The position numbers were made by a program, and so were the translations under genes. From a virus (taxonomy: Duplodnaviria; Caudoviricetes), in IMG/VR virus record IMGVR_UViG_3300042197_001662, positions 1-59,462 of that record: a DNA stretch of 59,462 bases; one strand, given 5' to 3'. Within the stretch, counting starts at the first letter, position 1. Every line of letters begins with the position of its first letter. The notes below the pieces were generated by a model, which did not search any database, was not told where the DNA came from, and worked only from the letters and a program-made list of their open reading frames with translations. This document shows positions 1 to 59,462 of this stretch, one piece after another.

Positions 1-1
1 G

Positions 2-142
2 AAGCAGATTCCTGGCGCTGATGCCATTGCGGCAGAGGAAGCTCGCCAGCAGATCCGCGACAAGTACGCCCAAGTGCAGGAGCAGATCGACGCTGCTGCA
101 AGTCCTGATGACATCAAAGCCGCCCTGGAGGTGACCCCATGA
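2..142 (+). CDS. 5'-truncated tail fibre assembly/chaperone-like protein, paralogue of 1475..1930
   Basis: Frame 2 reads KQIPGADAIAAEEARQQIRDKYAQVQEQIDAAASPDDIKAAL*, aligning with KQIPGADATAAEVARKDIRFKYALIQESIDLAATPEAIKAAL in 1475..1930; stop overlaps next ATG (ATGA). Confidence 0.7.
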   Translation, partial: KQIPGADAIAAEEARQQIRDKYAQVQEQIDAAASPDDIKAALEVTP

Positions 143-804
143 CCTTAAGACTCGCAGGAAGCACCTCGGGCTATACCGAGATCGACGCTCCGGCGGTAGC
201 TGGTAGCAACACGCTGGTGCTTCCGACTGGGAATGGCACCGTTCGCCAAACCTTGATGACTGATGGTGCTGGTGCGCTGTCGTTTGTCAATGATGCAGGG
301 GCGTTCTACTACCGCCTCGACGCCAACCTTGCTGGTGCAAACGCTACTGGCGCACAGTCAGTATTTGGTGTTGGCGTGACGCTGGCGGCCAGTACGGTGT
401 ATCAGTTTGAAACAAACTTTACGATTACAAAAACAGCAGGAACAACAAGCCATAGCACAAGTATTGGATTTGGCGGCACGGCTACATTAAATAACATTCA
501 ATGGAGCAACCTTTTGAATGGACAAGCCGTTGCCTACAACACACAGTTAACAAATAGCTCTGTCTTGGATAGTGCCAACGCGGCAGCGGCAAGAGCTTAT
601 TTTGCGGGTGTTACGGGTGCAAATTACACTCAAACTTATCGCATTTTTGGTACTGTTAGCATCAACGCAGGCGGCACTTTCATCCCGCAATACACCCTCA
701 GCGCAGCTCCTGGTGGTGCCTATTCCACCGTGGCCGGCAGCTACATCAGGTTTGTGCCCATCGGTGCAGCCGGTAGCGCATCATCTCAAGGCACCTGGAG
801 CTGA
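139..804 (+). CDS. Tail fibre/adhesin-like virion protein
   Basis: Gly/Ala/Thr/Ser-rich beta-strand composition; N-terminal GSTSGYTEIDAPAVAGSNTLVLP and TDGAGALSF segments typical of phage fibres; fibre-cassette context. Confidence 0.6.
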   Translation: MTLRLAGSTSGYTEIDAPAVAGSNTLVLPTGNGTVRQTLMTDGAGALSFVNDAGAFYYRLDANLAGANATGAQSVFGVGVTLAASTVYQFETNFTITKTAGTTSHSTSIGFGGTATLNNIQWSNLLNGQAVAYNTQLTNSSVLDSANAAAARAYFAGVTGANYTQTYRIFGTVSINAGGTFIPQYTLSAAPGGAYSTVAGSYIRFVPIGAAGSASSQGTWS

Positions 805-806
805 TC

Positions 807-1469
807 ATGAGCACACTATCTACAACCAACCTCAAGAACGCCAGCTCAGCCAGCAACAACATCGTGCTAAACACCGATGGCACGATTGGCGGCGCAGCAC
901 TGGCTGCTACATCCGACATCACAGGCGTCAATACCACGGGCACCGTCACCAGCGGCAGCGCCAGCCTGACCGTTGCATCCGCCACCGGCATTGCTGCTGG
1001 CATGTATGTGGTCGGTGAAGGCATTACGCCTGGCACCACAGTCAGCAGCATTGCCAGCACGACTGTCACACTTAGCGCCAACGCAAACGCCACACTGAGC
1101 AGCGATCCGGTCACCTTCTACAGCGCCAGCAAAATCGTCACACCTGCGGTTATTGGCGGTCAACTGTGTCGCGCTTGGGTGAATTTCAACGGCACCAGCA
1201 CCGTTGCAATCCGCGCCAGCTACAACGTGAGCAGCATTACGGATAACGGGACGGGGGACTATACGGTGAACTTCACGACGGCACTTGCGGATGCGAATTA
1301 TTCCGTTGTTGGTACTTCAAATATAAATACCACAGGATCGAGCAATCGTGTAATTTCAGCACCGTATAACAGCACCCCCACTACAGGACAGATTCGAATA
1401 CGAACGACCCGGGCAGATACTGCTGCTTCTGAGGATCATGAATATGTCAACGTCGCCATCTTCCGCTAA
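807..1469 (+). CDS. Tail fibre-like protein
   Basis: C-terminal RAWVNFNG...NVSSITDNGTGDYTVNF...DANYSV domain common in phage fibre tips; followed by chaperone-like gene. Confidence 0.65.
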   Translation: MSTLSTTNLKNASSASNNIVLNTDGTIGGAALAATSDITGVNTTGTVTSGSASLTVASATGIAAGMYVVGEGITPGTTVSSIASTTVTLSANANATLSSDPVTFYSASKIVTPAVIGGQLCRAWVNFNGTSTVAIRASYNVSSITDNGTGDYTVNFTTALADANYSVVGTSNINTTGSSNRVISAPYNSTPTTGQIRIRTTRADTAASEDHEYVNVAIFR

Positions 1470-1474
1470 CCGCC

Positions 1475-1930
1475 ATGAACAGAATTATCTTCCAAACTGA
1501 ATCCGGCGGCGTGGCGGTGATCATCCCCACCGAGTCCGTCGAACTGGCTCTCAAGGACGTTCCCGAAGGCGTGCCCTACGAGATCGTGGACGAAGCCGAC
1601 ATTCCCAGCGACCGTTACTTCCGCAACGCATGGGTGATGGATGACTGCTGCGTGGAGCACGACCTCGACAAGTGCAAAGAGATCGGCCACGACCGTCGCC
1701 GCCAGCAACGTGCTGAAGAGTTCAAGCCATACGATGAGGTGATCATGAAGCAGATCCCCGGTGCGGATGCCACTGCGGCAGAAGTTGCTCGCAAGGATAT
1801 TCGCTTCAAATACGCACTGATTCAAGAATCCATTGATCTGGCGGCAACACCGGAAGCCATCAAGGCAGCCCTAGAGGCGATTAACCCTGCACCCGAGCCG
1901 CTGCCGGCTGATGATCCGGAAGCGGAATAA
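1475..1930 (+). CDS. Tail fibre assembly/chaperone-like protein
   Basis: ALKDVPEGVPYEIVD..DIPSDRYFRNAW motif; directly follows fibre gene; paralogue at 2..142. Confidence 0.6.
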   Translation: MNRIIFQTESGGVAVIIPTESVELALKDVPEGVPYEIVDEADIPSDRYFRNAWVMDDCCVEHDLDKCKEIGHDRRRQQRAEEFKPYDEVIMKQIPGADATAAEVARKDIRFKYALIQESIDLAATPEAIKAALEAINPAPEPLPADDPEAE

Positions 1931-1946
1931 CTAATAAATTCCAGAA

Positions 1947-2573
1947 ATGGAACCCCCAAGGATTCCAGATCCTGGTCAGGTTCCTAAACCACACCTACCG
2001 GACGTTTTATCCCTACCAGCTCCTATCCTGGAGCTGCCTAAGGCGCAGATTCCGTCCTACACACCTCTTATCTATCCCTATGCAGACGGGGGTGCTAGCG
2101 GTTCCTTTGGTGTAAATACCTCAGAAGCTCAGGCCGAGCCTCAGGAGAAGAAGCCTGCGCCACCCGTAGTACCATCCATAGCGGTACCAGCGCTAACAAT
2201 CCCACAACCGTTATCCCAATCACCTGTATACACGCCTTCTGTACAGCTCGACACAAAGGATCTTCCACAACTTGCAGAGGCCACTACAGTTACTCTACCG
2301 GGAACAGATATACAAATTCCTGTACCAAAAGCGGAGATTGTGACAGCTGCCGCTGTTACTTCTGCTGTTAGCGTGGCGGCAACATTGACGGCTACATCCT
2401 TATTTAAACGGCTTGTATCACTGTTTAAACCCGTTATTAACATCGCAATTAAACGGATTAATAAACTTTTAAATAAGAAACAGCTTACTTACGGGCGGCA
2501 GAAGCTTCTACTACGTCGGCACAAACGCTTGCATACGGGGAAGAAGGGTGGATCATATACCCTGCCTTCTTAA
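1947..2573 (+). CDS. Pro-rich protein with C-terminal hydrophobic helix and basic tail
   Basis: Pro-rich N-half; hydrophobic AAAVTSAVSVAATLTATSLF then Lys/Arg-rich end. Confidence 0.6.
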   Translation: MEPPRIPDPGQVPKPHLPDVLSLPAPILELPKAQIPSYTPLIYPYADGGASGSFGVNTSEAQAEPQEKKPAPPVVPSIAVPALTIPQPLSQSPVYTPSVQLDTKDLPQLAEATTVTLPGTDIQIPVPKAEIVTAAAVTSAVSVAATLTATSLFKRLVSLFKPVINIAIKRINKLLNKKQLTYGRQKLLLRRHKRLHTGKKGGSYTLPS

Positions 2574-3291
2574 TCTCTACACATTTAAGAACACGAACAA
2601 GCTCATAATCCAACCGCTCCTTCTCAATCTTCCGCCTGGCAAGATCTTTACACAATCTGACCATTTCAAAATCAAGCGGTAAACTTAAACTAATTTGCGC
2701 CCCATAATTTTGGTTACGCAGATACGGCGCCTCAACATTATTAACATCATTTCCTAAATAAAATGGTGTAAAAACTAAGGTACTGGAGTTACAGGTGTGA
2801 CCAACACCAAAACCTTGCTGGCTATAACTCCCTTGGTTAATCTGTACAGCCTGATTAGATACTGATCCCGTTGATGTGGCAACAGGATTAGCAATTGCCG
2901 TAGTCCCCCCATCTTGTGCCCTGACAGGCAAACACAGAATTACTGCGAGAAGACCGATAAGGAGTTGGTCGTAGCGTTTGTTGTGATCGTGCGGGTAATG
3001 TCGGTTTGCTCCACCACACCAGCAGCCCTGGTCACCACCTCCAGGCTGTAAGGTTTGGTCGTATCTGTAACCGAAAATGTCGTGCCAGAAGTGTTGATGT
3101 CTCCGCTTGGCGTCACGTTGCTGGCGCTGACATTTCTGTAGTTGCCGCCAAACACCTGAACTTGGATCGTTTCGTTGATCGTCTGCGTTGTTGTCGTGGT
3201 GCTGGTCATGCTGCCCTGAGTGAAATTCGGTGTTACAGATTGAGCCAGGGCGGGAGAAGACAACAGCAATAAAGCGAAAAATGATCTCCAC
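2485..3291 (-). CDS. Putative exported Cys-containing protein; true start uncertain
   Basis: Protein-like part begins at signal-peptide-like KRYDQLLIGLLAVILCLPVRA-QD; upstream part overlaps 2940..3293 in another frame. Confidence 0.55.
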   Translation of the reverse strand: MEIIFRFIAVVFSRPGSICNTEFHSGQHDQHHDNNADDQRNDPSSGVWRQLQKCQRQQRDAKRRHQHFWHDIFGYRYDQTLQPGGGDQGCWCGGANRHYPHDHNKRYDQLLIGLLAVILCLPVRAQDGGTTAIANPVATSTGSVSNQAVQINQGSYSQQGFGVGHTCNSSTLVFTPFYLGNDVNNVEAPYLRNQNYGAQISLSLPLDFEMVRLCKDLARRKIEKERLDYELVRVLKCVEIKKAGYMIHPSSPYASVCADVVEASAARK

Positions 3292-3293
3292 AT
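2940..3293 (-). CDS. Putative exported Thr-rich protein
   Basis: ATG at 3293 gives signal peptide MWRSFFALLLLSSPALA-Q; Thr-rich mature part. Confidence 0.7.
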   Translation of the reverse strand: MWRSFFALLLLSSPALAQSVTPNFTQGSMTSTTTTTQTINETIQVQVFGGNYRNVSASNVTPSGDINTSGTTFSVTDTTKPYSLEVVTRAAGVVEQTDITRTITTNATTNSLSVFSQ

Positions 3294-3359
3294 GTTGATC
3301 GTGGCGTGCAATAAATTAATCCTATCATCGGGGTAAGATAGAACTAAATCAGTAAGATC

Positions 3360-4592
3360 ATGAAGATTTCCCAGAAGGGTCTCGATCTCATTAAATCCTT
3401 TGAGGGACTGCGACTTGAGCCCTACTACTGCAGCTCACAGGTACTAACCATCGGCTACGGCAGTACAGGTCCTCATGTCAAACAGGGCATGAAAATTACA
3501 AAGGAAGAAGCGGAAGATTTGCTACGTAAAGATGTCTCCCGTTTTGAAACTGGTGTAGACAAACTCATTAATATCGATTTAACTCAAGAGCAATTTGATG
3601 CCCTTGTTTCCTTTGCATTCAACTGCGGTGTTGGTGCTCTAGAAGAATCCACACTGCGACGCCGCCTTAACGCCGGGGAAGATCCAAACACTGTCGCTCA
3701 AGAGGAACTCAAGCGTTGGACCAACGGTGGACTTGCTGGCCTGGTGCGGCGCCGTAAAGCTGAAACCGATCTGTTCTGTAGCTCTGGTTCTATGACATCC
3801 AAACTGATTGACATTCGCTCCAGCCAGCAAACCTGGTTTAAAAAGGAGCCGATTCCCAGCTCTGAGCTGCCCAACGAGAAGCTCGCCAAGGTTCATCAGG
3901 GCCGTGATTACAAAGGCTGCAAAGTGCTGCAGCAAAAGGACAAGCACACCCAGCTGGAACTCCCTGGCGGCCTTGGTACCTGGTGGGTCTACGACCAACA
4001 CTTCGAAGGACTCGGCGGTGTTGTAATTGAAAGAAAAAATGAAAATGTTTCCAAAGACCACATCGCCCGCAAGATCCTCGATGTTCCCTACCAATCGCAG
4101 CGGGATAACTACAGGGACGCCAGCCGCACCTGCTTCTCCAGCTCCTGCGCCATGGCCGCGATGTTCCTAAAGCCCGGCATCGTCAAAAACGACGACGAGT
4201 ACGTCCGTAAAGTCTTTGCCATTGGCGACAGCACCGACAGCAGCGTCCAGGTTTCTGTCCTCAAGGGTCTTGGTTTTAAGCCGGCCTTTAAGCAAAACGG
4301 CACCCTAGACAAACTCAAGAACAACCTAGAAGCTGGTATCCCGATCCCCATCGGCATCCTGCACCACGGGCCAGCAACAGCTCCCTCTGGTGGCGGCCAC
4401 TGGATCTGCGTCATTGGCTACGACGACAGCCGCAAAACCTTTATCGTCCACGACCCCTGGGGTGAGATTGATCACAAGAGCGGCACCTACGTCAGCACTG
4501 ATGGCAAGAGCAAGGAGTACAGCTACAACCTGATTAGCAAACGCTGGACCGTAGAAGGTGTTGGCACTGGTTGGTTCATTGATCTATCGTGA
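3360..4592 (+). CDS. Endolysin: GH24 lysozyme plus C-terminal C39-like cysteine peptidase
   Basis: FEGLRL..Y..S..LTIGYG, QFDALVSFAFNCG, GLVRRRKAE (GH24); CFSSSCAM, GHW, HDPWG (C39 Cys-His-Asp). Confidence 0.9.
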   Translation: MKISQKGLDLIKSFEGLRLEPYYCSSQVLTIGYGSTGPHVKQGMKITKEEAEDLLRKDVSRFETGVDKLINIDLTQEQFDALVSFAFNCGVGALEESTLRRRLNAGEDPNTVAQEELKRWTNGGLAGLVRRRKAETDLFCSSGSMTSKLIDIRSSQQTWFKKEPIPSSELPNEKLAKVHQGRDYKGCKVLQQKDKHTQLELPGGLGTWWVYDQHFEGLGGVVIERKNENVSKDHIARKILDVPYQSQRDNYRDASRTCFSSSCAMAAMFLKPGIVKNDDEYVRKVFAIGDSTDSSVQVSVLKGLGFKPAFKQNGTLDKLKNNLEAGIPIPIGILHHGPATAPSGGGHWICVIGYDDSRKTFIVHDPWGEIDHKSGTYVSTDGKSKEYSYNLISKRWTVEGVGTGWFIDLS

Positions 4593-4837
4593 TTAAGCGC
4601 GATAACAACGGATTGCGAAAGTTTCTCGCCACGGTCGTACCCGCTGGGGTACTGTCGTGGGCACTGGCGATGCTCACCGTTAGTTATCTTGGTTACGCCA
4701 AAGTAGATGCTGCCTTCATCTCTTCTTTGGTGACCAGCGTTCTTGCCGTCTATGGCATCAGCCGTAAGGAAGAAGATAAAGGTGAACCGACCAAACCCCC
4801 TGGTCCCGGACGGCCACCTAAATCTGGCGCTTCCTGA
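4589..4837 (+). CDS. Small two-TM protein, putative holin
   Basis: Two hydrophobic helices, charged C-terminus, overlaps lysin stop. Confidence 0.5.
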   Translation: MIKRDNNGLRKFLATVVPAGVLSWALAMLTVSYLGYAKVDAAFISSLVTSVLAVYGISRKEEDKGEPTKPPGPGRPPKSGAS

Positions 4838-4874
4838 TCAATAGTGTTACTATTTCCTTAGAAAAAATCTGATT

Positions 4875-5093
4875 ATGAACAAAGCAATTGATGAATTAGA
4901 TAATGGACTCAAGGCCCAGCTCGCTAGCCTGGCTGATGAGATCCGCAGCTCTGAGGAAACATTGATCCGCACTAAAGAGGGTTACCTCAAAGTGCAAGGT
5001 GCCATTGAAATCCTCGCTATCCTCAAGCAAAAGGTTTCCGCTGAAGAGAACAACAAACTGGCAGACGCACTGACTGATCCGCTGGCAGAATGA
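4875..5093 (+). CDS. Hypothetical coiled-coil protein
   Basis: 72 aa heptad pattern, coupled to next ORF. Confidence 0.6.
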   Translation: MNKAIDELDNGLKAQLASLADEIRSSEETLIRTKEGYLKVQGAIEILAILKQKVSAEENNKLADALTDPLAE

Positions 5094-5323
5094 TGTTGGG
5101 AGAGTTCACGCGAGATCGATATAGAGCCCTGGAACTGATTGCAGATTTTATTCGGGAGCCATCTCGTGAACTGCGATTAAATGCCATTGTCTGTGACATC
5201 AGCGATGAAGACCTGCGCTGGGTCACAGACAAACTCCATTACTACTTACTGAGGCTCCTGGAGGATGCCCAGTACGATCCAGCCGAAGATGAGCTGGAGG
5301 AAGTAATTGGTTTAACTGATTAA
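5090..5323 (+). CDS. Hypothetical acidic protein
   Basis: 77 aa, ATGA overlap with upstream gene. Confidence 0.6.
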   Translation: MMLGEFTRDRYRALELIADFIREPSRELRLNAIVCDISDEDLRWVTDKLHYYLLRLLEDAQYDPAEDELEEVIGLTD

Positions 5324-5394
5324 GCTGAATACCCGGCTCGAACGGGTGACCTGAGACTTACAAAATCCCTGCTCTACCACTGAGCTAATCCAGC
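5323..5394 (-). tRNA. tRNA-Thr(TGT)
   Basis: GCTGGAT..ATTCAGC acceptor stem, TAGCTCAGTGGTAGAGC D-arm, anticodon loop TT-TGT-AA, T-arm ACCCG TTCGAGC CGGGT; CCA not encoded. Confidence 0.9.
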
Positions 5395-5442
5395 GGAGCC
5401 CCGGACCTTCTAGGCTATCTGCCTAGCGTCACCGACGGGCAG

Positions 5443-5524
5443 TACCCCGGACAGGCCACGATCCTGCACGCCTTTCGGCAACGAGGCTTAAACTCGTTGT
5501 GTCTGCCAATTCCACCACCGGGGC
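5443..5524 (-). tRNA. tRNA-Leu(TAA), class II, atypical T-loop
   Basis: GCCCCGG..CCGGGGT-A acceptor, TGGTGGAATTGGCAGACAC D-arm, ACGAG TT-TAA-GC CTCGT, variable arm GCC-GAAA-GGC, T-loop ATCGTGG. Confidence 0.85.
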
Positions 5525-5595
5525 TAACGGTACAAGGATAGCGCACAGGGAAGGTGTATGCACCATATCTTTTGGTTAGGGTTTGTGAACATCAA

Positions 5596-6006
5596 ATGTT
5601 TCACAGCGAGGATGATTTCCTAGTTAATTTAATTGTTTTAACTCCGAAACTTGCTCGTAAAAAATTTCGAGAATCAATATTTGAAGCCTGGGGCTGGCGC
5701 TGCGCTTACTGCGATAAGCATTTGTGCCAGGACACAGCCACCATCGATCACATCGTCCCTAAGCACAAAGGCGGTCACAACACCCGCAACAACCTAGCCT
5801 GCTCCTGCACCAGCTGTAACCGCTCCAAGGCATCAGAAATGCCTTTCGACTGGTTCGATCAAAGCAACAAGAACTATTCGGATCTTAGGGCTGATAAACT
5901 GAAGAAATGGTTAGAACAGAAACCCTGTTCAATCAAAATTAGTAGCTCAGATAGCGCAGTCCCTTATCTCGCCAATGATGCAACAATCGGCTGGATCGCA
6001 ACCTGA
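5596..6006 (+). CDS. HNH endonuclease (CxxC..DH..P..GG..N..NL..CxxCN type)
   Basis: CAYCD..TIDHIVPKHKGGHNTRNNLACSCTSCNRSK; ATG 5596 preferred over GTG 5554. Confidence 0.85.
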   Translation: MFHSEDDFLVNLIVLTPKLARKKFRESIFEAWGWRCAYCDKHLCQDTATIDHIVPKHKGGHNTRNNLACSCTSCNRSKASEMPFDWFDQSNKNYSDLRADKLKKWLEQKPCSIKISSSDSAVPYLANDATIGWIAT

Positions 6007-6160
6007 TCCCACTCAGTTTGCTCAAGGTTATGCCGCCAAGGTGGCAGACATCATTGAGAGATTACGGGGCTACCGCAGTGCCGGTCAGGGGGATCGCGCT
6101 CTTAAAGGGGAGGAAGGGATGACCGTCTCTCCTGATCGCGCTCAGTATTACAAAAGCTGA
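5975..6160 (+). CDS. Hypothetical protein
   Basis: 61 aa, stop overlaps next ATG. Confidence 0.5.
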   Translation: MMQQSAGSQPDPTQFAQGYAAKVADIIERLRGYRSAGQGDRALKGEEGMTVSPDRAQYYKS

Positions 6161-6531
6161 TGGCAGATCGAGCAAAGGCCAAGCGACTGGCGAAGGAGCA
6201 CATGAAGTGCAACCAACCCCAGCGCACACCAGATCATCCCACTAAATCCCACATTGTTAAGGCTTGTGGGTCTGATGTTCCTGGCGGCGAAAAAATCATC
6301 CGCTTTGGTCAACAAGGTGCTGCAACAGCTGGTAAACCTAAAGAAGGTGAATCAGATCGGATGAAAAAGAAACGTGCTAGTTTTAAAGCGAGGCACGCAA
6401 AAAACATCGCTAAAGGTAAAAGTTCGGCTGCGTACTGGGCAGACCGCGTGAAGTGGATGATCGTAAGTGGTATACTTTCTGCAGAGTTGCTTTCCCAATG
6501 CCTTCAGCACGTTGGAACTACGTTGACGTAA
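6160..6531 (+). CDS. Basic phage protein, homologue of 41548..41823, with read-through C-terminal extension
   Basis: HPTKSH..IRFGQQG..FKARHA.NI.KGK.SAAYWADR.KW shared with 41548..41823. Confidence 0.8.
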   Translation: MADRAKAKRLAKEHMKCNQPQRTPDHPTKSHIVKACGSDVPGGEKIIRFGQQGAATAGKPKEGESDRMKKKRASFKARHAKNIAKGKSSAAYWADRVKWMIVSGILSAELLSQCLQHVGTTLT

Positions 6532-7079
6532 GTTGCCTTAAATGCAGTAAAGCGGGGAGAATTCGAATAGATCAGTTTAATCGAAAGGATAAAAAGTGGG
6601 AGTGCAGATCTTGCGCGCGTAGTGGAATAAAGGTAAAAGTAAAAAACCCGTCAGCAAAACATGATCCCATCAAACAGGGAGCTTATAAAAGTTATTGGCG
6701 TGCTAGAAAAAGGGTTATAGACAATCACAAAGGAGCCTATGGCCACGTTCAATTTAAATTCACATCTTTTGAACAGTTTTATTCCGAACTAGGCCCTAGA
6801 CCGGAAGGCTGCACGCTAGATAGGATTGATGTTAACGGTCATTACGAACCTGGAAATGTTAGGTGGGCAACAATTCAAGAGCAGGCTAGAAACAGAAGGT
6901 CCAATATTTTTGTGATCTATAACGGAAAAACAATGTGCCTGACCGATGCTGCTAGAATATCTGGTAAAGATCCAGGGGCGCTTAAACGGCGGTTAGAAAC
7001 TGGATGCCCAGAGGAATTTTTATTTGCAGATGGCAAATGGTTTGTTGGCAGCAAAAAATTTGTCCCCGCAGAACTATAA
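6453..7079 (+). CDS. HNH-type homing endonuclease with N-terminal Zn finger
   Basis: CLKC..CRSC; RPEGCTLDRIDVNGHYEPGNVRWAT..QARNRR; AT-richer than flanks. Confidence 0.85.
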   Translation: MDDRKWYTFCRVAFPMPSARWNYVDVSCLKCSKAGRIRIDQFNRKDKKWECRSCARSGIKVKVKNPSAKHDPIKQGAYKSYWRARKRVIDNHKGAYGHVQFKFTSFEQFYSELGPRPEGCTLDRIDVNGHYEPGNVRWATIQEQARNRRSNIFVIYNGKTMCLTDAARISGKDPGALKRRLETGCPEEFLFADGKWFVGSKKFVPAEL

Positions 7080-7091
7080 ATGGTGACCCTT

Positions 7092-7559
7092 ATGGCAAAA
7101 CTGGACAAAAGAAACGCTTGTTATACCGCGTTAGTGCAAACACTGCGGGATACTTCGTATCTTCTTAACCAAACTTACATTGTCCATTGGAACCTGATGG
7201 GCACGAAGTTTTACTCCATTCATAAACTAACTCAGGAGATCTACGAAGAACTTCAAGGTGGTCTTGATACCGTTGCTGAGCACCTACGCTCTCTTGACAT
7301 TGCAGCCCCCAAGAGCGTGGAGGATCTCAACTACTCCAACCTCTCACCGCTTCCTGATGACTGCTTTGATCAAGACGGTTTAATCACCACCCTGGCAACC
7401 AATACCGATATGCTGGCTGAGAAGTTCGCAGCTGTTGCGGCCCAGGCAGAGGCCATCGGTGATCAGCTGACCCTTGATGTTGCCGTAGAGCGCGGACGCG
7501 CCCACAAGAAGGCGCAGTGGCTGCTGAAGTCGAACCTCCCCTGCGGCTGCGATCACTAA
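7092..7559 (+). CDS. dps: Dps/ferritin-like DNA protection protein
   Basis: HWN..G..F..IH.L..E.YEEL...LD.VAE ferroxidase pattern and C-terminal H.K..WLL. Confidence 0.85.
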   Translation: MAKLDKRNACYTALVQTLRDTSYLLNQTYIVHWNLMGTKFYSIHKLTQEIYEELQGGLDTVAEHLRSLDIAAPKSVEDLNYSNLSPLPDDCFDQDGLITTLATNTDMLAEKFAAVAAQAEAIGDQLTLDVAVERGRAHKKAQWLLKSNLPCGCDH

Positions 7560-8353
7560 GGCATCAGGCTCCAGCTGCGCCACCACTTGGTAATCACATA
7601 CTTATTACCACTAATGGGCGGCAACGCCTCGTGCATGGTCTTAGGATTCGGCAGGCCAAAGGGATAAAGATTGCTCCAGAAGACAGCCTTACCTTGCTCT
7701 GGCTTGATCTTTAGATTGAGGTGTTTGAAATAAGTTTCACCACCTTCTTCTACATCATTTAAGTAAATCATGAAGGTCCAGGTTCGCTGGCCCATCCATT
7801 CGGTATAAACTTTATATTCACTGGTGTGAGGGTAGAAGAAATCACAGTGTTCTTTATAGTATTGACCAGGCTCATAACGCTGGATCTGCATCATCTCTCC
7901 TAGAAACGGGTTGATATTAAGGGCTCTGCCAATCTTGATATCAATTTGATTAACAAAATCACTGTGCTGCCACTCCAGATCAGCCGTCCAGCTGGTGCGA
8001 TAATCGGTAGACAGCGCTTCGTCCTTGGGGTTTGCCACGCAGGAGCGGCGGACCTTAACATCAGCCATATCCATCAAGCCGTAGCAATCTGATGGGCACA
8101 AAAAATTTTTGTACTCATAAATTTTGGTGCAAGGAAAATAAATCGGCGTGGCGCCTTCTGGTATATCAATGTTGTAATGCTTGAAGTAATTAATGTAATC
8201 AGGTTTTTTGGCAAGTCCCAAGTTATCTAATATTGTGTTGGCTTCCTTTTCGGTAATATCAAACGCTGTCATTAGGTGCGTACGCAACTGCGTCTTACTG
8301 ACACCGCCCAAAGCTGAGTCGGTAATATTTTCAATCGCAGTCCGACTGAGCAT
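7556..8353 (-). CDS. 2OG-Fe(II) oxygenase, prolyl 4-hydroxylase family
   Basis: RTS, QRYEPGQYYKEHCDFF (HxD), GQRTWTFMIYLNDVEEGGETYF, MHEALP..GNKYVITKW; ATG 8353 preferred. Confidence 0.9.
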   Translation of the reverse strand: MLSRTAIENITDSALGGVSKTQLRTHLMTAFDITEKEANTILDNLGLAKKPDYINYFKHYNIDIPEGATPIYFPCTKIYEYKNFLCPSDCYGLMDMADVKVRRSCVANPKDEALSTDYRTSWTADLEWQHSDFVNQIDIKIGRALNINPFLGEMMQIQRYEPGQYYKEHCDFFYPHTSEYKVYTEWMGQRTWTFMIYLNDVEEGGETYFKHLNLKIKPEQGKAVFWSNLYPFGLPNPKTMHEALPPISGNKYVITKWWRSWSLMP

Positions 8354-8403
8354 TTGTGTACTGAGGTTCTTTAAAATATAGTAGTTTGGAACTGAACTAG
8401 CAA

Positions 8404-8565
8404 GTGGAATCCGTCCTACTGATCTTTGGTCTGGTCTTTGGTTCCACCTACGCAATCGGCACAGTCCTAACCAGGCCCCATGTCCGGCACCATGAGCGAA
8501 ACACAACGCTTTCTCCAAAATTACAAAGCCGAAAGGTTGCCACAATTGGTTCCAGGCGTATTTAG
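8404..8565 (+). CDS. Small single-TM protein (below ORF-track cutoff)
   Basis: GTG start, MESVLLIFGLVFGSTYAIGTVLTR..., divergent from P4H. Confidence 0.35.
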   Translation: MESVLLIFGLVFGSTYAIGTVLTRPHVRHHERNTTLSPKLQSRKVATIGSRRI

Positions 8566-8638
8566 TGGTGCCCTAGATCTGCCTGATTTTACAGTCGATC
8601 AACGGTACATTCCGCCCCAAAAGCCAGTGGCTGCCTAG
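8492..8638 (+). CDS. Small hypothetical protein with RFLQNY motif (below ORF-track cutoff)
   Basis: MSETQRFLQNYKAERLPQ...FTVDQRY; motif shared with 16975..17313 and 10522..10818. Confidence 0.5.
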   Translation: MSETQRFLQNYKAERLPQLVPGVFSGALDLPDFTVDQRYIPPQKPVAA

Positions 8639-8693
8639 TAATTGCCAAACAGTTCACCGCTGTTAGGATGTAATCACAGATTGGTAATTACCA

Positions 8694-8915
8694 ATGGATG
8701 CAGGCGCTTCGGGTCTGAGTGTGGATAGCGAATTTGCAATCCATGCTGCGGCCATGGCGATTCGAGAGCTGGATCGTGATGAACTGGAAGAAGCTTTCAT
8801 TGACATGCTTCACCAGAAACTCGTAGACCGTCAGCTGTTCCTCAGCATCCTTAAAGAACACGGCATTGACGCCGACTTCTCCTTCCAATACCAAACGGAA
8901 AGTCAACTTTCTTAA
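8694..8915 (+). CDS. nblA: NblA-like phycobilisome degradation adaptor
   Basis: LSVDSEFAIH....I.ELDRDELEEAFIDMLHQKLV..QLFLSILK follows the NblA pattern LS.EQ.F......V..MS.EQ....L.....Q.M.....Y..LLK; matching size. Confidence 0.65.
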   Translation: MDAGASGLSVDSEFAIHAAAMAIRELDRDELEEAFIDMLHQKLVDRQLFLSILKEHGIDADFSFQYQTESQLS

Positions 8916-8920
8916 TCAAG

Positions 8921-9307
8921 ATGGCAACACGCACGATCAAAGGGACTCTGGATACTTTCCAGGTTGACGCCGGCTCTGAAGTCACCTACCTGGGCAACAC
9001 CTCTGCAGGTAGCACCGGCGGCCTCAACATCCGCGCCTTCAAGGTTAACCCCGGAACCACTGGCGACATCATCGTCAAGCTGGACATTTCCAGTGGTGTG
9101 GACACCATGGAGATTTTTCAGGACGACGATTACTCCGCAGGTAACGCCCCCTCTGGCTACACCAAGTACAGCAACATCGTTAAAAGCGGCAAGGGCAAAG
9201 GTGCTGTGGCTGTGACCGTCAGTAACGCCAGCAAGAACTACGTTGTGTTGCTGCGCCTGGACGGTTATTCTGAGGTGAGCTACACCGGCAGCGTTGTAGT
9301 GCCGTAA
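8921..9307 (+). CDS. Beta-sandwich-like protein, possible virion decoration
   Basis: Strong C-ending codon bias, Gly/Thr/Val-rich beta pattern. Confidence 0.55.
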   Translation: MATRTIKGTLDTFQVDAGSEVTYLGNTSAGSTGGLNIRAFKVNPGTTGDIIVKLDISSGVDTMEIFQDDDYSAGNAPSGYTKYSNIVKSGKGKGAVAVTVSNASKNYVVLLRLDGYSEVSYTGSVVVP

Positions 9308-9363
9308 TTGGCCTATACTGGGCAAAAGATTTTTCCCAGTGTATCACTACGTTTACTGCTCCT

Positions 9364-10098
9364 ATGAACCGTGGGGACGCGTTGGACGATCAATTTAAAC
9401 TTGATCATCCGTTTTTAGATATTGAAACGGTTCGGTTAATTTGTTGCTACACGCCGGCCAGGACTCACTTGGGTTTTGGCCGGTATGCTGCTTATAGGGA
9501 CAGAGGTGACTTCACCTGGCGCATTGGCTACGGCAGCCTCCGCATCGGCAAGCGGTTCGTCCATGGCGGAGATAAAGCCAGCGAACTTCAAATTACAACC
9601 CAGCTGATTGAAGACCTCAAGAATCTGACAGATCTGGTGGTTCCGTGTGTCTACATGCCGATGAACAAAAAGAAGCGTTCAGCCATCATCAGCTACGCTC
9701 ACAGCATTGGCATCAGTGCATTTAAAGAGTGTTATTTAAGAGAACTCATTAATACAAACGCTAGTAAGAACGCCATTATTAAGGAGTGGTCGCCTTACAT
9801 CAACAAACAATATCTCTATGGACCATCGCTTCTAAGGGAGCGCAGGCGGGTGGAGCTGAATTACTACCTGGCACCAGACAAAGAAATTCCAACCTTCTAT
9901 CCCCACCGCTGCGAAGCCAAGCACCAGTGCCTGCTCAACCTGGCGGAAACCTGGCAGCACACGCCAAACCAGATCAAAGCGGTTGAATATCTGGAGCGGA
10001 AGCTTCTCGACTGGGATCCGACAGGAGAGAGCATGCGTCGGTTTTGGCGGTATTGGAATCAGGATCCAGGAGCTTTGGGATCTCCCAAGAACATTTAG
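9364..10098 (+). CDS. Degenerate GH24 lysozyme-like protein
   Basis: AYRD....WRIGYGS, AIISYAHSIG, LRERRRVE follow GH24 layout; catalytic EG motif absent. Confidence 0.6.
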   Translation: MNRGDALDDQFKLDHPFLDIETVRLICCYTPARTHLGFGRYAAYRDRGDFTWRIGYGSLRIGKRFVHGGDKASELQITTQLIEDLKNLTDLVVPCVYMPMNKKKRSAIISYAHSIGISAFKECYLRELINTNASKNAIIKEWSPYINKQYLYGPSLLRERRRVELNYYLAPDKEIPTFYPHRCEAKHQCLLNLAETWQHTPNQIKAVEYLERKLLDWDPTGESMRRFWRYWNQDPGALGSPKNI

Positions 10099-10166
10099 AT
10101 TGGCTCTTGATCCAATCCAACATGTCGATAAGTTGTAATTCAGGGCAGTAATTATGCAGAATCTCG

Positions 10167-10496
10167 TCAGCTCTGTCCATAAATAGGTTGACGTGCTAAA
10201 GCTATCTTAAGAAGCACAAGATAACCAATCAAATCATTGATGACATCTTCATCAGATGCCACAAGGCCTGCACCTTTTTGAATGCGGTTTAATTTATCAT
10301 CAATGCGCACCAGGATTTGCTCTACAGAATCCGCCTTGCTAAAGATTCGGCATGGGGTCAAAGCAGAATCACCGTACTTTTTATTTTTTTCAATCAGAAG
10401 ATTTTTAATATCCTCGCAAATTATGCTGATGTGAGTTGGTGTGTCCAACCAGATCTCATTAGAAAGGTTGAGAATGTAGTTGGTATCTGGCTCCAC
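10167..10496 (-). CDS. Nucleotide-modification-associated domain 1 (DUF1599-like) protein
   Basis: KNKKYGDS...VRIDDKLNRI...DVINDLIGYLVL. Confidence 0.75.
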   Translation of the reverse strand: MEPDTNYILNLSNEIWLDTPTHISIICEDIKNLLIEKNKKYGDSALTPCRIFSKADSVEQILVRIDDKLNRIQKGAGLVASDEDVINDLIGYLVLLKIALARQPIYGQS

Positions 10497-10521
10497 GGTT
10501 TAGATCTGACAGAATGGTGTT

Positions 10522-10818
10522 ATGACACATCATCTTAGCCAAAGCTACGGCGTTGACAACCGTTACCGTGGCCTGGAAGAGGCCCAGGACAACGCCGCTG
10601 GCATGAGATTTTTGTCACAATATATGGAGCGTGGCCGCCAGGGCAAACAGGATGATGTATCTGTTCAGCGACAAGGCGATGATCGTTTTGTGCTCGCTGC
10701 ACAAGGCGGAACAGTTCCAACCACTGCACTCCCCTATGAGCCAAGGGGTGCTGCTTACATCAGCAATACTGACCGGCGGATTGGTTTCCGTAATCTTTTT
10801 CGCGCTCAACCGTCTTAG
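10522..10818 (+). CDS. Hypothetical protein
   Basis: 98 aa; VDNRY and RFLSQY motifs. Confidence 0.55.
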   Translation: MTHHLSQSYGVDNRYRGLEEAQDNAAGMRFLSQYMERGRQGKQDDVSVQRQGDDRFVLAAQGGTVPTTALPYEPRGAAYISNTDRRIGFRNLFRAQPS

Positions 10819-11435
10819 CCAACAATCTTCCCTATATTCGAAAAAATCTCACGGAATCGGTGAGCTGGGTCGAACCCCAGGCTCCGAGGCGGTAGATACA
10901 CAAAAAACCCCCACGTCAGAGGGGCCTGAAACGTAAATAACCGGTCCCCGTGGATTAGGTTGGCACGGTCAGTGGGAATACAAATTGGGTAATCCCACAT
11001 CTCTGTCATCGTGCGGAAGCACTCGTGGTGAGTTGAGAACAATAAACCCTCAGACACATTGCCCAGCTTCCACTCCCGAACCAGCCGCTTGAACCAGGCG
11101 GCGGTTGGTGTCATGGAACCAGATCCTCCTCTCAGGCCCCACTTCCAGGTGCCACGTGGTGCGCTCCAGGAGCATCGGCCATAGGTAGGAGGAAACAGAT
11201 AAACCTTCCCGGTCCACGGAATCTCAGTGTTTAAGCCGTCATCTTCTTTGGTATAGAAATTTCTGGCCCTGAGAAATTGACCGTTTGCTTTTTCTGTGGT
11301 GCAAGGATCAAGATCAATGTCACCAAAAAGCGCATCAATGTAAGGAAGGTAATCGACTGGCGTCAGCCAATCTTCCTCCAGACGCTTGATGAGTTGAGCG
11401 TTTCTAAAACGCTTATAGCTTTCAGATTTAATCAA
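10815..11435 (-). CDS. Phage Dam-type DNA adenine methyltransferase-like protein with altered catalytic motif
   Basis: DWLTP, IDLDPC, FYTKEDDGL..PW.GKVYL-FPPTY (canonical NPPY). Confidence 0.75.
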   Translation of the reverse strand: MIKSESYKRFRNAQLIKRLEEDWLTPVDYLPYIDALFGDIDLDPCTTEKANGQFLRARNFYTKEDDGLNTEIPWTGKVYLFPPTYGRCSWSAPRGTWKWGLRGGSGSMTPTAAWFKRLVREWKLGNVSEGLLFSTHHECFRTMTEMWDYPICIPTDRANLIHGDRLFTFQAPLTWGFFVYLPPRSLGFDPAHRFREIFSNIGKIVG

Positions 11436-11832
11436 CGAAAGCCTCTAAAGCGTTATCTCGTTTGTAATGAATTAAAGACATATACTGCTCATCCTGCAGG
11501 ATAAACAGCGCCTCCTTTTGGATGTCCAGTGATTCTGCCCTGGCGATGGCCTTCTGCATCACGTCCGCCGGCCCCTCCATGTCCCGGTCACGGAAGTCCT
11601 TAAGGGCGGTCATCAGGCAGGAGACCGTCAGATAGAACATAGTGTCCTCATCGTTCTCCGCCCGTGGCGCATAAATAATCGCGCCAGGTCCCTCCTGGGC
11701 ATAGAACTTGTCATAGAAGTCGCACATGTCCGCACAGATCCGCTCGATCACCAGCTGCGTCATGCGGCGCTCGGCTTCAGTCGGATTCGCTTTGCTCAGG
11801 TGTCGAAGTAGTTTCGTGCGGCGGTCTGTCAT
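11428..11832 (-). CDS. Hypothetical protein
   Basis: 134 aa ORF in minus-strand operon. Confidence 0.65.
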   Translation of the reverse strand: MTDRRTKLLRHLSKANPTEAERRMTQLVIERICADMCDFYDKFYAQEGPGAIIYAPRAENDEDTMFYLTVSCLMTALKDFRDRDMEGPADVMQKAIARAESLDIQKEALFILQDEQYMSLIHYKRDNALEAFVD

Positions 11833-12382
11833 TGTTCTTAATAAATTGCCCTAAACCAGAGCGCTGAAGGGTTGCGCGGATCTTATCAAGTGGTTGATAG
11901 ATGACAACCATCTTCTGCATGTTACCAACTTTCTTAATGAGCTTTCCTCGCTCATCTTTCAACTTGGTCAGCTCACCCTGGCGGATTAGATATTCAGCAA
12001 CACAACGATAGCGTCTTTTTGTTGCTAAATCGATATCGGGAAACCGCTCACAAATTGTGGCAGGCCGCATATCGCTAAACGTAATCCGAATTTGATCCGC
12101 CAACGACAAACCCAGAATCAAGTCATTGGTTGAGGTCTCATAGCTCCTGACCAGCTCCAGGTAGCGCCTGAGGTCCGGTGTCTCGAAACTTCCTGACGGC
12201 GGCAGGAACATCTCCACCTGCCTGGCGAGGCTCGGGGTCAGCAGGTCCTTATGATTTTCAACGGTCACATCCTCGATCACCAGGCTACTGAAGCGATAAC
12301 TCAGGTACTTACTGGGCTCTTGAGGGATGTACTCCTCAAAATCCAGCTCATCCTCCGATTCAAGCAACGCTTCTGGATCCAT
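11777..12382 (-). CDS. Hypothetical protein, basic C-half (possible DNA binding)
   Basis: 201 aa ORF in operon. Confidence 0.65.
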   Translation of the reverse strand: MDPEALLESEDELDFEEYIPQEPSKYLSYRFSSLVIEDVTVENHKDLLTPSLARQVEMFLPPSGSFETPDLRRYLELVRSYETSTNDLILGLSLADQIRITFSDMRPATICERFPDIDLATKRRYRCVAEYLIRQGELTKLKDERGKLIKKVGNMQKMVVIYQPLDKIRATLQRSGLGQFIKNNDRPPHETTSTPEQSESD

Positions 12383-12389
12383 CTGGACC

Positions 12390-12668
12390 TTATTTTGTAC
12401 CCTGTTGTTCGCGTAGTTTAACGTTTTTTGTGGCTTCGGCCCACTGTCTTTCGTGATCCAGCAGTAGAACCAGCTCGTAATATGTCCGCACTGGCTCCAT
12501 GTGATCCGACAACTTTGTCATGGACCTCCACTGGCTTCCGTAACGTTCTTGTAAGCTTTTAATGCACTTACTTTCAGAGCCGCCATAATTCTGTGCCTCC
12601 CACAGGGCTTCTGCAAATAAACGCTGCTGGTTAGTCATCAGCGTGAATTTGAGAACCTCGGTGGACAC
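12390..12668 (-). CDS. Hypothetical protein
   Basis: GTG 12668 preferred because it avoids overlap with divergent 12717..12848. Confidence 0.5.
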   Translation of the reverse strand: MSTEVLKFTLMTNQQRLFAEALWEAQNYGGSESKCIKSLQERYGSQWRSMTKLSDHMEPVRTYYELVLLLDHERQWAEATKNVKLREQQGTK

Positions 12669-12716
12669 CTTACGGAGAAGTTGGCTAAACTCCTCAATAT
12701 AAGGACTACACGATTC

Positions 12717-12848
12717 ATGCGAAGACCCATCACTTACGCAGAACTTTTGCTGATCCTGGTCCTCGGCCCCCTTGGGGTCATTGGTGTCCAGCACTTAGCG
12801 GGGTTCATCAACGATAGAATCACTATAGAGATTCATGTTAAAAAGTAA
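12717..12848 (+). CDS. Small single-TM peptide (below ORF-track cutoff)
   Basis: MRRPITYAELLLILVLGPLGVIGVQHLAGFINDRITIEIHVKK*, ends 5 nt before next ATG. Confidence 0.55.
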   Translation: MRRPITYAELLLILVLGPLGVIGVQHLAGFINDRITIEIHVKK

Positions 12849-12853
12849 ACGAT

Positions 12854-13219
12854 ATGGGCGGATCTCCAGGAACGGCACCCACCATGATGATGCCGGCGCC
12901 GACGCCACCTCCCACCCTGTACCGCTCCGTTATCCCGGAAGAGGACTACGAGCGCGTTGCAGAACGCATGAAGCGAATCGATGCAGCTACTAAAGAAGCC
13001 CTGGCTCGACGCGACGCCATGGTCGGTACCCCTACTGATATCGCTAAACGTACTGCTCAGCGTGATGTGCTTACTGCTGCTGCGTACCAGTCAGCTTTAC
13101 CTACAGGTGAGGGCACTGGAAAGTACGATGCAGTGAAGGCAGCTGCCGCTCAGGCCCTGGAGCTAGCTAAGGCCCGTAAGGAAGAGGTCGATAAACAACT
13201 GCCGATGTCGTCAACCTAA
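12854..13219 (+). CDS. Hypothetical Ala-rich helical protein
   Basis: 121 aa; MGG start, Pro-rich leader. Confidence 0.6.
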   Translation: MGGSPGTAPTMMMPAPTPPPTLYRSVIPEEDYERVAERMKRIDAATKEALARRDAMVGTPTDIAKRTAQRDVLTAAAYQSALPTGEGTGKYDAVKAAAAQALELAKARKEEVDKQLPMSST

Positions 13220-13476
13220 CTGAGGACCTCAGGTTCGGCGCTACCTTCATAAGAAACGGGAAGAGGTTTGTGGTCAAAGCCATCAACCTCCTCATTTTCA
13301 GGCTGCGCTACCCAGTCTTCATACACGTCCTGGAAGATGCCGTAGTCATCAGCCGGAATCAGCATGAGCGACTCACCGCTTTCTAACTGAATGCGGTAAT
13401 GGACGTGATTGTCGGCACAGTCATCGATAACTTCTTCGAACCTGGCCTCGAAATCGTTAGCGGTGATGACCTTCAT
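13216..13476 (-). CDS. Phd/YefM-family antitoxin-like protein (orphan)
   Basis: MKVITANDFEARFEEVIDD......YRI..E.GE..MLIP.DDY matches the Phd N-terminal pattern; acidic tail. Confidence 0.7.
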   Translation of the reverse strand: MKVITANDFEARFEEVIDDCADNHVHYRIQLESGESLMLIPADDYGIFQDVYEDWVAQPENEEVDGFDHKPLPVSYEGSAEPEVLS

Positions 13477-13512
13477 TGAACCGATAAAGCTCTAATAAGC
13501 CTAGCAGATTTT

Positions 13513-14199
13513 TTAACCGAGAACAGTGAAGAGGTCTGAACCAAAATCAATAATTTCGTCGACACTTTCTGTAATCAAATCAAAGTCTAAAGATTCTTCT
13601 ATATCTTCTGCCACAAATCTCCAGTCCGTTAAGAACGATTCAATCGTGATGGAGTAAGTAGTTTCTAGGTAACGGATATCATTTGTAATTAAGATGATGT
13701 ACGTACCTGGAGCCAGCACTTCTGATGGATAGTCGTCCCCATTGACGCTTTCATCATCGTCATAATTGATTCCGGTTTCCTTATAAACGTAACCATTGTT
13801 GTTAATGGGTAGCTCCCTGCGGTACGTACCATTCTCAACAACATAAAAAGAAAGCAGAGTGTTCCTATTAGTGTTAGATGTTAATGCAAATTGGCTGTAA
13901 TTTTGTGTAAATTGGATGGCACGGGGCTTTAATAATTTGAGTTTATAAAACGTCGATTGTTTGCGGCTTAAGCCACCGTGCGCATTATTTAACGTCAGTG
14001 TTCTAAATACAGACGTAAAATCGCCTAAATCAATCGGCGTGTTAATTGAATCCCCTGCCTGCGCTGGCAGAGGATCACTTCCAAAATAACTTGTGGGACC
14101 GTATGCAGTAGGACCAGTTCCGCCAGTGGGGTAGGACTCTACTGTTCCTAAATTGACGTAACCTAAATTAGTCGGCAGTGTCGTTAAAAACCTGGCCAT
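13513..14199 (-). CDS. Putative virion structural protein
   Basis: GDSINTPIDLG, LAPGTYII beta-sandwich-like segments; C-terminal DF-repeat tail; AT-rich. Confidence 0.5.
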   Translation of the reverse strand: MARFLTTLPTNLGYVNLGTVESYPTGGTGPTAYGPTSYFGSDPLPAQAGDSINTPIDLGDFTSVFRTLTLNNAHGGLSRKQSTFYKLKLLKPRAIQFTQNYSQFALTSNTNRNTLLSFYVVENGTYRRELPINNNGYVYKETGINYDDDESVNGDDYPSEVLAPGTYIILITNDIRYLETTYSITIESFLTDWRFVAEDIEESLDFDLITESVDEIIDFGSDLFTVLG

Positions 14200-14497
14200 C
14201 GCACATATTTAAACCAGTGTACAAGCCGTTTGTACGACCACTGGCTTGATACTTTTCTTCCATTATTGTAGCGCGCTCCGGATACATGCCTTCCATCTCC
14301 AGTGTTTCAATCAACTCATAGCTGAGAGATTTCTCCAAACACCGCAGCTCAAGCAAAGCTTCCTCCTTGGTGGGGAAATAAGAAGTCTGCTTTACAGTAC
14401 CGCCGACATAAACGGAACCTGCATACTTAGGGTTCTTTAGGTGGTAGCAGCTAGGTAGAACCTGGCTGGTCTTTTGGGTCGGCTTTGAAGTATCCAT
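14168..14497 (-). CDS. Hypothetical protein with GR..LYTGL motif
   Basis: Y...GRTNGLYTGL shared with 22229..22411. Confidence 0.6.
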   Translation of the reverse strand: MDTSKPTQKTSQVLPSCYHLKNPKYAGSVYVGGTVKQTSYFPTKEEALLELRCLEKSLSYELIETLEMEGMYPERATIMEEKYQASGRTNGLYTGLNMCDGQVFNDTAD

Positions 14498-15038
14498 AAT
14501 TCAGCTGAACTTTTTCAATTTTAGTTGGCTCAGGTATTGATATTAGCTGGCTTAAACGCAGGTGGAGTGGGTTGCAGCACAGAATGTCGCAGCCCGGTTT
14601 GTGCAGAATTTTGTGCTTACCGGTGTAACCACGGGCAGTCCAGAACGCCACCCGAGCTGCAGACTGCATCGTCCCTTTGTGGAAGGGGCTTGGCATGTAG
14701 GCGGCTGTTTCTGTGTTGCCCTTCCGCGTGGCACCGGTCCAATGCCAGCACTCATCTGTGCCTTTGATGTCCACCTTGAGCCAGAAGTTACGGACTGTCC
14801 AATAGGTGTTGAAATCAAAGTTGCAGACATCGATGGTGCACCTGCCCTTCTTGATTTCCTCCATGCAGTCCAGGCAGTCTCCCATGAGTCCAAAGTTGCC
14901 TTTATGTACCATGTTGCCCTTGTGGTGCCAGGGGCAGCAGAGATCCTTGTGTTGATCCATTCTTTCTTGAACCTTCTTGGTAAGGGCCGGAGCTGAGGTA
15001 AGGATTTCTTGAATCCTTTGTTCCAGATCAACCGTCAT
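14451..15038 (-). CDS. His-Me finger (His-Cys box-like) protein
   Basis: FWLKVD..GTDECWHWTGA..SAARVAF..ILH...C...CCNPLHL; N-terminal C/H-rich Zn motif; ATG 15038. Confidence 0.7.
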   Translation of the reverse strand: MTVDLEQRIQEILTSAPALTKKVQERMDQHKDLCCPWHHKGNMVHKGNFGLMGDCLDCMEEIKKGRCTIDVCNFDFNTYWTVRNFWLKVDIKGTDECWHWTGATRKGNTETAAYMPSPFHKGTMQSAARVAFWTARGYTGKHKILHKPGCDILCCNPLHLRLSQLISIPEPTKIEKVQLNYGYFKADPKDQPGST

Positions 15039-15531
15039 AGGACTGACCCCGGCAGATGCGACCGACGACGTGTGTAGGCAGTCTATAGAGGCTTGCCAAC
15101 TTGGCATACGTCCAGCGCCTAGGGTCTTCCTCCCGCTTCGATTTAATCTCATTAATAATTTTGAGACTTAATTTGAGACCAGATCTGCGTTGATGTTCCA
15201 ACCGCACGTCAGCCCTGGTGCCATAGAAGTAGTGGTTGGGGTTAACGCAGTGCGGTGACTTGCAGATGTGACGCCTCACGATGACCGGCTTGAGGTCGTC
15301 ATAAAACTGATCCACCAGTGCCAAACTTAAGACTCGTGCGTCTCGACCTTTGAATTGAGGCCTGCTGGGGTGGGTCACGGTAAAGCTTTCCAGTACGGAG
15401 TAGTCCGCTGCTTTGACGCACCAGCAGGATTCTTTACCGACAACTTCTTGAAATACGTTCAAAGCAGTTGCAAAAGCGATCAAATCTTCTGTAGATAGAT
15501 ATTCATCCCGGAAGATTGTGACGTAATCCAT
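15028..15531 (-). CDS. His-Me finger protein with C-terminal HTH
   Basis: SCW..., RRHICKSPHCVNPNH...GT; TYAKLASLYRLPTHVVGRICRG HTH. Confidence 0.7.
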   Translation of the reverse strand: MDYVTIFRDEYLSTEDLIAFATALNVFQEVVGKESCWCVKAADYSVLESFTVTHPSRPQFKGRDARVLSLALVDQFYDDLKPVIVRRHICKSPHCVNPNHYFYGTRADVRLEHQRRSGLKLSLKIINEIKSKREEDPRRWTYAKLASLYRLPTHVVGRICRGQSYDG

Positions 15532-15580
15532 GATAAATCTTGCAGGGGAAGCCCAGGATAGGCCAAGAACCCAGTCGTGT

Positions 15581-15785
15581 CAAGGGTGAATTGGGACTGC
15601 CAAAAACGACAAAAAAAGCCCATATTTCATTCTATAGAGATTATTTGTTGTCCTTAGGTGTACGTTCCTAATTGTACTGATACATAGAACGGACACCTTG
15701 GGACCACAGTTACTTTCCCTTAAATAAAAAGTCCCTTTATTTTGGAAATTTTGGCAGTCCCTACACAACACTACCAAAACCCTTG
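15581..15785. repeat. Nested inverted repeats flanking an AT-rich intergenic core
   Basis: GGGACTGCCAAAA 15593-15605 / TTTTGGCAGTCCC 15749-15761 (perfect 13 bp); outer CAAGGGT 15581-15587 / ACCCTTG 15779-15785. Confidence 0.8.
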
Positions 15786-15821
15786 TGGCACAACGCCTCT
15801 CAAATCAAGTCCAGCTGAGAC

Positions 15822-16028
15822 TCAGTCACCCCTGCAGGCATCAGAAACTGTTTTGAAGTATTCCTCATAAGTTTCGGCACATGTTTGGGCGCAGTGCCAT
15901 GGCTCCGTGTACCTACATAGCGATCCGGAGCTATTACAAACTCGATAAACCTGATTACCGTGACTATCAAAACCAAATTCAATCGTGGTCCCGTTCGGGT
16001 AAGTGGTAATGATGTCCATCAAATTCAT
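15822..16028 (-). CDS. Small Cys-containing protein, homologue of 20140..20325
   Basis: NG........G...YR.C...S.CRY.E shared. Confidence 0.6.
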   Translation of the reverse strand: MNLMDIITTYPNGTTIEFGFDSHGNQVYRVCNSSGSLCRYTEPWHCAQTCAETYEEYFKTVSDACRGD

Positions 16029-16069
16029 TGGTCAGTGTTACTATTGTAAGAAAGGATTGTTGTAAACAA

Positions 16070-16978
16070 GTGGCTGGTTTTAATCCTCACGGCGGGAAGC
16101 GTGGACCCAAAGGTTTCGATATCCCAGCTGCTGTTGGCGGTTTCTTTGCTGACCGTGGCCTTAGGTTTGGCATTCCTGCTGGACGCTCAGCCCAAGCAGG
16201 CCAGCTGACCCAGTACAATCCCCCTGGATTTGATCCCAATAAACCAGTTACTGGAGCGGATCTGCTTCAGAGTGTTCGTGCCGTTGTTGGTGCTGACATC
16301 GGTGGTGATGGACGCAGCGACGAAGCCCGTGCTTTGGCGTCTCAATATGCGCCCAAACCGTTCCCAATGACACAAGAGGGTCAGTTTGATCGTTACTTCA
16401 AGACCCCCGAGATGGATTACGTTTTTGGCGCCCAGACTGGTAAGGGTCCAAAGACAGCAGCTGAGATGGTGACTTTAGGCACTCAGCGTCAAGCTCCGAC
16501 CACGGCTCCTTTATCTGATTACTACCGCTCCCAGAGTGCATTGGGCCGCGTCAATCAGGAAGAAATCCAGAAGATGTATGCAGATCGTCCTGACCTGCAG
16601 AAGTGGGCAGCTGCTAATCCGATGCTGGCCCAACGGGAGTACATCAAGCGTCAAGGTGGTCGCCCCCTGGCGCCGGACCAAGAAACTGTGATGGGTGATC
16701 TGGGAAGTCGAGCCCAAAGTGAGACAGGTTATACACCTGAAGCCTTTGGTATGCCTGCCAACCCTGTGCCCCCGACTCAGCAACCTGGTCCTGGTGGCAT
16801 GGATCAAGGTTCACGCGTTAGCTACTTCCGTGGTAGCGAGAACATCGCACCTCTTCAGGCGATGAAGACGACCGGAGAGGGGATGCCTGCATTCTCAACA
16901 ACCAGTGGATCCCTGAGTGATGCCGCCGATGCATTTGTTAAGGCAATGAAAACCAAGTCTGGAGCTTTCGGGTCATGA
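16070..16978 (+). CDS. Pro/Gly/Gln-rich protein, possible internal virion protein
   Basis: About 300 aa, low complexity; GTG 16070 preferred. Confidence 0.55.
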   Translation: MAGFNPHGGKRGPKGFDIPAAVGGFFADRGLRFGIPAGRSAQAGQLTQYNPPGFDPNKPVTGADLLQSVRAVVGADIGGDGRSDEARALASQYAPKPFPMTQEGQFDRYFKTPEMDYVFGAQTGKGPKTAAEMVTLGTQRQAPTTAPLSDYYRSQSALGRVNQEEIQKMYADRPDLQKWAAANPMLAQREYIKRQGGRPLAPDQETVMGDLGSRAQSETGYTPEAFGMPANPVPPTQQPGPGGMDQGSRVSYFRGSENIAPLQAMKTTGEGMPAFSTTSGSLSDAADAFVKAMKTKSGAFGS

Positions 16979-17313
16979 TGATTGACAACGATTTCCCAGT
17001 CGCTTACGAAACACCAAATCCAGCAGGTCCACGGGATGTGTACAAGCGTCCTGATGAAAGCAAAGAGAAGTATGGACCACCGCCTGAAGGTTTTCAGCGT
17101 CCTGTCCCCAGCAAGAAAGCAAAAGAATTTCTCCAGAATTATTTTGCCCAGAGGATTCCAGTGGGTGAGGATCCCATCTTCCCCATGGACCAAGAAGAGT
17201 TTAGCGATTATGTTCGTGGGCGCCTGGAGCAGCGAAAAGGGATCAATAATCCCTTACCAGAGGAAATTCGGCGTAGAATTCCAGGTATTAGAGCCCGGCT
17301 TGGCTTGGTGTAA
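16975..17313 (+). CDS. Hypothetical protein with EFLQNY motif
   Basis: ATGA-coupled to upstream gene. Confidence 0.6.
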   Translation: MMIDNDFPVAYETPNPAGPRDVYKRPDESKEKYGPPPEGFQRPVPSKKAKEFLQNYFAQRIPVGEDPIFPMDQEEFSDYVRGRLEQRKGINNPLPEEIRRRIPGIRARLGLV

Positions 17314-17315
17314 CA

Positions 17316-17501
17316 ATGCCTACACAGTTGATCCGCAAACATCTTGAGGAGTTTGCACGTTGGCTGCGTAATCAACAAGACTATTGTGATTGGTCTGTAG
17401 GCATGGAGCCGATTCCACACGATAAAACCTGGATAAAGAAAGGATGTAAGAAGAATTGCGAGTCGTGTGAATGTAAAATTGTAAATAAGACAGACAATTA
17501 G
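17316..17501 (+). CDS. Small protein with DY.DW..G.EPIP.D..W motif
   Basis: Motif shared with 28543..28869. Confidence 0.6.
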   Translation: MPTQLIRKHLEEFARWLRNQQDYCDWSVGMEPIPHDKTWIKKGCKKNCESCECKIVNKTDN

Positions 17502-17507
17502 TAGATC

Positions 17508-18518
17508 GTGGCTCAGACCAAAGCGCAATTAATTGACGGCAAGGGTGCGGTTGATTTAGGTGCCTTCAGTATTAGTGGTAGTGCTCCAGATAATTCTGTA
17601 AATCTTGACTCCAGCGGCAGGCTCTTAGTTGGTACGTCTACGAGTATTGCCGGCACAGGAGGCACCGCCGGACAGATTCAGCTACATGGAGCTTCAGGTA
17701 GCGGCGCGACACAATCCGTCAACAACTGGTCAAGTTCAGGAAGTGACCCAGCAAGGATTCTCCTTGGGAAGAGCTTAGGTGGCAGCGTTGGGACTCGTGG
17801 TGTTGTTACTTCTGGAAGTCATTTAGGTCTTATTCGCTTTGCCGGTGACGATGGCACTAATTTTATTGATGCCGCCACAATCTCAGCTTTTGTAGACGGC
17901 ACCCCTGGCGCTAACGACATGCCAGGCCGCCTAGTGTTCTCGGTGACGAGGGATGGCCAGGCATCGCCAACTGAGGCGCTCAGGATTACAAATGGTGGAG
18001 CAATTTCTTGTGGGCCGCAAGTTAGCGGTGCAGATCTTGTTGGAACAGAAGCCTGCGGTTTTGCTGCAGATGGTACTTTTGCACCCGTTTACAAAATAAA
18101 ATCTGCCTTAACTTCTAGCAAGTACGCCGCACTCTTTTTTAATGGGAATGGCCAAGTCGGCAACATTCTGATGAGCGGTTCAAGTACCGCTTACAATACC
18201 TCTTCCGACTACCGCCTCAAAGAAAACATCATTGCAGTCACTGACGGCATCACCCGCCTGCAGCAACTAAAACCAAGCCGGTTCAACTTCATCGCGGATC
18301 CCGACAAGACGGTTGACGGCTTTATTGCTCACGAAGTCCAGACCGTTGTTCCTGAAGCAATTCACGGAACCAAAGATGAAGTGGATGACGACGGCAATCC
18401 CGTCTACCAAGGCATTGACCAATCCAAGTTGGTGCCCCTGCTGACGGCTGCGCTGCAGGAAGCCATTGGTGAGATCGAAGCACTGAAGGCTCGTGTTGCT
18501 GCGCTTGAAGCGTCGTAG
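17508..18518 (+). CDS. Tail fibre protein with C-terminal peptidase S74 intramolecular chaperone; spans the junction between the two genomes
   Basis: DSSGRLLVGTS, DMPGRLVFS fibre repeats; SDYRLKENI, GFIAHEVQ.VVPEA, IDQSKLVPLLTAALQE + coiled coil. Confidence 0.9.
   Translation: MAQTKAQLIDGKGAVDLGAFSISGSAPDNSVNLDSSGRLLVGTSTSIAGTGGTAGQIQLHGASGSGATQSVNNWSSSGSDPARILLGKSLGGSVGTRGVVTSGSHLGLIRFAGDDGTNFIDAATISAFVDGTPGANDMPGRLVFSVTRDGQASPTEALRITNGGAISCGPQVSGADLVGTEACGFAADGTFAPVYKIKSALTSSKYAALFFNGNGQVGNILMSGSSTAYNTSSDYRLKENIIAVTDGITRLQQLKPSRFNFIADPDKTVDGFIAHEVQTVVPEAIHGTKDEVDDDGNPVYQGIDQSKLVPLLTAALQEAIGEIEALKARVAALEAS
17936..18062 (+). repeat. 127-nt exact direct repeat, copy 1 (copy 2 is the window end)
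   Basis: Base-for-base identical to 59336..59462; preceding base differs (T vs A). Confidence 0.97.
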
Positions 18519-18564
18519 TCCCCTTCACTACCCGCCCTGCAGCTTTTCCCCCAACCACCACCCC

Positions 18565-18744
18565 ATGACTGACACCTTCATCATCAGCGCCGAAGACAAC
18601 GACGAAGACGTGACCGATCTGGTCAAGCACGTTGCCGAACAGGTCAATGGCGTGACTGTTGAAACCAAACCGGGCGGCTCCATCAAGATGACGGGTGGCG
18701 CCAGCATCACGATGAGCGCAGACGGCGGCATCAAGATTGGCTGA
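18565..18744 (+). CDS. Small hypothetical protein
   Basis: MTDTFIISAED...GGSIKMTGGASITMSADGGIKIG. Confidence 0.55.
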   Translation: MTDTFIISAEDNDEDVTDLVKHVAEQVNGVTVETKPGGSIKMTGGASITMSADGGIKIG

Positions 18745-18795
18745 GCTTTTTAGTCTTTGACCCTAACGAACTTCTAATTTGCTCCTAATTAGGAG

Positions 18796-18984
18796 TTGCC
18801 TGTGATTTCAACCGATCCTGCAATCTGTTCAGGTCAACCTGTTTTTACTGGCACCCGCGTGCTGGTTTCCTGTGTTGTTGAACGATTGAGAGCTGGGCAT
18901 CCTTTGCCCGAATTGCAGGCGGATTACCCAACGCTTAGTGCTGAGGCGCTTGCCACTGCAATTAAACTTGCCGTACAGCCTTAA
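18796..18984 (+). CDS. DUF433-family (VapB45-like antitoxin) protein, orphan
   Basis: ISTDPAICSGQPVFTGTRVLV......L..G....EL..DYPTLS.E. Confidence 0.8.
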   Translation: MPVISTDPAICSGQPVFTGTRVLVSCVVERLRAGHPLPELQADYPTLSAEALATAIKLAVQP

Positions 18985-18989
18985 TCCTC

Positions 18990-19331
18990 ATGGCAAAAGC
19001 CGCTGAACAAGTCCCAGGCGTTGATTTTCCCTTCACCAACTGGGACATCGCCAACATGGAGCGCACCATCGCTGATGGCGTGGTCTATACCGTCCACTAC
19101 ACCGTGACGCGGTTTGAGGATGGCGAACAGGCTGGCGCCTACGGGTCAATTGGTCTGGAACCGCCAGAAGCCGATCAACTCATCCCGTATGCCGACCTCG
19201 ATAAGGCGACCGTGGTGGGCTGGGTGAAAGCTAATTTTGGCGATGAAAAGGTGGCCGAGATCGAAGCTGCCCTGTCCACCGCCATCCAAGAAAAACTGCA
19301 CCCCACTAAAACCAACGGGGTGCCCTGGTAA
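18990..19331 (+). CDS. Conserved fibre-associated phage protein
   Basis: W.IANMER..ADG.V.TVHY..IPYADL....V.GWVK...GVPW; downstream of fibre. Confidence 0.65.
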   Translation: MAKAAEQVPGVDFPFTNWDIANMERTIADGVVYTVHYTVTRFEDGEQAGAYGSIGLEPPEADQLIPYADLDKATVVGWVKANFGDEKVAEIEAALSTAIQEKLHPTKTNGVPW

Positions 19332-19468
19332 TGGCGGTCAAATCCAAAGTAGGAACCGCTCGCGTCCAACACGTCCCAGGTAAGCCGAAACGCACTCGTC
19401 AAGGACAGGGGCAACATTCCCTGCCTAATCACGGGCGCAAAAAGATGCGCGGCCAAGGTAAGGGCTGA
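19331..19468 (+). CDS. Small basic protein (below ORF-track cutoff)
   Basis: MAVKSK..GKPKRTRQGQGQHS..RKKMRGQGKG*, coupled at both ends. Confidence 0.6.
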   Translation: MAVKSKVGTARVQHVPGKPKRTRQGQGQHSLPNHGRKKMRGQGKG

Positions 19469-19725
19469 TGCCCAGCTGGCTCTGGCGCTCCATCGTCGCC
19501 ACGTCCCTGGCGATAACGGTGGTCGCCACAACCCAGTGGGCATCCTGCCGTTTCTACATCCTGCCCAAAGTTGTGTGGCCCTGGTATGCCAAGTGGGTCG
19601 GCACACCCCAAGGCGGAATGATCGACCCAACACCCATGGGCTGCAACGACACAGATTCGCGTACCATCACAGTCTTGATGGGAGTTCTTACAACTTTGAT
19701 TAGCCTTAGTAGGAAAGCAGAATGA
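19468..19725 (+). CDS. Two-TM membrane protein
   Basis: Hydrophobic ends, paired Cys. Confidence 0.6.
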   Translation: MPSWLWRSIVATSLAITVVATTQWASCRFYILPKVVWPWYAKWVGTPQGGMIDPTPMGCNDTDSRTITVLMGVLTTLISLSRKAE

Positions 19726-19729
19726 AAAA

Positions 19730-19879
19730 GTGGACGATCGAATTAAAGAGAACTGGCGCAAGGTAAAAGATGCGCTTGAAACTGCCGGTAAAACCGATAG
19801 TTTCTTCTACCGTCGCGCCGCCGCAATCCTAAAAACTGGGCGCGACCCGGACGATCCTCCGGCACCGAATAAGATATAA
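19730..19879 (+). CDS. Small hypothetical protein (below ORF-track cutoff)
   Basis: MDDRIKENWRKVKDALETAGKTDSFFYRRA... Confidence 0.55.
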   Translation: MDDRIKENWRKVKDALETAGKTDSFFYRRAAAILKTGRDPDDPPAPNKI

Positions 19880-19897
19880 AAAGATCCGTTGGGACCC

Positions 19898-20140
19898 GTG
19901 GCTGAAACCCCGTCAGGCAACAGTTTTTGGCGGGGCGTCAAGCAAGAAGCCACAGCCGGCCTCCTGGTACTTCTTGCCGGCGGCGCAATCACTGGCATCG
20001 GCTTCTTGGTTTACACAGTTCCAGCAAAACTCGACCACGTAATTCAAAACCAAGAAACCTTCAAAACTCGCGTTGGTGAGCTGGAAGACTCCGTTAAAGA
20101 TCACGATGTTCGTATCATCAAACTAGAAATGCGCCGCTGA
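19898..20140 (+). CDS. TM plus coiled-coil protein
   Basis: TM AGLLVLLAGGAITGIGFLVY then heptads. Confidence 0.6.
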   Translation: MAETPSGNSFWRGVKQEATAGLLVLLAGGAITGIGFLVYTVPAKLDHVIQNQETFKTRVGELEDSVKDHDVRIIKLEMRR

Positions 20141-20325
20141 TGCCCGTCATCCATTCCACTGACCATGGCAACGGCTTCACGCTGGATCAACTAGAGAACG
20201 AACGCGGCGAACTGTATTACCGCGCCTGCAAAGACAGCATCTGCCGCTACGCCGAAGACCAATACATCGCGGTGATGTATCTCGAAGGAATGGGCTGGGA
20301 CCCTAAGCAACAAGACCCCCAGTAA
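20140..20325 (+). CDS. Small Cys-containing protein, homologue of 15822..16028
   Basis: GELYYRACKDSICRYAED. Confidence 0.6.
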   Translation: MPVIHSTDHGNGFTLDQLENERGELYYRACKDSICRYAEDQYIAVMYLEGMGWDPKQQDPQ

Positions 20326-20623
20326 TCCAAAAAACAATTTGATCTTCCCGCTCGGGCGTCCAAAACGGCTGGCGCCTGTACCACTCCAGCCAATCCTCGG
20401 ACGACTTGCCAATATTGCAAGCGAAGCAGCACGCCACCAAATTCCACTGGTGCGTAAGCCCTCCTTTCATCTTCGGATGCACGTGATCCAGCGTGGGATT
20501 CCGGTGCAGATCATCTCCGCAATATGCACACCGGTTATCCCATTCGCTGAGGATTGATTGCCTAAACCTTAACTTTGCCTCTTTTTTGTTTAAGTATTCG
20601 CCATCCTCGATGCGATGGTCCAT
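20303..20623 (-). CDS. HNH endonuclease
   Basis: CAYCG..TLDHVHPK.KGGLT...NLVACCFACN..K; same family as 5596..6006. Confidence 0.85.
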   Translation of the reverse strand: MDHRIEDGEYLNKKEAKLRFRQSILSEWDNRCAYCGDDLHRNPTLDHVHPKMKGGLTHQWNLVACCFACNIGKSSEDWLEWYRRQPFWTPEREDQIVFWITGGLVA

Positions 20624-20722
20624 ACCGTGCAGTGGCTACTGGAACGGTAGCGGTAGAAACTATTACGTGCTCTAGACGTCTTCTCTACTACAGCTAAACT
20701 TTAGAAAAGCCTTCGCTTTTTT

Positions 20723-20863
20723 ATGACCGACCAACAAATCGCCATTATTGCCATCATCGTTGCCGCCGGTAGCGAACTGATCGGCATGAGCAAACTGCGC
20801 TCCAACAGCTGGATTCAGCTGGTGCTGCAGGCGCTCCGTCTTATGTTCCCCAAGCGCCGCTGA
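20723..20863 (+). CDS. Putative holin (46 aa, below ORF-track cutoff)
   Basis: MTDQQIAIIAIIVAAGSELIGMSKLRSNSWIQLVLQALRLMFPKRR*, just upstream of the lysin. Confidence 0.6.
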   Translation: MTDQQIAIIAIIVAAGSELIGMSKLRSNSWIQLVLQALRLMFPKRR

Positions 20864-20880
20864 GCCTGGAGGGCCTTGTC

Positions 20881-22008
20881 ATGGCAACCAATAAGATCCG
20901 TCTCCACGACCTCTTCCGCTTTTACAAGGCCCTTCCCCACCAGACCGCTGCCATCAGCGAACTGGAAGCTCTGATCAATAAGACCAATCCGCATATCCTC
21001 GGCCGCGACCAGGGCTGGTTCAAAACCTGGAGTGTGGCCGGCAAACAAACCACCTTTCCCAATACCTGGGAAGGCATGATCGAGGCCGCCCGAGTTGCTG
21101 GTGCAAAGTTCCCCGAACTCGTGGCCGCCCAATGGGCACTGGAATCCAACCACGGAAAGTTGGTTTCAGGCCGCAACAACTTTTTTGGCCTTAAGGGTGA
21201 AGGTAGCGCCACCAAAACGCAGGAATTTATCAACGGCCAGTGGGTCACCATCACTGACAGCTTCATCGACTTCCCCGATGTGCTGGCGTGTGTGATGTAC
21301 CTTGTCGACCACTGGTACAAGGACTACAAGCAATACAAGGGCTGCAATAACGCCGGCACCCGTGATGACGCCGCCCGCTGGCTCGTCAAAGAAGGTTATG
21401 CCACCGACCCCACCTACGCCGAAAAACTGATCGTGCTGATGAACCAGCACAGCGGTCTGACGCCCACACCAAAACCGAAAGAACGAATCCTCAAAGTCCC
21501 CTACGAATACCAACTGGGACCTGACGATGGCGCCCAAGGGTATCGCCAGTGTTTCAGCTCCAGTTGCGCGATGGTCGCCCGCTACTACGGCAAGATCTCC
21601 GGCGATTACGAGTACAACAAACTCCGCGCCCGTTTCGGTGATACCACCGACCCCAAAGCACAAATCGCCGCCCTCAAAGCACTGGGACTATCAGCCACCT
21701 TTGAGATGGACGGCACCATCGAAGAACTGGAGAGTGAAATCACCCACGGCTACCCCATGCCCTGCGGCTGGTTACACAAAGGCCCCGTCTCCAATCCAAC
21801 CGGCACCGGCCACTGGAGCGTCGTGGTGGGATTCACGCCAACCCACGTCATCATGAACGACCCCTTCGGGGAGGCAAACCTTGCTGCCGGCGGCTACGTC
21901 AGCAACAAGGGTGGGGCCGGCGTGGCTTACTCACGTAAAAACTGGCTGCCCCGCTGGCTGATCGAAGGAAACGATACCGGCTGGTTCATGAAAATCCGCC
22001 CCAGGTAA
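20881..22008 (+). CDS. Endolysin: GH73 glucosaminidase plus C39-like peptidase
   Basis: AAQWALES, NNFFGLKG, GYATDPTYAEKL (GH73); CFSSSCAM, GHW, NDPFG (C39). Confidence 0.9.
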   Translation: MATNKIRLHDLFRFYKALPHQTAAISELEALINKTNPHILGRDQGWFKTWSVAGKQTTFPNTWEGMIEAARVAGAKFPELVAAQWALESNHGKLVSGRNNFFGLKGEGSATKTQEFINGQWVTITDSFIDFPDVLACVMYLVDHWYKDYKQYKGCNNAGTRDDAARWLVKEGYATDPTYAEKLIVLMNQHSGLTPTPKPKERILKVPYEYQLGPDDGAQGYRQCFSSSCAMVARYYGKISGDYEYNKLRARFGDTTDPKAQIAALKALGLSATFEMDGTIEELESEITHGYPMPCGWLHKGPVSNPTGTGHWSVVVGFTPTHVIMNDPFGEANLAAGGYVSNKGGAGVAYSRKNWLPRWLIEGNDTGWFMKIRPR

Positions 22009-22010
22009 CT

Positions 22011-22232
22011 ATGCGCCCCATCGAACACAGCACCGAGTCGTCCTTCCACAAGGCCGCCACCGACCAGTGGCTGATCGACCGTTTCAACTCGGGCGACTAC
22101 CGTGGCCTCCTCGAAGCTGCCCTGGTACTCAACACTCTCCATCAGCTGGAGAAAACAAAGGCCAACTGGGCAATCCGCGAAGCAGCGGACAACCTAGCTG
22201 GCCAATTCGGCATGGACCGCGACTCGGCTTAG
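22011..22232 (+). CDS. Small helical protein, possibly remote NblA-like
   Basis: 73 aa helix-loop-helix pattern with STESSF; weak resemblance only. Confidence 0.5.
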   Translation: MRPIEHSTESSFHKAATDQWLIDRFNSGDYRGLLEAALVLNTLHQLEKTKANWAIREAADNLAGQFGMDRDSA

Positions 22233-22411
22233 TCGCCCTGCTCCAGCTGCTGGATATACCCCTGGTATAGACCGGTATAGAGCGAGTGGAACGGATGCTC
22301 GGGCTTATCCCGGCCATCTTGTACATAAAGCTTGTCCAAGAAGTCGGAGCGCATCTGATCGACGCAAACCCGCGCCCAAGCCTGCGTCGCCCAATCAGCT
22401 GGTGTGCTCAT
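22229..22411 (-). CDS. Small protein with GR..LYTGL motif
   Basis: LYVQDGRD..HSLYTGLY. Confidence 0.6.
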   Translation of the reverse strand: MSTPADWATQAWARVCVDQMRSDFLDKLYVQDGRDKPEHPFHSLYTGLYQGYIQQLEQGD

Positions 22412-22649
22412 CCTGCTTTTTCTCCACGAGTTTGAGTCGCCGATTCCGTTCTTCCCTGGGACCGGCGTGCGACCGCGCCAGCCTAGGCTTCACCGCCGGA
22501 ATCGGCGGCACCTCCACCATGCAATTCGGGTAAAGATTCCTTGCCGCCTGGAGCGCGTGATTCAACGACAACCCCTTGAACAAATCTCGCTTGGCACCCC
22601 TACCGGGCATCCACACGGTCAGTTCGTAGGACTTCAACTGGGACGTCAT
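22395..22649 (-). CDS. Hypothetical protein
   Basis: 84 aa, coupled operon. Confidence 0.55.
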   Translation of the reverse strand: MTSQLKSYELTVWMPGRGAKRDLFKGLSLNHALQAARNLYPNCMVEVPPIPAVKPRLARSHAGPREERNRRLKLVEKKQDEHTS

Positions 22650-22861
22650 TTCCAGGACCGTGGATAGGCGGGTTCTTCAATGCTATGAACAGCAACAATG
22701 CTGTCAGTACACAGAGCAACAACTTTTGCCGCCTCCACCGCCCTCTCGTAGGTGACCCAGCTGGAGGCATCTTCTTTGGTTGTCGTGTAGCCAATTCCGT
22801 TACCTGGACCGTAAACCGCTGTGACCCAACGATCCCCGGCCATAACCACATAACGCGTCAT
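22646..22861 (-). CDS. Hypothetical protein
   Basis: 71 aa, coupled operon. Confidence 0.55.
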   Translation of the reverse strand: MTRYVVMAGDRWVTAVYGPGNGIGYTTTKEDASSWVTYERAVEAAKVVALCTDSIVAVHSIEEPAYPRSWK

Positions 22862-22939
22862 CGGTAATCAAAAAATTACTATGTAAGCCTAGTGACTCTA
22901 CCGCACCAGCATCAGACTGTGACGACTTATCACTGCGTC

Positions 22940-23215
22940 TTATGCGTCTTGATCTGATCCTGTTTCTTCTTGCTTGGAGCGCATCCTTCCCTGCACCCGC
23001 CGCTGCACCGACTCAGCCCACGCAGCTTTATCTGCTGCCTCCGCCGCCTTGTAATCCGACGCCGGCAACGCTTTTTCCAACGCCGTATAAACCATCTCCC
23101 GCAACAACCCGGTCACACGCTTGCCTTCACTGGCAGCCAATTTTTCCGCCAGCTTGTACCGATGGCTGTCCAACAACAGCTGGCAATAAATCTTCGAACC
23201 GTGCTGGAGCGGCAT
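22940..23215 (-). CDS. Ribbon-helix-helix-like DNA-binding protein
   Basis: beta (IYCQLLLD) - helix - G.R - helix (VTGLLREMV) layout. Confidence 0.5.
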   Translation of the reverse strand: MPLQHGSKIYCQLLLDSHRYKLAEKLAASEGKRVTGLLREMVYTALEKALPASDYKAAEAADKAAWAESVQRRVQGRMRSKQEETGSDQDA

Positions 23216-23258
23216 GGCTAGCGGTCTAGTCTCCTACACAATACCATACTGAGACACA

Positions 23259-23474
23259 CTAGACGCCCCAGCGCACATCATCGTCCACCTTTTTCCGCCA
23301 CGAATTGGACTGAGCAAACCTCGCCCCATTCCTCTTCTGCCTGGAACCCCCACGAATTTGCCTGGCCCACTCCAAAAAAGCCGCCATCCGATGCAAATCC
23401 GCCGTCTTCGCCTGGCGCACCTCCCGCATCAACCACTCCATTACCAATTCGCGGCCAGTGCGGGCTGGACTCAT
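23259..23474 (-). CDS. Small basic hypothetical protein
   Basis: ATG 23474 coupled to the upstream stop. Confidence 0.55.
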   Translation of the reverse strand: MSPARTGRELVMEWLMREVRQAKTADLHRMAAFLEWARQIRGGSRQKRNGARFAQSNSWRKKVDDDVRWGV

Positions 23475-23641
23475 AAGACGCAATCTGAGACTCGCATGAT
23501 GGACTGGATCATGCAGCCAGGGTATTCATGCCGCACCATCTGCTGGGCATGGAACGCATCTGGCGCCACGACAAAGACGTCGAGCATCGGGCCGTGAAGG
23601 CGATACATCCTGACCCGATACTCAAAGTCTTGGCGCGTCAC
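23471..23641 (-). CDS. Small hypothetical protein (below ORF-track cutoff)
   Basis: GTGA overlap with the polA stop; MTRQDFEYRVRMYRLHG..VVAPDAFHA.. Confidence 0.5.
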   Translation of the reverse strand: MTRQDFEYRVRMYRLHGPMLDVFVVAPDAFHAQQMVRHEYPGCMIQSIMRVSDCVL

Positions 23642-25464
23642 TTTGCTTGATCCCAGCTCAATCCGACCTTAGCCTCGGCCAGCGGCGGAATATCTCCAAG
23701 CCAGCGAGCCTCACATTCTTCCATGATTGTTTGCAGCTGAAGCGCCCAAGTTTCAGCGTGTTCTTCTACGACGAGCAAGATGATCTCGTCATGCACCACG
23801 CCGGCCAAGCGCACGATGTCCTCCCCGTCTGCTCTAAGGAGCGGCCACAACTTGCTGAGCGTAAGTTTGAGCACGGCGGCACCAGCTCCCTGGATGGGAG
23901 TGTTGCAACGAGTGGTGAGTTTGTTGTTCTCGCCCGGAAGAAACCGCCGGAGCCCCGATATGCGGATGTTGATAGATGGATTGTTCGTAGCCGCATCAGC
24001 AGCGCGAGCATTTTTGTACTGCCAATCGTGGATCCCCGTATAAGCAGCGTGGAACTTTTCCCGCACTTCTTTCGCCTCATCAATATCCATCTGGATTCCC
24101 ATTGTTGCTGCATAGTTTCTGAGTCCTTTTGCACCGCTTCCGTATAACAAACCGAAGTTGGCCGACTTTGCAATCTGCCGCTGTTCCTTCGTAACCTCAT
24201 CCTCGGCAACCCCGTAGATCTGCATCGCCGTAATCGTATGCAGGTCTTTCCCCTGCTGGAACGCCTGAGTCATAAGCGGGTCTTGAGCTTCGGCAGCCGC
24301 CAGCCGCATCTCCATCCCGCCGTAGTCCGCTACAACCAGTCGCCAACCAGCTGGAGCCTGCACGCACGCCCTAAACCGCTGATCCCGTGGAATCTGTTGC
24401 AAGTTGGGACTCATGCAACTCATCCGCCCAGTATCAGCCCCCATCTGCAAATAACTGGCACGAATAAAGCCATCTTTCGACAAATTCTTTAACAAAGTCT
24501 CCGCCATCTGCCGCCGCTTTTCTACACGCTTCCACCGCAAATAATCAGCAATAACTTTATGTTCCGCCACATACTCTTGGAGCGCAGCCTTACTTGCACT
24601 TTTCTTTTCCGTCTTTGGATCAATCGGCGGTTCACCCAACAACGCGGTGAACTTCTTGAGCAACTGCACCGGACTATTTAAGTTAAAAATCTCGGCGTCA
24701 ATCTTTTTACCTTTCGCTCCAGGCTTTGTCTGGTACAGCAGTTTCCCGTCCAACCCGCGACACAGTTTGGCGCCTTCGGGCAGTGCAGCATCAAAGTCCT
24801 CGATGAACTTCTCGCCGATCTCGTGGTGCTCGATGTCGAGGTCTTCGATTAGTTGAATAAGGGAATCCTTATTAAAGGGAAGGCCGGTTCGCCATAATTG
24901 CGCCATCGCCGGCAATGCCTTGCACTCCAGCTGCCACGCCGGATAGAGACCACCAGTAGCCATCCGCTGTGCGACCTGCCGCTCCAGCTCGGTCAATACC
25001 ACCACATCCTTGGCGGCATAGGCCATTTGGCTCTCGGTGAGATCACCCGACCAATCACTCTTCTGCTCCTCCTTGGAGATCTCCTCCTTGAGATACCGCT
25101 TCACCACATGCTGGAGGCCGTGCTTGACGTTGGCCAAACCGTTGGTGAGCACCCGGCTGGCGAGCATGGTGCACAAGATCGTGCCAGCGGGATAGATCTC
25201 ATATTCCTGGAGCCAACCCAGATCAAACACCGCGTTGTGCGCGATCCAAGTGCGCTCGGTCTCAAAGAACTGCTCCAGCTCAATCCAATCGTTGGTCTCA
25301 AGCTGGAAGCAGTCGATCACAACGGGCGCCTGCCCCAGCGTGCACAACTGCAATAACCGTAACCCGCCAAATGTCGGCTGGAGCCCAGTCGTCTCCACGT
25401 CAAACGCAACCGTTTTCGCCCCCTCCAGAGTGGAGAGGTGCTCGATGCCAAAAAGGATTTCCAT
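23638..25464 (-). CDS. polA: Family A DNA polymerase with 3'-5' exonuclease domain
   Basis: FDVETTGL, HNAVFD, YAAKD exo motifs; TGRMS..PNLQQIP, ADYGGMEMR, RQIAKSANFGLLYG, QGAGA, VHDE. Confidence 0.95.
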   Translation of the reverse strand: MEILFGIEHLSTLEGAKTVAFDVETTGLQPTFGGLRLLQLCTLGQAPVVIDCFQLETNDWIELEQFFETERTWIAHNAVFDLGWLQEYEIYPAGTILCTMLASRVLTNGLANVKHGLQHVVKRYLKEEISKEEQKSDWSGDLTESQMAYAAKDVVVLTELERQVAQRMATGGLYPAWQLECKALPAMAQLWRTGLPFNKDSLIQLIEDLDIEHHEIGEKFIEDFDAALPEGAKLCRGLDGKLLYQTKPGAKGKKIDAEIFNLNSPVQLLKKFTALLGEPPIDPKTEKKSASKAALQEYVAEHKVIADYLRWKRVEKRRQMAETLLKNLSKDGFIRASYLQMGADTGRMSCMSPNLQQIPRDQRFRACVQAPAGWRLVVADYGGMEMRLAAAEAQDPLMTQAFQQGKDLHTITAMQIYGVAEDEVTKEQRQIAKSANFGLLYGSGAKGLRNYAATMGIQMDIDEAKEVREKFHAAYTGIHDWQYKNARAADAATNNPSINIRISGLRRFLPGENNKLTTRCNTPIQGAGAAVLKLTLSKLWPLLRADGEDIVRLAGVVHDEIILLVVEEHAETWALQLQTIMEECEARWLGDIPPLAEAKVGLSWDQAK

Positions 25465-25486
25465 GCCTGGTAGGGCTTGTACTCTC

Positions 25487-25759
25487 CTACTCTAGCAGAT
25501 CTCCAAGCTCGCGGGCAGCGCACAATTCGGCAAGGACCGTCCCACCCTCGGGAAACCCCAACGTGCAGCGGTGGTACCAGTGCACGCACCGCCGGCATAC
25601 GCCGCCATCCTCCAGCGGCTTGTACTTCTCCAACATTGTCTGCAGTCGGCGCTCCTCTTTTCCTGCATCACTGGCGCGATAACAGGTGAAGCACTCCACG
25701 GCATTTGTAGTCGCCCGGCCACAGGTAATACACGGCCGGCTGTTGATTGGGATGCCCAT
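25487..25759 (-). CDS. Cys-rich Zn-finger protein
   Basis: CITC, CFTC, CRRC...C...C. Confidence 0.65.
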   Translation of the reverse strand: MGIPINSRPCITCGRATTNAVECFTCYRASDAGKEERRLQTMLEKYKPLEDGGVCRRCVHWYHRCTLGFPEGGTVLAELCAARELGDLLE

Positions 25760-25968
25760 CAGAAAAACTTGATTCGTAAAAATCCAGATAATCGTTTCAG
25801 CTTCCCGGTGCGTGTGTGCTGCGCCGCCCCATCGGGCAACTCAACCTCGACTGTGAAGACTTTGTGCCCGCACGCCGGACACTCTCGCTGGCGCAGAACC
25901 GACTCCGCGGTATCCCGGCAACTCCGCGCCACACCCATCCGCTCAAAATCACACCTGCTGCAGCGCAT
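25759..25968 (-). CDS. NrdR-like N-terminal Zn-ribbon protein
   Basis: MRCSRC....V..S......VLRQRECPACGHKVFTVE; no ATP-cone. Confidence 0.75.
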   Translation of the reverse strand: MRCSRCDFERMGVARSCRDTAESVLRQRECPACGHKVFTVEVELPDGAAQHTRTGKLKRLSGFLRIKFF

Positions 25969-26297
25969 CAGATGATCGTCTTGGTCTGATGGTTTGGATC
26001 CGACTCATCCAAGTGACACTCCGGCCCAAAACCAGTGGCTAGTAGCTCATCGGTTAGCGCCAAAGCAGGTTGTGGATCATCAACCACCATTTCATTAACG
26101 TCAAAACTCTTTAACCACTCTCGAAACTGATCGCCAGTCGGTGTTTTAGCCGGCCAACCCACAAACTTCAGCAGTTGTTTTTGCTCACGGAACGCCATGC
26201 TGACGTGAGGCTTCCACGCAATAAATAACGCCCCATTCCAACGATCCCACTGGCGCACAACAATCAAACCCGGTACCTGGAACGAACTCGTTTTCAT
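25968..26297 (-). CDS. Hypothetical protein
   Basis: 109 aa, coupled. Confidence 0.6.
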   Translation of the reverse strand: MKTSSFQVPGLIVVRQWDRWNGALFIAWKPHVSMAFREQKQLLKFVGWPAKTPTGDQFREWLKSFDVNEMVVDDPQPALALTDELLATGFGPECHLDESDPNHQTKTII

Positions 26298-26465
26298 TGT
26301 TAGAGGTAGATGTTGGCCCAGGTAATCAACTCTTTCCGGTTGAACGGTCCAGCTGGCTCACCATCCGGCAACTTGACCGTGTACGTCGGCATGTCGTGGG
26401 GCTGCTTCTCAACCCACCCACCTTTCCGGTGCACGGCATACGTCACCAACTTGATCGTGCGAAAC

Positions 26466-26825
26466 CTAGTCGGCATCGGGCAGTGCCTCCAGTGCACGGC
26501 AAATAGTGGCCTTGTCAACGATTGGATCGGAACACAGTGATCCGCTGTTCAACCGAGCAAGTGCAGCCAATGCCTTTTCCTTCAAACTTGGCGACTTAGG
26601 GCGGCGGGCGGCGCGGATTTTGTTGGCAATGGCTCGGGTGCTGTAAAAACTTACGTCAGCTAAGCACGCCTCCAACTCCTGATCAGCGCCCCAGCGGGCG
26701 GCTTGGATACAAAGCAGTTGTTCGCGCTGAGGAAATTTGTAACCGTCGAATACACCAGAGGGTAATGCTGTTCTCCACTCTTGCATCAGCTCCGGCGGCG
26801 GGGTAATCGGGTGTTGTTCAGTCAT
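26466..26825 (-). CDS. Hypothetical phage protein
   Basis: HPITPPPEL..W..AARWGADQELEAC..RAARRPK.PSLKE. Confidence 0.65.
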   Translation of the reverse strand: MTEQHPITPPPELMQEWRTALPSGVFDGYKFPQREQLLCIQAARWGADQELEACLADVSFYSTRAIANKIRAARRPKSPSLKEKALAALARLNSGSLCSDPIVDKATICRALEALPDAD

Positions 26826-27081
26826 GGCGATAAGGCTCCGTAGCCAACGTGTTAATCAACCGGTTCAAGTACCAGCGACATTTTTCCGCATCTTCCAGCG
26901 GATCTTTTTTCAACCACATCCGGCTGAGATACTTCAGGCACTGCCACTGGAGCGCACCAGTCACAGCATCTGGAGCGTGCTGTACCCAGTCCTCCAGTAC
27001 CTCAATAACCTCCATCTTTCCGGAGGTGTAGTGAGACGGATGATTAACAACATCCGTTACGTCAACTTGAAATTCGTTCAT
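26818..27081 (-). CDS. DUF3310-family protein
   Basis: DVVNHPSHYT.G..EVIE...KYL.R...K..LED.EK.RWYL. Confidence 0.85.
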   Translation of the reverse strand: MNEFQVDVTDVVNHPSHYTSGKMEVIEVLEDWVQHAPDAVTGALQWQCLKYLSRMWLKKDPLEDAEKCRWYLNRLINTLATEPYRHD

Positions 27082-27590
27082 CCTTTAGAAGCCTGTACTT
27101 GGGTGTCGCCGTAATAACGGCCAGTCTTTGAATAGTCCTTGCTCGGCAGCAATGTCAGCGTGTGGAACACAATCTGCCCAATCCGCATCCCAGGCCACAA
27201 CGGCACCGCGTGCATGGATCGAGCGTTCTGCAATTCCAGCGTGAGCCTGCCGGCGTAACCGGGATCGACGTACCCCGCAAGGAGATGCTCGATCCCTTCA
27301 CGCGCCCGGCTGGATTTGAGCGCCAGCTGCCCAGCAATACAGTCAGGCAGCCGGAACTCCTCCAACGTCTCCGCCAGCACGAACTCATGCGGCTGGAGCA
27401 TGAACGGTTCTTCCTCCGTGTGCCCTGCAATGGAGCGGTGGACTAACTGGTAGGTCAACGGCGACTCCACCAGCAAGTTCTCGCCGAGTCTCACATCGAG
27501 ACTTGCGGGATTCACCAACTCCACCTGGAACGGCGTCACGAGATCACGCCGCGCCAACGCAAAGATGTCAACGTCCGAAAGAACCGCCAC
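27078..27590 (-). CDS. dcd: dCTP deaminase
   Basis: LSD, VNPASLDVRLG, KSSRAREG, AGYVDPGYAGRLTLEL, GMRIGQ, GRY; GTG 27590. Confidence 0.9.
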   Translation of the reverse strand: MAVLSDVDIFALARRDLVTPFQVELVNPASLDVRLGENLLVESPLTYQLVHRSIAGHTEEEPFMLQPHEFVLAETLEEFRLPDCIAGQLALKSSRAREGIEHLLAGYVDPGYAGRLTLELQNARSMHAVPLWPGMRIGQIVFHTLTLLPSKDYSKTGRYYGDTQVQASKG

Positions 27591-27592
27591 CG

Positions 27593-27988
27593 TCAGATCA
27601 CCACCGTGGTCGGCTGATCCTGCTGGAGCGACACATGTTTCCAGGTCTTGCCCCACTTGATGCAGTTGATCGTGGTGCTGTGCACGCCAAACTCACGCGC
27701 AATCTTGGCCACCGACTTACCGCCAGCCTGCAACTGGCGCTTGATCTCCAGCACCTTCTTCTCCGTCAACGCCGCCCGCGTCTTGCGGCTGGACTTACGA
27801 GTCTTACTTTGAGACTGGCGTACGGACTTTGTACGGACAATTTCCTCGCCGGCGGGCAGCGGGATGGTCTGCTGGGGCTTGTTCAGGTCGATCTCAACGT
27901 GCTGGGCAGCGTTGATAGCAACGAAGGCTTGCTCCAGGGCAGTGGTGATCTGCTGGAACTGCTGGTCAGAAAGAATGTGCATGTTCAT
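27593..27988 (-). CDS. HTH DNA-binding protein
   Basis: LTEKKVLEIK...SVAKIAREFGVHSTTINCIKWGKTWKH. Confidence 0.75.
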   Translation of the reverse strand: MNMHILSDQQFQQITTALEQAFVAINAAQHVEIDLNKPQQTIPLPAGEEIVRTKSVRQSQSKTRKSSRKTRAALTEKKVLEIKRQLQAGGKSVAKIAREFGVHSTTINCIKWGKTWKHVSLQQDQPTTVVI

Positions 27989-28100
27989 AGGTCGAACGGG
28001 TTGAAATGTAACACAAGAAAGCCCTAGTGCAGGGCAGTACCGATGTAGAGGATGCCAATAGCAACGGCTGTAAAGACGCAGACGGCGAGGGTGAAGACAG

Positions 28101-28361
28101 TCATCGGTTCTTCAGGGCTATCTCGATAGCAGCCTGAAAGTAGCGGGCAATTTTCATGCGCCGATACTCGGTGCTGGCCTCCTCACTGTTCTTGTCCTCC
28201 ATCTGCTGGTGCTTCTCCATGGCTTCCTGGAGCGCCGCCCGTGTCTCCACGTTCAGCAACTCCAGATCACGAAGCGGCATATCGGCAATGCCGTCAAGGT
28301 GGACGGTCTTACCCAGCAAAAACGAGCGGTAAAACGGAGTGATCGAAGTGTCAGTCATCAA
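28101..28361 (-). CDS. Hypothetical protein
   Basis: 86 aa, coupled. Confidence 0.55.
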   Translation of the reverse strand: MMTDTSITPFYRSFLLGKTVHLDGIADMPLRDLELLNVETRAALQEAMEKHQQMEDKNSEEASTEYRRMKIARYFQAAIEIALKNR

Positions 28362-28546
28362 GCGAAGTAGCGTTTACGTTGTTCCTCGACCCAAGCGTCG
28401 TATTCCGCTGGGTCACTGAAGCGATGCCTGAAGACCTCAGGCACCACAGTGCTGGAGCGTAACGGCTGGCGGCGTATCTGGGCGAGATCGCTCCAGCTGT
28501 AACCGCGTGATTCCCGGTAATACCGGTCATAGGAGTCTGTGTTCAT
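28358..28546 (-). CDS. Hypothetical protein
   Basis: 62 aa, coupled. Confidence 0.55.
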   Translation of the reverse strand: MNTDSYDRYYRESRGYSWSDLAQIRRQPLRSSTVVPEVFRHRFSDPAEYDAWVEEQRKRYFA

Positions 28547-28869
28547 GCAAAAAATCGGGGATCTTGCTGCCTCACCGAGATGAGACCACTGAGACGCAAC
28601 TTGAGAATCTCGTAGATGGCCAGTTCGGCGAGGCGGCTGGAGCAGATGGTGTCGCTGGTGGCGAACACGTAGATGAGGTGGCGGTAAAGCTGGGTCAAAG
28701 TTTGGATCTTGACCCAGTGGGTATCGCCGGGGATCGGTTCGGTGCCGTATTCCCAGTCGTCGTAGTCCGGGGCGTTACGAAGCTCGCGGGCTTCAGTCGT
28801 ACCAATCGCTCTGGTCGATTGGTGCCCAGTCGTCGACGCGCTGGGAGAGGAGTTCTCGGAATCCGGCAT
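28543..28869 (-). CDS. Hypothetical protein with DYDDWEYGTEPIPGD motif
   Basis: Motif shared with 17316..17501. Confidence 0.6.
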   Translation of the reverse strand: MPDSENSSPSASTTGHQSTRAIGTTEARELRNAPDYDDWEYGTEPIPGDTHWVKIQTLTQLYRHLIYVFATSDTICSSRLAELAIYEILKLRLSGLISVRQQDPRFFA

Positions 28870-29101
28870 CGCTGGAAGGGATCACATCCTCTTCGTGAAG
28901 CTCGAAGGAGCCTCGGCACAAGGCAGGCCCCCACTCTGCTGGCTCGAAATAACTTTGCGAGCGCACCAGGACAGCATCATCAACAAGGGCATCGACAACG
29001 ATGCGGCGGCCGCCGTCTTCAAAGCTAATGGAGTCAATTTCAAGTACCTGGCTCACTGGGCCTCCGTAGCAGTTAAGCGCGTTTCGATGTTGTCCATCCA
29101 C
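28793..29101 (-). CDS. Hypothetical acidic protein (start uncertain)
   Basis: EPAEWGPALC; part of operon. Confidence 0.55.
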   Translation of the reverse strand: MDGQHRNALNCYGGPVSQVLEIDSISFEDGGRRIVVDALVDDAVLVRSQSYFEPAEWGPALCRGSFELHEEDVIPSSDAGFRELLSQRVDDWAPIDQSDWYD

Positions 29102-29370
29102 TGATCCCAGCTCAGCTTCAAGAACATTTCCAAGTCCTGGAGCTGCTCCAGCTGGCGCATGTCGTAGGTGGGGTCCAGGCCAGCCGCTTCGATGTCAGCG
29201 ATCTTCTGCTGGAGCCCGATCACGGTCCAGTGGACGGCGAAATACCAGGGGCTGAGCTTGTGGTTATCGACTGGAGTTTGAGTAAAGGCTTCCATTTGTA
29301 ATAAAGAAACAGGGCAGCCCACGTGGTGTGAGCTGCCCTTAGTGTTACAGACGAATGGCAGGGGTGTCAA
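29053..29370 (-). CDS. Hypothetical protein (likely starts at internal MEAFT)
   Basis: DNHKLSPWYFAV..; part of operon. Confidence 0.5.
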   Translation of the reverse strand: MTPLPFVCNTKGSSHHVGCPVSLLQMEAFTQTPVDNHKLSPWYFAVHWTVIGLQQKIADIEAAGLDPTYDMRQLEQLQDLEMFLKLSWDQWMDNIETRLTATEAQ

Positions 29371-29373
29371 GCC

Positions 29374-29718
29374 CTAGGTCGGAACCCCGAGGTCTTCCGG
29401 CTGGTACTGGGTCAGCACGCAGACGTCAGCCCCCTGTGTCAAGGCAGTTTGCACGATGTAGTGGAACTGCGCCTGGGCATCCGGGCACTCCTCGATCTGA
29501 TACTCCTCCACCTCGTAGGTCATGCCGCGGCGGTACCAGGCAACCCGGATCACCGCCAGCAGCTCGAACGGGATGTCGCCCACCGTGTAGCCCAGGGTGG
29601 GCTTCCTGGGACGCTTCGGCGGCGCTGGTTCCGGCTTAGCCACAGGTTCCCTCCAGATCAGCCACGCGGCAGCCCGCATGAGCCCTAGGAAAAATTTAGG
29701 TACGGCGGAATTAGCCAT
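29374..29718 (-). CDS. Hypothetical protein
   Basis: 114 aa. Confidence 0.55.
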   Translation of the reverse strand: MANSAVPKFFLGLMRAAAWLIWREPVAKPEPAPPKRPRKPTLGYTVGDIPFELLAVIRVAWYRRGMTYEVEEYQIEECPDAQAQFHYIVQTALTQGADVCVLTQYQPEDLGVPT

Positions 29719-29938
29719 TAACGAGATCTAGGGATGGATCTGCGAACGAGTCCAGAACCTGCTCAATCTCTTCCGGTTTCCAGTGATCCGTAAATCTTTT
29801 GAAGGCGTCCCAAGTGAGACGCTCAACAAGATTGGAAACAGACCGCCGATCTTGGGTCGCCAAGTAGCGAAGGCAGGCGGCGGTCTTGGGGTTGAGAGAG
29901 ACAGTTGTGCGGGGCATAAAAGTTATGCGGGACTGCAC
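29711..29938 (-). CDS. Ribbon-helix-helix (Arc/CopG-like) protein
   Basis: RTTVSL......LRYLA..DRRSVSNLVERL. Confidence 0.7.
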   Translation of the reverse strand: MQSRITFMPRTTVSLNPKTAACLRYLATQDRRSVSNLVERLTWDAFKRFTDHWKPEEIEQVLDSFADPSLDLVNG

Positions 29939-29950
29939 AAGCCTACATAA

Positions 29951-32377
29951 CTATTCCCACATTTGGGCGGCCTCAGCCATGAGTTGCTCCAGCTCCTGGG
30001 ACGAACGCCGGTCCTCTCGCGTGAAGATAACGGTGTCCAGCTGTCCCAAATCGTCAAAAGCGTTGTCCTGCAACGGATCTGCCTGATTTGGTTGTCCCAT
30101 TTTGTCCCGTTTTGTCCCAACTTGTCCTCTTGCCGTCTCGGAAGCAGGTTTGGGACAACTTGGGACAAACTGGGACAAATCAGGACAACCGGTTTCGTCA
30201 GAATCCGCTCCAGCACTGGATTCTTCTTCTTTGGGACAGGTTGTACCTCCTCCCCCCCTGCGCGCGAGAACTGCTGAGTACCTCTTGCTGGAACGATCCC
30301 CCTCAACAGCAACCAAACCTCGGTCGATCAAACGCTGGAGCGATTTCGCAATGGCGCTGACGCTGCCACCCAGCAGTGGATCAGCGTTCAATTCCGCCTT
30401 GGTCATCGGCGTGCCCTTGGTACGCAGCCGCTGGAGCACCCGGTCGATGATCGACGCGGGACTGGCGGAATCAACGCCTTCCGCAGGTGGCAGGTCCTGG
30501 AGCGAAAAGGTCAGGTCATCCTTCTGGCGCAGGATCAGCTGCTTGCCTTCGTTGCCTTCACGGCTCTTGCCGATGGTGATAAGCCGCGCAGAGGCCCCCA
30601 CATGCTCCAGCTCGGCCTTTTCTGGGCGCTTGATAGCCCAAGACTCATCCACAGCGTCCTGGAGCGCCGAGGTGCCCCTGAAGTCGCCACTCTTGGCCGC
30701 GTGGTGGATAAAGACGATGGTGGTAGCCGGGAAGCTTTCACCGTTTTCGGCGCTGTACCAGTAGATCGGCTCGGCATACTCCGCCTTGTTCTGGTCGTAA
30801 GCGCAGCCCCGCATACAGGCCGTCACCGAATCCCAGACCACCAGCTTGGGGCGATGCTCCTCGATCTGCTGGATAAACCACGGATACCAAAGCATCGAAA
30901 CCTTGTTCTGAACCACCACTGGGTCGTCAGCGGTGAAATCCAGATCCTTGAACTGCTTACGCATCCGACGGCTGTTTTGATCGCCGTTAAGCCAGAGCAC
31001 CTTGCCCTGTTCAACTGGTACTTCAGCACCACGCACGGAGAACGGAATACCACGAGCGATGTGTTTCGCCAGCGTCAACACCGCCATGGTTTTGCCGCAA
31101 CCACCCCGCCCGTGGATCAACACGGTGCCGGGTTTCGGCAGCAGATCGGGAATCAAGTATTCGATCGGCGCATCCTCCAGGGCAAAAATTTCCTGCAGGC
31201 TGCCTCCTTGGGATCCACGGCGATACTCCTGGTCCGCAATCAGCAGCCGCACAACAGCCGCCGCCTCCCGATAACCAGCCTCCAGAGCGATCTCATGGAG
31301 TTTGTGCTGCACTTCTGAGGGATTCGGCAGCGCCATCGCATCGGTGGCACGCTTGACGATCTCTTCGTGCGAAAGACCAGTGGTGCGAAACCGCTGCACC
31401 CGGTCTTGCTCAGCACTATCAACAACCTTCCGCAGATCCTCCGACAGCCACAACCGCCCAGGCATCTGCTGGTCCGCCATCCAGAACAGCGTCCCAAGGC
31501 TCACCGGCCCCTTCCGAAAACTCTTCCACGCGGCTTCGCAAGGATTGCCTTCAGCCCAATCCTGTGAAAATTCGGGGTCTTCCGCAGACCAAGCCGACCA
31601 CAGCGTCAAACCAAGGTCAGTCGGCAGCTCCGAGTGGATCGCCATCCCCACCTTCACCCAGTGATCCCGGCTGCCAGCGCCTTGCCCCGGAATCACCTTC
31701 AAGGCGGACTGGATAATCTCAGCCACCTCAGCCGGGTCTCGATCCGAGAAATCCAGTGCCTTGCGGTTCCTAATGAAGCCGGCATCCTCCACACCTTTAC
31801 CGGCACGCTCCTTCATCTCAGCGATCAGCCAATCCGGCGCCTCTGGAATCGCGTCCAGATCGCCCTCAAAGCCATACATGCCCGCCGGAGCCTTCCCATC
31901 ACTGGAACCCGGATAAGCCCCGTAGAGGACCCCCTGACGGCCCCAGAGCACCTCATAACCCGATCCTGTATCCGACAGGCCGAAGCCCTGCACAGAGCCC
32001 CACAGAGCCTCTGGAACGCGAAACAGATACTTCGCCGCGTTCGCCTTGGTGGAAGTAATAACTGGAGCCCCCTCCAGCGATTCCCCCCACTTCTTTTTGA
32101 GACGACTGAGATTCCGATCCACATCGAGAATCACGAGTCCCCTACTGCGACCGCCAGTAAAAACACCGACGGCCTGGAACACATCCGGCTTCCGCTCGAT
32201 CTGGAGCGCCACATCTGCCGGCGTCATCACGTTGTCGTGACTGTGCTTTGTGGGCGTCTTGCCTTTACTGACTGAGCCTGAGGGCAGCATCTCGCCCTTG
32301 GCGTAAATCGGGGCATACGCAAACCCAACAGGCAGCTGGCGCACAAATGCCAGCAGCTCTTGCGTCTTATGCGACAC
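29951..32377 (-). CDS. Primase-helicase: Prim-Pol domain, PriCT-2, RepA-like AAA ATPase, C-terminal wHTH
   Basis: LVILDVD; WVKVGMAIH..W..WS; Walker A GRGGCGKT; Walker B LVVWDS; IHH..K..RGTSAL..AVD. Confidence 0.9.
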   Translation of the reverse strand: MSHKTQELLAFVRQLPVGFAYAPIYAKGEMLPSGSVSKGKTPTKHSHDNVMTPADVALQIERKPDVFQAVGVFTGGRSRGLVILDVDRNLSRLKKKWGESLEGAPVITSTKANAAKYLFRVPEALWGSVQGFGLSDTGSGYEVLWGRQGVLYGAYPGSSDGKAPAGMYGFEGDLDAIPEAPDWLIAEMKERAGKGVEDAGFIRNRKALDFSDRDPAEVAEIIQSALKVIPGQGAGSRDHWVKVGMAIHSELPTDLGLTLWSAWSAEDPEFSQDWAEGNPCEAAWKSFRKGPVSLGTLFWMADQQMPGRLWLSEDLRKVVDSAEQDRVQRFRTTGLSHEEIVKRATDAMALPNPSEVQHKLHEIALEAGYREAAAVVRLLIADQEYRRGSQGGSLQEIFALEDAPIEYLIPDLLPKPGTVLIHGRGGCGKTMAVLTLAKHIARGIPFSVRGAEVPVEQGKVLWLNGDQNSRRMRKQFKDLDFTADDPVVVQNKVSMLWYPWFIQQIEEHRPKLVVWDSVTACMRGCAYDQNKAEYAEPIYWYSAENGESFPATTIVFIHHAAKSGDFRGTSALQDAVDESWAIKRPEKAELEHVGASARLITIGKSREGNEGKQLILRQKDDLTFSLQDLPPAEGVDSASPASIIDRVLQRLRTKGTPMTKAELNADPLLGGSVSAIAKSLQRLIDRGLVAVEGDRSSKRYSAVLARRGGGGTTCPKEEESSAGADSDETGCPDLSQFVPSCPKPASETARGQVGTKRDKMGQPNQADPLQDNAFDDLGQLDTVIFTREDRRSSQELEQLMAEAAQMWE
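30092..30188. repeat. Phased inverted iteron-like array, candidate replication origin
   Basis: TTGTCC at 30092, 30102, 30112, 30122 facing GGACAA at 30153, 30163, 30173, 30183. Confidence 0.85.
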
Positions 32378-32523
32378 GTTGTTAGACTCCTACAGGAATG
32401 TTTACTCCGCGCCCTGGCTGCCGTACGCAGCTGGGGCGTTTTACTAGGCTAGCCATCCCGTCAAGAACGTGTTAGTGTCATACACGTTGCCCACGGGCGA
32501 CCATCCAAAACCGAGAAACCTCA

Positions 32524-33105
32524 ATGGGATTCCTCTCTAAATCCGCCTCCGCCAGCGTCAACAGCAGCAACAGCGGCGGCGGTTACCTCAGCCTCAGCAA
32601 GCTCCCCGACGGCGGCTCCGTCCGTTTCGCGCTGCTCTCCGACGAACCGCTTGAGTTCTACGAGAGCTGGGGCACCGCCAACGGCGCCTCCAAGCCCTTC
32701 CGCTTCGACTTTGAGCCCACCTACGAGGACGTGGTGGCTGAGATGGGCGAGTTCGAGCCCCGCGAAGGCCGCGGCGGCCCCGGCACCGCCGACGTCAAAT
32801 TCGCCATCGCCGTCCCCGTCTACAACTACGAGTCGGGCAAAGTCCAAGTCCTGCAGATCACCCAGAAGTCCGTCCTCAAGGAACTGGATCAGGTGTCCCA
32901 GATGGAGGACTACGAGAACCTGCTGGAGTGGGACTTCACCGTCAGCAAAAAAGGCTCCGGCCTGCTGACTGAGTACACCCTCCGCCCGGTCCCCCGCAAG
33001 AAGGGCAGCCAAGAGCACATCGACGCCGCCTGGCTGGAAGCCAAATCCGAAGGCTTCGACATCAGCCGCCTACTGACTGGAGCCAACCCTTTCAAGGCTG
33101 CCTGA
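32524..33105 (+). CDS. Putative single-stranded DNA-binding/annealing protein
   Basis: Beta-rich with aromatic residues, strong codon bias, between primase and exonuclease, ends NPF; function inferred from context. Confidence 0.6.
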   Translation: MGFLSKSASASVNSSNSGGGYLSLSKLPDGGSVRFALLSDEPLEFYESWGTANGASKPFRFDFEPTYEDVVAEMGEFEPREGRGGPGTADVKFAIAVPVYNYESGKVQVLQITQKSVLKELDQVSQMEDYENLLEWDFTVSKKGSGLLTEYTLRPVPRKKGSQEHIDAAWLEAKSEGFDISRLLTGANPFKAA

Positions 33106-33123
33106 ACGCCACTAAATAACACC

Positions 33124-33149
33124 GCCCCGCCATAGCGCGGGGCTTTTTT
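33124..33149 (+). terminator. Rho-independent terminator
   Basis: GCCCCGC-CATAGC-GCGGGGC-TTTTTT. Confidence 0.85.
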
Positions 33150-33182
33150 AGTGGTATTATCAAATTGGGAAAGAATAACTAA

Positions 33183-34022
33183 ATGCCTTCCAACACCCAA
33201 GACACCCTGGCAGAACTACGGAAATGGCGACTGGAGCGTGATGACACCGGCCCCTTCCGCGTCTACCGGGACATCAAGGGCAACATTTACCATAGTGTTA
33301 CACACATCCTAAAGGAGACCAGCGACAAAACCGGCCTGGAGCGCTGGGCCGCCCGCTTGGGACCCGTAGAAGCTACCCAACAGCGCAATGTTGCCGCCAC
33401 CCGAGGCAACATGGCCCACAACCAAGCGGAATATTTGCTCAAAACTGCCCAACAGCTGGCGCGTTCCACCGCAAATAAGCGCAACTCCATCCGCTGGGAC
33501 GATCAAGGGCTGGCGCGCATCCCAATCCCGATCACCCAGTGGGCACTCAACCGGGTCCGCCCCAATGTTCCCCGTGTTGGCTGGAGCGCATCAGGCTATG
33601 CCCGCGGTTTATCTGACTGGATCGCCGAGAACGTCACCGAAATTTTCGCCAGCGAATTTTCCATTCACCACCCCGCCGGCTTCGCTGGAACAGCAGACGC
33701 TTTACTCACCATAAAAGGTAAGCAAGGCATCTATGTTTGCGACTGGAAAACTAGCGTGGGACGCAAAACCGACTGCGACGATAGGCTTCCCAAAGGCCAT
33801 TCATACATTGACCAGTGTGGAGCCTATTCACTGGGACTTAAATATTTGACCGGCCTCCAACCTGCTGGGGCAGCCATCATTTTGGCCCGCCGCTGTGGCA
33901 CACCCAACGTTCATTTTATGAATGAAGATGAACTAATCGAAGCTGAAGATTCATATCTGGCACGCGTTGCCAGTTACTTTGAGAACCTGGAGCTTACAAA
34001 TCCCATTCAAGTCTCAGGCTGA
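33183..34022 (+). CDS. PD-(D/E)xK exonuclease
   Basis: YHSVTHIL, RG...H, FAGTAD, DWKTS, Q..AY. Confidence 0.85.
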   Translation: MPSNTQDTLAELRKWRLERDDTGPFRVYRDIKGNIYHSVTHILKETSDKTGLERWAARLGPVEATQQRNVAATRGNMAHNQAEYLLKTAQQLARSTANKRNSIRWDDQGLARIPIPITQWALNRVRPNVPRVGWSASGYARGLSDWIAENVTEIFASEFSIHHPAGFAGTADALLTIKGKQGIYVCDWKTSVGRKTDCDDRLPKGHSYIDQCGAYSLGLKYLTGLQPAGAAIILARRCGTPNVHFMNEDELIEAEDSYLARVASYFENLELTNPIQVSG

Positions 34023-34096
34023 GACTTACTGGTACAATGGTTGCCTGAGCGTGGTTGGCGCCACCTCAGGCCGGACAACCTACCTAACAGGCCGTC

Positions 34097-34570
34097 ATGT
34101 CACAGTCTACATACCCTGCTGTTGAACTTCTCTGGGAGAAGTACAGCTACAACCCATTCACTGGAACGCTGCACAAGCGTAAAAGCGGCATTCAGGTAAA
34201 GGGCTTCAAGACGTCAAACCAGCGTGGCTGGTGCATTCATCTGACTTGGAACGGGAAGCGCATTCAGACAAGCTATGGCCGGGTTGTTTATGCCTGGTGC
34301 ACTGGCGTATGGCCCATTCATCAGATCGACCACATCAACCGCAACCCCCGGGATAACCGCATTCATAACTTGCGGGATGTAACTAACCGGGAGAACTGCC
34401 AGAACCGCGGCAACTTCGGCCACTGGCTGGAGCGCGAGCAGTGCTGGCAGGCCCGTATCCGGATTGGCGGGAAGCTTAAATACCTAGGCCGGCACAAGAC
34501 AAGGGAAGCCGCCCAACAAGCTTACCGGGAAGCCTGCCAAGCGTACGGGTTGCCAGTGCTGGAGCGTTAG
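34097..34570 (+). CDS. HNH endonuclease with C-terminal AP2 domain
   Basis: IDHINRNPRDNRIHNLR.VT..EN..N; WQARI..GK..YLG...T.EAA..AY. Confidence 0.9.
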   Translation: MSQSTYPAVELLWEKYSYNPFTGTLHKRKSGIQVKGFKTSNQRGWCIHLTWNGKRIQTSYGRVVYAWCTGVWPIHQIDHINRNPRDNRIHNLRDVTNRENCQNRGNFGHWLEREQCWQARIRIGGKLKYLGRHKTREAAQQAYREACQAYGLPVLER

Positions 34571-34980
34571 CCGGTGCGCTTGCGGGCCTTGCCGGCATCC
34601 GAGCGCGTCTTGCGGCTGGAGCCTGCGGCCGGCTTGCGGCGTGTTGCTGGCGCTGGTGCCGGATCATCGGTGCGCGTAAAAAGTCCCGCAATCTGTGGAA
34701 AAAGTTCTGCGGGTATGTCGGCGCCGCGGTTGACCCGCTGGCAGTCTCGCCAATACGGCACCAGTTCCCGCCAGAGCTGGAGCGGGCCTTCCTTGCCGTG
34801 GGCCTGCTGGAGCGTTAGCAGGTCTGCCCAATCGGTCGCCTTAACCGTGCTGCGCTCGATTGCCCAGCGCAGGTCGCGTAGCTGGCGCTTTTCGAGGCGC
34901 AGCTGTTCGCGCTCCGCTTCCCGCTGATCAACTGCAAGCTGTTTGCGCTCGCGGGTGGTGTTCCATTCTCCGCCGGTCAC
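34567..34980 (-). CDS. Hypothetical protein with basic RKTRSDAG tail
   Basis: GTG 34980 coupled to the upstream stop. Confidence 0.55.
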   Translation of the reverse strand: MTGGEWNTTRERKQLAVDQREAEREQLRLEKRQLRDLRWAIERSTVKATDWADLLTLQQAHGKEGPLQLWRELVPYWRDCQRVNRGADIPAELFPQIAGLFTRTDDPAPAPATRRKPAAGSSRKTRSDAGKARKRTG

Positions 34981-35162
34981 GCTTCCACCTCCCAGCGGGT
35001 GATCACGTGCTGTATCAACTCGCGAGTGTGCTGGCACCGTTTCGCTTCCACGGTGTCGCCGGTGCGATGAAGGTGGGCAGCGGCGCCATGTAAGGCCCGC
35101 TCAATCCGTAGCCAGTGCTCACCCGCGAGGGTGACGGTAACGGTCTTGCCTGGTGTGGGCAT
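34977..35162 (-). CDS. Small hypothetical protein
   Basis: MPTPGKTVTVTLAGEHWLRI... Confidence 0.5.
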   Translation of the reverse strand: MPTPGKTVTVTLAGEHWLRIERALHGAAAHLHRTGDTVEAKRCQHTRELIQHVITRWEVEA

Positions 35163-35279
35163 GGGTGGATCCTGCCGGGGTTCGGCTGAGGGTTCGCCTG
35201 TAACAGTAGCACGGCCGCGCCAATGCGCTGGGGGTGGCCTGGTGTGGTACATTACGGGGGCACTACGGCAAACCATGCC

Positions 35280-36092
35280 ATGCAACCCCAAACCCCCAAG
35301 GCCAGCCCCGCACTGTTGGAGCGGATCGAACGGCTTACCGGCTGCGCTGGCCATTGGTGCCTGATTCGGGACGGTGAGCCCGAGCGCGACGGCTTCGGCG
35401 CGTGGCATCAGTCCCCAACGGATCACCTGCAGACTTGCCTCGCTGAACGCTGGCGCGGCGTGTCGTTAGGTTTCGTCCCCAGCTGGTGCGGTTACAGCGA
35501 TTACGCCAGCACCGGCCTAGTGGGCAAGGCGAACTTCAACGTCCTAACCGATCCCGCCAGCACCCCCGACCCCCACGGCGGCATCCTTACCGTTAGCTAC
35601 GGCTGGAACGGTGAGGGTGTGGCGCTGGACTTGCTGAGGGTTCCGGCGGACGTGCTGGAGGCGGTGGAATCGCTGGAGAGTTACCCCCTGTTGTCTGAGG
35701 ATGAGCACTCCAGCCTGGAACTTGCGGCGCAAGATGAGGCATGGCCGGAGGTGGAGCGGGACTTCCTAAAAGACCTGGCGCGAGAGCTTCAGACCTACGC
35801 GCCGGAGGATGCCGACCCCTATTGGGCAGCCGACACCCTAGAGATCTTCTCGGAGGATGGGGCCGTGGCGGAACTGTTCCGCACCGTGGCTGATCGCGCC
35901 GGAATCTATTGGGAGGCAGACGACTATTGCGGCCAATGGATCGACGCCCGCAAGGTAGCCGCCGCAGTCACCCGGGAAGAACTGGCGGAACTGGTGCGGT
36001 TGCCGCTGTTGGCACCAGATCAGGAGTGGCGCCGCGAACCTTACCCGTGGCCGGACGGTTCCCGCGATCCGCTGGCGCCCGCGCTGGTATGA
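35280..36092 (+). CDS. Acidic hypothetical protein (probable early gene)
   Basis: ATG 35280; LESYPLLSEDEHSSLE; divergent small-gene cluster. Confidence 0.65.
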   Translation: MQPQTPKASPALLERIERLTGCAGHWCLIRDGEPERDGFGAWHQSPTDHLQTCLAERWRGVSLGFVPSWCGYSDYASTGLVGKANFNVLTDPASTPDPHGGILTVSYGWNGEGVALDLLRVPADVLEAVESLESYPLLSEDEHSSLELAAQDEAWPEVERDFLKDLARELQTYAPEDADPYWAADTLEIFSEDGAVAELFRTVADRAGIYWEADDYCGQWIDARKVAAAVTREELAELVRLPLLAPDQEWRREPYPWPDGSRDPLAPALV

Positions 36093-36146
36093 CGGCCGGC
36101 TGCCGTGCTAGTGTTTCACACGAGACCCCAACCCTAAGGCTCACCT

Positions 36147-36413
36147 ATGGCAAACACTTTCCAATGGACAGGCTCACACGTCGACGGCTCCCGGGCCTGT
36201 GCGGTGGTGCGCTATTCCGGCCCCACCAATACCCGCGGCAGTCGTTGGCTTGCTTCGATTAAGCGGGACAATCAGAACACCTGGCGCGGTTCTGCCACAT
36301 TTGAGGAAGGCCCCATCACCGCAGCGTTGCGGGCCGCCAGCAAGGCTAGCGTTGAGTGGCAAGCCGTCACCTGCCACAGCATCGACCCCGACACCTATTG
36401 CGTGGGGTTCTGA
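36147..36413 (+). CDS. Hypothetical protein (probable early gene)
   Basis: RYSGPTNTRGSRW.A; preceded by TGcTAGTGT extended -10-like element. Confidence 0.65.
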   Translation: MANTFQWTGSHVDGSRACAVVRYSGPTNTRGSRWLASIKRDNQNTWRGSATFEEGPITAALRAASKASVEWQAVTCHSIDPDTYCVGF

Positions 36414-36592
36414 TGCTGTACAACGTGTGGCTTTTACGTGAGGACGGCAGCCCGTCTCCGGCTGGCCCTTCCCGGATCACAGCTTCCGGGATTGTCGATG
36501 CTCAACGTGTGGCCCTGGCCACGCTGCAGGAGTTACAGGCTGCAGGTGCGCTCACCGGCTGGAGCGTTAAGACTGTGACGGAAGCGGGCTAA
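36413..36592 (+). CDS. Small hypothetical protein
   Basis: TGATG coupling. Confidence 0.5.
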   Translation: MLYNVWLLREDGSPSPAGPSRITASGIVDAQRVALATLQELQAAGALTGWSVKTVTEAG

Positions 36593-36614
36593 GTCGGCAC
36601 CGGCAGACCTTACG

Positions 36615-36638
36615 GCACCGCTCCGGCGGTGCTTTTTT
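36615..36638 (+). terminator. Rho-independent terminator
   Basis: GCACCGC-TCCG-GCGGTGC-TTTTTT. Confidence 0.85.
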
Positions 36639-36674
36639 ATGGGCGCCAGAGGTTAGCATGAGGCCAGATAGTTT

Positions 36675-37145
36675 GTGATGCTAACCGTGGAGGATTCCAC
36701 CGGCCAGGATGTAAACAAAGAACCCCTGACGGTGGCGAACGATCCCACCAAACGGTGGCGCGGCGGCAAGGGTTCCCAGGTTCGGATGGATGAGCGGATG
36801 AACTTCGCCTATGCGGCGATGCTGGAGGGTGGCACTAGGCGCCAAGTCCTGCAGAAAGTGATGGATCGCTTTTCGGTGTCTGAGGTTACGGCGGGCCGAG
36901 ACTATTCGGCTGCCATGCAGATTCTTAAGACGGAACAAATCGAGACACGTGAGAATCTGCTAAACCAAATACAGGCACTGCGTCTAGCTACGGTTCAGAA
37001 AGCTCTCAGAAAGGGCCAGCTTCAGACTGTGGCGATGCTGTTGAAAGACATGGGCGCTGTCATCGGTGAGGCCGCACCGGAACAGCTGGCGCAAGCGGCG
37101 CCCCAGCTGTCGATCGTTGTGGAAGATAAGCGGCAGCCGTCTTAG
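36675..37145 (+). CDS. terS: Putative terminase small subunit
   Basis: HTH-like segment, helical core, C-terminal beta strand LSIVVE; upstream of terL. Confidence 0.6.
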   Translation: MMLTVEDSTGQDVNKEPLTVANDPTKRWRGGKGSQVRMDERMNFAYAAMLEGGTRRQVLQKVMDRFSVSEVTAGRDYSAAMQILKTEQIETRENLLNQIQALRLATVQKALRKGQLQTVAMLLKDMGAVIGEAAPEQLAQAAPQLSIVVEDKRQPS

Positions 37146-37525
37146 GTTGAGACAGTAGACAGCGCACCAGCTGGCACAAACCGCCCTAGCCGCGGCCGCA
37201 TCCGGTTCTATTGTCATAGGGAAGCAAACACAGCTCACCCATGCTCTATCGCGCAACCTTCCGCTACCCCACCACCAAGGCCGGCGGCGTTACCGGTTAC
37301 GGCTTCTACCTGGAGGCCGCCGACCTGGAGGCCGCCACCGCTAAGGCCGCAGCCCGTTGCTCCGCAGCTGCCACGCTTGAGTCCGTGACCCTGGCCCCCC
37401 AGGCCTGCCAGCGATGAGAGCCGCCATCGTCGCCGGGCTGCTGGTGCTGGCCGCCAGCTGCACCGCTCCAGCGCTCACCCTTGCCCTCCTGGCCGCCGCC
37501 GCTGGCGTGGCGAGACCGCTGCGGG

Positions 37526-37697
37526 TTTGATAATCGTTCTCGTTCTCGCCCCAGGAAAAAAGAAACTTTCCGGGGCGAACACTTGTACTATTCGCAATAG
37601 GGGGGAGAGTTGCGAAAATAGTACGCTTGTACGGGGGTGCGGGGAACCTACTGGTACATTCGCAATTCCTTCCTCTGTTACACACCGGGGGCAGGGG
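37526..37697. promoter_or_regulatory. Motif-dense terS-terL intergenic region, candidate packaging-initiation site
   Basis: TTTGATAATCGTTCTCGTTCTC; three TTCGCAA copies (one inverted); several G4-G7 runs. Confidence 0.45.
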
Positions 37698-37740
37698 TCG
37701 AAATCGTGTAATACCCTAGAAGGTACCCGTCTACTACAAG

Positions 37741-38991
37741 ATGCCCGAAGCGGCTGGTGCACTAACGCTGAGATACGCCCAAGGCCAAGTCTTCAACAGC
37801 CGCAAACGCTTCAGAGTGCTGGTTGCAGGCCGCCGCTTCGGCAAAAGCTACCTCTCGTGCATCGAATTATTGCGTGGGGCGATCGAAAGGCCGGGCGAAA
37901 CTTTCTTCTACGCGGCCCCTACATACCGGATGGCGAAGGACATCGCCTGGAAGGTAATGAAAAAACTGGTCCCCAAAGCCTGGATCAAGAGCAAAAACGA
38001 GACCGACCTCAAGATTGAACTCGTCAACGGCTCCACCATCGAACTAAAAGGCACCGAAAACGCCATGGCCCTACGCGGCCGAAGCCTCGCTGGCGTGGTG
38101 CTCGACGAAGCCGCCTTCATGTCCAGCGACGTCTGGTTCGAAGTCATCCGCCCCGCCCTCGCCGACAAACAAGGCTGGGCACTCTTCATCTCCACGCCCG
38201 ATGGCACGGCCAGCTGGTTCTACGAACTCTGGCAATATGCCGAAACCGGCGATTCCGACTGGAGCCGCTGGCAATTCACGACGATCGACGGCGATAACGT
38301 CCCACCGGAAGAAATCGAAGCCGCCCGCAGCCAACTCGATGCTCGCACCTTCCGTCAAGAATTTGAGGCCAGCTTCGAGAATCTCAGCGGTCTCGTTGCC
38401 GTCTCCTTTGGAGACGAAAACATTTCCACAAAAGCAGTCGACATCCCCGCCTTGCCACTGATGGTGGGCGTGGACTTTAACAACGATCCGATGTCTGGAA
38501 TCGTCGCCGTCCGCCACGACAACAACCTATTTGTCATCGACGAAATCATTTTGACCGGCGGCGCCACCACCTGGGATTTTTGCGACGAACTAATCAGCCG
38601 CTACGGCGTAGAGCGCCGCATCATTACCTGCCCAGACCCAACTGGAGCAGCCCGTAAAACCAGCGGTGTCGGCTATACCGACCACAATATTCTCCGCAAA
38701 TCAGGCTTCACTGTCTCCAGTCCCCGCTCCCCCTGGAAAATCCGCGACAAGATCACCTGCGTCAACACTGCATTACTAGATGCCGCCGGCAACCGCCGTA
38801 CTTTTATCCATCCCAAATGTAAAGAGCTAATCAAGTCCCTCCGTACTTTGACTTATTCCCCTGGCACTGGCCTCCCCAACAAAAACCTTGGCGTCGACCA
38901 CGCCTTTGACGCCTTTGGGTATATGTGCCTACAAGTCTTCAACCTCGCCAAACCCGAAACCCTTGGCTCGACTAGCTATCGAATTTACTAA
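37741..38991 (+). CDS. terL: Terminase large subunit
   Basis: VAGRRFGKS Walker A, VVLDEAA Walker B, ISTP, VGVDF nuclease, DHAFDAFGY. Confidence 0.95.
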   Translation: MPEAAGALTLRYAQGQVFNSRKRFRVLVAGRRFGKSYLSCIELLRGAIERPGETFFYAAPTYRMAKDIAWKVMKKLVPKAWIKSKNETDLKIELVNGSTIELKGTENAMALRGRSLAGVVLDEAAFMSSDVWFEVIRPALADKQGWALFISTPDGTASWFYELWQYAETGDSDWSRWQFTTIDGDNVPPEEIEAARSQLDARTFRQEFEASFENLSGLVAVSFGDENISTKAVDIPALPLMVGVDFNNDPMSGIVAVRHDNNLFVIDEIILTGGATTWDFCDELISRYGVERRIITCPDPTGAARKTSGVGYTDHNILRKSGFTVSSPRSPWKIRDKITCVNTALLDAAGNRRTFIHPKCKELIKSLRTLTYSPGTGLPNKNLGVDHAFDAFGYMCLQVFNLAKPETLGSTSYRIY

Positions 38992-39481
38992 TTAACAACT
39001 GCACAGCATCTCTAGCTTCTTCAGCAGTATCAAAACTGGGCGTCGAGTATAACTTCTTATCTCTACGGATCTGCCCTACCCACTTACGTTTACGCCTATA
39101 GACATTTTTAAAGGGAGACTTGCGTCTTTTATGTCCCTTTTGATTAGCTACATTCTGCCCCCTTTTAACAAGCCGCAAGTTACACCATCTATTATCTAAA
39201 CCGTTTCCATTTATATGATCTACCATTAAACTGCCCGGATCTTCACTGGTCATATACATCCAAATAAGACGATGTGCATAGTAATTAATCCCCTTAAACA
39301 TTCCCGCATAGTAATACTTTGTACTGTTTGATCCTGCCGTGGGGCGATTTTTACTGCCAAAGCGTGTCCCAGCAACTACTCGACACCGAGGATCAGGCAA
39401 CTGCCATATCAAGTCCCCAGTTGCTGGATCGTAAAACAAACATTCTTGCAAGATGTCTTGGGGCGGAAGGGGTTTCGGCAT
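38972..39481 (-). CDS. HNH endonuclease with AP2-like domain
   Basis: YDPATG, AHRLIW, VDHINGNGLDNRWCNLR; AT-rich; antisense to the late operon. Confidence 0.9.
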   Translation of the reverse strand: MPKPLPPQDILQECLFYDPATGDLIWQLPDPRCRVVAGTRFGSKNRPTAGSNSTKYYYAGMFKGINYYAHRLIWMYMTSEDPGSLMVDHINGNGLDNRWCNLRLVKRGQNVANQKGHKRRKSPFKNVYRRKRKWVGQIRRDKKLYSTPSFDTAEEARDAVQLLISKFDS

Positions 39482-39541
39482 GACTTGAACAGACTGTATG
39501 TAGATCCTAGCACGCTACAATGGAGTATTGACACAGGTGCC

Positions 39542-39721
39542 ATGGCCAAAAAACCTACAAAAGCCCAGAAAAAGGTCGAAAAAGTGATGCGCGAATACGG
39601 CGCTGGCACTTTGAAGTCCAGCTCGGGCCAAAAAGTAACCAGCCGCAAACAAGCAATCGCTATTGCACTGTCTGAGGCCGGCAAATCTCGCCCCAAAACC
39701 ACTAAAAAAGGTAAGAAATAG
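39542..39721 (+). CDS. Small basic protein (DUF6496-like)
   Basis: KVEKVMREY..G.LKS.SG.KVTSRKQAIAIALSEA. Confidence 0.7.
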   Translation: MAKKPTKAQKKVEKVMREYGAGTLKSSSGQKVTSRKQAIAIALSEAGKSRPKTTKKGKK

Positions 39722-39723
39722 CC

Positions 39724-39885
39724 ATGAAAGCCAAAAAACCCGGCCTTTACGCCAACATCGCGGCCAAACGCAAGCGCATCGCTGCCGGCAGCGGCGAAAA
39801 AATGCGTAAGCCTGGCACCAAAGGCGCCCCCACCGCCGCCGCCTTCAAAGCCGCTGCCAAAACGGCCAAAAAACCCAAAAAGTAA
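39724..39885 (+). CDS. Small Lys/Ala-rich protein (below ORF-track cutoff)
   Basis: MKAKKPGLYANIAAKRKRI..GSGEKMRKPG.KGAPT..AFK.AAKTAKK. Confidence 0.7.
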   Translation: MKAKKPGLYANIAAKRKRIAAGSGEKMRKPGTKGAPTAAAFKAAAKTAKKPKK

Positions 39886-39891
39886 CGCCCC

Positions 39892-40257
39892 ATGGCCACT
39901 GGAACCGGCACCGTCTACGACGGCGAACTAACGATCTACCCCGCCCAAAGCCGCACCACGGCAGGCCTTTTGACGTTCAGCGACGTCACCGCAGGCCACA
40001 CCTGCTTCCAAGTCGTCGTCACCGGCTTCGTCTCGGGCCACATCGACATCGACTTCTACGGCAGCCTCGATAACACCAGCTACGGCAAAGTCACCGCCGC
40101 CACCAAACACGCTGGAGCCCAACGAATCAGCGCCAACGGCACTTACCTGTACTTCGTCCAAGACAAGCCCGTCCGCAGCTACCAATTCGAGGTCGTCACC
40201 ATCACAGAAGCCGGCCCCACCATCACCGTTACGCTTGGAGCACTTTCCGACAGCTGA
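39892..40257 (+). CDS. Beta-rich putative virion protein
   Basis: 121 aa; GSLDNTSY motif; late operon. Confidence 0.55.
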   Translation: MATGTGTVYDGELTIYPAQSRTTAGLLTFSDVTAGHTCFQVVVTGFVSGHIDIDFYGSLDNTSYGKVTAATKHAGAQRISANGTYLYFVQDKPVRSYQFEVVTITEAGPTITVTLGALSDS

Positions 40258-40258
40258 C

Positions 40259-40441
40259 ATGGAAATTACCCTCGAAATGCTCGACGTAATCGAGCTTGTC
40301 AAAGGCAAGCGCAACCCCCGGCTCTGGGACCCCCGCTGCGCCCGCTTCCTCGCCAAGCAAGCCGCCCTTGCCGCAACCCCGAAAAAAGCCAAAAAAGAGG
40401 TCGCGGCTGCCCTGGAACTCGTCGAAGAAATCATCAACTAA
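40259..40441 (+). CDS. Small hypothetical protein
   Basis: ITLEMLDVIE.VKGKRNP.LWDPRC. Confidence 0.55.
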   Translation: MEITLEMLDVIELVKGKRNPRLWDPRCARFLAKQAALAATPKKAKKEVAAALELVEEIIN

Positions 40442-40472
40442 ACTCCAGTTATCCCCTACTGCATAACGACCC

Positions 40473-40889
40473 GTGGCATTTTTTCGCGGCGAGGAGGGCT
40501 CCATCAGCTTCAAGGACAGCAGTGGCGCCGTCGCCGCCGTGTCCGCCACCCGCAGCTGGAGCTTCACCATTAACAAAGACACCCTGGACGTCACCGATCA
40601 AGGTTCGACCAGCCGTGAGTTCATCGGCAGCCTGCTGTCCGGCAGCGGCAGCGCCGAAGTGATGTACACCGCCCCCGGCGCTGGCGAAACCCTGAACTTC
40701 ATCGACGACGTTCTTACCACCCGCGATCAAACTGACGCCCAGTTTGAACTCTTTTTGGATACCACTGGCACCAAAAAGATTACTTTTACCGGCATCATTA
40801 CGAGCGCCGATTACAGCGCCACCGTGGGCGAACTGGAAGTTGTAACCGTCAACTTCATCAGCAGCGGCGCCATCACCGCCTCCATCTAA
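40473..40889 (+). CDS. Putative major tail (tube) protein, copy A
   Basis: G..G.I, WSF.I..D.LDVT, SGSGS, F.GII.S, F..SGAI tail-tube pattern. Confidence 0.7.
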   Translation: MAFFRGEEGSISFKDSSGAVAAVSATRSWSFTINKDTLDVTDQGSTSREFIGSLLSGSGSAEVMYTAPGAGETLNFIDDVLTTRDQTDAQFELFLDTTGTKKITFTGIITSADYSATVGELEVVTVNFISSGAITASI

Positions 40890-40941
40890 TAAACCCCACA
40901 ACTAGGCCATAGACTGGAGCAAAAGTTCCCCTGCTCCAGTC

Positions 40942-41358
40942 ATGGCTTTCTTTCGTGGCGAGGAAGGCTCCGTCAAATTCGAAAATGACGGCAGCACTAC
41001 AGTCGCTCTGGCATCTACCCGCAGCTGGTCCCTGACCATCAACAAGGACACGCTGGACGTGACCGACCACGGCTCCACCAGCCGCGAGTTTGTGGGCGGC
41101 CTGATCTCGGGCAGCGGCAGCGTAGAACTGATGTACACGGCTTCGAGCGCCGACGAAACCGCCGCCTTCCTGCAAGACGTCCTTACCACCGAGGACAGCG
41201 CCAACGCCGCCTTCGAACTCTTCCTTGACACCAGCGGTGGCAAGAAGATCGCCTTCTCGGGCATCATCACCAGCATGGACACCTCCGCCACGGTGGGCGA
41301 ACTGGAGGTGATTACCTGCAACTTCATCACCTCGGGCGCCATCACCGCCTCCATCTGA
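40942..41358 (+). CDS. Putative major tail (tube) protein, copy B
   Basis: Gapless 138-aa alignment with copy A, 97/138 identical by hand count. Confidence 0.7.
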   Translation: MAFFRGEEGSVKFENDGSTTVALASTRSWSLTINKDTLDVTDHGSTSREFVGGLISGSGSVELMYTASSADETAAFLQDVLTTEDSANAAFELFLDTSGGKKIAFSGIITSMDTSATVGELEVITCNFITSGAITASI

Positions 41359-41558
41359 TGACGATCCAAACCGTCACTGGCGGTTGCATCCACGTCGAGA
41401 TTGACGCGGAGGACGGCACTACGCACGCCACATTCGTGTTTAGAACGCCCTCCCTCCCCGAAACCCTCGGCGGTTTTATCACGATGCTCGCCCAAGGCAT
41501 CGAAATCCTGGTGCCTATCGCCGACCCAGACGACGAGGAAGACGACGATGACGATTGA
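41358..41558 (+). CDS. Small protein with poly-Asp tail
   Basis: 66 aa, TGATG-coupled. Confidence 0.55.
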   Translation: MTIQTVTGGCIHVEIDAEDGTTHATFVFRTPSLPETLGGFITMLAQGIEILVPIADPDDEEDDDDD

Positions 41559-41823
41559 ATACCGCGGCGAAAAATTCGCCGGCTACAACAAACCCAAACG
41601 CACCCCTAATCACCCCACTAAATCACACGTTGTCCTTGCAAAACAAGGCGACGAAGTAAAACTAATCCGCTTCGGACAACAAGGCGTATCCGGCTCTCCC
41701 AAACGCACTGGAGAATCCGAGGCTGACCGCAAACGCCGCGAAGCGTTCAAAGCAAGGCACGCGGCTAACATCAAGAAAGGAAAGATGTCGGCCGCTTACT
41801 GGGCGGATCGCACCAAATGGTGA
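41548..41823 (+). CDS. Basic phage protein, homologue of 6160..6531
   Basis: KPKRTPNHPTKSHVV..IRFGQQG..SAAYWADRTKW*. Confidence 0.75.
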   Translation: MTIEYRGEKFAGYNKPKRTPNHPTKSHVVLAKQGDEVKLIRFGQQGVSGSPKRTGESEADRKRREAFKARHAANIKKGKMSAAYWADRTKW

Positions 41824-41827
41824 CTAA

Positions 41828-43369
41828 ATGACCTACTCAGTACCCGGCCAATTCCCCACCCATATCGTCTCCACGACCTACGAAGCTGGAGCCGATAGCC
41901 CTTTCATCCGCACAGCCGCCGTGCTGGACATGATGAAGGGCTGGGAAATCATGAAAGCCGTAACCCGCGGCACCGAATATCTCCGCGAAAACAGCGAAGC
42001 CTTCCTCCCACTGGAACCCCGCGAGGACTACCGGGCTTACATGAGCCGGGTCAACCGCGCCGTCTTCTCTCCTTATACGCAGCGCCTGATTCGTGCTGCC
42101 GCCGGCCTAATCCTCCGCAAACCCATCGCCCTCGAAGGCGACCCCTACTGGCGAGAAATTTTTGCCAAGGATGTTGACGGCTGCGGCTCCGACCTGGACG
42201 AATATGCCCGCCGCCTGCTGCTGTGCAGCCTGACCTACGGCCAAGCCCACACCCTGGTGGACTTTCCCGCCCCTTCTAACGCCCGCAGCCTGGCCGAAGA
42301 ACGCGCCCAAGGCCGCCGCCCCTACTGGGTCGAGATCGACCCCTACAACATCTACGGCTGGCGCTTGGACCGCGACGCCGCCTACGGCACCCTCACCCAA
42401 GTCCGCATCTACGAAAAAGCGGTGGTGCCCGAGGGCCGCTTCGGCGAAAAAACCTACGAGCAAATCCGCGTCATCGAACCCGGCCGCTACGAGGTCTACC
42501 GCCAACGCCAAGCCATGAAGCCCCTGGGTCCTGGCTTCGCGGAACCCAACATCCAAAACGGCGACTACGAACTAATCGACTCGGGCACCTACAGCCTGGG
42601 CGCCATCCCCCTCGTGACCACCTACTCCAACAAAGTGGACACGATGGTGAGCCGCCCACCACTGATCGACGTCGCCTACCTCAACCTGGCCCACTTCCAA
42701 CGCCAGGCGGACCTCATCCACAGCCTCCACATCGCATCCCAACCGATGCTTGTCCTTGAGGGCTGGGACGACCAGACCAAGGACATGGCCATCAGCGTCA
42801 ACTACGCCATCGCCACCCAACCGGGCAACAAGGTTTATTACGTCGAGCCCGCATCTAGCGCCTTCGAGGCCCAATCCAACGAAATCAAAGAACTCCAGCA
42901 GCAGATGTCCACTTTGGGCATCAGCACGCTGAGCCAGCAAAAGTTTGTCGCCGAGTCTGCCGACGCCCGCCGCCTGGATCGCGTTGACACCAACTCAATG
43001 CTAGCCGCCGTCAGCCTCGACCTGGAGCAAACCCTCCAAAAAGCATTTGACTACGCCGCCGCCTACCTCGGTCTGGAACCGCCTGAAGTCAGCATCAGCC
43101 GCGACTTCGACATCAACCGCCTGATCGGCCAAGACGTCACCGCGATCACCGCCCTCTTCGACAAGGGCGTCATCAGCCTCGGCGAAGTCCGCGCCATCCT
43201 CGCCCAGGGCGAAATCCTGCCCTCCCTAGAAGTCGGCGATCTCCCTGAAGAAGAACCCGACGAAATCGAAGACGAAATGGAGAACGAAGAATCTCCCGGC
43301 GAGGAAGAAGACACCGAAGATCTGACCCCAGACCGCATGGAGCAGCTCATCAACGCCCTGCTCCAGTAA
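41828..43369 (+). CDS. Portal protein (DUF4055-like)
   Basis: 513 aa; FLP.EPRE...Y..R..RA, YG....LVD.P, RPYW, IP.V, PPL.D.A.LN..H; position between terL and scaffold/capsid. Confidence 0.85.
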   Translation: MTYSVPGQFPTHIVSTTYEAGADSPFIRTAAVLDMMKGWEIMKAVTRGTEYLRENSEAFLPLEPREDYRAYMSRVNRAVFSPYTQRLIRAAAGLILRKPIALEGDPYWREIFAKDVDGCGSDLDEYARRLLLCSLTYGQAHTLVDFPAPSNARSLAEERAQGRRPYWVEIDPYNIYGWRLDRDAAYGTLTQVRIYEKAVVPEGRFGEKTYEQIRVIEPGRYEVYRQRQAMKPLGPGFAEPNIQNGDYELIDSGTYSLGAIPLVTTYSNKVDTMVSRPPLIDVAYLNLAHFQRQADLIHSLHIASQPMLVLEGWDDQTKDMAISVNYAIATQPGNKVYYVEPASSAFEAQSNEIKELQQQMSTLGISTLSQQKFVAESADARRLDRVDTNSMLAAVSLDLEQTLQKAFDYAAAYLGLEPPEVSISRDFDINRLIGQDVTAITALFDKGVISLGEVRAILAQGEILPSLEVGDLPEEEPDEIEDEMENEESPGEEEDTEDLTPDRMEQLINALLQ

Positions 43370-43372
43370 GCC

Positions 43373-44401
43373 ATGGCTACTAAGCAGGAATACTTAACGC
43401 TTGCCCAGGTCACCGCCCTGGTGAAGCTGGCGCGTGACATCAAGAACGTCAACAGCCTGCTGTCCGGCGACGGCCCGCCAACCACCGAAGGCCGCAAGGG
43501 CGACTGGTACATCAATACCCGCACTGCCGAGCTTTACGGCCCCCGTACCACCAGCGGCTGGAACGACAGCCCACTTCCGCTATCTGGCGACGCCCGCCAC
43601 TCTGAACTACTCATCAACGGCAACCTGAGCAGCGGTGGCGGCTCCGGCACAGCCGGCACTATCACCATCGGCACAGTCACAACCGGCGAACCCGGATCCT
43701 CAGCAACGGTCACAAACGTCGGCACCGCTGAAGCCGCAATCCTTAACTTCAGCATCCCGCGTGGGGCAACAGGTAACACAGGTGCTGCGGGCTCCACTGG
43801 TGCTACAGGCGCAACCGGCGCCACAGGACCACAAGGTCCCCAAGGCCCCCAAGGCGAACAAGGTCCAGCTGGAGCAACCGGCCCTCAGGGCATCCAAGGC
43901 GCTAAAGGCGACAAGGGCGACCAAGGTGAAACAGGTCTTACTGGGGCTACTGGCCCCCAAGGTCCTCAAGGCGATACCGGTCCTCAAGGCCCCCAAGGCG
44001 ACCAAGGACCCCAAGGTTTAACCGGCGCTACGGGCGCTACCGGAGCCACCGGCGCAACAGGTCCCCAGGGCGCCACAGGTGCAACAGGACCCCAAGGCCC
44101 TCAGGGCGAAACCGGCCCCCAAGGCATCCAAGGCGCCACAGGCCCAGCTGGCAGCGACGCCACCGTCACCGCTGGAACAGGCATCAGCGTCAGCTCAGGT
44201 GTCGTCTCCTTAAACACGACCTTCCTAACCACCAACGCATACCTACAAGTCCCAACTGGAACAACACTCCAGCGCCCCGGTACACCCGCCACCGGAATGA
44301 TCCGGTTTAACACCACCGCCGGATGCTTTGAGGGCTACACAGGCAGCGCCTGGGTCAACCTATCGCCCACCGGCATCGACGACGTTGGCGCAACTGTGTG
44401 A
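43373..44401 (+). CDS. Collagen-like (Gly-X-Y) fibre protein
   Basis: Long GPQ/GAT repeat run; GDWYINT...LYGP; P.GTT.QRP...GMIRFNT. Confidence 0.85.
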
Positions 44402-44448
44402 CTTTAGTTCTTCTGCAGTAGACTACAAATGCCTAATTCCCAGTTCTC

Positions 44449-44628
44449 ATGCCTCGGTATAAAGACCGGATCATGACAAAGGAAGGTACCTACGAAAGGG
44501 TCACCGTGGAACTTGATCCACAGACTCCTGAACCTGTAGTTGCCTCCGAAGAAAAGACCGTCAAGCGCACGCGCAAAGTCGAGGCTTCTCCTGCCTCCTT
44601 CGAACCCACCGAAACCCCGGACTTCTAA
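44449..44628 (+). CDS. Small hypothetical protein (below ORF-track cutoff)
   Basis: MPRYKDRIMTKEGTYERVTVEL... Confidence 0.5.
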   Translation: MPRYKDRIMTKEGTYERVTVELDPQTPEPVVASEEKTVKRTRKVEASPASFEPTETPDF

Positions 44629-44631
44629 TTC

Positions 44632-45345
44632 ATGGAAGAGCAAGTCATCCAGGCGCCCGTGGCGTCTGAGACCCAGCCTGTGGCTGGAGCCGACACCGCT
44701 CCATCTCCTGACTTGAGCGCAATCCGTGCCGACTACGAGGCACAACTAAACGCGTTCAAAACCCAGGCCACCGAAGCTGAGGAACGTTTCCAAGGCATCA
44801 AGGCCAAGCTGGATGAGGTCTACAAAAAGCAGGACGAACAGCGCAAAAAAACGCTGGAAGACCAAGGCCAATGGAAAGACCTCTGGGAAGAAGCTAACCG
44901 CACTGCCCAAGAAAAAGACCAGCAAATTACGGACCTCCAAAAACAACTGGAGGACCTGCGCCACTCCAACGAAAGCGCCGCCATTCGCACCAAAGCAATG
45001 GCCGCAATCAGCCAGGCTGGCGCAATCAACGCAGAACAAATGCTCCAACTGGTGCAAAACAATCTGCGTAAAAACGACTCAGGCGCCGTCGTCGTGCTCA
45101 ACGGCGGCGTGGAACAGGACCTCAGCACCTATCTAGCCACCCTGAAAAACCCAGGTTCGGGTTACGAGCATCACTTCAAACCCAGCAGCAGTGCTGGGAT
45201 GGGCGCCAAGCCCACACCCACCGTGGCAACTGGAGGTGTAGCGAACCCCTGGAAAGAAGGTTCTCTCAACCTCACACAACAGATGCTAATTTCTAGTCAG
45301 GACCCCGAACTCGCAGCTGTGCTGAAGAGGGAGGCTGGACTCTAA
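44632..45345 (+). CDS. Capsid scaffolding protein
   Basis: Long coiled coil, F.P....GMG, NPW; directly upstream of capsid. Confidence 0.8.
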   Translation: MEEQVIQAPVASETQPVAGADTAPSPDLSAIRADYEAQLNAFKTQATEAEERFQGIKAKLDEVYKKQDEQRKKTLEDQGQWKDLWEEANRTAQEKDQQITDLQKQLEDLRHSNESAAIRTKAMAAISQAGAINAEQMLQLVQNNLRKNDSGAVVVLNGGVEQDLSTYLATLKNPGSGYEHHFKPSSSAGMGAKPTPTVATGGVANPWKEGSLNLTQQMLISSQDPELAAVLKREAGL

Positions 45346-45414
45346 ATCGCACCGGTGGTGCACATTCCTAGTCCGTGACTGGGACCCCGCAAACCACAAC
45401 TTTGGTCCATAACA

Positions 45415-46494
45415 ATGGCCGCACCATTTCAGAACTATTCCGGCGGTGTCCTCCTCGCGGATGTCGTCAAGCGCAATAACCTCAGCACCTATGTGTCTGA
45501 GGCCATCAAGGAGCGTTCCCTCTTCCTGAAGAGCGGCGCTATTGTCCGCACCCCTCTGCTGGATGCCCGCGAAGGCGGCACCCGCATCCAAGTGCCCGAG
45601 TTCAACCCTGTGTCTCCCACTGAGGAGATCATGAACGGGACCGCCACCTGGGGCACCAGCAACGCTGGTTATCTGACCCCCCAGAAGATCGGCACTGGCA
45701 CCCAAATCGCCACCATTTGCCATCGTGGTTTCGCATACGCGGTGGACGACATTGCGATGCTCGCGGCCGGTGAAGATCCCATGCTTCACATCCGCAACCA
45801 GCTGGCCGACGCCATCAACAAACTGAACAGCAAGCGTCTGTTCAGCCAACTGTGGGGTCTGTTTGCCGGTCCTCTGGCCGGTAACTCTTCGGATATTGCT
45901 GTTGCCGCCGCCTCTGGCGCTGGTGAAGCCAACTATCTGAGCGCCTCCTCCATCGCCCGCGCTCGTGCCTATCTGGGTGAGCGTGGCGAAGAGCTGGACA
46001 CCCTGATCGTTCACCCTTCTGTCGCCTACTACCTGTATCAGGTGGGGATGCTGACCTTCAGCACCTCTGCCCTTGCAGCTTCTGGCGCCGTGACCTGGGG
46101 TGGCGGTGGCGTGGGCATCGGTGCCCGTGCTGTAGGCGAGTTCGCCGGTTGCCGCGTGATCGTGGACGAGCTGGTGAACACCGTCGAGCCCGGCACTGCC
46201 GGCCACGTGCAAGAGTTTGCCTGCTATCTCGTCAAGAGCGGCAGCATCCTTGAAGGTGTGCAACAGGACCTCCGCATCGAGGCCGACCGCAACATCCTGT
46301 CCAAACAGGACGTGCTTTCGGTCGATTACCACGGCACCTATCACGTGATGGGCACCAAGTGGAACGATGCTGGTGACAACCCCACCAACGCCAACCTGTA
46401 CGACGGCACCAAGTGGGCTGCCACTTATGACATTGACCTGATCCCGATGGTGCAGATCATCTGCAACAGCCCTCTGGATCTGTCCCTGATGTGA
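45415..46494 (+). CDS. Major capsid protein
   Basis: 359 aa; SG, GG..I.VP.F, G.DP...I..Q, G.F.G.RVIVD; strong codon bias; followed by terminator. Confidence 0.85.
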   Translation: MAAPFQNYSGGVLLADVVKRNNLSTYVSEAIKERSLFLKSGAIVRTPLLDAREGGTRIQVPEFNPVSPTEEIMNGTATWGTSNAGYLTPQKIGTGTQIATICHRGFAYAVDDIAMLAAGEDPMLHIRNQLADAINKLNSKRLFSQLWGLFAGPLAGNSSDIAVAAASGAGEANYLSASSIARARAYLGERGEELDTLIVHPSVAYYLYQVGMLTFSTSALAASGAVTWGGGGVGIGARAVGEFAGCRVIVDELVNTVEPGTAGHVQEFACYLVKSGSILEGVQQDLRIEADRNILSKQDVLSVDYHGTYHVMGTKWNDAGDNPTNANLYDGTKWAATYDIDLIPMVQIICNSPLDLSLM

Positions 46495-46518
46495 TCCATA
46501 CCTGGATCTCAGCCCTCG

Positions 46519-46542
46519 GCCCCACTTCGGTGGGGCTTTTTT
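46519..46542 (+). terminator. Rho-independent terminator
   Basis: GCCCCAC-TTCG-GTGGGGC-TTTTTT (cUUCGg loop). Confidence 0.9.
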
Positions 46543-46582
46543 ATTGCAGCTACACTGAAACAAAGAATGTGCAAATAGGTCT

Positions 46583-47113
46583 GTGGCCGCCACCATCGAC
46601 GCCACTTTGAGTGGAGCATCCTCCAACAGCTACGTGACGCTGGCGGCTGCCAACAGCTATTTCGAGACCGTCCCCAGCTCCAGCACCTGGACCGACAAAA
46701 CCGACGATCAAAAGAACCGCGCCCTGATCTCCGCCACCCGCTGGATCGACAGCCTCAACTTCTACGGCGACCGCTGCGACGAAGGCCAAGCCCTCAAGTG
46801 GCCCCGCAACAACTACGACATTGATGGCGTGGAGCTGGAGTGCTCCCTGATTCCCAACGACATCAAATACGCCACTTACGAACTGGCACGCGCCCTGGCC
46901 AACGACACCAGCGCCATCACCAGCAGCACTGGCACTGACGGCCTCTACGACGAAGTACAACTCGGCGACCTCCGCGTGAAGTACAACACCAAGACCCAAG
47001 CCACGGGCATGGTGAACAACATCTTCGACGTCTACCCCTGGCTCCAGTCTTACCTTGGCGCCTACACCTTGGGCGGCGCTGGCACTTACCAATTCCGCGT
47101 TTTCCGAGGTTGA
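46583..47113 (+). CDS. Head-tail adaptor
   Basis: NSYVTLA.A..YF, ALI.AT..ID, G......QAL.WPR, IP..IK.A..ELA. Confidence 0.8.
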   Translation: MAATIDATLSGASSNSYVTLAAANSYFETVPSSSTWTDKTDDQKNRALISATRWIDSLNFYGDRCDEGQALKWPRNNYDIDGVELECSLIPNDIKYATYELARALANDTSAITSSTGTDGLYDEVQLGDLRVKYNTKTQATGMVNNIFDVYPWLQSYLGAYTLGGAGTYQFRVFRG

Positions 47114-47114
47114 T

Positions 47115-47501
47115 ATGGCTGGCACGCTCGACACACTATTTACCAAGGTTGCCAAAGATCTTGTCGCCGACCTTGGCACAGCCCTCGACACAAGTATCAC
47201 TTATAGCCGCAAAGCAACCCCTAGTTACAACGTCGACACTGGAGCCCTAACTACAACAGATACCACCTATTCCAACATCAAAGTTCCGGTTGAATTTGTC
47301 GTTTCCGAAGAAGAGGAAGGCCGCGAACAACGCCAAGCCAAGATTTACATTACACCCGACAAAATCGGCAGCAATCAACCTACTCTTCAAGACCAGATCA
47401 CGTTGACTTACGCTGGTTCCTCCCGCACCGCCCAAATCACCGACATCCGCACCTACCGCGGCGGCCAAGAGTACCTCTACATCCTGCTGGTGCGCTTCTG
47501 A
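47115..47501 (+). CDS. Head closure/neck protein
   Basis: ATG 47115; Y...TG motif; synteny. Confidence 0.6.
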   Translation: MAGTLDTLFTKVAKDLVADLGTALDTSITYSRKATPSYNVDTGALTTTDTTYSNIKVPVEFVVSEEEEGREQRQAKIYITPDKIGSNQPTLQDQITLTYAGSSRTAQITDIRTYRGGQEYLYILLVRF

Positions 47502-48007
47502 TGGCACGCAAACGCGGTATTAACAATATCGTCCCTGATCTCCAGCAACAGTTGAATAGCGACTTCAACGCTTTTATCCAACTCGCGGTTGAAGGTCTTA
47601 GCAGTAAAGAAAACAGTCCTGTCTATACAGGTTTCTTTGCGTCTAGCTGGAGAGCCAGTACGCAACGCACCAAACCCACCGACCGTGTACAAGATTTTGC
47701 CCCCTGGGGCGATCTTAAAAAACGCCGTGACAAAGGCGATACAACGGCTTTTCGGATTGAGCCTCGGTTCAAAGTACCCGCGTTCAAGTTCAGCGACAAA
47801 GTATTTATCGGCAACGCCACAAAGTACGCGGCTTACGCCCTGGAAAACCCAAAAGTTGCTGTGTTTATCCAAGGCGAACTGCGTTCACTCCTCCAGAGCA
47901 GTTTCCAAGAGCGCCGTGGCCCGCAAGTATTCGTCGGCGCTACGAAAGGAACAGGCATGATGGGTTTCTTGCGTGGTCGGGACTATGTTTCTTACGAGAG
48001 GATTTAA
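47501..48007 (+). CDS. Neck/tail-completion protein (HK97 gp10-like)
   Basis: SPVYTGFFASSW, IGN...YA..ALE. Confidence 0.65.
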   Translation: MARKRGINNIVPDLQQQLNSDFNAFIQLAVEGLSSKENSPVYTGFFASSWRASTQRTKPTDRVQDFAPWGDLKKRRDKGDTTAFRIEPRFKVPAFKFSDKVFIGNATKYAAYALENPKVAVFIQGELRSLLQSSFQERRGPQVFVGATKGTGMMGFLRGRDYVSYERI

Positions 48008-48010
48008 GCC

Positions 48011-48439
48011 GTGGCACTTGTAGACGTTCGCGCCGCATTTGAAAAAGCCGTCCGAGACGCCGTTGCCGCCGTCGACAACACGGTGACGATGATTTACGAC
48101 AACACGCCGTTTACCACGCCCGGCAAATCCACGAAATACGTCGCAATCTCAGTCAACTTCAACCGCTCCACCCTCCAAAACATGGGCGCCGCGGCCGACT
48201 TTTACTCCGGCGTCATCACCTGCAACGTCTACGTTCCTAAAAACGCTGGAACCTCCGTACTCGCCAGCATCAGCGAAGCCGTAATCGACGGCCTTACCTC
48301 GGTCAATGCCTCGGGCTACACCGACACCTATACCTGCGATCCTCGCGTCCTCGACATCGTGGGCCCCACACCCTTGGACATTGAAGACCGTTCGCATTTT
48401 GTGGGCCTGATCTCTTGCCAATTCACGGCAAACCCCTAG
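48011..48439 (+). CDS. Tail terminator protein
   Basis: YDN.PF, G.I...VYVPKN.G; synteny. Confidence 0.65.
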   Translation: MALVDVRAAFEKAVRDAVAAVDNTVTMIYDNTPFTTPGKSTKYVAISVNFNRSTLQNMGAAADFYSGVITCNVYVPKNAGTSVLASISEAVIDGLTSVNASGYTDTYTCDPRVLDIVGPTPLDIEDRSHFVGLISCQFTANP

Positions 48440-48468
48440 TGTATTATTGAACAACTAGCTCTTACCCC

Positions 48469-48819
48469 ATGCGAGCCGTCGAACTGCTCCGCAACAAGTT
48501 CGGTGTCAGCCAGCTGTACAAGCACGAAGTCAAGATCGAAGGCGAAACCGTACTGGAGATTTACTGGCACCCACTGACCATCGCCGAACGTGAGTCGATC
48601 CAGAAAAAATCCAACGCCGACGACGCCGGCGACTTTGCCCTGAGCCTGATGCTGGAGAAAGCCCTCGACAAAGACGGCAAGCGCCTGTTCCAAGACGGTG
48701 ACCGCGCCACTCTTCGCCGCGAAGTCGAGGCCAGCATCCTCCAGGACATCCAGCTCGCCATGCTGACCTCTGGCACCGAAACCAAGGTGGAGGAAGCGAA
48801 AGCCGCCCTCAAAAGCTGA
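48469..48819 (+). CDS. Tail assembly chaperone (lambda G-like)
   Basis: PLTIAER, KALD.DG.RLF; upstream of tape measure. Confidence 0.8.
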   Translation: MRAVELLRNKFGVSQLYKHEVKIEGETVLEIYWHPLTIAERESIQKKSNADDAGDFALSLMLEKALDKDGKRLFQDGDRATLRREVEASILQDIQLAMLTSGTETKVEEAKAALKS

Positions 48820-49009
48820 TTCCAGCTGGTACTTCATTTACTTTTTGGCCACAGAACTGGGAATGACGGTTTCCCAGCTCACGAACCAGCTGACCCAAGA
48901 AGAACTAACAACCTGGGCGGCCTACTTCGAAATCCGTAACGAAGAGGAGGAAAAAGCGATGGAACGGGCCAAGCGCCAAGGTCAGACTGGAACGATGCGT
49001 TCCAAGTAA
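48815..49009 (+). CDS. Frameshift extension of tail chaperone (lambda T-like)
   Basis: +1 frame: ADSSWYFIYFLATELGMTVSQL...LTQEEL..WAAYFE...*. Confidence 0.7.
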   Translation, partial: ADSSWYFIYFLATELGMTVSQLTNQLTQEELTTWAAYFEIRNEEEEKAMERAKRQGQTGTMRSK

Positions 49010-49038
49010 ACTACTAACAGACTCTTCTACGCCCTGCC

Positions 49039-51741
49039 GTGGCCAATTACAGCGTAGACATTGAAGTAGGGCTAAAAGGCACAGAAAAACTGCGCGATCT
49101 CCGCAGCAACATTGATGCACTAGCCAACAAAATCAACACAATAAATAGTTATGCAGATGTATTTAAAGCGCCGCTGCAAAATGTTAAAAACTATAGTAAA
49201 GCATTACAAGAAGCAGCTGAGGCACTAAATAAAGCCGAACTAGGCACAAAAGATGAGACAGATGCAGTAAAACTATATGTACAAGCACTGGGTCAAGCGG
49301 AAGGCGTCCAAAAACGTCGTATCAATTTAATTGAGCAAGAAATTGAAGCGCAGAGACGTCTTGAAGTTCAGCAAACTAAGTCATCCCGTACCATTGAATT
49401 AGGTCCCGGTGGCCCCGGCTTTAGTGGAGGTTTTAGCGCAGCCGATCGTGCCCGTGCCAACCAAGCCGCACGTGAAAAAGAAAACGCGGGCCGCCGTCAA
49501 ACACTCGAACTTTTAAACAGAGAAGTTTCATTTGAAATTCGACTGCAAAATATACGTGAGCGTAACGCTGCACTAGCTGCAAAACAAGCACGCCAAGGTG
49601 GTGCTTTATCTAATGCCGTAATCGGCGGTGCCTTCCCGCTGCTCTTTGGCCAAGGCCCTGGTGCGGCTCTTGGCGGTGCCTTAGGCGGTGGAATCGGCGG
49701 TCGCATGGGTGGACAAGCCGGATTTGGCGGTTCACTCGTCGGCACTTTTGTCGGTCAAGCGACTATCGACTTTGCTATTAACAGCGTCGTTCAACTCGGC
49801 AACGCACTTAAAAAACCAACCGAAAATATCCAAGAGCTAACAAAATTTTTGAGCATCGCTGGTACTCAAGTAAATACAACTATTGATGTCTTACGCGGCT
49901 TAGGTCTTGAATCAGTTGCAGCTTCAGTTGCACTCCAGGAACTTGAAAAACGCCTCGGCGATCAAGGTTTTAAAGACGTAAAAACTATATCTAAAGATCT
50001 ACAAGACTTTGATAATACTCTTCGTGATCTACGCCTAGCCGCCGCATTACTCGGAACAAAATTTAAACCGTTGCTTGATTTTATTACTGCAGTAGTTAGT
50101 GCGGCTGCTAAAGCAGGTCTTCCACGCGGTGGAACACTCGCCACAGTTTCCAATGTGGCTGTGGCAACCGGAGCAGGTACTGGACGTCCTGCACAAGGTG
50201 CCGGTGCACGAACTACAACTGCTGACGTAACTATCGAGAGCGTCATAGCGCGTCGCGTCGCTCTTGCCGCCAATGAAGTTTCGCTGGAACGCGAGCGTCT
50301 GTCTCTTGGACGTGTAGCCCTCGCATCCCGCCAAGGTGAACTCCAGATTCAACGTCTATCGGTGGATCTCGAAGAAAAAAGACTGAATCTACTAAAAGAA
50401 CAAGACCCGGCTAAGCGCAAACTGCTGGGACTAGAAGTTCAAATAACCGAGCAACAAAAACAGCAAGCTGAAGCTGCGCGACAGAACGCGATAATTGAGG
50501 CGCAACGTCAAGTACAGCGTGATCTTGTTGGACTTGAGATCCAAAAAGAAGGTGTAAGCGCACAGATAAATACTTTAATTGCTGAACGAATCACTCTTCA
50601 ACGCGGAGAATCAGCGGGTATTTCAGCACGAATGGATATGCTGAACGACGAATTACAGTCTCGCGCTCGCGTTCTGCAGTACCAAAGGGATATTTCTTTG
50701 ATAGGCGTAAAAGAAGCTTCCGTACGAACTGAAATAAATGAACTATATAAAGGTCAAATGTCTCAGTTACTTATTGAAGTAAACAACAGAAAAGAAGCAC
50801 TTAAACAGCAACAAGCTCAATATAATTTGAGCCAATTACAGATTGATCAACAACGCCAATTAGCAAATATCCAATCTAAAACACAATACGGCTTGCAAAT
50901 TGCAACGCTTAAAGCTGAAAGTGACCCGCGTTTCCGTGGTTTATTCGGCGGCAGCCGCCGCACTCAAGAAATAATGCAACTGGAACAGCAAGCTGCGCTG
51001 TCAACAATGACGACTCAGCTAACTGCATTGGAAGCACAGGCTGCTGTCCCAGGGATAGCTCCAGACACAAAACGCGGTCTGCAACAACAAACGGATGCGT
51101 TAAAGGATCAGATAGCTATTTACAGAGAATATCAGCCGGCAGTTATTCAAGCCACGGTTGCCCAACAGAAATTTAACGAGACGATGGCTCTAACCAACCC
51201 CATCGTCGATGGTGTATTTGAAAGTTTCATGTCAGTGGCATCCGCAACTAAATCGGCCGAACAGGCATTTGCAGACTTCTTGATGTCTGTTTCACAGATG
51301 CTATTTGACACTGTAAAGCAGATGATTGCCCAGTACATCGCACTGGGTATTGCCCGTTCGTTCGCCGGTATTCCGCCCGCCGGTGGCGGCAACGTGGCCG
51401 GGCTATTCGGAGCTGGTGCTCCAAGTGCTGTTGCTGGCGGCGGCATTTTTTCCGGCGCGGGGCCTTTTCAGTTCCGCGCAAACGGGGGTCCTGTATCCGC
51501 AGGACGCCCTTACCTCGTCGGCGAACGCGGTCCCGAACTGTTCATGCCGCGTTCCAGCGGCAGCATCTACCCCAACGATGCTATGGGCATGGGTGGTTCA
51601 AACATCGTGGTGAACGTCGACGCCGGTGGCTCTAGTGTGGGAGGCGATCCCGGCCAAGCCAACATGCTCGGCAAAGCCATCGGCATTGCAGTCCAACAAG
51701 AACTCATTAAGCAAAAACGACCCGGAGGCTTGCTCGCCTAA
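49039..51741 (+). CDS. Tape measure protein
   Basis: 900 aa helical, Gly-rich hydrophobic segment, C-terminal RA.GGPV..G.PYLVGERGPELF.P. Confidence 0.9.
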   Translation: MANYSVDIEVGLKGTEKLRDLRSNIDALANKINTINSYADVFKAPLQNVKNYSKALQEAAEALNKAELGTKDETDAVKLYVQALGQAEGVQKRRINLIEQEIEAQRRLEVQQTKSSRTIELGPGGPGFSGGFSAADRARANQAAREKENAGRRQTLELLNREVSFEIRLQNIRERNAALAAKQARQGGALSNAVIGGAFPLLFGQGPGAALGGALGGGIGGRMGGQAGFGGSLVGTFVGQATIDFAINSVVQLGNALKKPTENIQELTKFLSIAGTQVNTTIDVLRGLGLESVAASVALQELEKRLGDQGFKDVKTISKDLQDFDNTLRDLRLAAALLGTKFKPLLDFITAVVSAAAKAGLPRGGTLATVSNVAVATGAGTGRPAQGAGARTTTADVTIESVIARRVALAANEVSLERERLSLGRVALASRQGELQIQRLSVDLEEKRLNLLKEQDPAKRKLLGLEVQITEQQKQQAEAARQNAIIEAQRQVQRDLVGLEIQKEGVSAQINTLIAERITLQRGESAGISARMDMLNDELQSRARVLQYQRDISLIGVKEASVRTEINELYKGQMSQLLIEVNNRKEALKQQQAQYNLSQLQIDQQRQLANIQSKTQYGLQIATLKAESDPRFRGLFGGSRRTQEIMQLEQQAALSTMTTQLTALEAQAAVPGIAPDTKRGLQQQTDALKDQIAIYREYQPAVIQATVAQQKFNETMALTNPIVDGVFESFMSVASATKSAEQAFADFLMSVSQMLFDTVKQMIAQYIALGIARSFAGIPPAGGGNVAGLFGAGAPSAVAGGGIFSGAGPFQFRANGGPVSAGRPYLVGERGPELFMPRSSGSIYPNDAMGMGGSNIVVNVDAGGSSVGGDPGQANMLGKAIGIAVQQELIKQKRPGGLLA

Positions 51742-52082
51742 TGGCTACCTTCCCTGCGATAACTCCAACTTATGGCGCCCAAAAAGCCAGCCGCCCCGTG
51801 GTCCGCACGGTCCAGTTCGGCGACGGTTACCAACAACGCCTGACCTACGGCCTCAACCAAAACCCCAAGAGCTGGAGCCTGACCTGGGAAGTCTCCGAAA
51901 CCGACGCCGACACAATCGAAACCTTCCTCAACAACCGCGCTGCTGACAACGCCAGCTTCGACTGGACGCCACTTGATGAAGGCACTTCCTACAAGTGGAT
52001 TTGCCAGGAATGGAGCAAAACTGTTCCATATAAAAATCGCGCCACGATTACAGCAACATTCCAGCAAGTATTTGAACCCTGA
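51741..52082 (+). CDS. Distal tail protein (lambda M-like)
   Basis: VQFGDGYQQR...GLN, IE.FL, SF.WTP, ATF.QVFEP. Confidence 0.9.
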   Translation: MATFPAITPTYGAQKASRPVVRTVQFGDGYQQRLTYGLNQNPKSWSLTWEVSETDADTIETFLNNRAADNASFDWTPLDEGTSYKWICQEWSKTVPYKNRATITATFQQVFEP

Positions 52083-52975
52083 TGGCGTACTCAGCCTGGG
52101 CTTCCACTACCGCCTACGTCGTCGGTGACATTGTTCGCGCCACGACGCTGCAATCGTCTGGTCTTGTTTTCCAATGCACCACGGCTGGCACCAGCGGCAG
52201 CACGCAGCCCGTCTGGGCAACGGATATTGGCAGCACCGTCACTGATGGCACGGTCACGTGGACCGCGATTGCCAGCACCTACGAAGAACTTGCGGCGATT
52301 GCTCCCAGCGCGATCATCGAACTATTTGAGCTGACGCTGGACGCCACACTGCATGGCAGCAGCGATACCTACCGCTGGCACAACGGTTGCAACGCCAACG
52401 TCACCGGCAACGTCACCTGGAACGGCAACGCCTACACCCGCCTTCCGGTCAAGGCAGATGGCTTTGAGTACACCAACACGGGTACGCTGCCGCGCCCCAC
52501 GCTGACCATCGCCAACTTGGATGGCACGATGACGACGCTGTTGTTGCTCGTTAATGCGACCACTGCGGGCAACGATCTCGGCGGCGCCACGGTCAAGCGT
52601 ATCCGCACCCTGAAGAAATACCTAGACGGTGAAGCCAACGCCGACCCGCACGCCAAGTTTCCCGACGAAATCTGGTATGTGGACCGCAAGGCAAGTGAAA
52701 CCCGCGACGCCGTGAGCTTTGAGCTTGCCAGCAAATTCGACCTGGCTGGTGTGATGATCCCGAAGCGCCAGATCATCGCCAACATCTGCCAGTGGAAATA
52801 TCGCAGTAGTGAGTGCGGCTACACCGGCAGCAACTACTGGAACATCAACGATCAGTCGGTTGGCACTTTGGCGGAAGATAAGTGCGGCAAGCGCCTCAGC
52901 TCGTGCAAATTACGGTTCGGCGCCACTGCTGAATTGCCCTTCGGCTCGTTCCCCGGCGCAGGTTTGACCGAATGA
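52082..52975 (+). CDS. Tail tip protein (lambda L-like) with N-terminal extension
   Basis: IELFEL, LPRPTL, RIRTL.KYLD, FELAS..DL, four-Cys C.W.YR..ECGY...DKC.KRLSSC..RF. Confidence 0.9.
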   Translation: MAYSAWASTTAYVVGDIVRATTLQSSGLVFQCTTAGTSGSTQPVWATDIGSTVTDGTVTWTAIASTYEELAAIAPSAIIELFELTLDATLHGSSDTYRWHNGCNANVTGNVTWNGNAYTRLPVKADGFEYTNTGTLPRPTLTIANLDGTMTTLLLLVNATTAGNDLGGATVKRIRTLKKYLDGEANADPHAKFPDEIWYVDRKASETRDAVSFELASKFDLAGVMIPKRQIIANICQWKYRSSECGYTGSNYWNINDQSVGTLAEDKCGKRLSSCKLRFGATAELPFGSFPGAGLTE

Positions 52976-53685
52976 GGCTCACCGACAGCATCAAAGAACA
53001 GGCACTGGAGCACGCCAAGGCGGAATTTCCGGCTGAATCCTGCGGTCTTGTTGCCGTCGTCAAAGGGCGCAAACGGTATTTCCCATGCCGCAACCTTGCG
53101 GAAACGCCGGACGAGCACTTTGTTCTTGACCCGCTCCAGTACGCCGAGGTTGAAGATCAGGGCGAAATCGTGGCGGTGGTGCATAGCCACCCCAAAACCA
53201 ACCACGCGCCGTCCCAAGCTGATCGCGTCGCCTGCGAAAAATCTGGGTTGCCTTGGCACATCGTCAATCCCCAGACCGAGCAATGGGGCTACTGCGAGCC
53301 GGAAGGCTTTGAGCTGCCCTACGTGGGGCGTGAGTTCGTCTTTGGCATCGTCGATTGCTATTCGCTCTGCCGCGACTGGTACAAGCGGGAGTTTGGACTG
53401 GATCTCAAGGACTACGACCGCCGCGATCAGTTCTGGCTCAAGGGCGAGAGCCTCTACATGGACAACTTCGCCAACGAAGGCTTCCACCGCATCCCACTGA
53501 AAGAGCTGCAATACGGCGACGCCATTTTGATGCAACTGGAATCGTCACTACCCAACCATGCAGCGATTTACCTAGGCGATCAGTTGATCCTGCACCACCT
53601 GCAAAGACGCCTCAGTAGCCGGGATCTGTACGGCGGTTATTATTTGAAGAGCACCGCCTGCGCCCTGCGGCATGAAAGTCGTTAA
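52972..53685 (+). CDS. Tail assembly protein K-like: JAB/MPN plus NlpC/P60
   Basis: ESCG, HSHP....PSQAD (JAMM); DCYSL, NHAAIY, ILHH. Confidence 0.92.
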   Translation: MRLTDSIKEQALEHAKAEFPAESCGLVAVVKGRKRYFPCRNLAETPDEHFVLDPLQYAEVEDQGEIVAVVHSHPKTNHAPSQADRVACEKSGLPWHIVNPQTEQWGYCEPEGFELPYVGREFVFGIVDCYSLCRDWYKREFGLDLKDYDRRDQFWLKGESLYMDNFANEGFHRIPLKELQYGDAILMQLESSLPNHAAIYLGDQLILHHLQRRLSSRDLYGGYYLKSTACALRHESR

Positions 53686-54346
53686 GGTCTACGGCGCACT
53701 CCGCAAACGACTGGGGCAGTGTCGCTTCCAATTTGATGTTGACACCCCAGCGCAAGCATTTAAAGCGTTGTGTGTTAATTTTCCCGGTCTAGACAAGTGG
53801 TTAATTGATAGTGAACAAGAAGGGGTTGGTTATCGGCTAACAATCGGCAAGGAAAAAATAAACGAAACCAATGCTGTTTTAATCGGCTGCCCGTGGAGTG
53901 AGCAAGAAGTTTTTAGCATCACACCCGTTATTGCTGGTGCCGGTGGTAATGCTGCCGCAAGTATCGGCATTGGCGTCGGCTTGGTATTTGCCTCGTTCTT
54001 GCTGCCCGGTGCTGGTCTTTTTGGCGCTACAAGCTTGTTTGGAGCTACTGCTACAGCCACTGGTGCGGCTGGCGCTTTAACCACCTTGGGCGTTGCGTTG
54101 AGTGGATTAGGTGCGTCGCTGGTTATTGGAGGTATTGCACAAGCAATTTCACCGTCTCCAATAATGTCTACCGCTGCAAATAACTCGTTTGAACGTGGAC
54201 GTGAAGCTGCCAAGTTTGAGTCGTTTACCTTCAGCGGAATTGTCAATACCGCCAAGCAAGGTTTACCCGTGCCAATCGCCTACGGGCGCTGCTTCGTAGG
54301 TTCCGCTGTGCTCTCCAGCGGTCTTGACGTGGATCAAATCCTATGA
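53672..54346 (+). CDS. Tail assembly protein I-like (ubiquitin-like fold)
   Basis: VKVYGAL...G, PVIAGAGG, hydrophobic Gly-rich middle, QGLPVPIAYG..FVGS..LS. Confidence 0.9.
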   Translation: MKVVKVYGALRKRLGQCRFQFDVDTPAQAFKALCVNFPGLDKWLIDSEQEGVGYRLTIGKEKINETNAVLIGCPWSEQEVFSITPVIAGAGGNAAASIGIGVGLVFASFLLPGAGLFGATSLFGATATATGAAGALTTLGVALSGLGASLVIGGIAQAISPSPIMSTAANNSFERGREAAKFESFTFSGIVNTAKQGLPVPIAYGRCFVGSAVLSSGLDVDQIL

Positions 54347-57300
54347 CTCGCATTGTTGGTGCTGGTGGCGGCGGTGGTGGAGGCGGTTGCTTTCTTGGGC
54401 ACACGCTTGTTGCCACACCAACGGGCGAACGCCGCATTGATGAGCTACGCCCCGACGATCTTGTCTGGAGCTTCGACCACAACGGCGGAATCCACGAAGC
54501 CAAGGTGCTCAAGGTTCACAAGCACGAAAACGAGCGCGTCATCCGTTACACGCTCTGGGGCGGTCAGATCCTTGATGCCACGCCAAACCACTGGGTACTC
54601 AACCAGTTCAACGCCTTCGTCGAAATCGACACCCTTGGCGCGGACGACTGCCTAGTCGATCACAACGGGCACCTGCGCCCCATCGTCAGCAAGGCTGAAT
54701 TTTGCAATGGCACCGTCTACAACCTGACGGTCGAAGGGCACCACACTTTTATTGCTGGCGGAATCCGCGTCCATAACGCCGGTCTAGGTCTGGGTATCGC
54801 CGGTTCCGGTGGAGGCGGTGGAGGCGGCGGTGGCAGCAAAGGTGGCGGCGGTGGCGGTGGCGCCAGTCGTACCCCTACCGAAGCCGACGACTCGCTTCAG
54901 TCTGTCCAATTTGGCAGCGTGCTGGATCTGCTGTCGGAAGGCGAAATCCAAGGCATCGAAAACGGCAACAAGGGTATTTATCTCGCTGGCACACCGATTG
55001 AAGATGCTGCCGGAAACGTCAATTTCTCCGGCTTCACGATCGAAAGCCGCACTGGTACACAAGCCCAGAGCTATATCAGCCAACAGATTGGCACCGAAAG
55101 CGAAAAAGGCGTCAACGTCGAAGTCTTCAAAGACACCCCAGTCGTTCGCACCATCACCGATTCAGACGTTGATCGTGTTCGCGTAACGCTGCAAATCCCG
55201 GCGCTACAAATCTTCCTGGATAACGGCGACATTATCGGACACAGCGTACAAATTCAGATCCAAGTTCAGTACAACTCCGGCGGCTACACAACAGTTGTCA
55301 CCGACACGATTAGCGGCAAGACCAGCAATCCTTACCAGCGCGATTACATGTTGTTGCTGTCTGGAGCATTTCCTGTTGACATCAAAGTTGTCCGCGTCAG
55401 TGACGACGAAACAACCGCCCGCCGCCAAAACCTGACCTACTGGTTTAGCTACACCGAAATCATTGATGAAAAACTGCGTTACCCCAACAGCGCACTGGCA
55501 TACCTGCGTTTTGATTCGCGCCAGTTTGATTCAATCCCAACCCGCAAATATCTGATTCGCGGCGTCAAAGTACAACTGCCATCTAACGCCACTGTTGATA
55601 CCACCACTTACCCAGGTCGCGTGACCTACGCAGGCATCTGGGACGGCACATTTGGCGCGGCGACATGGTGCAGTGACCCTGCCTGGTGTTTATACGACCT
55701 GCTCACTAACACCCGTTATGGCGCGTCAATTCCCGCCAGCAGCCTCGATAAATACGACTTCTACGCCATCAGCCAATACTGCAACACGCTGGTAAGCAAC
55801 GGACGCGGCGGGCAAGAACCGCGCTTCTCGTGCAACCTGCTCATCAACAGCCGCGACGAGGTTTACAACGTCATCCAAGAGATGACAAGCCTGTTCCGTG
55901 GCATCGCGTATTACGGCGCTGGCTCGCTGGTACTGCAGCAGGACAAACCCACCGATTCGCAGTATCTGATTGGTCCCAGCAACGTTATTGACGGCAACTT
56001 TGTTTATAGCGGCACCTCACAAAAAGCCCGCCATACCACCGCCACTGTTGCTTGGCAGTCCTACGACACCCTTGGTGAAGTCGAATACGAATACGTTGAA
56101 GACGCCGACGCTGTAGCCAAATACGGCATCATCAACAAAGATATCAAGGCGCTGGGTTGTTACAGCCAAGGGCAGGCACATCGCGCTGGTAAGTGGGCGC
56201 TACTGAGCGAACAAAACCTGACCGAAACTGTCACCTTCTCGGTGTCAATCGACAGTGGCATCATCTTGCGCCCCGGCATGGTGATCGACGTTGCCGATCC
56301 GTTGAAAGCTGGCTCACGCCGTAGCGGTCGCGTCAAGTCCGCCACGACAACCGCCATCACGATTGACAGCAGCACTGATCTGACCGTCAACCTATCCAAC
56401 AGCCCAACAATTTCGGTGTTGATGCCAACGGGCTTGGTGGAAACCAAATCCATCAGCAGCATCAGCAGCGGCGTTATAACCGTCAGCAGCGCCTTCAGCG
56501 AAGCTCCTAACGCCAACAGCGTCTGGCTCATCCAAACCAGCGACATCCAATCCCAGCAATATCGCGTTTTGAATGTTGCTGAAGCGGAAGATGGAATTTA
56601 CGGCGTCACCGCACTGGAATACAACAGCAGCATTTATGCCGCCATTGAATCAGACATCAATCTGACCGAACGAGACATCAGCAACCTGTCTAACAAACCT
56701 GATGCCCCAAGCAGTCTGGGTGGAACGGAATATCTATACCAAGACGGGCAAAGTGTATTTTCCGGCTTCGACCTGAGCTGGACTAGCCCGAAACAGCGCG
56801 TCAACGAATTTCGCGTTAAGTGGCGCATTGATAACGACAACTGGAGCCAAGCCAACACCACGTCACCGTCCCTGCAGATCAAAAACACCCGCAAGGGCAC
56901 GCTGTATGTCCAAGTCACCGCCGCCAACTACCTCAATAAGGTCAGCGAAATTGCCGTTGCCCAATTTGACCTGATTGGCAAAACCGCTGTTCCCGGCAAC
57001 GTCCAAAACCTCACGTTTGAAGCAATCAATAACAACTCCGGTCGCCTGCGCTGGACCGAAACCGTTGACCTTGACGTGAAGGTTGGTGGCAAGATCCATA
57101 TTCGCCACAGCAGCCTCACTGACGGCACCGCCACTTGGAGCAACAGCGTTGACCTGATCCCAGCAAAATCCGGCTCTTCTACTGAGGCGATTATTCCGCT
57201 GGTGGAAGGCGAAGTGCTGGTGAAATTTGAGGATGACGGTGGACGACAAAGCGCCAGCGAAACCAGCGTCATCATTGATCTGCCCGACACCATCGCCCCG

Positions 57301-58110
57301 CTCACGATCCAAACCCGGCGAGAAGATCAAGATGCCCCACCGTTCCAAGGATCGAAGGTGGATGTGTTTTACAGCGACGAGTTCGATGCGCTCACGCTGG
57401 ATGGCGACACCGCTTTCGACACCGTTGTTGATGTTGACGCCATGGTCAACTTTGACGTGATTGGCGAAGTCCTTGGCTCAGGCAATTACACCTTCCTGAA
57501 CACGTTGGATCTGGGCAACACCTTTGCCGTTGACCTGCGCCGTTATTTCGTCACCCGTGGCTACTACCCGTCCGATCTAATCGACTCCCGCACCAACACG
57601 GTGGACGACTGGAGCGATTGGGACGGCGCCGTGACCGACAAGGTAAATGCCAAGCTGATGTTGCGCTCCACCACCGACAACCCAAGCAGCAGCCCGACTT
57701 GGGGAAGCTGGCAGGAGTTTGTCAACGGCACCTTCCGTGGTCGCGGCTTCCAGTTCCGCGCTGACCTCACCAGCAGCGCCATCGACCAAAACATCTTGGT
57801 GGACGAGCTGGGCTATGACGCCACCTTCCAGCGTCGCGCTGAAAACAGCGATGGAGCGGTCAGCAGCGGTGCAGGCGCCAAGGCGATCACCTTCGCCAAT
57901 CCGTTCTGGACTGGTACGGCAAGCCTCGGCGGGGTCAACGCCTACCTGCCAAGCATCGGCATCACGGCCCAAAACATGGGCACCGGCGATTACTTTGAAG
58001 TCACCAGCGTCAGTGGCACCGGCTTTACGGTTACCTTCAAAAATTCGGGTGGCACTGCCGTCAGCCGTAACTTCAACTGGAGTGCGGTTGGTTATGGCAG
58101 AGGCGGTTAA
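54343..58110 (+). CDS. Central tail fibre/tail tip protein J-like with N-terminal Hint domain and FN3-like repeats
   Basis: DLLSEGEI.G, LRYPNSAL, WDGTF, DPAW.LYDLLT..RYG, EPRF, GC.S.GQA.R.G.W, PG.VI.VADP. Confidence 0.93.
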   Translation: MTRIVGAGGGGGGGGCFLGHTLVATPTGERRIDELRPDDLVWSFDHNGGIHEAKVLKVHKHENERVIRYTLWGGQILDATPNHWVLNQFNAFVEIDTLGADDCLVDHNGHLRPIVSKAEFCNGTVYNLTVEGHHTFIAGGIRVHNAGLGLGIAGSGGGGGGGGGSKGGGGGGGASRTPTEADDSLQSVQFGSVLDLLSEGEIQGIENGNKGIYLAGTPIEDAAGNVNFSGFTIESRTGTQAQSYISQQIGTESEKGVNVEVFKDTPVVRTITDSDVDRVRVTLQIPALQIFLDNGDIIGHSVQIQIQVQYNSGGYTTVVTDTISGKTSNPYQRDYMLLLSGAFPVDIKVVRVSDDETTARRQNLTYWFSYTEIIDEKLRYPNSALAYLRFDSRQFDSIPTRKYLIRGVKVQLPSNATVDTTTYPGRVTYAGIWDGTFGAATWCSDPAWCLYDLLTNTRYGASIPASSLDKYDFYAISQYCNTLVSNGRGGQEPRFSCNLLINSRDEVYNVIQEMTSLFRGIAYYGAGSLVLQQDKPTDSQYLIGPSNVIDGNFVYSGTSQKARHTTATVAWQSYDTLGEVEYEYVEDADAVAKYGIINKDIKALGCYSQGQAHRAGKWALLSEQNLTETVTFSVSIDSGIILRPGMVIDVADPLKAGSRRSGRVKSATTTAITIDSSTDLTVNLSNSPTISVLMPTGLVETKSISSISSGVITVSSAFSEAPNANSVWLIQTSDIQSQQYRVLNVAEAEDGIYGVTALEYNSSIYAAIESDINLTERDISNLSNKPDAPSSLGGTEYLYQDGQSVFSGFDLSWTSPKQRVNEFRVKWRIDNDNWSQANTTSPSLQIKNTRKGTLYVQVTAANYLNKVSEIAVAQFDLIGKTAVPGNVQNLTFEAINNNSGRLRWTETVDLDVKVGGKIHIRHSSLTDGTATWSNSVDLIPAKSGSSTEAIIPLVEGEVLVKFEDDGGRQSASETSVIIDLPDTIAPLTIQTRREDQDAPPFQGSKVDVFYSDEFDALTLDGDTAFDTVVDVDAMVNFDVIGEVLGSGNYTFLNTLDLGNTFAVDLRRYFVTRGYYPSDLIDSRTNTVDDWSDWDGAVTDKVNAKLMLRSTTDNPSSSPTWGSWQEFVNGTFRGRGFQFRADLTSSAIDQNILVDELGYDATFQRRAENSDGAVSSGAGAKAITFANPFWTGTASLGGVNAYLPSIGITAQNMGTGDYFEVTSVSGTGFTVTFKNSGGTAVSRNFNWSAVGYGRGG
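54388..54777 (+). other. Hint (bacterial intein-like) domain, 130 aa, no endonuclease
   Basis: CFLGHTLV.TP.G...I.EL; ATPNH (TxxH); VYNLTVEGHHTFIAGGIRVHN, followed by Ala. Confidence 0.92.
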
Positions 58111-58145
58111 AGTGAGACAAATACTGTCCTGAAGCGGGCTAGCTC

Positions 58146-59462
58146 ATGGCTCAGCACGATTACGTTATTGCCAACGGCACTGGTGCAGCCGTCCGCAGTG
58201 ACCTCAATAACGCGCTTGCTGCGATTGTGTCACAGAACAGTGGCGCAACGGAACCCGCAACGACCTACGCGTTCCAGTTCTGGGCAGATACCACCACCAG
58301 CACCTTAAAGCTCAGAAATAGCGCGAACAATGCCTGGATCGAGCTGCTGCAGCTTGACGGCACGCTGACCATGGAAGACGGCACCGAGGCGCTGCCCGGT
58401 CTTGCCTTCCGCTCCGACCTCGATACCGGAGTCTGGCGCCCAGGAACCAACTCACTGGCGATCAGCACCAACGCCGTGGAGCGCGTTGAATTTGGCGCCA
58501 GCGAAGTTGTTTTCAATGACGGCGGCGCTAACTACGACTTCCGCGTCGAAGGTGATACAAACGCAAACCTGCTATTTGTTGACGCCTCGGCAGATGCGGT
58601 AGGCATAGGGTCTTCGACGCCTCAAGATTCTCTACAAGCGCCAAATGCACGCTTTACAGTTTTTTCGGCAGGCGGATCAAGTGGCTCAACATTTGATAAT
58701 GGTGTTCGGATTCTTTCGGGTGACGGAGGCCCTGGAAATAGACCTTCTATACAAATCAGTGGTGGTGGCACCGCTGGACTTAGCAACAAAAGTTTCCGCA
58801 CCTATTACGACAACGGCGGAACAGAATCTTTGTATTTTACCTACCAGGGCGGTGCTTATTTCGGAGCAGCGGTAGGGATTGGCGTTACGAGTCCTACGCA
58901 AGCACTAGAAGTTGCCGGTTCAATTCGCCTTAACAATGATCTTCTTGTTGCCGATGCAACTGCAACTCGTGGTCGCATTTATGGTGACTCCACTGGATTG
59001 GTTGTTCGCGCTGACACGGGACTTCAACTCCGATTCCATGCTGATGCTCAAGAGAAGGCGCGTATTGATACATCAGGACGCCTGTTAGTTGGCACGTCTA
59101 CGAGTGCTAGCGCGGGTGATGCTCAATACGCAAAGTTACAAGTTCAAGGAAACACAAATAACAACGCCGGTAGCGCCATTTTTGCTCTTTTAAGAGGAGA
59201 AGCGGCAACAAGTATTACTTCGGGCGAGTCAATCGGCTTGCTTCAATTTGCGGACAGTTCTGGCAATCCATTTGGGTATATTCAGTGTGTAGCCGATGGA
59301 AATGCGGGATCGGGTGATTACCCAGGACGCATAGAGTTCTCGGTGACGAGGGATGGCCAGGCATCGCCAACTGAGGCGCTCAGGATTACAAATGGTGGAG
59401 CAATTTCTTGTGGGCCGCAAGTTAGCGGTGCAGATCTTGTTGGAACAGAAGCCTGCGGTTTT
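58146..59462 (+). CDS. Side tail fibre, open to window end (absent from ORF track); completed in frame by 18063..18518 on circularisation
   Basis: MAQHDYVIANGTGAAVRSDLNNAL.AI; DTSGRLLVGTS; last 42 codons identical to those in 17508..18518. Confidence 0.9.
   Translation, partial: MAQHDYVIANGTGAAVRSDLNNALAAIVSQNSGATEPATTYAFQFWADTTTSTLKLRNSANNAWIELLQLDGTLTMEDGTEALPGLAFRSDLDTGVWRPGTNSLAISTNAVERVEFGASEVVFNDGGANYDFRVEGDTNANLLFVDASADAVGIGSSTPQDSLQAPNARFTVFSAGGSSGSTFDNGVRILSGDGGPGNRPSIQISGGGTAGLSNKSFRTYYDNGGTESLYFTYQGGAYFGAAVGIGVTSPTQALEVAGSIRLNNDLLVADATATRGRIYGDSTGLVVRADTGLQLRFHADAQEKARIDTSGRLLVGTSTSASAGDAQYAKLQVQGNTNNNAGSAIFALLRGEAATSITSGESIGLLQFADSSGNPFGYIQCVADGNAGSGDYPGRIEFSVTRDGQASPTEALRITNGGAISCGPQVSGADLVGTEACGF
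59336..59462 (+). repeat. 127-nt exact direct repeat, copy 2
   Basis: Identical to 17936..18062 up to the last base of the window. Confidence 0.97.

Follow-up and report, generated by a model that had tools for sequence, protein, structure and literature searches.

The window analyzed here, the whole 59,462-bp sequence of the virus record IMGVR_UViG_3300042197_001662, is most likely a chimera produced by a de Bruijn-graph assembler whose last k was 127: a 'lasso' contig in which a fragment of one phage (the left arm) runs into the circular genome of another (the circle). A chimeric contig was also the preferred reading of a first-pass annotation, and it gains support from the gene order of the circle, which relatives keep over the closure, and from the colinearity of the arm with a different lineage.

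An exact repeat joins two fiber genes

Comparison of the window with itself verified the exact match, described in the first-pass annotation, between the final 127 nt and an internal segment, both of which lie in fiber genes:

17508..18518, + strand: left-arm fiber as assembled, 336 aa, with the lineage-specific N-terminus 'xQTKAQL', one repeat unit, a distal module and an S74 chaperone
17936..18062, + strand: internal copy of the 127-nt repeat, encoding residues 144-185 of the 336-aa fiber, FSVTRDGQASPTEALRITNGGAISCGPQVSGADLVGTEACGF
18204..18362, + strand: Peptidase_S74 (intramolecular chaperone) domain, PF13884, 36.2 bits against a cut-off of 22, residues 233-285 of 336
58146..59462, + strand: circle fiber, N-terminal 438 aa, open at the contig end, with the phrog_29834 N-terminal anchor, continuing in frame into 17936-18518
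59336..59462, + strand: terminal copy of the 127-nt repeat, ending precisely at the contig end

The 127-mer occurs in the window at these two places only, 41,400 nt apart. To the left the match stops at 17935/59335, and the preceding 600 nt are 29.5% identical without gaps, which is the random level; to the right it cannot be extended because the contig stops there. With the terminal copy removed, exact repeats in the window reach 22 nt at most, against ~16 nt by chance for a window of this size, and no other repeat of at least 30 nt was found in it. Both junctions (left arm to 17936, and 59335 to 17936) are in frame, and joining 58146-59335 to 17936-18518 gives 1773 nt, or 590 aa and a stop, free of internal stops. 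Circularization thus restores the intact 590-aa S74 fiber that had been proposed from the first reading.

The circle is a complete phage genome

Apart from its tail genes, the circle resembles G002, an uncultivated 42,566-bp virus record that holds locus L022 and has a CheckV estimate of 99%; the first and last 144 nt of G002 overlap at 96.5% inside PolA, leaving 42,422 bp without the overlap.

17936..59335, whole circle: complete siphovirus-type genome of 41,400 bp, with a full gene set and colinear with G002 including across the closure
20881..22008, + strand: endolysin (glucosaminidase plus C39-like peptidase domain), 81% identical to the G002 homolog
23638..25464, - strand: DNA polymerase A (PolA), phrog_17; in G002 the gene is 79% identical and runs over the record ends
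29951..32377, - strand: primase/helicase (PriCT_2 plus AAA_25), 79% identical to G002
37741..38991, + strand: large terminase (TerL), phrog_2, 83% identical to G002 and 42-43% to Vibrio phages and cyanophage S-2L
41828..43369, + strand: portal (scan against PHROGs)
43373..44401, + strand: collagen-like protein (scan against PHROGs)
44632..45345, + strand: scaffold (scan against PHROGs)
45415..46494, + strand: major head protein (scan against PHROGs)
49039..58110, + strand: tail module with tape measure, four minor tail/assembly genes and a J-like central fiber, with colinear homologs in L040, L056, L012, L061 and L088

The genes of the circle comprise lysin, PolA, primase/helicase, exonuclease, TerL, portal, scaffold, major head, adaptor, terminator, tape measure, minor tail, J and fiber, the full replication, packaging, head, tail and lysis set with which it had been credited. 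In G002, PolA, primase, TerL, portal and head genes are colinear with those of the circle and are followed by the fiber tip, the genes at 19041 and 20153, the lysin and again PolA. The two genomes keep one order of replication, packaging, head and lysis genes, with identities of 50-85%, and an S74-tipped fiber likewise lies between the tail and lysis genes. The tail itself differs, in that no homologs of the tape measure, minor tail and J genes of the window were detected in G002, and the window tail instead resembles those of L040, L056, L061, L088 and L012. The order J, fiber N-terminus, S74 tip recurs in seven loci, and the order tip, lysin, PolA in six (blastn). Closing the circle therefore restores an intact gene, keeps a neighbor order found in relatives, and gives a size and gene set that fit a complete relative. 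Gene content and order thus show the circle to be a genuine complete genome, from a lineage in which the complete representative measures 42.4 kb.

The left arm comes from a different lineage

Over 3357-18014 the arm runs colinear with a 35,016-bp contig, c35 (loci L015 and L100; CheckV 41%), which has its own tail genes and two fibers.

1..17935, whole arm: fragment of a second phage (c35/S-EIV1-like lineage), from fiber-cassette region to fiber-cassette region, colinear with c35
1..134, + strand: 3' end of a truncated gene related to ORF 1475-1930, inside which the contig begins, with 70% nt identity to 1747-1880
139..804, 807..1469 and 1475..1930, + strand: three fiber-region genes, of which 807-1469 matches the tail fiber families phrog_11355 and phrog_3484
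3360..4592, + strand: endolysin (Phage_lysozyme plus C39-like peptidase domain), 43% identical to the c35 lysin
5323..5394, - strand: tRNA-Thr(TGT), ARAGORN
5442..5524, - strand: tRNA-Leu(TAA), ARAGORN
16028..16978 and 17316..17501, + strand: left-lineage marker genes directly 5' of the fiber, in the same order before the fiber gene in c35/L100, L099 and L130

The endolysin, fiber-like genes and two tRNAs agree with the initial description of the arm as having its own lysin, fibers and tRNAs. Its lysin is 34% identical to that of the circle, in the C-terminal domain only. The frame-2 translation of 1..134 can be aligned to the C-terminal portion of ORF 1475-1930, and homologs of the 139-1930 genes come after J and a fiber N-terminus in the circle-type loci L012, L081, L056, L043 and L178. 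The left end of the window (1-1930) is thus made of modules with homologs in circle-type, J-bearing loci, an observation that counts against a chimera.

The primase of c35 belongs to phrog_1156 and is unlike that of the circle (phrog_906); its closest match is that of Synechococcus phage S-EIV1 (KJ410740.1; 79,178 bp, circular map), with 35.5% identity over 98% of its length, and both c35 and S-EIV1 have speD near the primase. S-EIV1 resembles the arm in segments of 58-78% aa identity at 6283-6456 and 11852-12295, and the circle in its lysin and in also having an S74-tipped fiber. At 50 bits or more its matches add up to just 1,249 nt of the arm and 2,700 nt of the circle, which makes S-EIV1 distantly related to both. 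The CheckV estimate is 41% for c35 (35 kb), 14% for L099 (11.6 kb) and 74-76% for the records of L018 and L039 (58-60 kb), more distant carriers of one left-arm gene; these values imply left-lineage genomes of ~80-85 kb. The comparisons show that the left arm is part of another lineage, one that has tail and replication genes of its own and an expected genome size near 80 kb.

Homology and composition both set the arm apart from the circle. Homologs in c35 were found for 27 of the 39 listed arm ORFs and homologs in G002 for six, and 42 of 72 circle ORFs have a homolog in G002. Counting tblastx HSPs of at least 50 bits, G002 covers 21,505 of 41,400 circle nt (52%) against 849 of 17,935 arm nt (5%), and c35 covers 10,364 arm nt (58%) against 1,430 circle nt (3%). 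In 3-kb chunks, GC ranges from 0.47 to 0.52 in the arm and from 0.53 to 0.61 in 12 of 13 circle chunks, in line with the earlier remark that the arm is AT-richer. In a tetranucleotide test whose training and scored sequences are the same, each of the five chunks of the arm and 12 of the 13 from the circle are nearer their own group mean, with the switch near 18.0-18.3 kb; the exception, the tape measure chunk (48001-51000), sides with the arm group. The two phages had been called unrelated, which is too strong: arm and circle have four homologous gene pairs in common at 34-62% aa identity (including the lysins, the phrog_7595 genes and the phrog_2214 HNH genes), each has genes in common with S-EIV1, and their fibers draw on the same module families.

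Fiber anchors and the shared distal module

Among related loci having both an anchor and an S74 tip, 19 of 25 hold them within one uninterrupted ORF, and four of these 19 span 585-604 aa, as compared with 590 aa for the closed circle fiber. The 'xQTKAQL' N-terminus of the arm fiber is also present in fiber B of c35 (547 aa) and in a 201-aa ORF of L099, and L130, with the same upstream context, has an S74-tipped fiber that matches residues 1-332 of the left-arm fiber at 51%. At this locus the distal parts differ (the c35 fiber lacks S74). Because three left-lineage relatives keep the N-terminus and vary distally, the fiber start is native to the arm and the distal part a swappable cassette; the left-arm lineage natively has a variable fiber gene at this position.

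The repeat begins in a fiber repeat motif (PGR(L/I)xFSVTRDG / PGRLVFSxTxDGxxSPTE) that is kept across many fibers, and its 127 nt cover the last such motif plus the 23 aa with which the distal module opens. Only these 127 nt are demonstrably common to both fibers; the shared stretch probably extends over the entire distal module and the S74 chaperone to 18518. No contig carrying exactly this tip was found beyond the window itself; the best tip relative, L112, is ~81% identical in nucleotides, and the closest outside tips 81-86%. At that identity the probability of 127 consecutive matches is below 1e-8, and the stretch would therefore have been acquired recently, most simply as a whole cassette.

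The segment ...NTSSDYRLKENI... at the start of the S74 domain is presumably the autocleavage site at a conserved serine. Judging from other S74 fibers, the S74 part would be a folding chaperone that is released by autocleavage, and the surface that binds the receptor would lie elsewhere. Hence the first-pass proposal that the two phages share a near-identical receptor-binding tip holds for 127 identical nt, extends to the whole tip by inference, and would not apply to S74 as a receptor-binding surface.

A less likely version of the chimera is that the fibers are identical over only ~127 to a few hundred nt, from the final repeat unit into the opening of the following module, with the distal end and downstream genes of the left phage dropped or on another contig and no receptor-binding tip shared. 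Such short sharing would agree with the 127 nt that alone are demonstrably common, with a start inside a motif kept across many fibers, with the quite different distal parts of c35 and L099, and with a composition that is circle-like past 18.3 kb. The 127-mer, however, reaches 23 codons past the module border of L068 (after ...RITN) into 'GGAISCGPQVSGADLVGTEACGF', a sequence that only this tip type has, L112 included; the low probability of so long a match again makes recent gain of a whole cassette the simplest account, and L130 shows that a left-lineage fiber of such length may bear an S74 tip. A point against the chimeric reading in general is that two separate phages sharing only part of the fiber would require a second graph fork where the left phage leaves the circle path, and the window shows neither the place of such a fork nor why the path ignored it.

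Origin of the contig

According to its description, the standard JGI metagenome workflow assembles by metaSPAdes with k of 33, 55, 77, 99 and 127; the repeat in this IMG/VR-classed virus record has the length of the last k. As in circular SPAdes and metaSPAdes paths, an exact k-sized overlap stands at the contig end, and its removal gives a closed circle and an intact gene. Unlike the usual case, the second copy is internal (17936) instead of at base 1, and a 17.9-kb tail precedes the circle, which accounts for the IMG/VR class 'linear'; the CheckV estimate for the record is 100% despite that class. The maximum k of SPAdes is 127. In the chimeric reading, the fiber genes of two phages in the sample would become the same from 17936/59336 on, a point within the conserved repeat motif, so that the first 127-mer they share would form a single vertex with two incoming branches; we read the internal repeat copy as this vertex, at which both fiber genes merge. 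The path would have come in from the left-arm phage, circled the 41,400-bp map once and halted at the same vertex, so that the 127-mer was printed twice. We infer both the identity of the assembler and the status of the two parts as separate molecules.

The window may alternatively represent one real molecule, either a co-integrate or recombinant formed by crossover between fiber genes, or a genome of at least ~60 kb that carries the distal cassette twice and whose contig broke at the second copy, but this is improbable. A contig break at a repeat gives the same end pattern as a loop, c35 has two fiber genes ~16 kb apart that flank the gene block of the arm, and in the circle-type locus L056 a homolog of ORF 139-804 directly follows the S74 tip. 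The single natural contigs L068 and L069 link a left-type fiber N-part to circle-type lysin and dCTP deaminase genes, and a left-type fiber running into circle-type genes is therefore not absurd. Against this stand the circle, which alone matches a complete genome of its lineage (G002, 42.4 kb, CheckV 99%), and the extra 17.9 kb, which would bring the molecule to ~143% of that capacity with the same head genes. A G002-type set combined with a c35-type block was found in none of the 191 loci examined, in keeping with the earlier judgment that a real co-integrate is the less likely option, and G002 and c35 each lack the other part. The molecule would also hold two lysins, two phrog_7595 genes, two phrog_2214 HNH genes (34-62% identity) and two composition classes. 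Were it a whole circle bearing the repeat, the first bases of the window should repeat the end of the shared stretch, and the self-comparison gave no such second repeat of 30 nt or more. A specific form, equally improbable, is a 59-kb hybrid made by crossover in the repeat motif during co-infection by a 42-kb siphovirus and an ~80-kb S-EIV1-like phage, present either as an intermediate of replication or, with two distal cassettes, as a recombinant already packaged. Lasso or 'lollipop' graph shapes also come from integration and excision, and the repeat could then be an att core, with the circle set in carrier flanks. This is extremely unlikely, as a scan of 102 ORFs against PHROGs gave no integrase family, the repeat sits within two homologous fiber ORFs and keeps both in frame, and the left arm consists of phage and not of host DNA.

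Implications

The biology beneath the chimeric contig would be the modular exchange of distal fiber cassettes, with homologous recombination in the repeat-unit motif swapping cassettes between phages that meet in the same host. Distal receptor-binding modules swap behind a conserved N-terminal anchor in T7 and K1F and in Klebsiella phage receptor-binding proteins (PMC6872550). As described there, each phage here has its own anchor (phrog_29834 or 'xQTKAQL'), a shared distal part and a predicted distal autocleavable chaperone domain. Unlike those examples, the exchange border here lies in an internal repeat-unit motif, the carriers are ~2-fold apart in expected genome size, and identity is 100% over the visible part, implying a very recent event.

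Most likely, then, the window is an ordinary kind of artifact, built on ordinary fiber-module swapping, and its importance is chiefly for database curation. Biologically, it indicates that two distinct phages in one sample have at least 127 identical nt in common, from the conserved fiber repeat motif on.

The Terminal Repeat Links Two Tail Fibre Genes

The best reading of the 59,462-bp record is a complete circular genome of 41,400 bp (17936-59335, the circle) to which 17.9 kb of another phage (1-17935, the left arm) has been joined. As the first-pass annotation had reported, the last 127 nt (59336-59462) equal 17936-18062 exactly, and this 127-mer is unique to these two sites, with no third copy in the window. 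The two copies lie 41,400 nt apart, start to start. Leftward of both, identity ends at once (29.5% ungapped over the 600 nt upstream, the random level), and the longest exact repeat in the window besides the terminal copy is 22 nt, against ~16 nt expected by chance. The repeat is entered in frame on both routes. From the left arm, ORF 17508-18518 encodes a 336-aa protein with Pfam Peptidase_S74 over residues 233-285 at a score above the cut-off; from the circle, ORF 58146-59335 continued into 17936-18518 yields a 590-aa fibre without internal stops, exactly as had been proposed. The record is classed as 'linear', with a CheckV estimate of 100%. An attachment-site or integration reading of the repeat was rejected, as there is no integrase among the 102 window ORFs covered by PHROG scans and the repeat lies within coding fibre genes.

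The Circle as a Complete Phage Genome

PHROG scans of the circle recovered the full replication, packaging, head, tail and lysis set that had been claimed for it, comprising PolA, dCTP deaminase, primase/helicase and exonuclease; TerL, portal, scaffold, major head protein, adaptor and terminator; tape measure, four minor tail/assembly proteins, a J-like central fibre and the fibre; and an endolysin. G002, a public 42,566-bp virus record (CheckV 99%) whose TerL is 83% identical, is colinear with the circle through PolA, primase, an SSB-like gene, exonuclease, TerL, portal, head genes and fibre tip, and then through the 19041-19328 gene, 20153-20860 and lysin to PolA again. Homologues in G002 are present for 42 of the 72 circle ORFs in our list, which was generated mechanically, with some antisense ORFs among them. 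The two 144-nt ends of G002 overlap at 96.5% (5 mismatches) within PolA, so that it closes on itself at ~42.4 kb. Listed by IMG/VR as 'linear', G002 (loci L109-L111) is effectively closed, the overlap having been missed by exact-repeat detection.

Partial loci among the 191 fetched from contig collections (L-numbers) bear on the join from 59335 to 17936. By blastn, the order J (the central tail fibre gene), fibre N-terminus and S74 tip (the distal fibre module with Peptidase_S74) recurs in seven partial loci (L040, L056, L043, L013, L066, L061, L088), and tip, lysin and PolA occur together in six others (L020, L016, L007, L025, L022, L024). The circle-type N-terminal anchor and the S74 tip form a single stop-free ORF in 19 of the 25 loci holding both, a count that includes the same contig from two collections (e.g., L030 and L157); the anchor-to-tip span in these 19 is 327-745 aa (585-604 aa in four), and the remaining six have stops or differing frames between the parts. 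The single-ORF fibres and gene order of these relatives indicate that the join is a natural gene in its natural gene order.

The circle is itself a mosaic. Against G002, aa identity is 50-85% across replication, packaging, head and lysis genes; the tape measure, minor tail and J genes (49039-58110) have no G002 homologue and resemble those of L040, L056, L061, L088 and L012. Tandem genes 40473-40889 and 40942-41358, both phrog_10528 (major tail protein) and mutually 73-75% identical in nt, sit between the TerL/HNH genes and portal, outside the tail module, and contain the 22-nt repeat. Between portal and scaffold, the 342-aa ORF 43373-44401 carries a 9-nt periodic collagen-like array (43790-44143) and matches numerous 'tail fibre / collagen-like' PHROGs. 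A DUF7936 protein (phrog_7802; 18990-19331) follows the fibre; homologues occur in 104 of the 191 fetched loci, and the one in Synechococcus phage S-EIV1 (2654-2962) is annotated as 'lysozyme' in GenBank. HNH-type endonuclease genes number seven across both parts, one of them directly after TerL on the opposite strand.

HNH-type endonuclease genes in the window
5554-6006, HNH-type endonuclease gene
6453-7079, HNH-type endonuclease gene
14451-15152, HNH-type endonuclease gene
20303-20623, HNH-type endonuclease gene
27593-27988, HNH-type endonuclease gene
34097-34570, HNH-type endonuclease gene
38972-39481, HNH-type endonuclease gene

A Second Lineage in the Left Arm

The arm comes from a lineage other than that of the circle. 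A 35,016-bp contig, c35 (L015 and L100, record G004), is colinear with 3357-18014 without any rearrangement, and homologues of 27 of the 39 listed left-arm ORFs occur in c35, compared with six of 39 in G002. By tblastx HSPs scoring 50 bits or more, c35 covers 10,364 of 17,935 nt of the arm versus 1,430 of 41,400 nt of the circle, and G002 covers 849 nt of the arm versus 21,505 nt of the circle. Beyond the block common to the arm, the tail genes of c35 match nothing in the window; the two c35 fibres are 586 aa (S74-bearing) and 547 aa long, and the contig further carries exonuclease, speD and a phrog_1156 primase that is 35.5% identical to that of S-EIV1 (79,178 bp) over 98% of its length. CheckV puts c35 (35 kb) at 41%, L099 (11.6 kb) at 14% and the 58-60-kb records holding L018 and L039, each of which shares one left-arm gene, at 74-76%, values that point to genomes of ~80-85 kb. 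Tetranucleotide composition, in a test that is supportive only because it was trained on the sequence it scores, groups five of five arm chunks with the arm mean and 12 of 13 circle chunks with that of the circle (the tape-measure chunk falls on the arm side), and its fine-scale signal flips sign near 18.0-18.3 kb. With the circle complete alone and the arm colinear with c35, a member of another lineage, the earlier proposal of a chimeric contig is supported.

Positions 1-134 are 70% identical in nt to 1747-1880, the contig starting in the 3' end of a truncated gene like ORF 1475-1930, so both ends of the left arm lie in fibre-cassette regions. The arm also encodes, at 7556-8545, 9364-10098 and 13216-13476, a 2OG-Fe(II) oxygenase-like protein, whose top hits among isolates come mainly from cyanophages, a second Phage_lysozyme-family protein and a Phd-like antitoxin homologue.

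The arm and circle were first described as unrelated phages, which is not borne out: they are distinct, though they have four homologous pairs in common, namely the lysin C-terminal domain (34%), an HNH gene (37%), the fibre (51%) and a phrog_7595 gene (62%). Both parts match S-EIV1, the circle in the fibre tip (62%), the 19035-19331 gene (52%) and the lysin (55-63%), and the arm at 6283-6456 (78%) and 11852-12295 (58%). The TerL of the circle is 42-43% identical to those of Vibrio phages and cyanophage S-2L. Collectively, these matches suggest a common gene pool, and the hosts are possibly cyanobacterial.

A Shared Stretch Across the Border of the Fibre Tip

Homologues of 16028-16978 and 17316-17501 lie upstream of a fibre gene in c35, L099 and L130. 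The fibre N-terminus at this locus reads 'MSQTK(A/V)(Q/E)L' in c35 and L099 versus 'VAQTKAQL' in the window, and the L130 fibre aligns from residue 1, so the start of ORF 17508 is native to the arm. Beyond the N-terminus the fibres differ (c35 has 547 aa and no S74, L099 has 201 aa, and L130 has an S74-tipped fibre that matches window fibre residues 1-332 at 51%), so the distal part of ORF 17508 occupies a slot of variable content.

Upstream of the repeat the two window fibres are homologous, with ~51% aa identity over 152-153 aligned residues, of which 42 are the identical residues that the repeat encodes. Their full identity begins within the motif PGR(L/I)xFSVTRDGQASPTEALRITN, which closes each repeat unit and has conserved counterparts in c35, L068 and L112. 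Up to ...RITN the L068 fibre and the left fibre are 85% identical, and they diverge beyond it; L112 shows ~88% identity from GGAISCG on and only ~45% upstream of it. These breakpoints set the module border after RITN, with the shared 127-mer extending 23 codons past it. The closest outside tips, among the matches listed, have 81-86% nt identity, at which the probability of 127 matches in a row is below 1e-8; even at 97% it is just 0.02. Two phages would therefore have to carry a nearly or fully identical stretch, which implies recent exchange.

Neither part had a megablast match among 50,697 phage records, in which close cultured relatives are thus absent. An exact 30-mer of the shared stretch had no hits in viral_contigs or metagenome_contigs, from which the window's own record was possibly omitted; neither collection thus offers an independent copy of this tip whose surroundings could be compared. 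A protein-pattern scan of metagenome_contigs with the 336-aa fibre returned at least 600 stretches, from which 80 loci were kept; L112 was the best among the matches listed and was rejected as the same phage, being 71% identical overall and ~88% in the tip. Gene 19730-19879, whose homologues stand just after the fibre in c35 and L099, had raised the idea of longer sharing and was rejected as a sign of it, since homologues occur in 26 of 191 loci, including the J-bearing, circle-type L020. ORF 19468-19725 (85 aa, circle part) has a homologue in one of 191 loci, directly after fibre A of c35 (72% aa identity), which is too little to build on.

Origin of the Contig

In a de Bruijn graph, sequences with a common k-mer merge at one vertex, and a path that enters by one branch, runs a cycle and meets the vertex again writes the k-mer twice. 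The maximum k of SPAdes is 127, and k-length end overlaps are a routine assembler signature. The JGI metagenome workflow, as described in a preprint, runs metaSPAdes with k of 33, 55, 77, 99 and 127 (bioRxiv 10.1101/2020.09.30.320929). The arm and circle fibre genes would thus merge at the shared 127-mer, and the path would round the circle and meet the vertex again. Each entry to the vertex needs reads with the 127-mer and its preceding base, so if such an assembler was used, both fibre versions were in the sample.

That the record is instead one larger genome, its contig broken at the second repeat copy, is very unlikely given that the circle by itself is already a complete genome, even though the end pattern alone fits a loop and a contig break equally. 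One molecule would carry lysin, HNH and phrog_7595 genes as pairs with 34-62% identity, none of the examined loci combines both gene sets, and the start of the contig lacks a repeat of the shared-stretch end. On the other side, a left-type fibre part is joined to circle-type lysin and dCTP deaminase genes in L068 and L069, the S74 tip of L056 is directly followed by a homologue of ORF 139-804, and two fibre genes flank the same block in c35. Modules at the left end of the arm (1-1930) likewise have homologues mostly in J-bearing, circle-type loci. A chimeric contig remains our reading; that its two phages share a short stretch and not the whole tip is unlikely, if less remote than a single molecule.

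Significance for Curation and Fibre Exchange

The finding is an artefact resting on ordinary biology. It opens no new question, and its main consequence is one of curation. The practical value lies in correcting the record, which as it stands overstates genome size, blends two lineages when viruses are clustered or hosts predicted, and conceals a closed genome. In biological terms it is a single clean example of two markedly different phage types from the same sample whose fibre genes contain 100% identical sequence, beginning at a conserved repeat motif. In many phages, distal receptor-binding parts are described as swapped horizontally behind conserved N-terminal anchors, and an autocleavable chaperone at the distal end is likewise described (PMC6872550). 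The shared fibre sequence fits this known picture, in which distal fibre cassettes move between phages with a common host.

Follow-up and report, generated by a model that had tools for sequence, protein, structure and literature searches.

Why would a phage tail-tip protein be translated behind a self-processing domain of the intein superfamily, and is such a domain a tool of the phage or its passenger? The question is raised by a single gene in a window of 59,462 nucleotides (positions 1 to 59,462 of the Caudoviricetes record IMGVR_UViG_3300042197_001662). The product of this gene is the precursor of a lambda-type tail tip protein J by its domains (FNIII-A_GpJ, E 8.4e-39; Phage-tail_3, E 7.5e-15), by the lambda_TipJ profile (NF049904), positions 2-717 of which correspond to J residues 169-885 (E 1e-120), and by its place after the M-, L-, K- and I-like genes in the order TMP, M-like, L-like, K-like, I-like, J; the profile of the central tail fiber J (phrog_31) also matches it (E 2.8e-236). 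From residue 169 on, the protein is an ordinary J by comparison with lambda J (NF049904; 8IYK), which differs in having no Hint domain and is unrelated to the distal part of the window's J past approximately residue 890. ORF analysis places the stop codon of the gpI-like gene and the ATG of J in an ATGA overlap. The features of this part of the window are:

53672..54346, + strand: ORF of a gpI-like tail assembly protein, 224 residues (phrog_32 tail assembly protein, E 1.7e-42)
54343..58110, + strand: tail-tip/host-specificity protein J precursor, 1255 residues, a single ORF with profile matches
54343..54387, + strand: leader (N-extein) M1-G15 by translation, MTRIVGA followed by eight Gly, of which Gly15 is the would-be thioester carrier
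54388..54777, + strand: Hint (BIL-type) autoprocessing domain C16-N145, 130 residues, from profiles, an AlphaFold2 model and Foldseek
54388..54390, + strand: codon of Cys1 (C16), first residue of the domain and predicted nucleophile of the N-S acyl shift
54580..54591, + strand: block-B motif TPNH, T80-H83, with T80 and H83 invariant in alignment A1
54769..54777, + strand: C-terminal VHN, V143-N145, of which Asn145 would cyclise and cut the N145-A146 bond
54778..54861, + strand: start of the C-extein by translation, consisting of A146 (+1), the spacer GLGLG and IAGS-G9-SK-G7
54862..54903, + strand: start of the conserved J body (ASRTPTEADDSLQS), aligned with the beginnings of lambda TipJ and of J chains in the PDB

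The layout described in the earlier note, in which a leader, a 130-residue Hint domain, an Ala and a Gly-rich tract succeed one another, was confirmed by the single ORF, its translation, the profiles and the structure model, with matches much stronger than chance would yield. The VYNLTV of the Hint domain occupies residues 125-130, and in the C-extein the segment IAGS-G9-SK-G7 repeats the leader motif and continues into the Gly-Lys-Gly start that is usual for J. The TipJ profile and the lambda J chains 8iyk and 9e7m (residues 2-37, matching J residues 169-204) align only from residue 169; therefore the Gly-rich tract after the Hint domain is the normal J start, which the note had suggested by its resemblance. 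Position 54870, the end of the originally marked feature, falls in codon 176 of J. The only in-frame ATG, GTG or TTG codons among residues 2-214 are those of V55, which lies inside the Hint domain, and V193, which lies past the conserved J start, and translation of J from a start of its own behind the Hint domain is thereby ruled out. J can be translated only through the Hint domain, so that a new N-terminus of mature J made by autoprocessing, another proposal of the note, would be the natural reading of a gene with no usable internal start codon. Fusion of gpI to J by a -1 frameshift, which would provide the Hint domain with a large N-extein, was not supported: a stop in the J frame lies five codons before the ATG, and no slippery heptamer was seen in the bases between that stop and the ATG. 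No further copies of the Hint domain were found in this phage at E <= 0.01.

The predicted fold places the domain in the Hint (Hedgehog/intein) superfamily, which is characterised by a horseshoe of paired beta-strands whose two termini lie side by side. The AlphaFold2 model is all-beta with pLDDT > 90 over residues 16-145 and pLDDT < 50 in both flanks, including leader residues 1-12. Foldseek matched it to BIL and intein structures with E 1e-11 to 1e-7; among 66 PDB matches at E <= 0.001, all those listed are BIL, intein or Hedgehog chains, the top ones being BIL2 (6y75/6tmm, E 1e-11), mini-inteins and 2lwy (TM 0.87, rmsd 1.6), and the TM-scores of 0.75-0.89 are spread over BILs and inteins alike, so that structure comparison does not separate the two. 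The profile searches proposed in the note succeeded with the NCBIfam models intein_Nterm (TIGR01445; 27.3 bits, cut-off 24.5) and intein_Cterm (TIGR01443; 24.1 bits, cut-off 15.6), but two Pfam models fell just under their gathering cut-offs, namely Intein_splicing (34.7 bits versus 35.8, the best Pfam match) and PT-HINT (PF07591; 26.5 bits versus 27.7, 1.2 bits under). At E <= 0.001, each of these two Pfam models matches 37 of 40 family members, PT-HINT at best with 6e-14; the PT-HINT scores of J-borne representatives reach 46 bits and those of tandem-array relatives range from 93 to 301 bits. Sequence comparison with the PDB ranks 2lwy first, a "bacterial intein-like domain" (E 1.8e-6), and the family profile is likewise closer to this bona fide BIL (83.9 bits, E 1.7e-22) than to inteins (gp41-1, 63.9 bits, E 2e-16; others, 49 bits or less) or to BIL2 (49.4 bits).

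The Hint domain on J is best assigned to the type-A bacterial intein-like (BIL / PT-HINT) domains and not to the canonical inteins, and the note's assignment to the BIL / pretoxin-Hint kind, with neither endonuclease nor +1 nucleophile, is borne out. It has the N- and C-terminal residues of inteins (Cys1 as C16, the block-B TxxH as T80-H83 and the His-Asn as H144-N145), but Ala146 stands where a canonical intein has Cys, Ser or Thr at +1, and a disordered Gly tract takes the place of a conserved insertion site whose empty allele would equal the joined exteins. With the type-A BIL of Clostridium thermocellum (2LWY), its best PDB relative by family profile, it shares the Hint fold, Cys1, TxxH, the C-terminal His-Asn with no +1 nucleophile by which the type is defined (PMC7765530, PMC7664689), the lack of an endonuclease, a size of approximately 130-140 residues, the block-F Asn (VYN) and a variable low-complexity site in the host protein. 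Known BILs lie within or just before the C-terminal portion of polymorphic toxins and of hypervariable proteins that bacteria secrete (PMC7765530, PMC3482391). The J domain differs from these in residing not in a variable, mostly secreted bacterial protein but in a conserved structural protein of the phage virion, and at its extreme N-terminus, after a leader of 15 residues; therefore, unlike in the described BILs, the functional protein is the C-extein. Both junctions of the J domain are poly-Gly, and a duplicated motif of the host protein flanks it. The local site on J is nevertheless a variable Gly linker.

The catalytic residues are almost completely conserved. In 61 close relatives, Cys1, TPNH, His-Asn, Ala at +1, a domain length of 130 residues and a C-terminal [IV]RVHN are each found 61 times. 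Among 221 full-length Hint domains from 149 cluster representatives of the wider family, Cys1 is present in 221 and His-Asn in 214, and the +1 residue is Lys in 123, Gly in 80, Ala in 9, Arg in 5, and Gln, Leu, Thr and Val once each. A +1 nucleophile in only one domain of 221 (Thr) and in none of the 61 close relatives is a stable trait of the family and not decay; two outcomes that the earlier note had named as adverse to its reading, decaying catalytic residues and a prevalence of Cys/Ser/Thr at +1, were therefore not what the survey of homologues returned. At the block-F position the domain shares Asn with 2lwy, in contrast to the Asp of Npu DnaE, and N127 is retained in at least 90% of alignment A1. 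Gly precedes the domain at position -1 in 74 of the 76 J-type members of the wider family, the leaders are variable in sequence and 7-33 residues long, and the Gly tract that follows the domain contains a conserved Lys.

Classification of 72 close-relative loci found 61 Hint-bearing and 11 Hint-less alleles of J. In a quick tree, the Hint-less alleles are nested among Hint-bearing sisters with a parsimony score of six changes, at least two of which are forced by well-supported branches. The DNA flanks of the two kinds of allele are nearly identical, and the Hint-less alleles share the layout of the window's C-extein; the spacer and one of the two motif copies are missing from them as well. A similar match exists between the beginning of J in phage SSU5 and the post-Hint segment of P0164, a divergent Hint-bearing J. 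From these alleles, the Hint cassette on J is not essential, and a "retained maturation device" in the sense of one that is needed is not supported. Two direct repeats of Gly codons bracket the segment concerned:

54364..54385, + strand: upstream (GGN)n direct repeat copy, the reference copy of family D1
54808..54829, + strand: downstream copy, 86% identical to the upstream one and 444 nt (148 codons) away

Taking out the DNA between the two repeats yields the Hint-less layout. The duplicated poly-Gly motifs of the note are real and can be specified further: the last residues of the leader recur approximately eight residues past the Hint domain, and both copies covary across the family. Forms with two Hint copies also exist, with 53-79% identity between the copies. 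The Hint domain lies exactly inside the Gly run in 23 of 73 architectures, where exact splicing would recreate a native-like start; in the window and 47 of the 73 representatives, the empty allele differs from a simple joining of extein to extein.

The C-extein alone reproduces the native N-terminus of J, so the Hint domain is read as a self-removing N-terminal cassette, and probably it is a type-A BIL of variable copy number that is dispensable yet kept in working order. Every J chain would be translated as leader (15 residues), Hint domain (130 residues) and J. The chemistry is proposed by analogy: once the Hint domain has folded, Cys16 would attack the Gly15-Cys16 bond in an N-S acyl shift that leaves a thioester on Gly15, and Asn145 would cyclise and cut the Asn145-Ala146 bond, freeing J with a flexible Ala/Gly-rich N-terminus that already contains all that a Hint-less J starts with. 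Transesterification is impossible because the +1 residue is Ala; the thioester would be resolved either by water, with leader and Hint domain being discarded, or by the alpha-amine of the freed Ala146, which would amount to nucleophile-free splicing. The cassette would comprise the Hint domain, a short spacer and the repeat of the leader motif between the direct Gly-codon repeats, and recombination would set its copy number at zero, one or two; the phage would manage without it, but where present it would have to keep working. BIL domains of C. thermocellum reportedly carry out nucleophile-free splicing, and A-type BILs can reportedly ligate their flanks, to go by the titles of Dassa 2004 and Aranko 2013. 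Other sources state that BIL domains, which lack the +1 nucleophile, give mainly N- and C-cleavage products (PMC7664689, PMC7765530) and, in conflict with those titles, that A-type BILs cannot ligate their flanks (PMC7765530).

An ordinary mini-intein that lost its endonuclease and splices canonically, with Ala at +1 as a recent decay or an unusual tolerated variant, would account for the scores above cut-off of both NCBIfam intein models, for Intein_splicing as the best Pfam match, for a sporadic presence and absence among close relatives, and for the architectures with the domain exactly within the Gly run. The class-1 mini-inteins (gp41-1, Npu DnaE, Ssp DnaB, Mtu RecA) share with the J domain the fold, the N- and C-terminal catalytic residues and this sporadic distribution. 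The census of +1 residues largely refutes it, as the family is nearly devoid of the required nucleophile; in addition, the site is a disordered Gly linker and not a conserved functional site, most empty alleles of J, including that of the window, are not simply the exteins joined, and block F has Asn in place of Asp, like the BIL structure, so that a canonical intein is extremely improbable. Hint-fold domains can also act as plain binding modules, and the flexible Gly linkers of low pLDDT on both sides would let an uncleaved Hint domain dangle from virion J as an extra domain of the tip; such a structural add-on is nevertheless very unlikely, because C1, TxxH and HN are near-invariant in a family of approximately 25-40% identity, which is the signature of retained catalysis.

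The proposed self-removing cassette need not be a mere passenger, however. With the same chemistry, it may have been domesticated as a beneficial pro-domain that, for example, holds the N-terminus of J off gpI, gpL or gpK until J has folded and trimerised (an assembly timer or intramolecular chaperone), or produces a Met-free Gly/Ala N-terminus; this is possible but on the whole doubtful. In its favour, the median dN/dS is 0.107 across the whole Hint domain versus 0.088 for the J body (922 pairs), 71 of 130 positions are invariant over 45 distinct sequences, the identities of Hint domain and J body correlate (Pearson 0.57, a value reached in none of 2000 permutations), and one clade holds 73 of 77 J-type Hint domains, making them near-monophyletic. 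Judged from these sequences, the domain is not decaying and diverges together with J, down to approximately 40% identity at dN/dS of about 0.1. An easily deleted cassette without endonuclease would be expected to be lost if merely tolerated, yet Hint-bearing relatives outnumber Hint-less ones by 61 to 11, and this long co-divergence argues for a benefit. Peptidase_S74 domains, the self-cleaving C-terminal intramolecular chaperones of phage tail spikes and fibres that are essential for folding, are a functional analogy in that a tail-protein domain is co-translated, acts and cuts itself off; their fold and chemistry are unrelated, and the J Hint domain is N-terminal and dispensable. A bulky N-terminal cap could plausibly gate assembly, given that the N-terminal region of lambda J contacts gpI and complements gpL in the tip (PMC10721106). 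Against a beneficial pro-domain, sister phages with nearly identical flanks carry Hint-less alleles, and no copy on a J gene was found when the Hint region was compared by tblastn with 50,697 deposited phage records (the four weak matches fell in genes of another kind, for a terminase, a P-loop NTPase and two hypothetical proteins); therefore the well-studied J proteins work without it. Purifying selection is expected also for a passenger that poisons J whenever excision fails.

The strict conservation of Cys1 bears on what is selected, as C-terminal cleavage alone would not obviously need this residue; it is kept even in the 47 of 73 architectures that have a complete C-extein and a redundant leader, so what is selected may be splicing or thioester transfer. 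Ubiquitin also ends in Gly, as do the leaders of nearly all J-type domains. In the Tetrahymena thermophila BUBL locus, BIL2, the top Foldseek match, dispenses a ubiquitin-like domain; its N-extein ends in Gly and the thioester is passed to a Lys amine instead of a +1 side chain, forming an isopeptide bond without E1, E2 or E3 (PMC8616854). By this precedent, the J domain would be a ligation device that attaches the leader via the Gly15 thioester to an outside amine, on a lipid or on a Lys of some protein of the tail or host, with the conserved Lys of the Gly tract as a further hint. That the leader is passed on to a protein of the tail or the host, the note's second suggestion, is unlikely nonetheless, and nothing in the sequence favours it here: the transferable moiety is a short variable leader where that of BIL2 is a folded ubiquitin-like domain whose transfer is the purpose of the reaction; J lies on the C-terminal side and would gain nothing; the Lys is also found in Hint-less alleles, so it is not Hint-specific; the C. 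thermocellum BIL is much closer than BIL2 by family profile; and the cassette is dispensable. The combined proposal of a maturation device and peptide ligation is therefore only partly supported, in its processing and not in its necessity or transfer. Somewhat less improbable, though still not the expected case, is that the chemistry as a whole has been domesticated for assembly and is no passenger, with a Gly thioester on the nascent J trimer tip and a fresh Gly/Ala amine. If so, it would be used to time tip assembly, to rejoin the leader in a nucleophile-free splicing reaction or, in the manner of BUBL BIL2, to tag without a ligase some Lys on a partner in the tip or on a component of the host envelope. 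The covarying motif copies around the Hint domain would then be needed for function and would not be a scar of recombination.

The cassette is common to many uncultured phages. Of 1.84 billion cluster representatives in the library searched, 458 matched at E <= 1e-10, and 78 of the 149 best classifiable representatives of these are J proteins. A tblastn search with P0164 returned 1796 deposited-phage records, none covering 80% of the query, and the best 40 of these all begin after the Hint domain. Cultivated or binned prokaryote genomes contributed 30 loci, of which only three are close (49-71% identity), all in metagenome bins; the remainder, most of them from Alphaproteobacteria, are Hint domains of approximately 23-35% identity or short stretches that match the C-terminal motif. 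A literature search that lay largely outside subscription journals retrieved no paper on a Hint/BIL domain in J or a tail-tip protein. For annotation, a surplus of approximately 150-300 residues at the N-terminus of a J-like ORF probably does not reflect a wrongly called start. Junctions of the form Gly|Cys...His-Asn|Gly/Ala are desirable for traceless, nucleophile-free protein ligation, and protein engineers may therefore take an interest in a compact domain of 130 residues that has been shaped by evolution to function between poly-Gly linkers. To our knowledge, the purpose of BIL domains is still mostly guesswork after two decades; one BIL clade with a fixed location on a virion protein that is well understood offers a large natural series, with zero-, one- and two-copy alleles in otherwise near-identical phages, and makes the question of passenger or tool directly testable by comparison of isogenic forms.

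The J gene lies in a lambda-like tail-tip module at the right end of the window, and its ATG overlaps the stop codon of the I-like gene:

49039-51741, tape measure gene
51741-52082, M-like gene
52082-52975, L-like gene
52972-53685, K-like gene (JAB plus NlpC/P60)
53672-54346, I-like gene
54343-58110, J gene
from 58146, fibre gene

The 59,462 bases are the entire uncultured-virus record, of which the completeness estimate is 100%; despite that rating, the fibre-like gene 3' of J (58146-59462, + strand) runs past the record end, and circular permutation of the genome, or a slight truncation there, is probable. Elsewhere in the record, the ORF of the terminase large subunit (37741-38991, + strand) has just 416 amino acids and covers positions 264-592 of an 807-position profile; its N-terminal ATPase portion may have a gene of its own or be interrupted. 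A collagen-like or tail-fibre-like repeat protein (43373-44401, + strand) is encoded directly 3' of the portal gene, within the head module.

Translation of J gives the same N-terminal anatomy as the earlier note had described: a leader (M1-G15) of which the final eight residues are all glycine, a Hint domain of 130 residues (C16-N145) with TPNH at 80-83, VYNLTV at 125-130 and VHN at 143-145, and then A146-GLGLG-IAGS-G9-SK-G7-ASRTPTEADDSLQS. Alignment to the lambda TipJ profile and to solved J chains starts at residue 169, which places 168 residues ahead of the usual beginning of J. Between the Hint domain and the conserved J start, the window J sequence has no start codon in frame, and every J chain is therefore necessarily translated through the Hint domain.

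This domain belongs to the known kind of bacterial intein-like (BIL)/PT-HINT domains. The NCBIfam intein N- and C-terminal models both score above cut-off, and the window domain falls about 1 bit below cut-off for Pfam Intein_splicing and PT-HINT, each of which matches 37 of 40 family members. An AlphaFold2 model of the region, built from a 40-sequence alignment, has pLDDT > 90 over residues 16-145 and disorder in both flanks. With this model, Foldseek returned exclusively BIL, intein and Hedgehog structures among the matches listed, the best being BIL2 of the Tetrahymena BUBL locus; the BIL of Clostridium thermocellum (2lwy) had a TM score of 0.87. Comparison of structures does not separate BILs from inteins, but the sequence profile of the family does (2lwy, 83.9 bits; best intein, 63.9 bits; BIL2, 49.4 bits). 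What chiefly sets the domain apart from inteins is the residue following His-Asn, which is Ala in the window and in all 61 of 61 close relatives. The earlier note's assignment to a BIL-kind Hint domain that lacks a +1 nucleophile is borne out. Among 221 full-length domains of the wider family, obtained from 149 of the top 150 cluster representatives, the +1 residue is Lys in 123, Gly in 80, Ala in 9, Arg in 5, and Gln, Leu, Thr or Val in one each, while Cys1 is present in 221 of 221 and His-Asn in 214 of 221. In block F, Npu DnaE has Asp where the window domain has Asn, a residue that the latter shares with 2lwy and that is kept in at least 90% of the 40-sequence alignment; the block-F Asp serves the transesterification step. 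The window domain also contains a second cysteine (C103, 54649-54651), in the motif DDCLVD and invariant in 45 close sequences, and a His-rich strand (VHKHEN, 54511-54528; VHEHE in most relatives) of which H61 is kept in at least 90% of the alignment; through these, redox state or a metal could switch processing on or off, as described for some inteins and BIL2. BIL domains, as described in two reviews (PMC7664689; PMC7765530), have no +1 nucleophile and yield mainly N- and C-cleavage products, and a single mutation can convert them to efficient splicers.

When viral contigs were scanned with the J body, 597 relatives emerged, and the best 80 of these plus the window made 81 loci, of which 61 have the Hint domain, 11 have a complete J start but no Hint (L053, L054, L056, L068, L069, L070, L072, L080, L082, L086, L087), and nine were unclassed, six with visible Hint sequence and three too short. 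In a J-body tree from a quick maximum-likelihood run (80 rows; L042 was excluded because its anchor motif is absent), the 11 Hint-less rows are nested within a Hint-bearing clade, with six gains or losses by parsimony and at least two required by well-supported branches. Some Hint-less and Hint-bearing pairs are less than 0.03 substitutions per site apart, and DNA alignments of three such pairs have near-identical flanks and a single indel of approximately 435 nucleotides. The Hint cassette is thus optional and not essential to J. The proposal of a retained maturation device stands as to the kind of domain and its intact catalytic residues; that the device is needed does not agree with the 11 Hint-less loci. 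Two close relatives of the window J start (L002, L003) are on short contigs in metagenome bins labelled "Cyanobacteria" and "Aquiluna"; these are probably mis-binned phage contigs, so the bins give no indication of host.

In the window, the Hint domain and its spacer are flanked by (GGN)n direct repeats with 86% identity, separated by 444 nucleotides (148 codons). In-silico removal of the sequence between the repeats joins the leader to the Gly9-Ser-Lys-Gly7 tract, which is the natural Hint-less layout, and the leader variant of the Hint-less alleles is also found in two Hint-bearing sisters; for these two reasons, simple deletion between repeats is the easiest origin to infer for the Hint-less forms, although gain of the Hint domain by recombination could also explain them. 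Copy number extends to two in four cluster-representative proteins (P0004, P0123, P0131, P0210), whose copies are 53-79% identical mutually and resemble each other more than the window domain, so tandem duplication recurs. Among 73 J representatives, the Hint domain is directly inside a Gly run in 23, is followed as in the window by a spacer of approximately eight residues and a second copy of the last residues of the leader in 47, and has neither junction in three. The end of the leader and the post-Hint copy of the same protein are identical at 4.92 of 7 positions, compared to 4.01 ± 0.09 when shuffled (51 proteins; 0 of 2000 shuffles as high), which suggests either that the copies still recombine with each other or that selection acts on them. 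In one representative (P0164), the segment after the Hint domain aligns with the J start of phage SSU5. In such forms, the C-extein by itself provides an entire native J N-terminus.

The Hint domain is not decaying and is under purifying selection. All 61 close-relative domains have a length of 130 with C1, TPNH and HN intact, and in 45 distinct sequences 71 of the 130 positions never vary. The Hint domain has a median dN/dS of 0.107, compared to 0.088 in the J body over its first 500 codons (51 distinct loci, 922 pairs with 0.1 < dS < 2). Across 68 divergent J proteins, the median identity is 0.43 for the Hint domain and 0.39 for the J body, with a Pearson r of 0.57 (0 of 2000 permutations as high), and Hint divergence exceeds that of the J body by at most 0.25; since the one identity tracks the other, the association is old and largely vertical.

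For a BIL domain, the start of a phage tail-tip protein J is a setting both new and widespread; here its junctions are poly-Gly, a motif of the host protein is duplicated, and the copy number is zero, one or two. Of 8000 proteins scored in a word-indexed search with residues 1-210, 1014 had E ≤ 0.001; the best 120 of the 1014 are all of J length, and the matches listed have the same leader-Hint-J layout as the window. Residues 1-170, searched exhaustively against the cluster representatives, gave 5069 hits at E ≤ 0.001, 458 at E ≤ 1e-10 and 73 at E ≤ 1e-30. No Hint domain on J was seen in deposited phage genomes among the matches listed, and a literature search found no description of a Hint/BIL domain in J or a tail-tip protein.

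Architectures of the 149 best cluster representatives with a recognisable Hint domain
J-like, Hint ahead of the J body: 78
Non-J, three to five tandem Hints: 29
Other architectures: 22
Short fragments: 20

Pfam FNIII-A_GpJ and Phage-tail_3 were found in 15 of 15 selected proteins with an N-terminal Hint domain. On a FastTree of 218 Hint domains, 73 of 77 J-borne domains are in a single clade (support 0.85) that additionally includes five domains of other proteins and six from fragments, and Gly precedes Cys1 in 74 of 76 J-borne domains. J-clade domains in non-J proteins (P0212, P0226, P0228, P0205, P0218, P0227) lie either approximately 200 residues into the protein or close to its C-terminus and are followed by Gly-Gly-Lys-rich tails; the five scanned (all except P0228) have no other Pfam domain. 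The tandem-Hint proteins (P0128, P0132, P0133, P0147, P0151 and 24 more) are non-phage-looking, with approximately 520-1130 residues, a signal-like N-terminus, Hint domains separated solely by Lys-Gly-Gly(-Gly), a Gly/Ser-rich tract thereafter, and a Tim44-like domain in the five scanned. Six other representatives (P0149, P0208, P0217, P0232, P0256, P0260; approximately 1080-1290 residues) have an intact Hint domain, with His-Asn then Lys or Ala, approximately 200-300 residues before the C-terminus, and a second, degenerate one without His-Asn at the extreme C-terminus.

An optional, repeat-flanked cassette of the BIL kind, with its catalytic set intact and under purifying selection, the J Hint is probably a self-removing N-terminal cassette, with a predicted chemistry. 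Once folded, Cys16 would form the Gly15 thioester and cyclisation of Asn145 would free J with Ala146 as its N-terminus; for want of a +1 side-chain nucleophile, the thioester would be resolved either by hydrolysis or by attack of the freed alpha-amine (nucleophile-free splicing). Both outcomes would be favoured by the small, unhindered residues (Gly or Ala) that occupy -1 and +1 within disordered linkers. Cleavage should be enough for a working J because the C-extein is already native-like. The leader ligation proposed in the earlier note has a true precedent in BUBL BIL2, but the moiety transferred here would be merely a short, variable leader, and for that reason it is judged quite improbable. 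A non-processing add-on fits the data poorly and is very unlikely; a canonical intein, also a poor fit, is extremely so.

That the self-removing cassette gives the phage a real benefit is possible but rather doubtful; in its favour, Cys1 never varies, not even in proteins with a redundant leader, and an endonuclease-free cassette that is readily deleted has nonetheless persisted and diverged in step with J. The main interest is in the natural pairs with and without the Hint domain, which could finally reveal what BIL domains are for.
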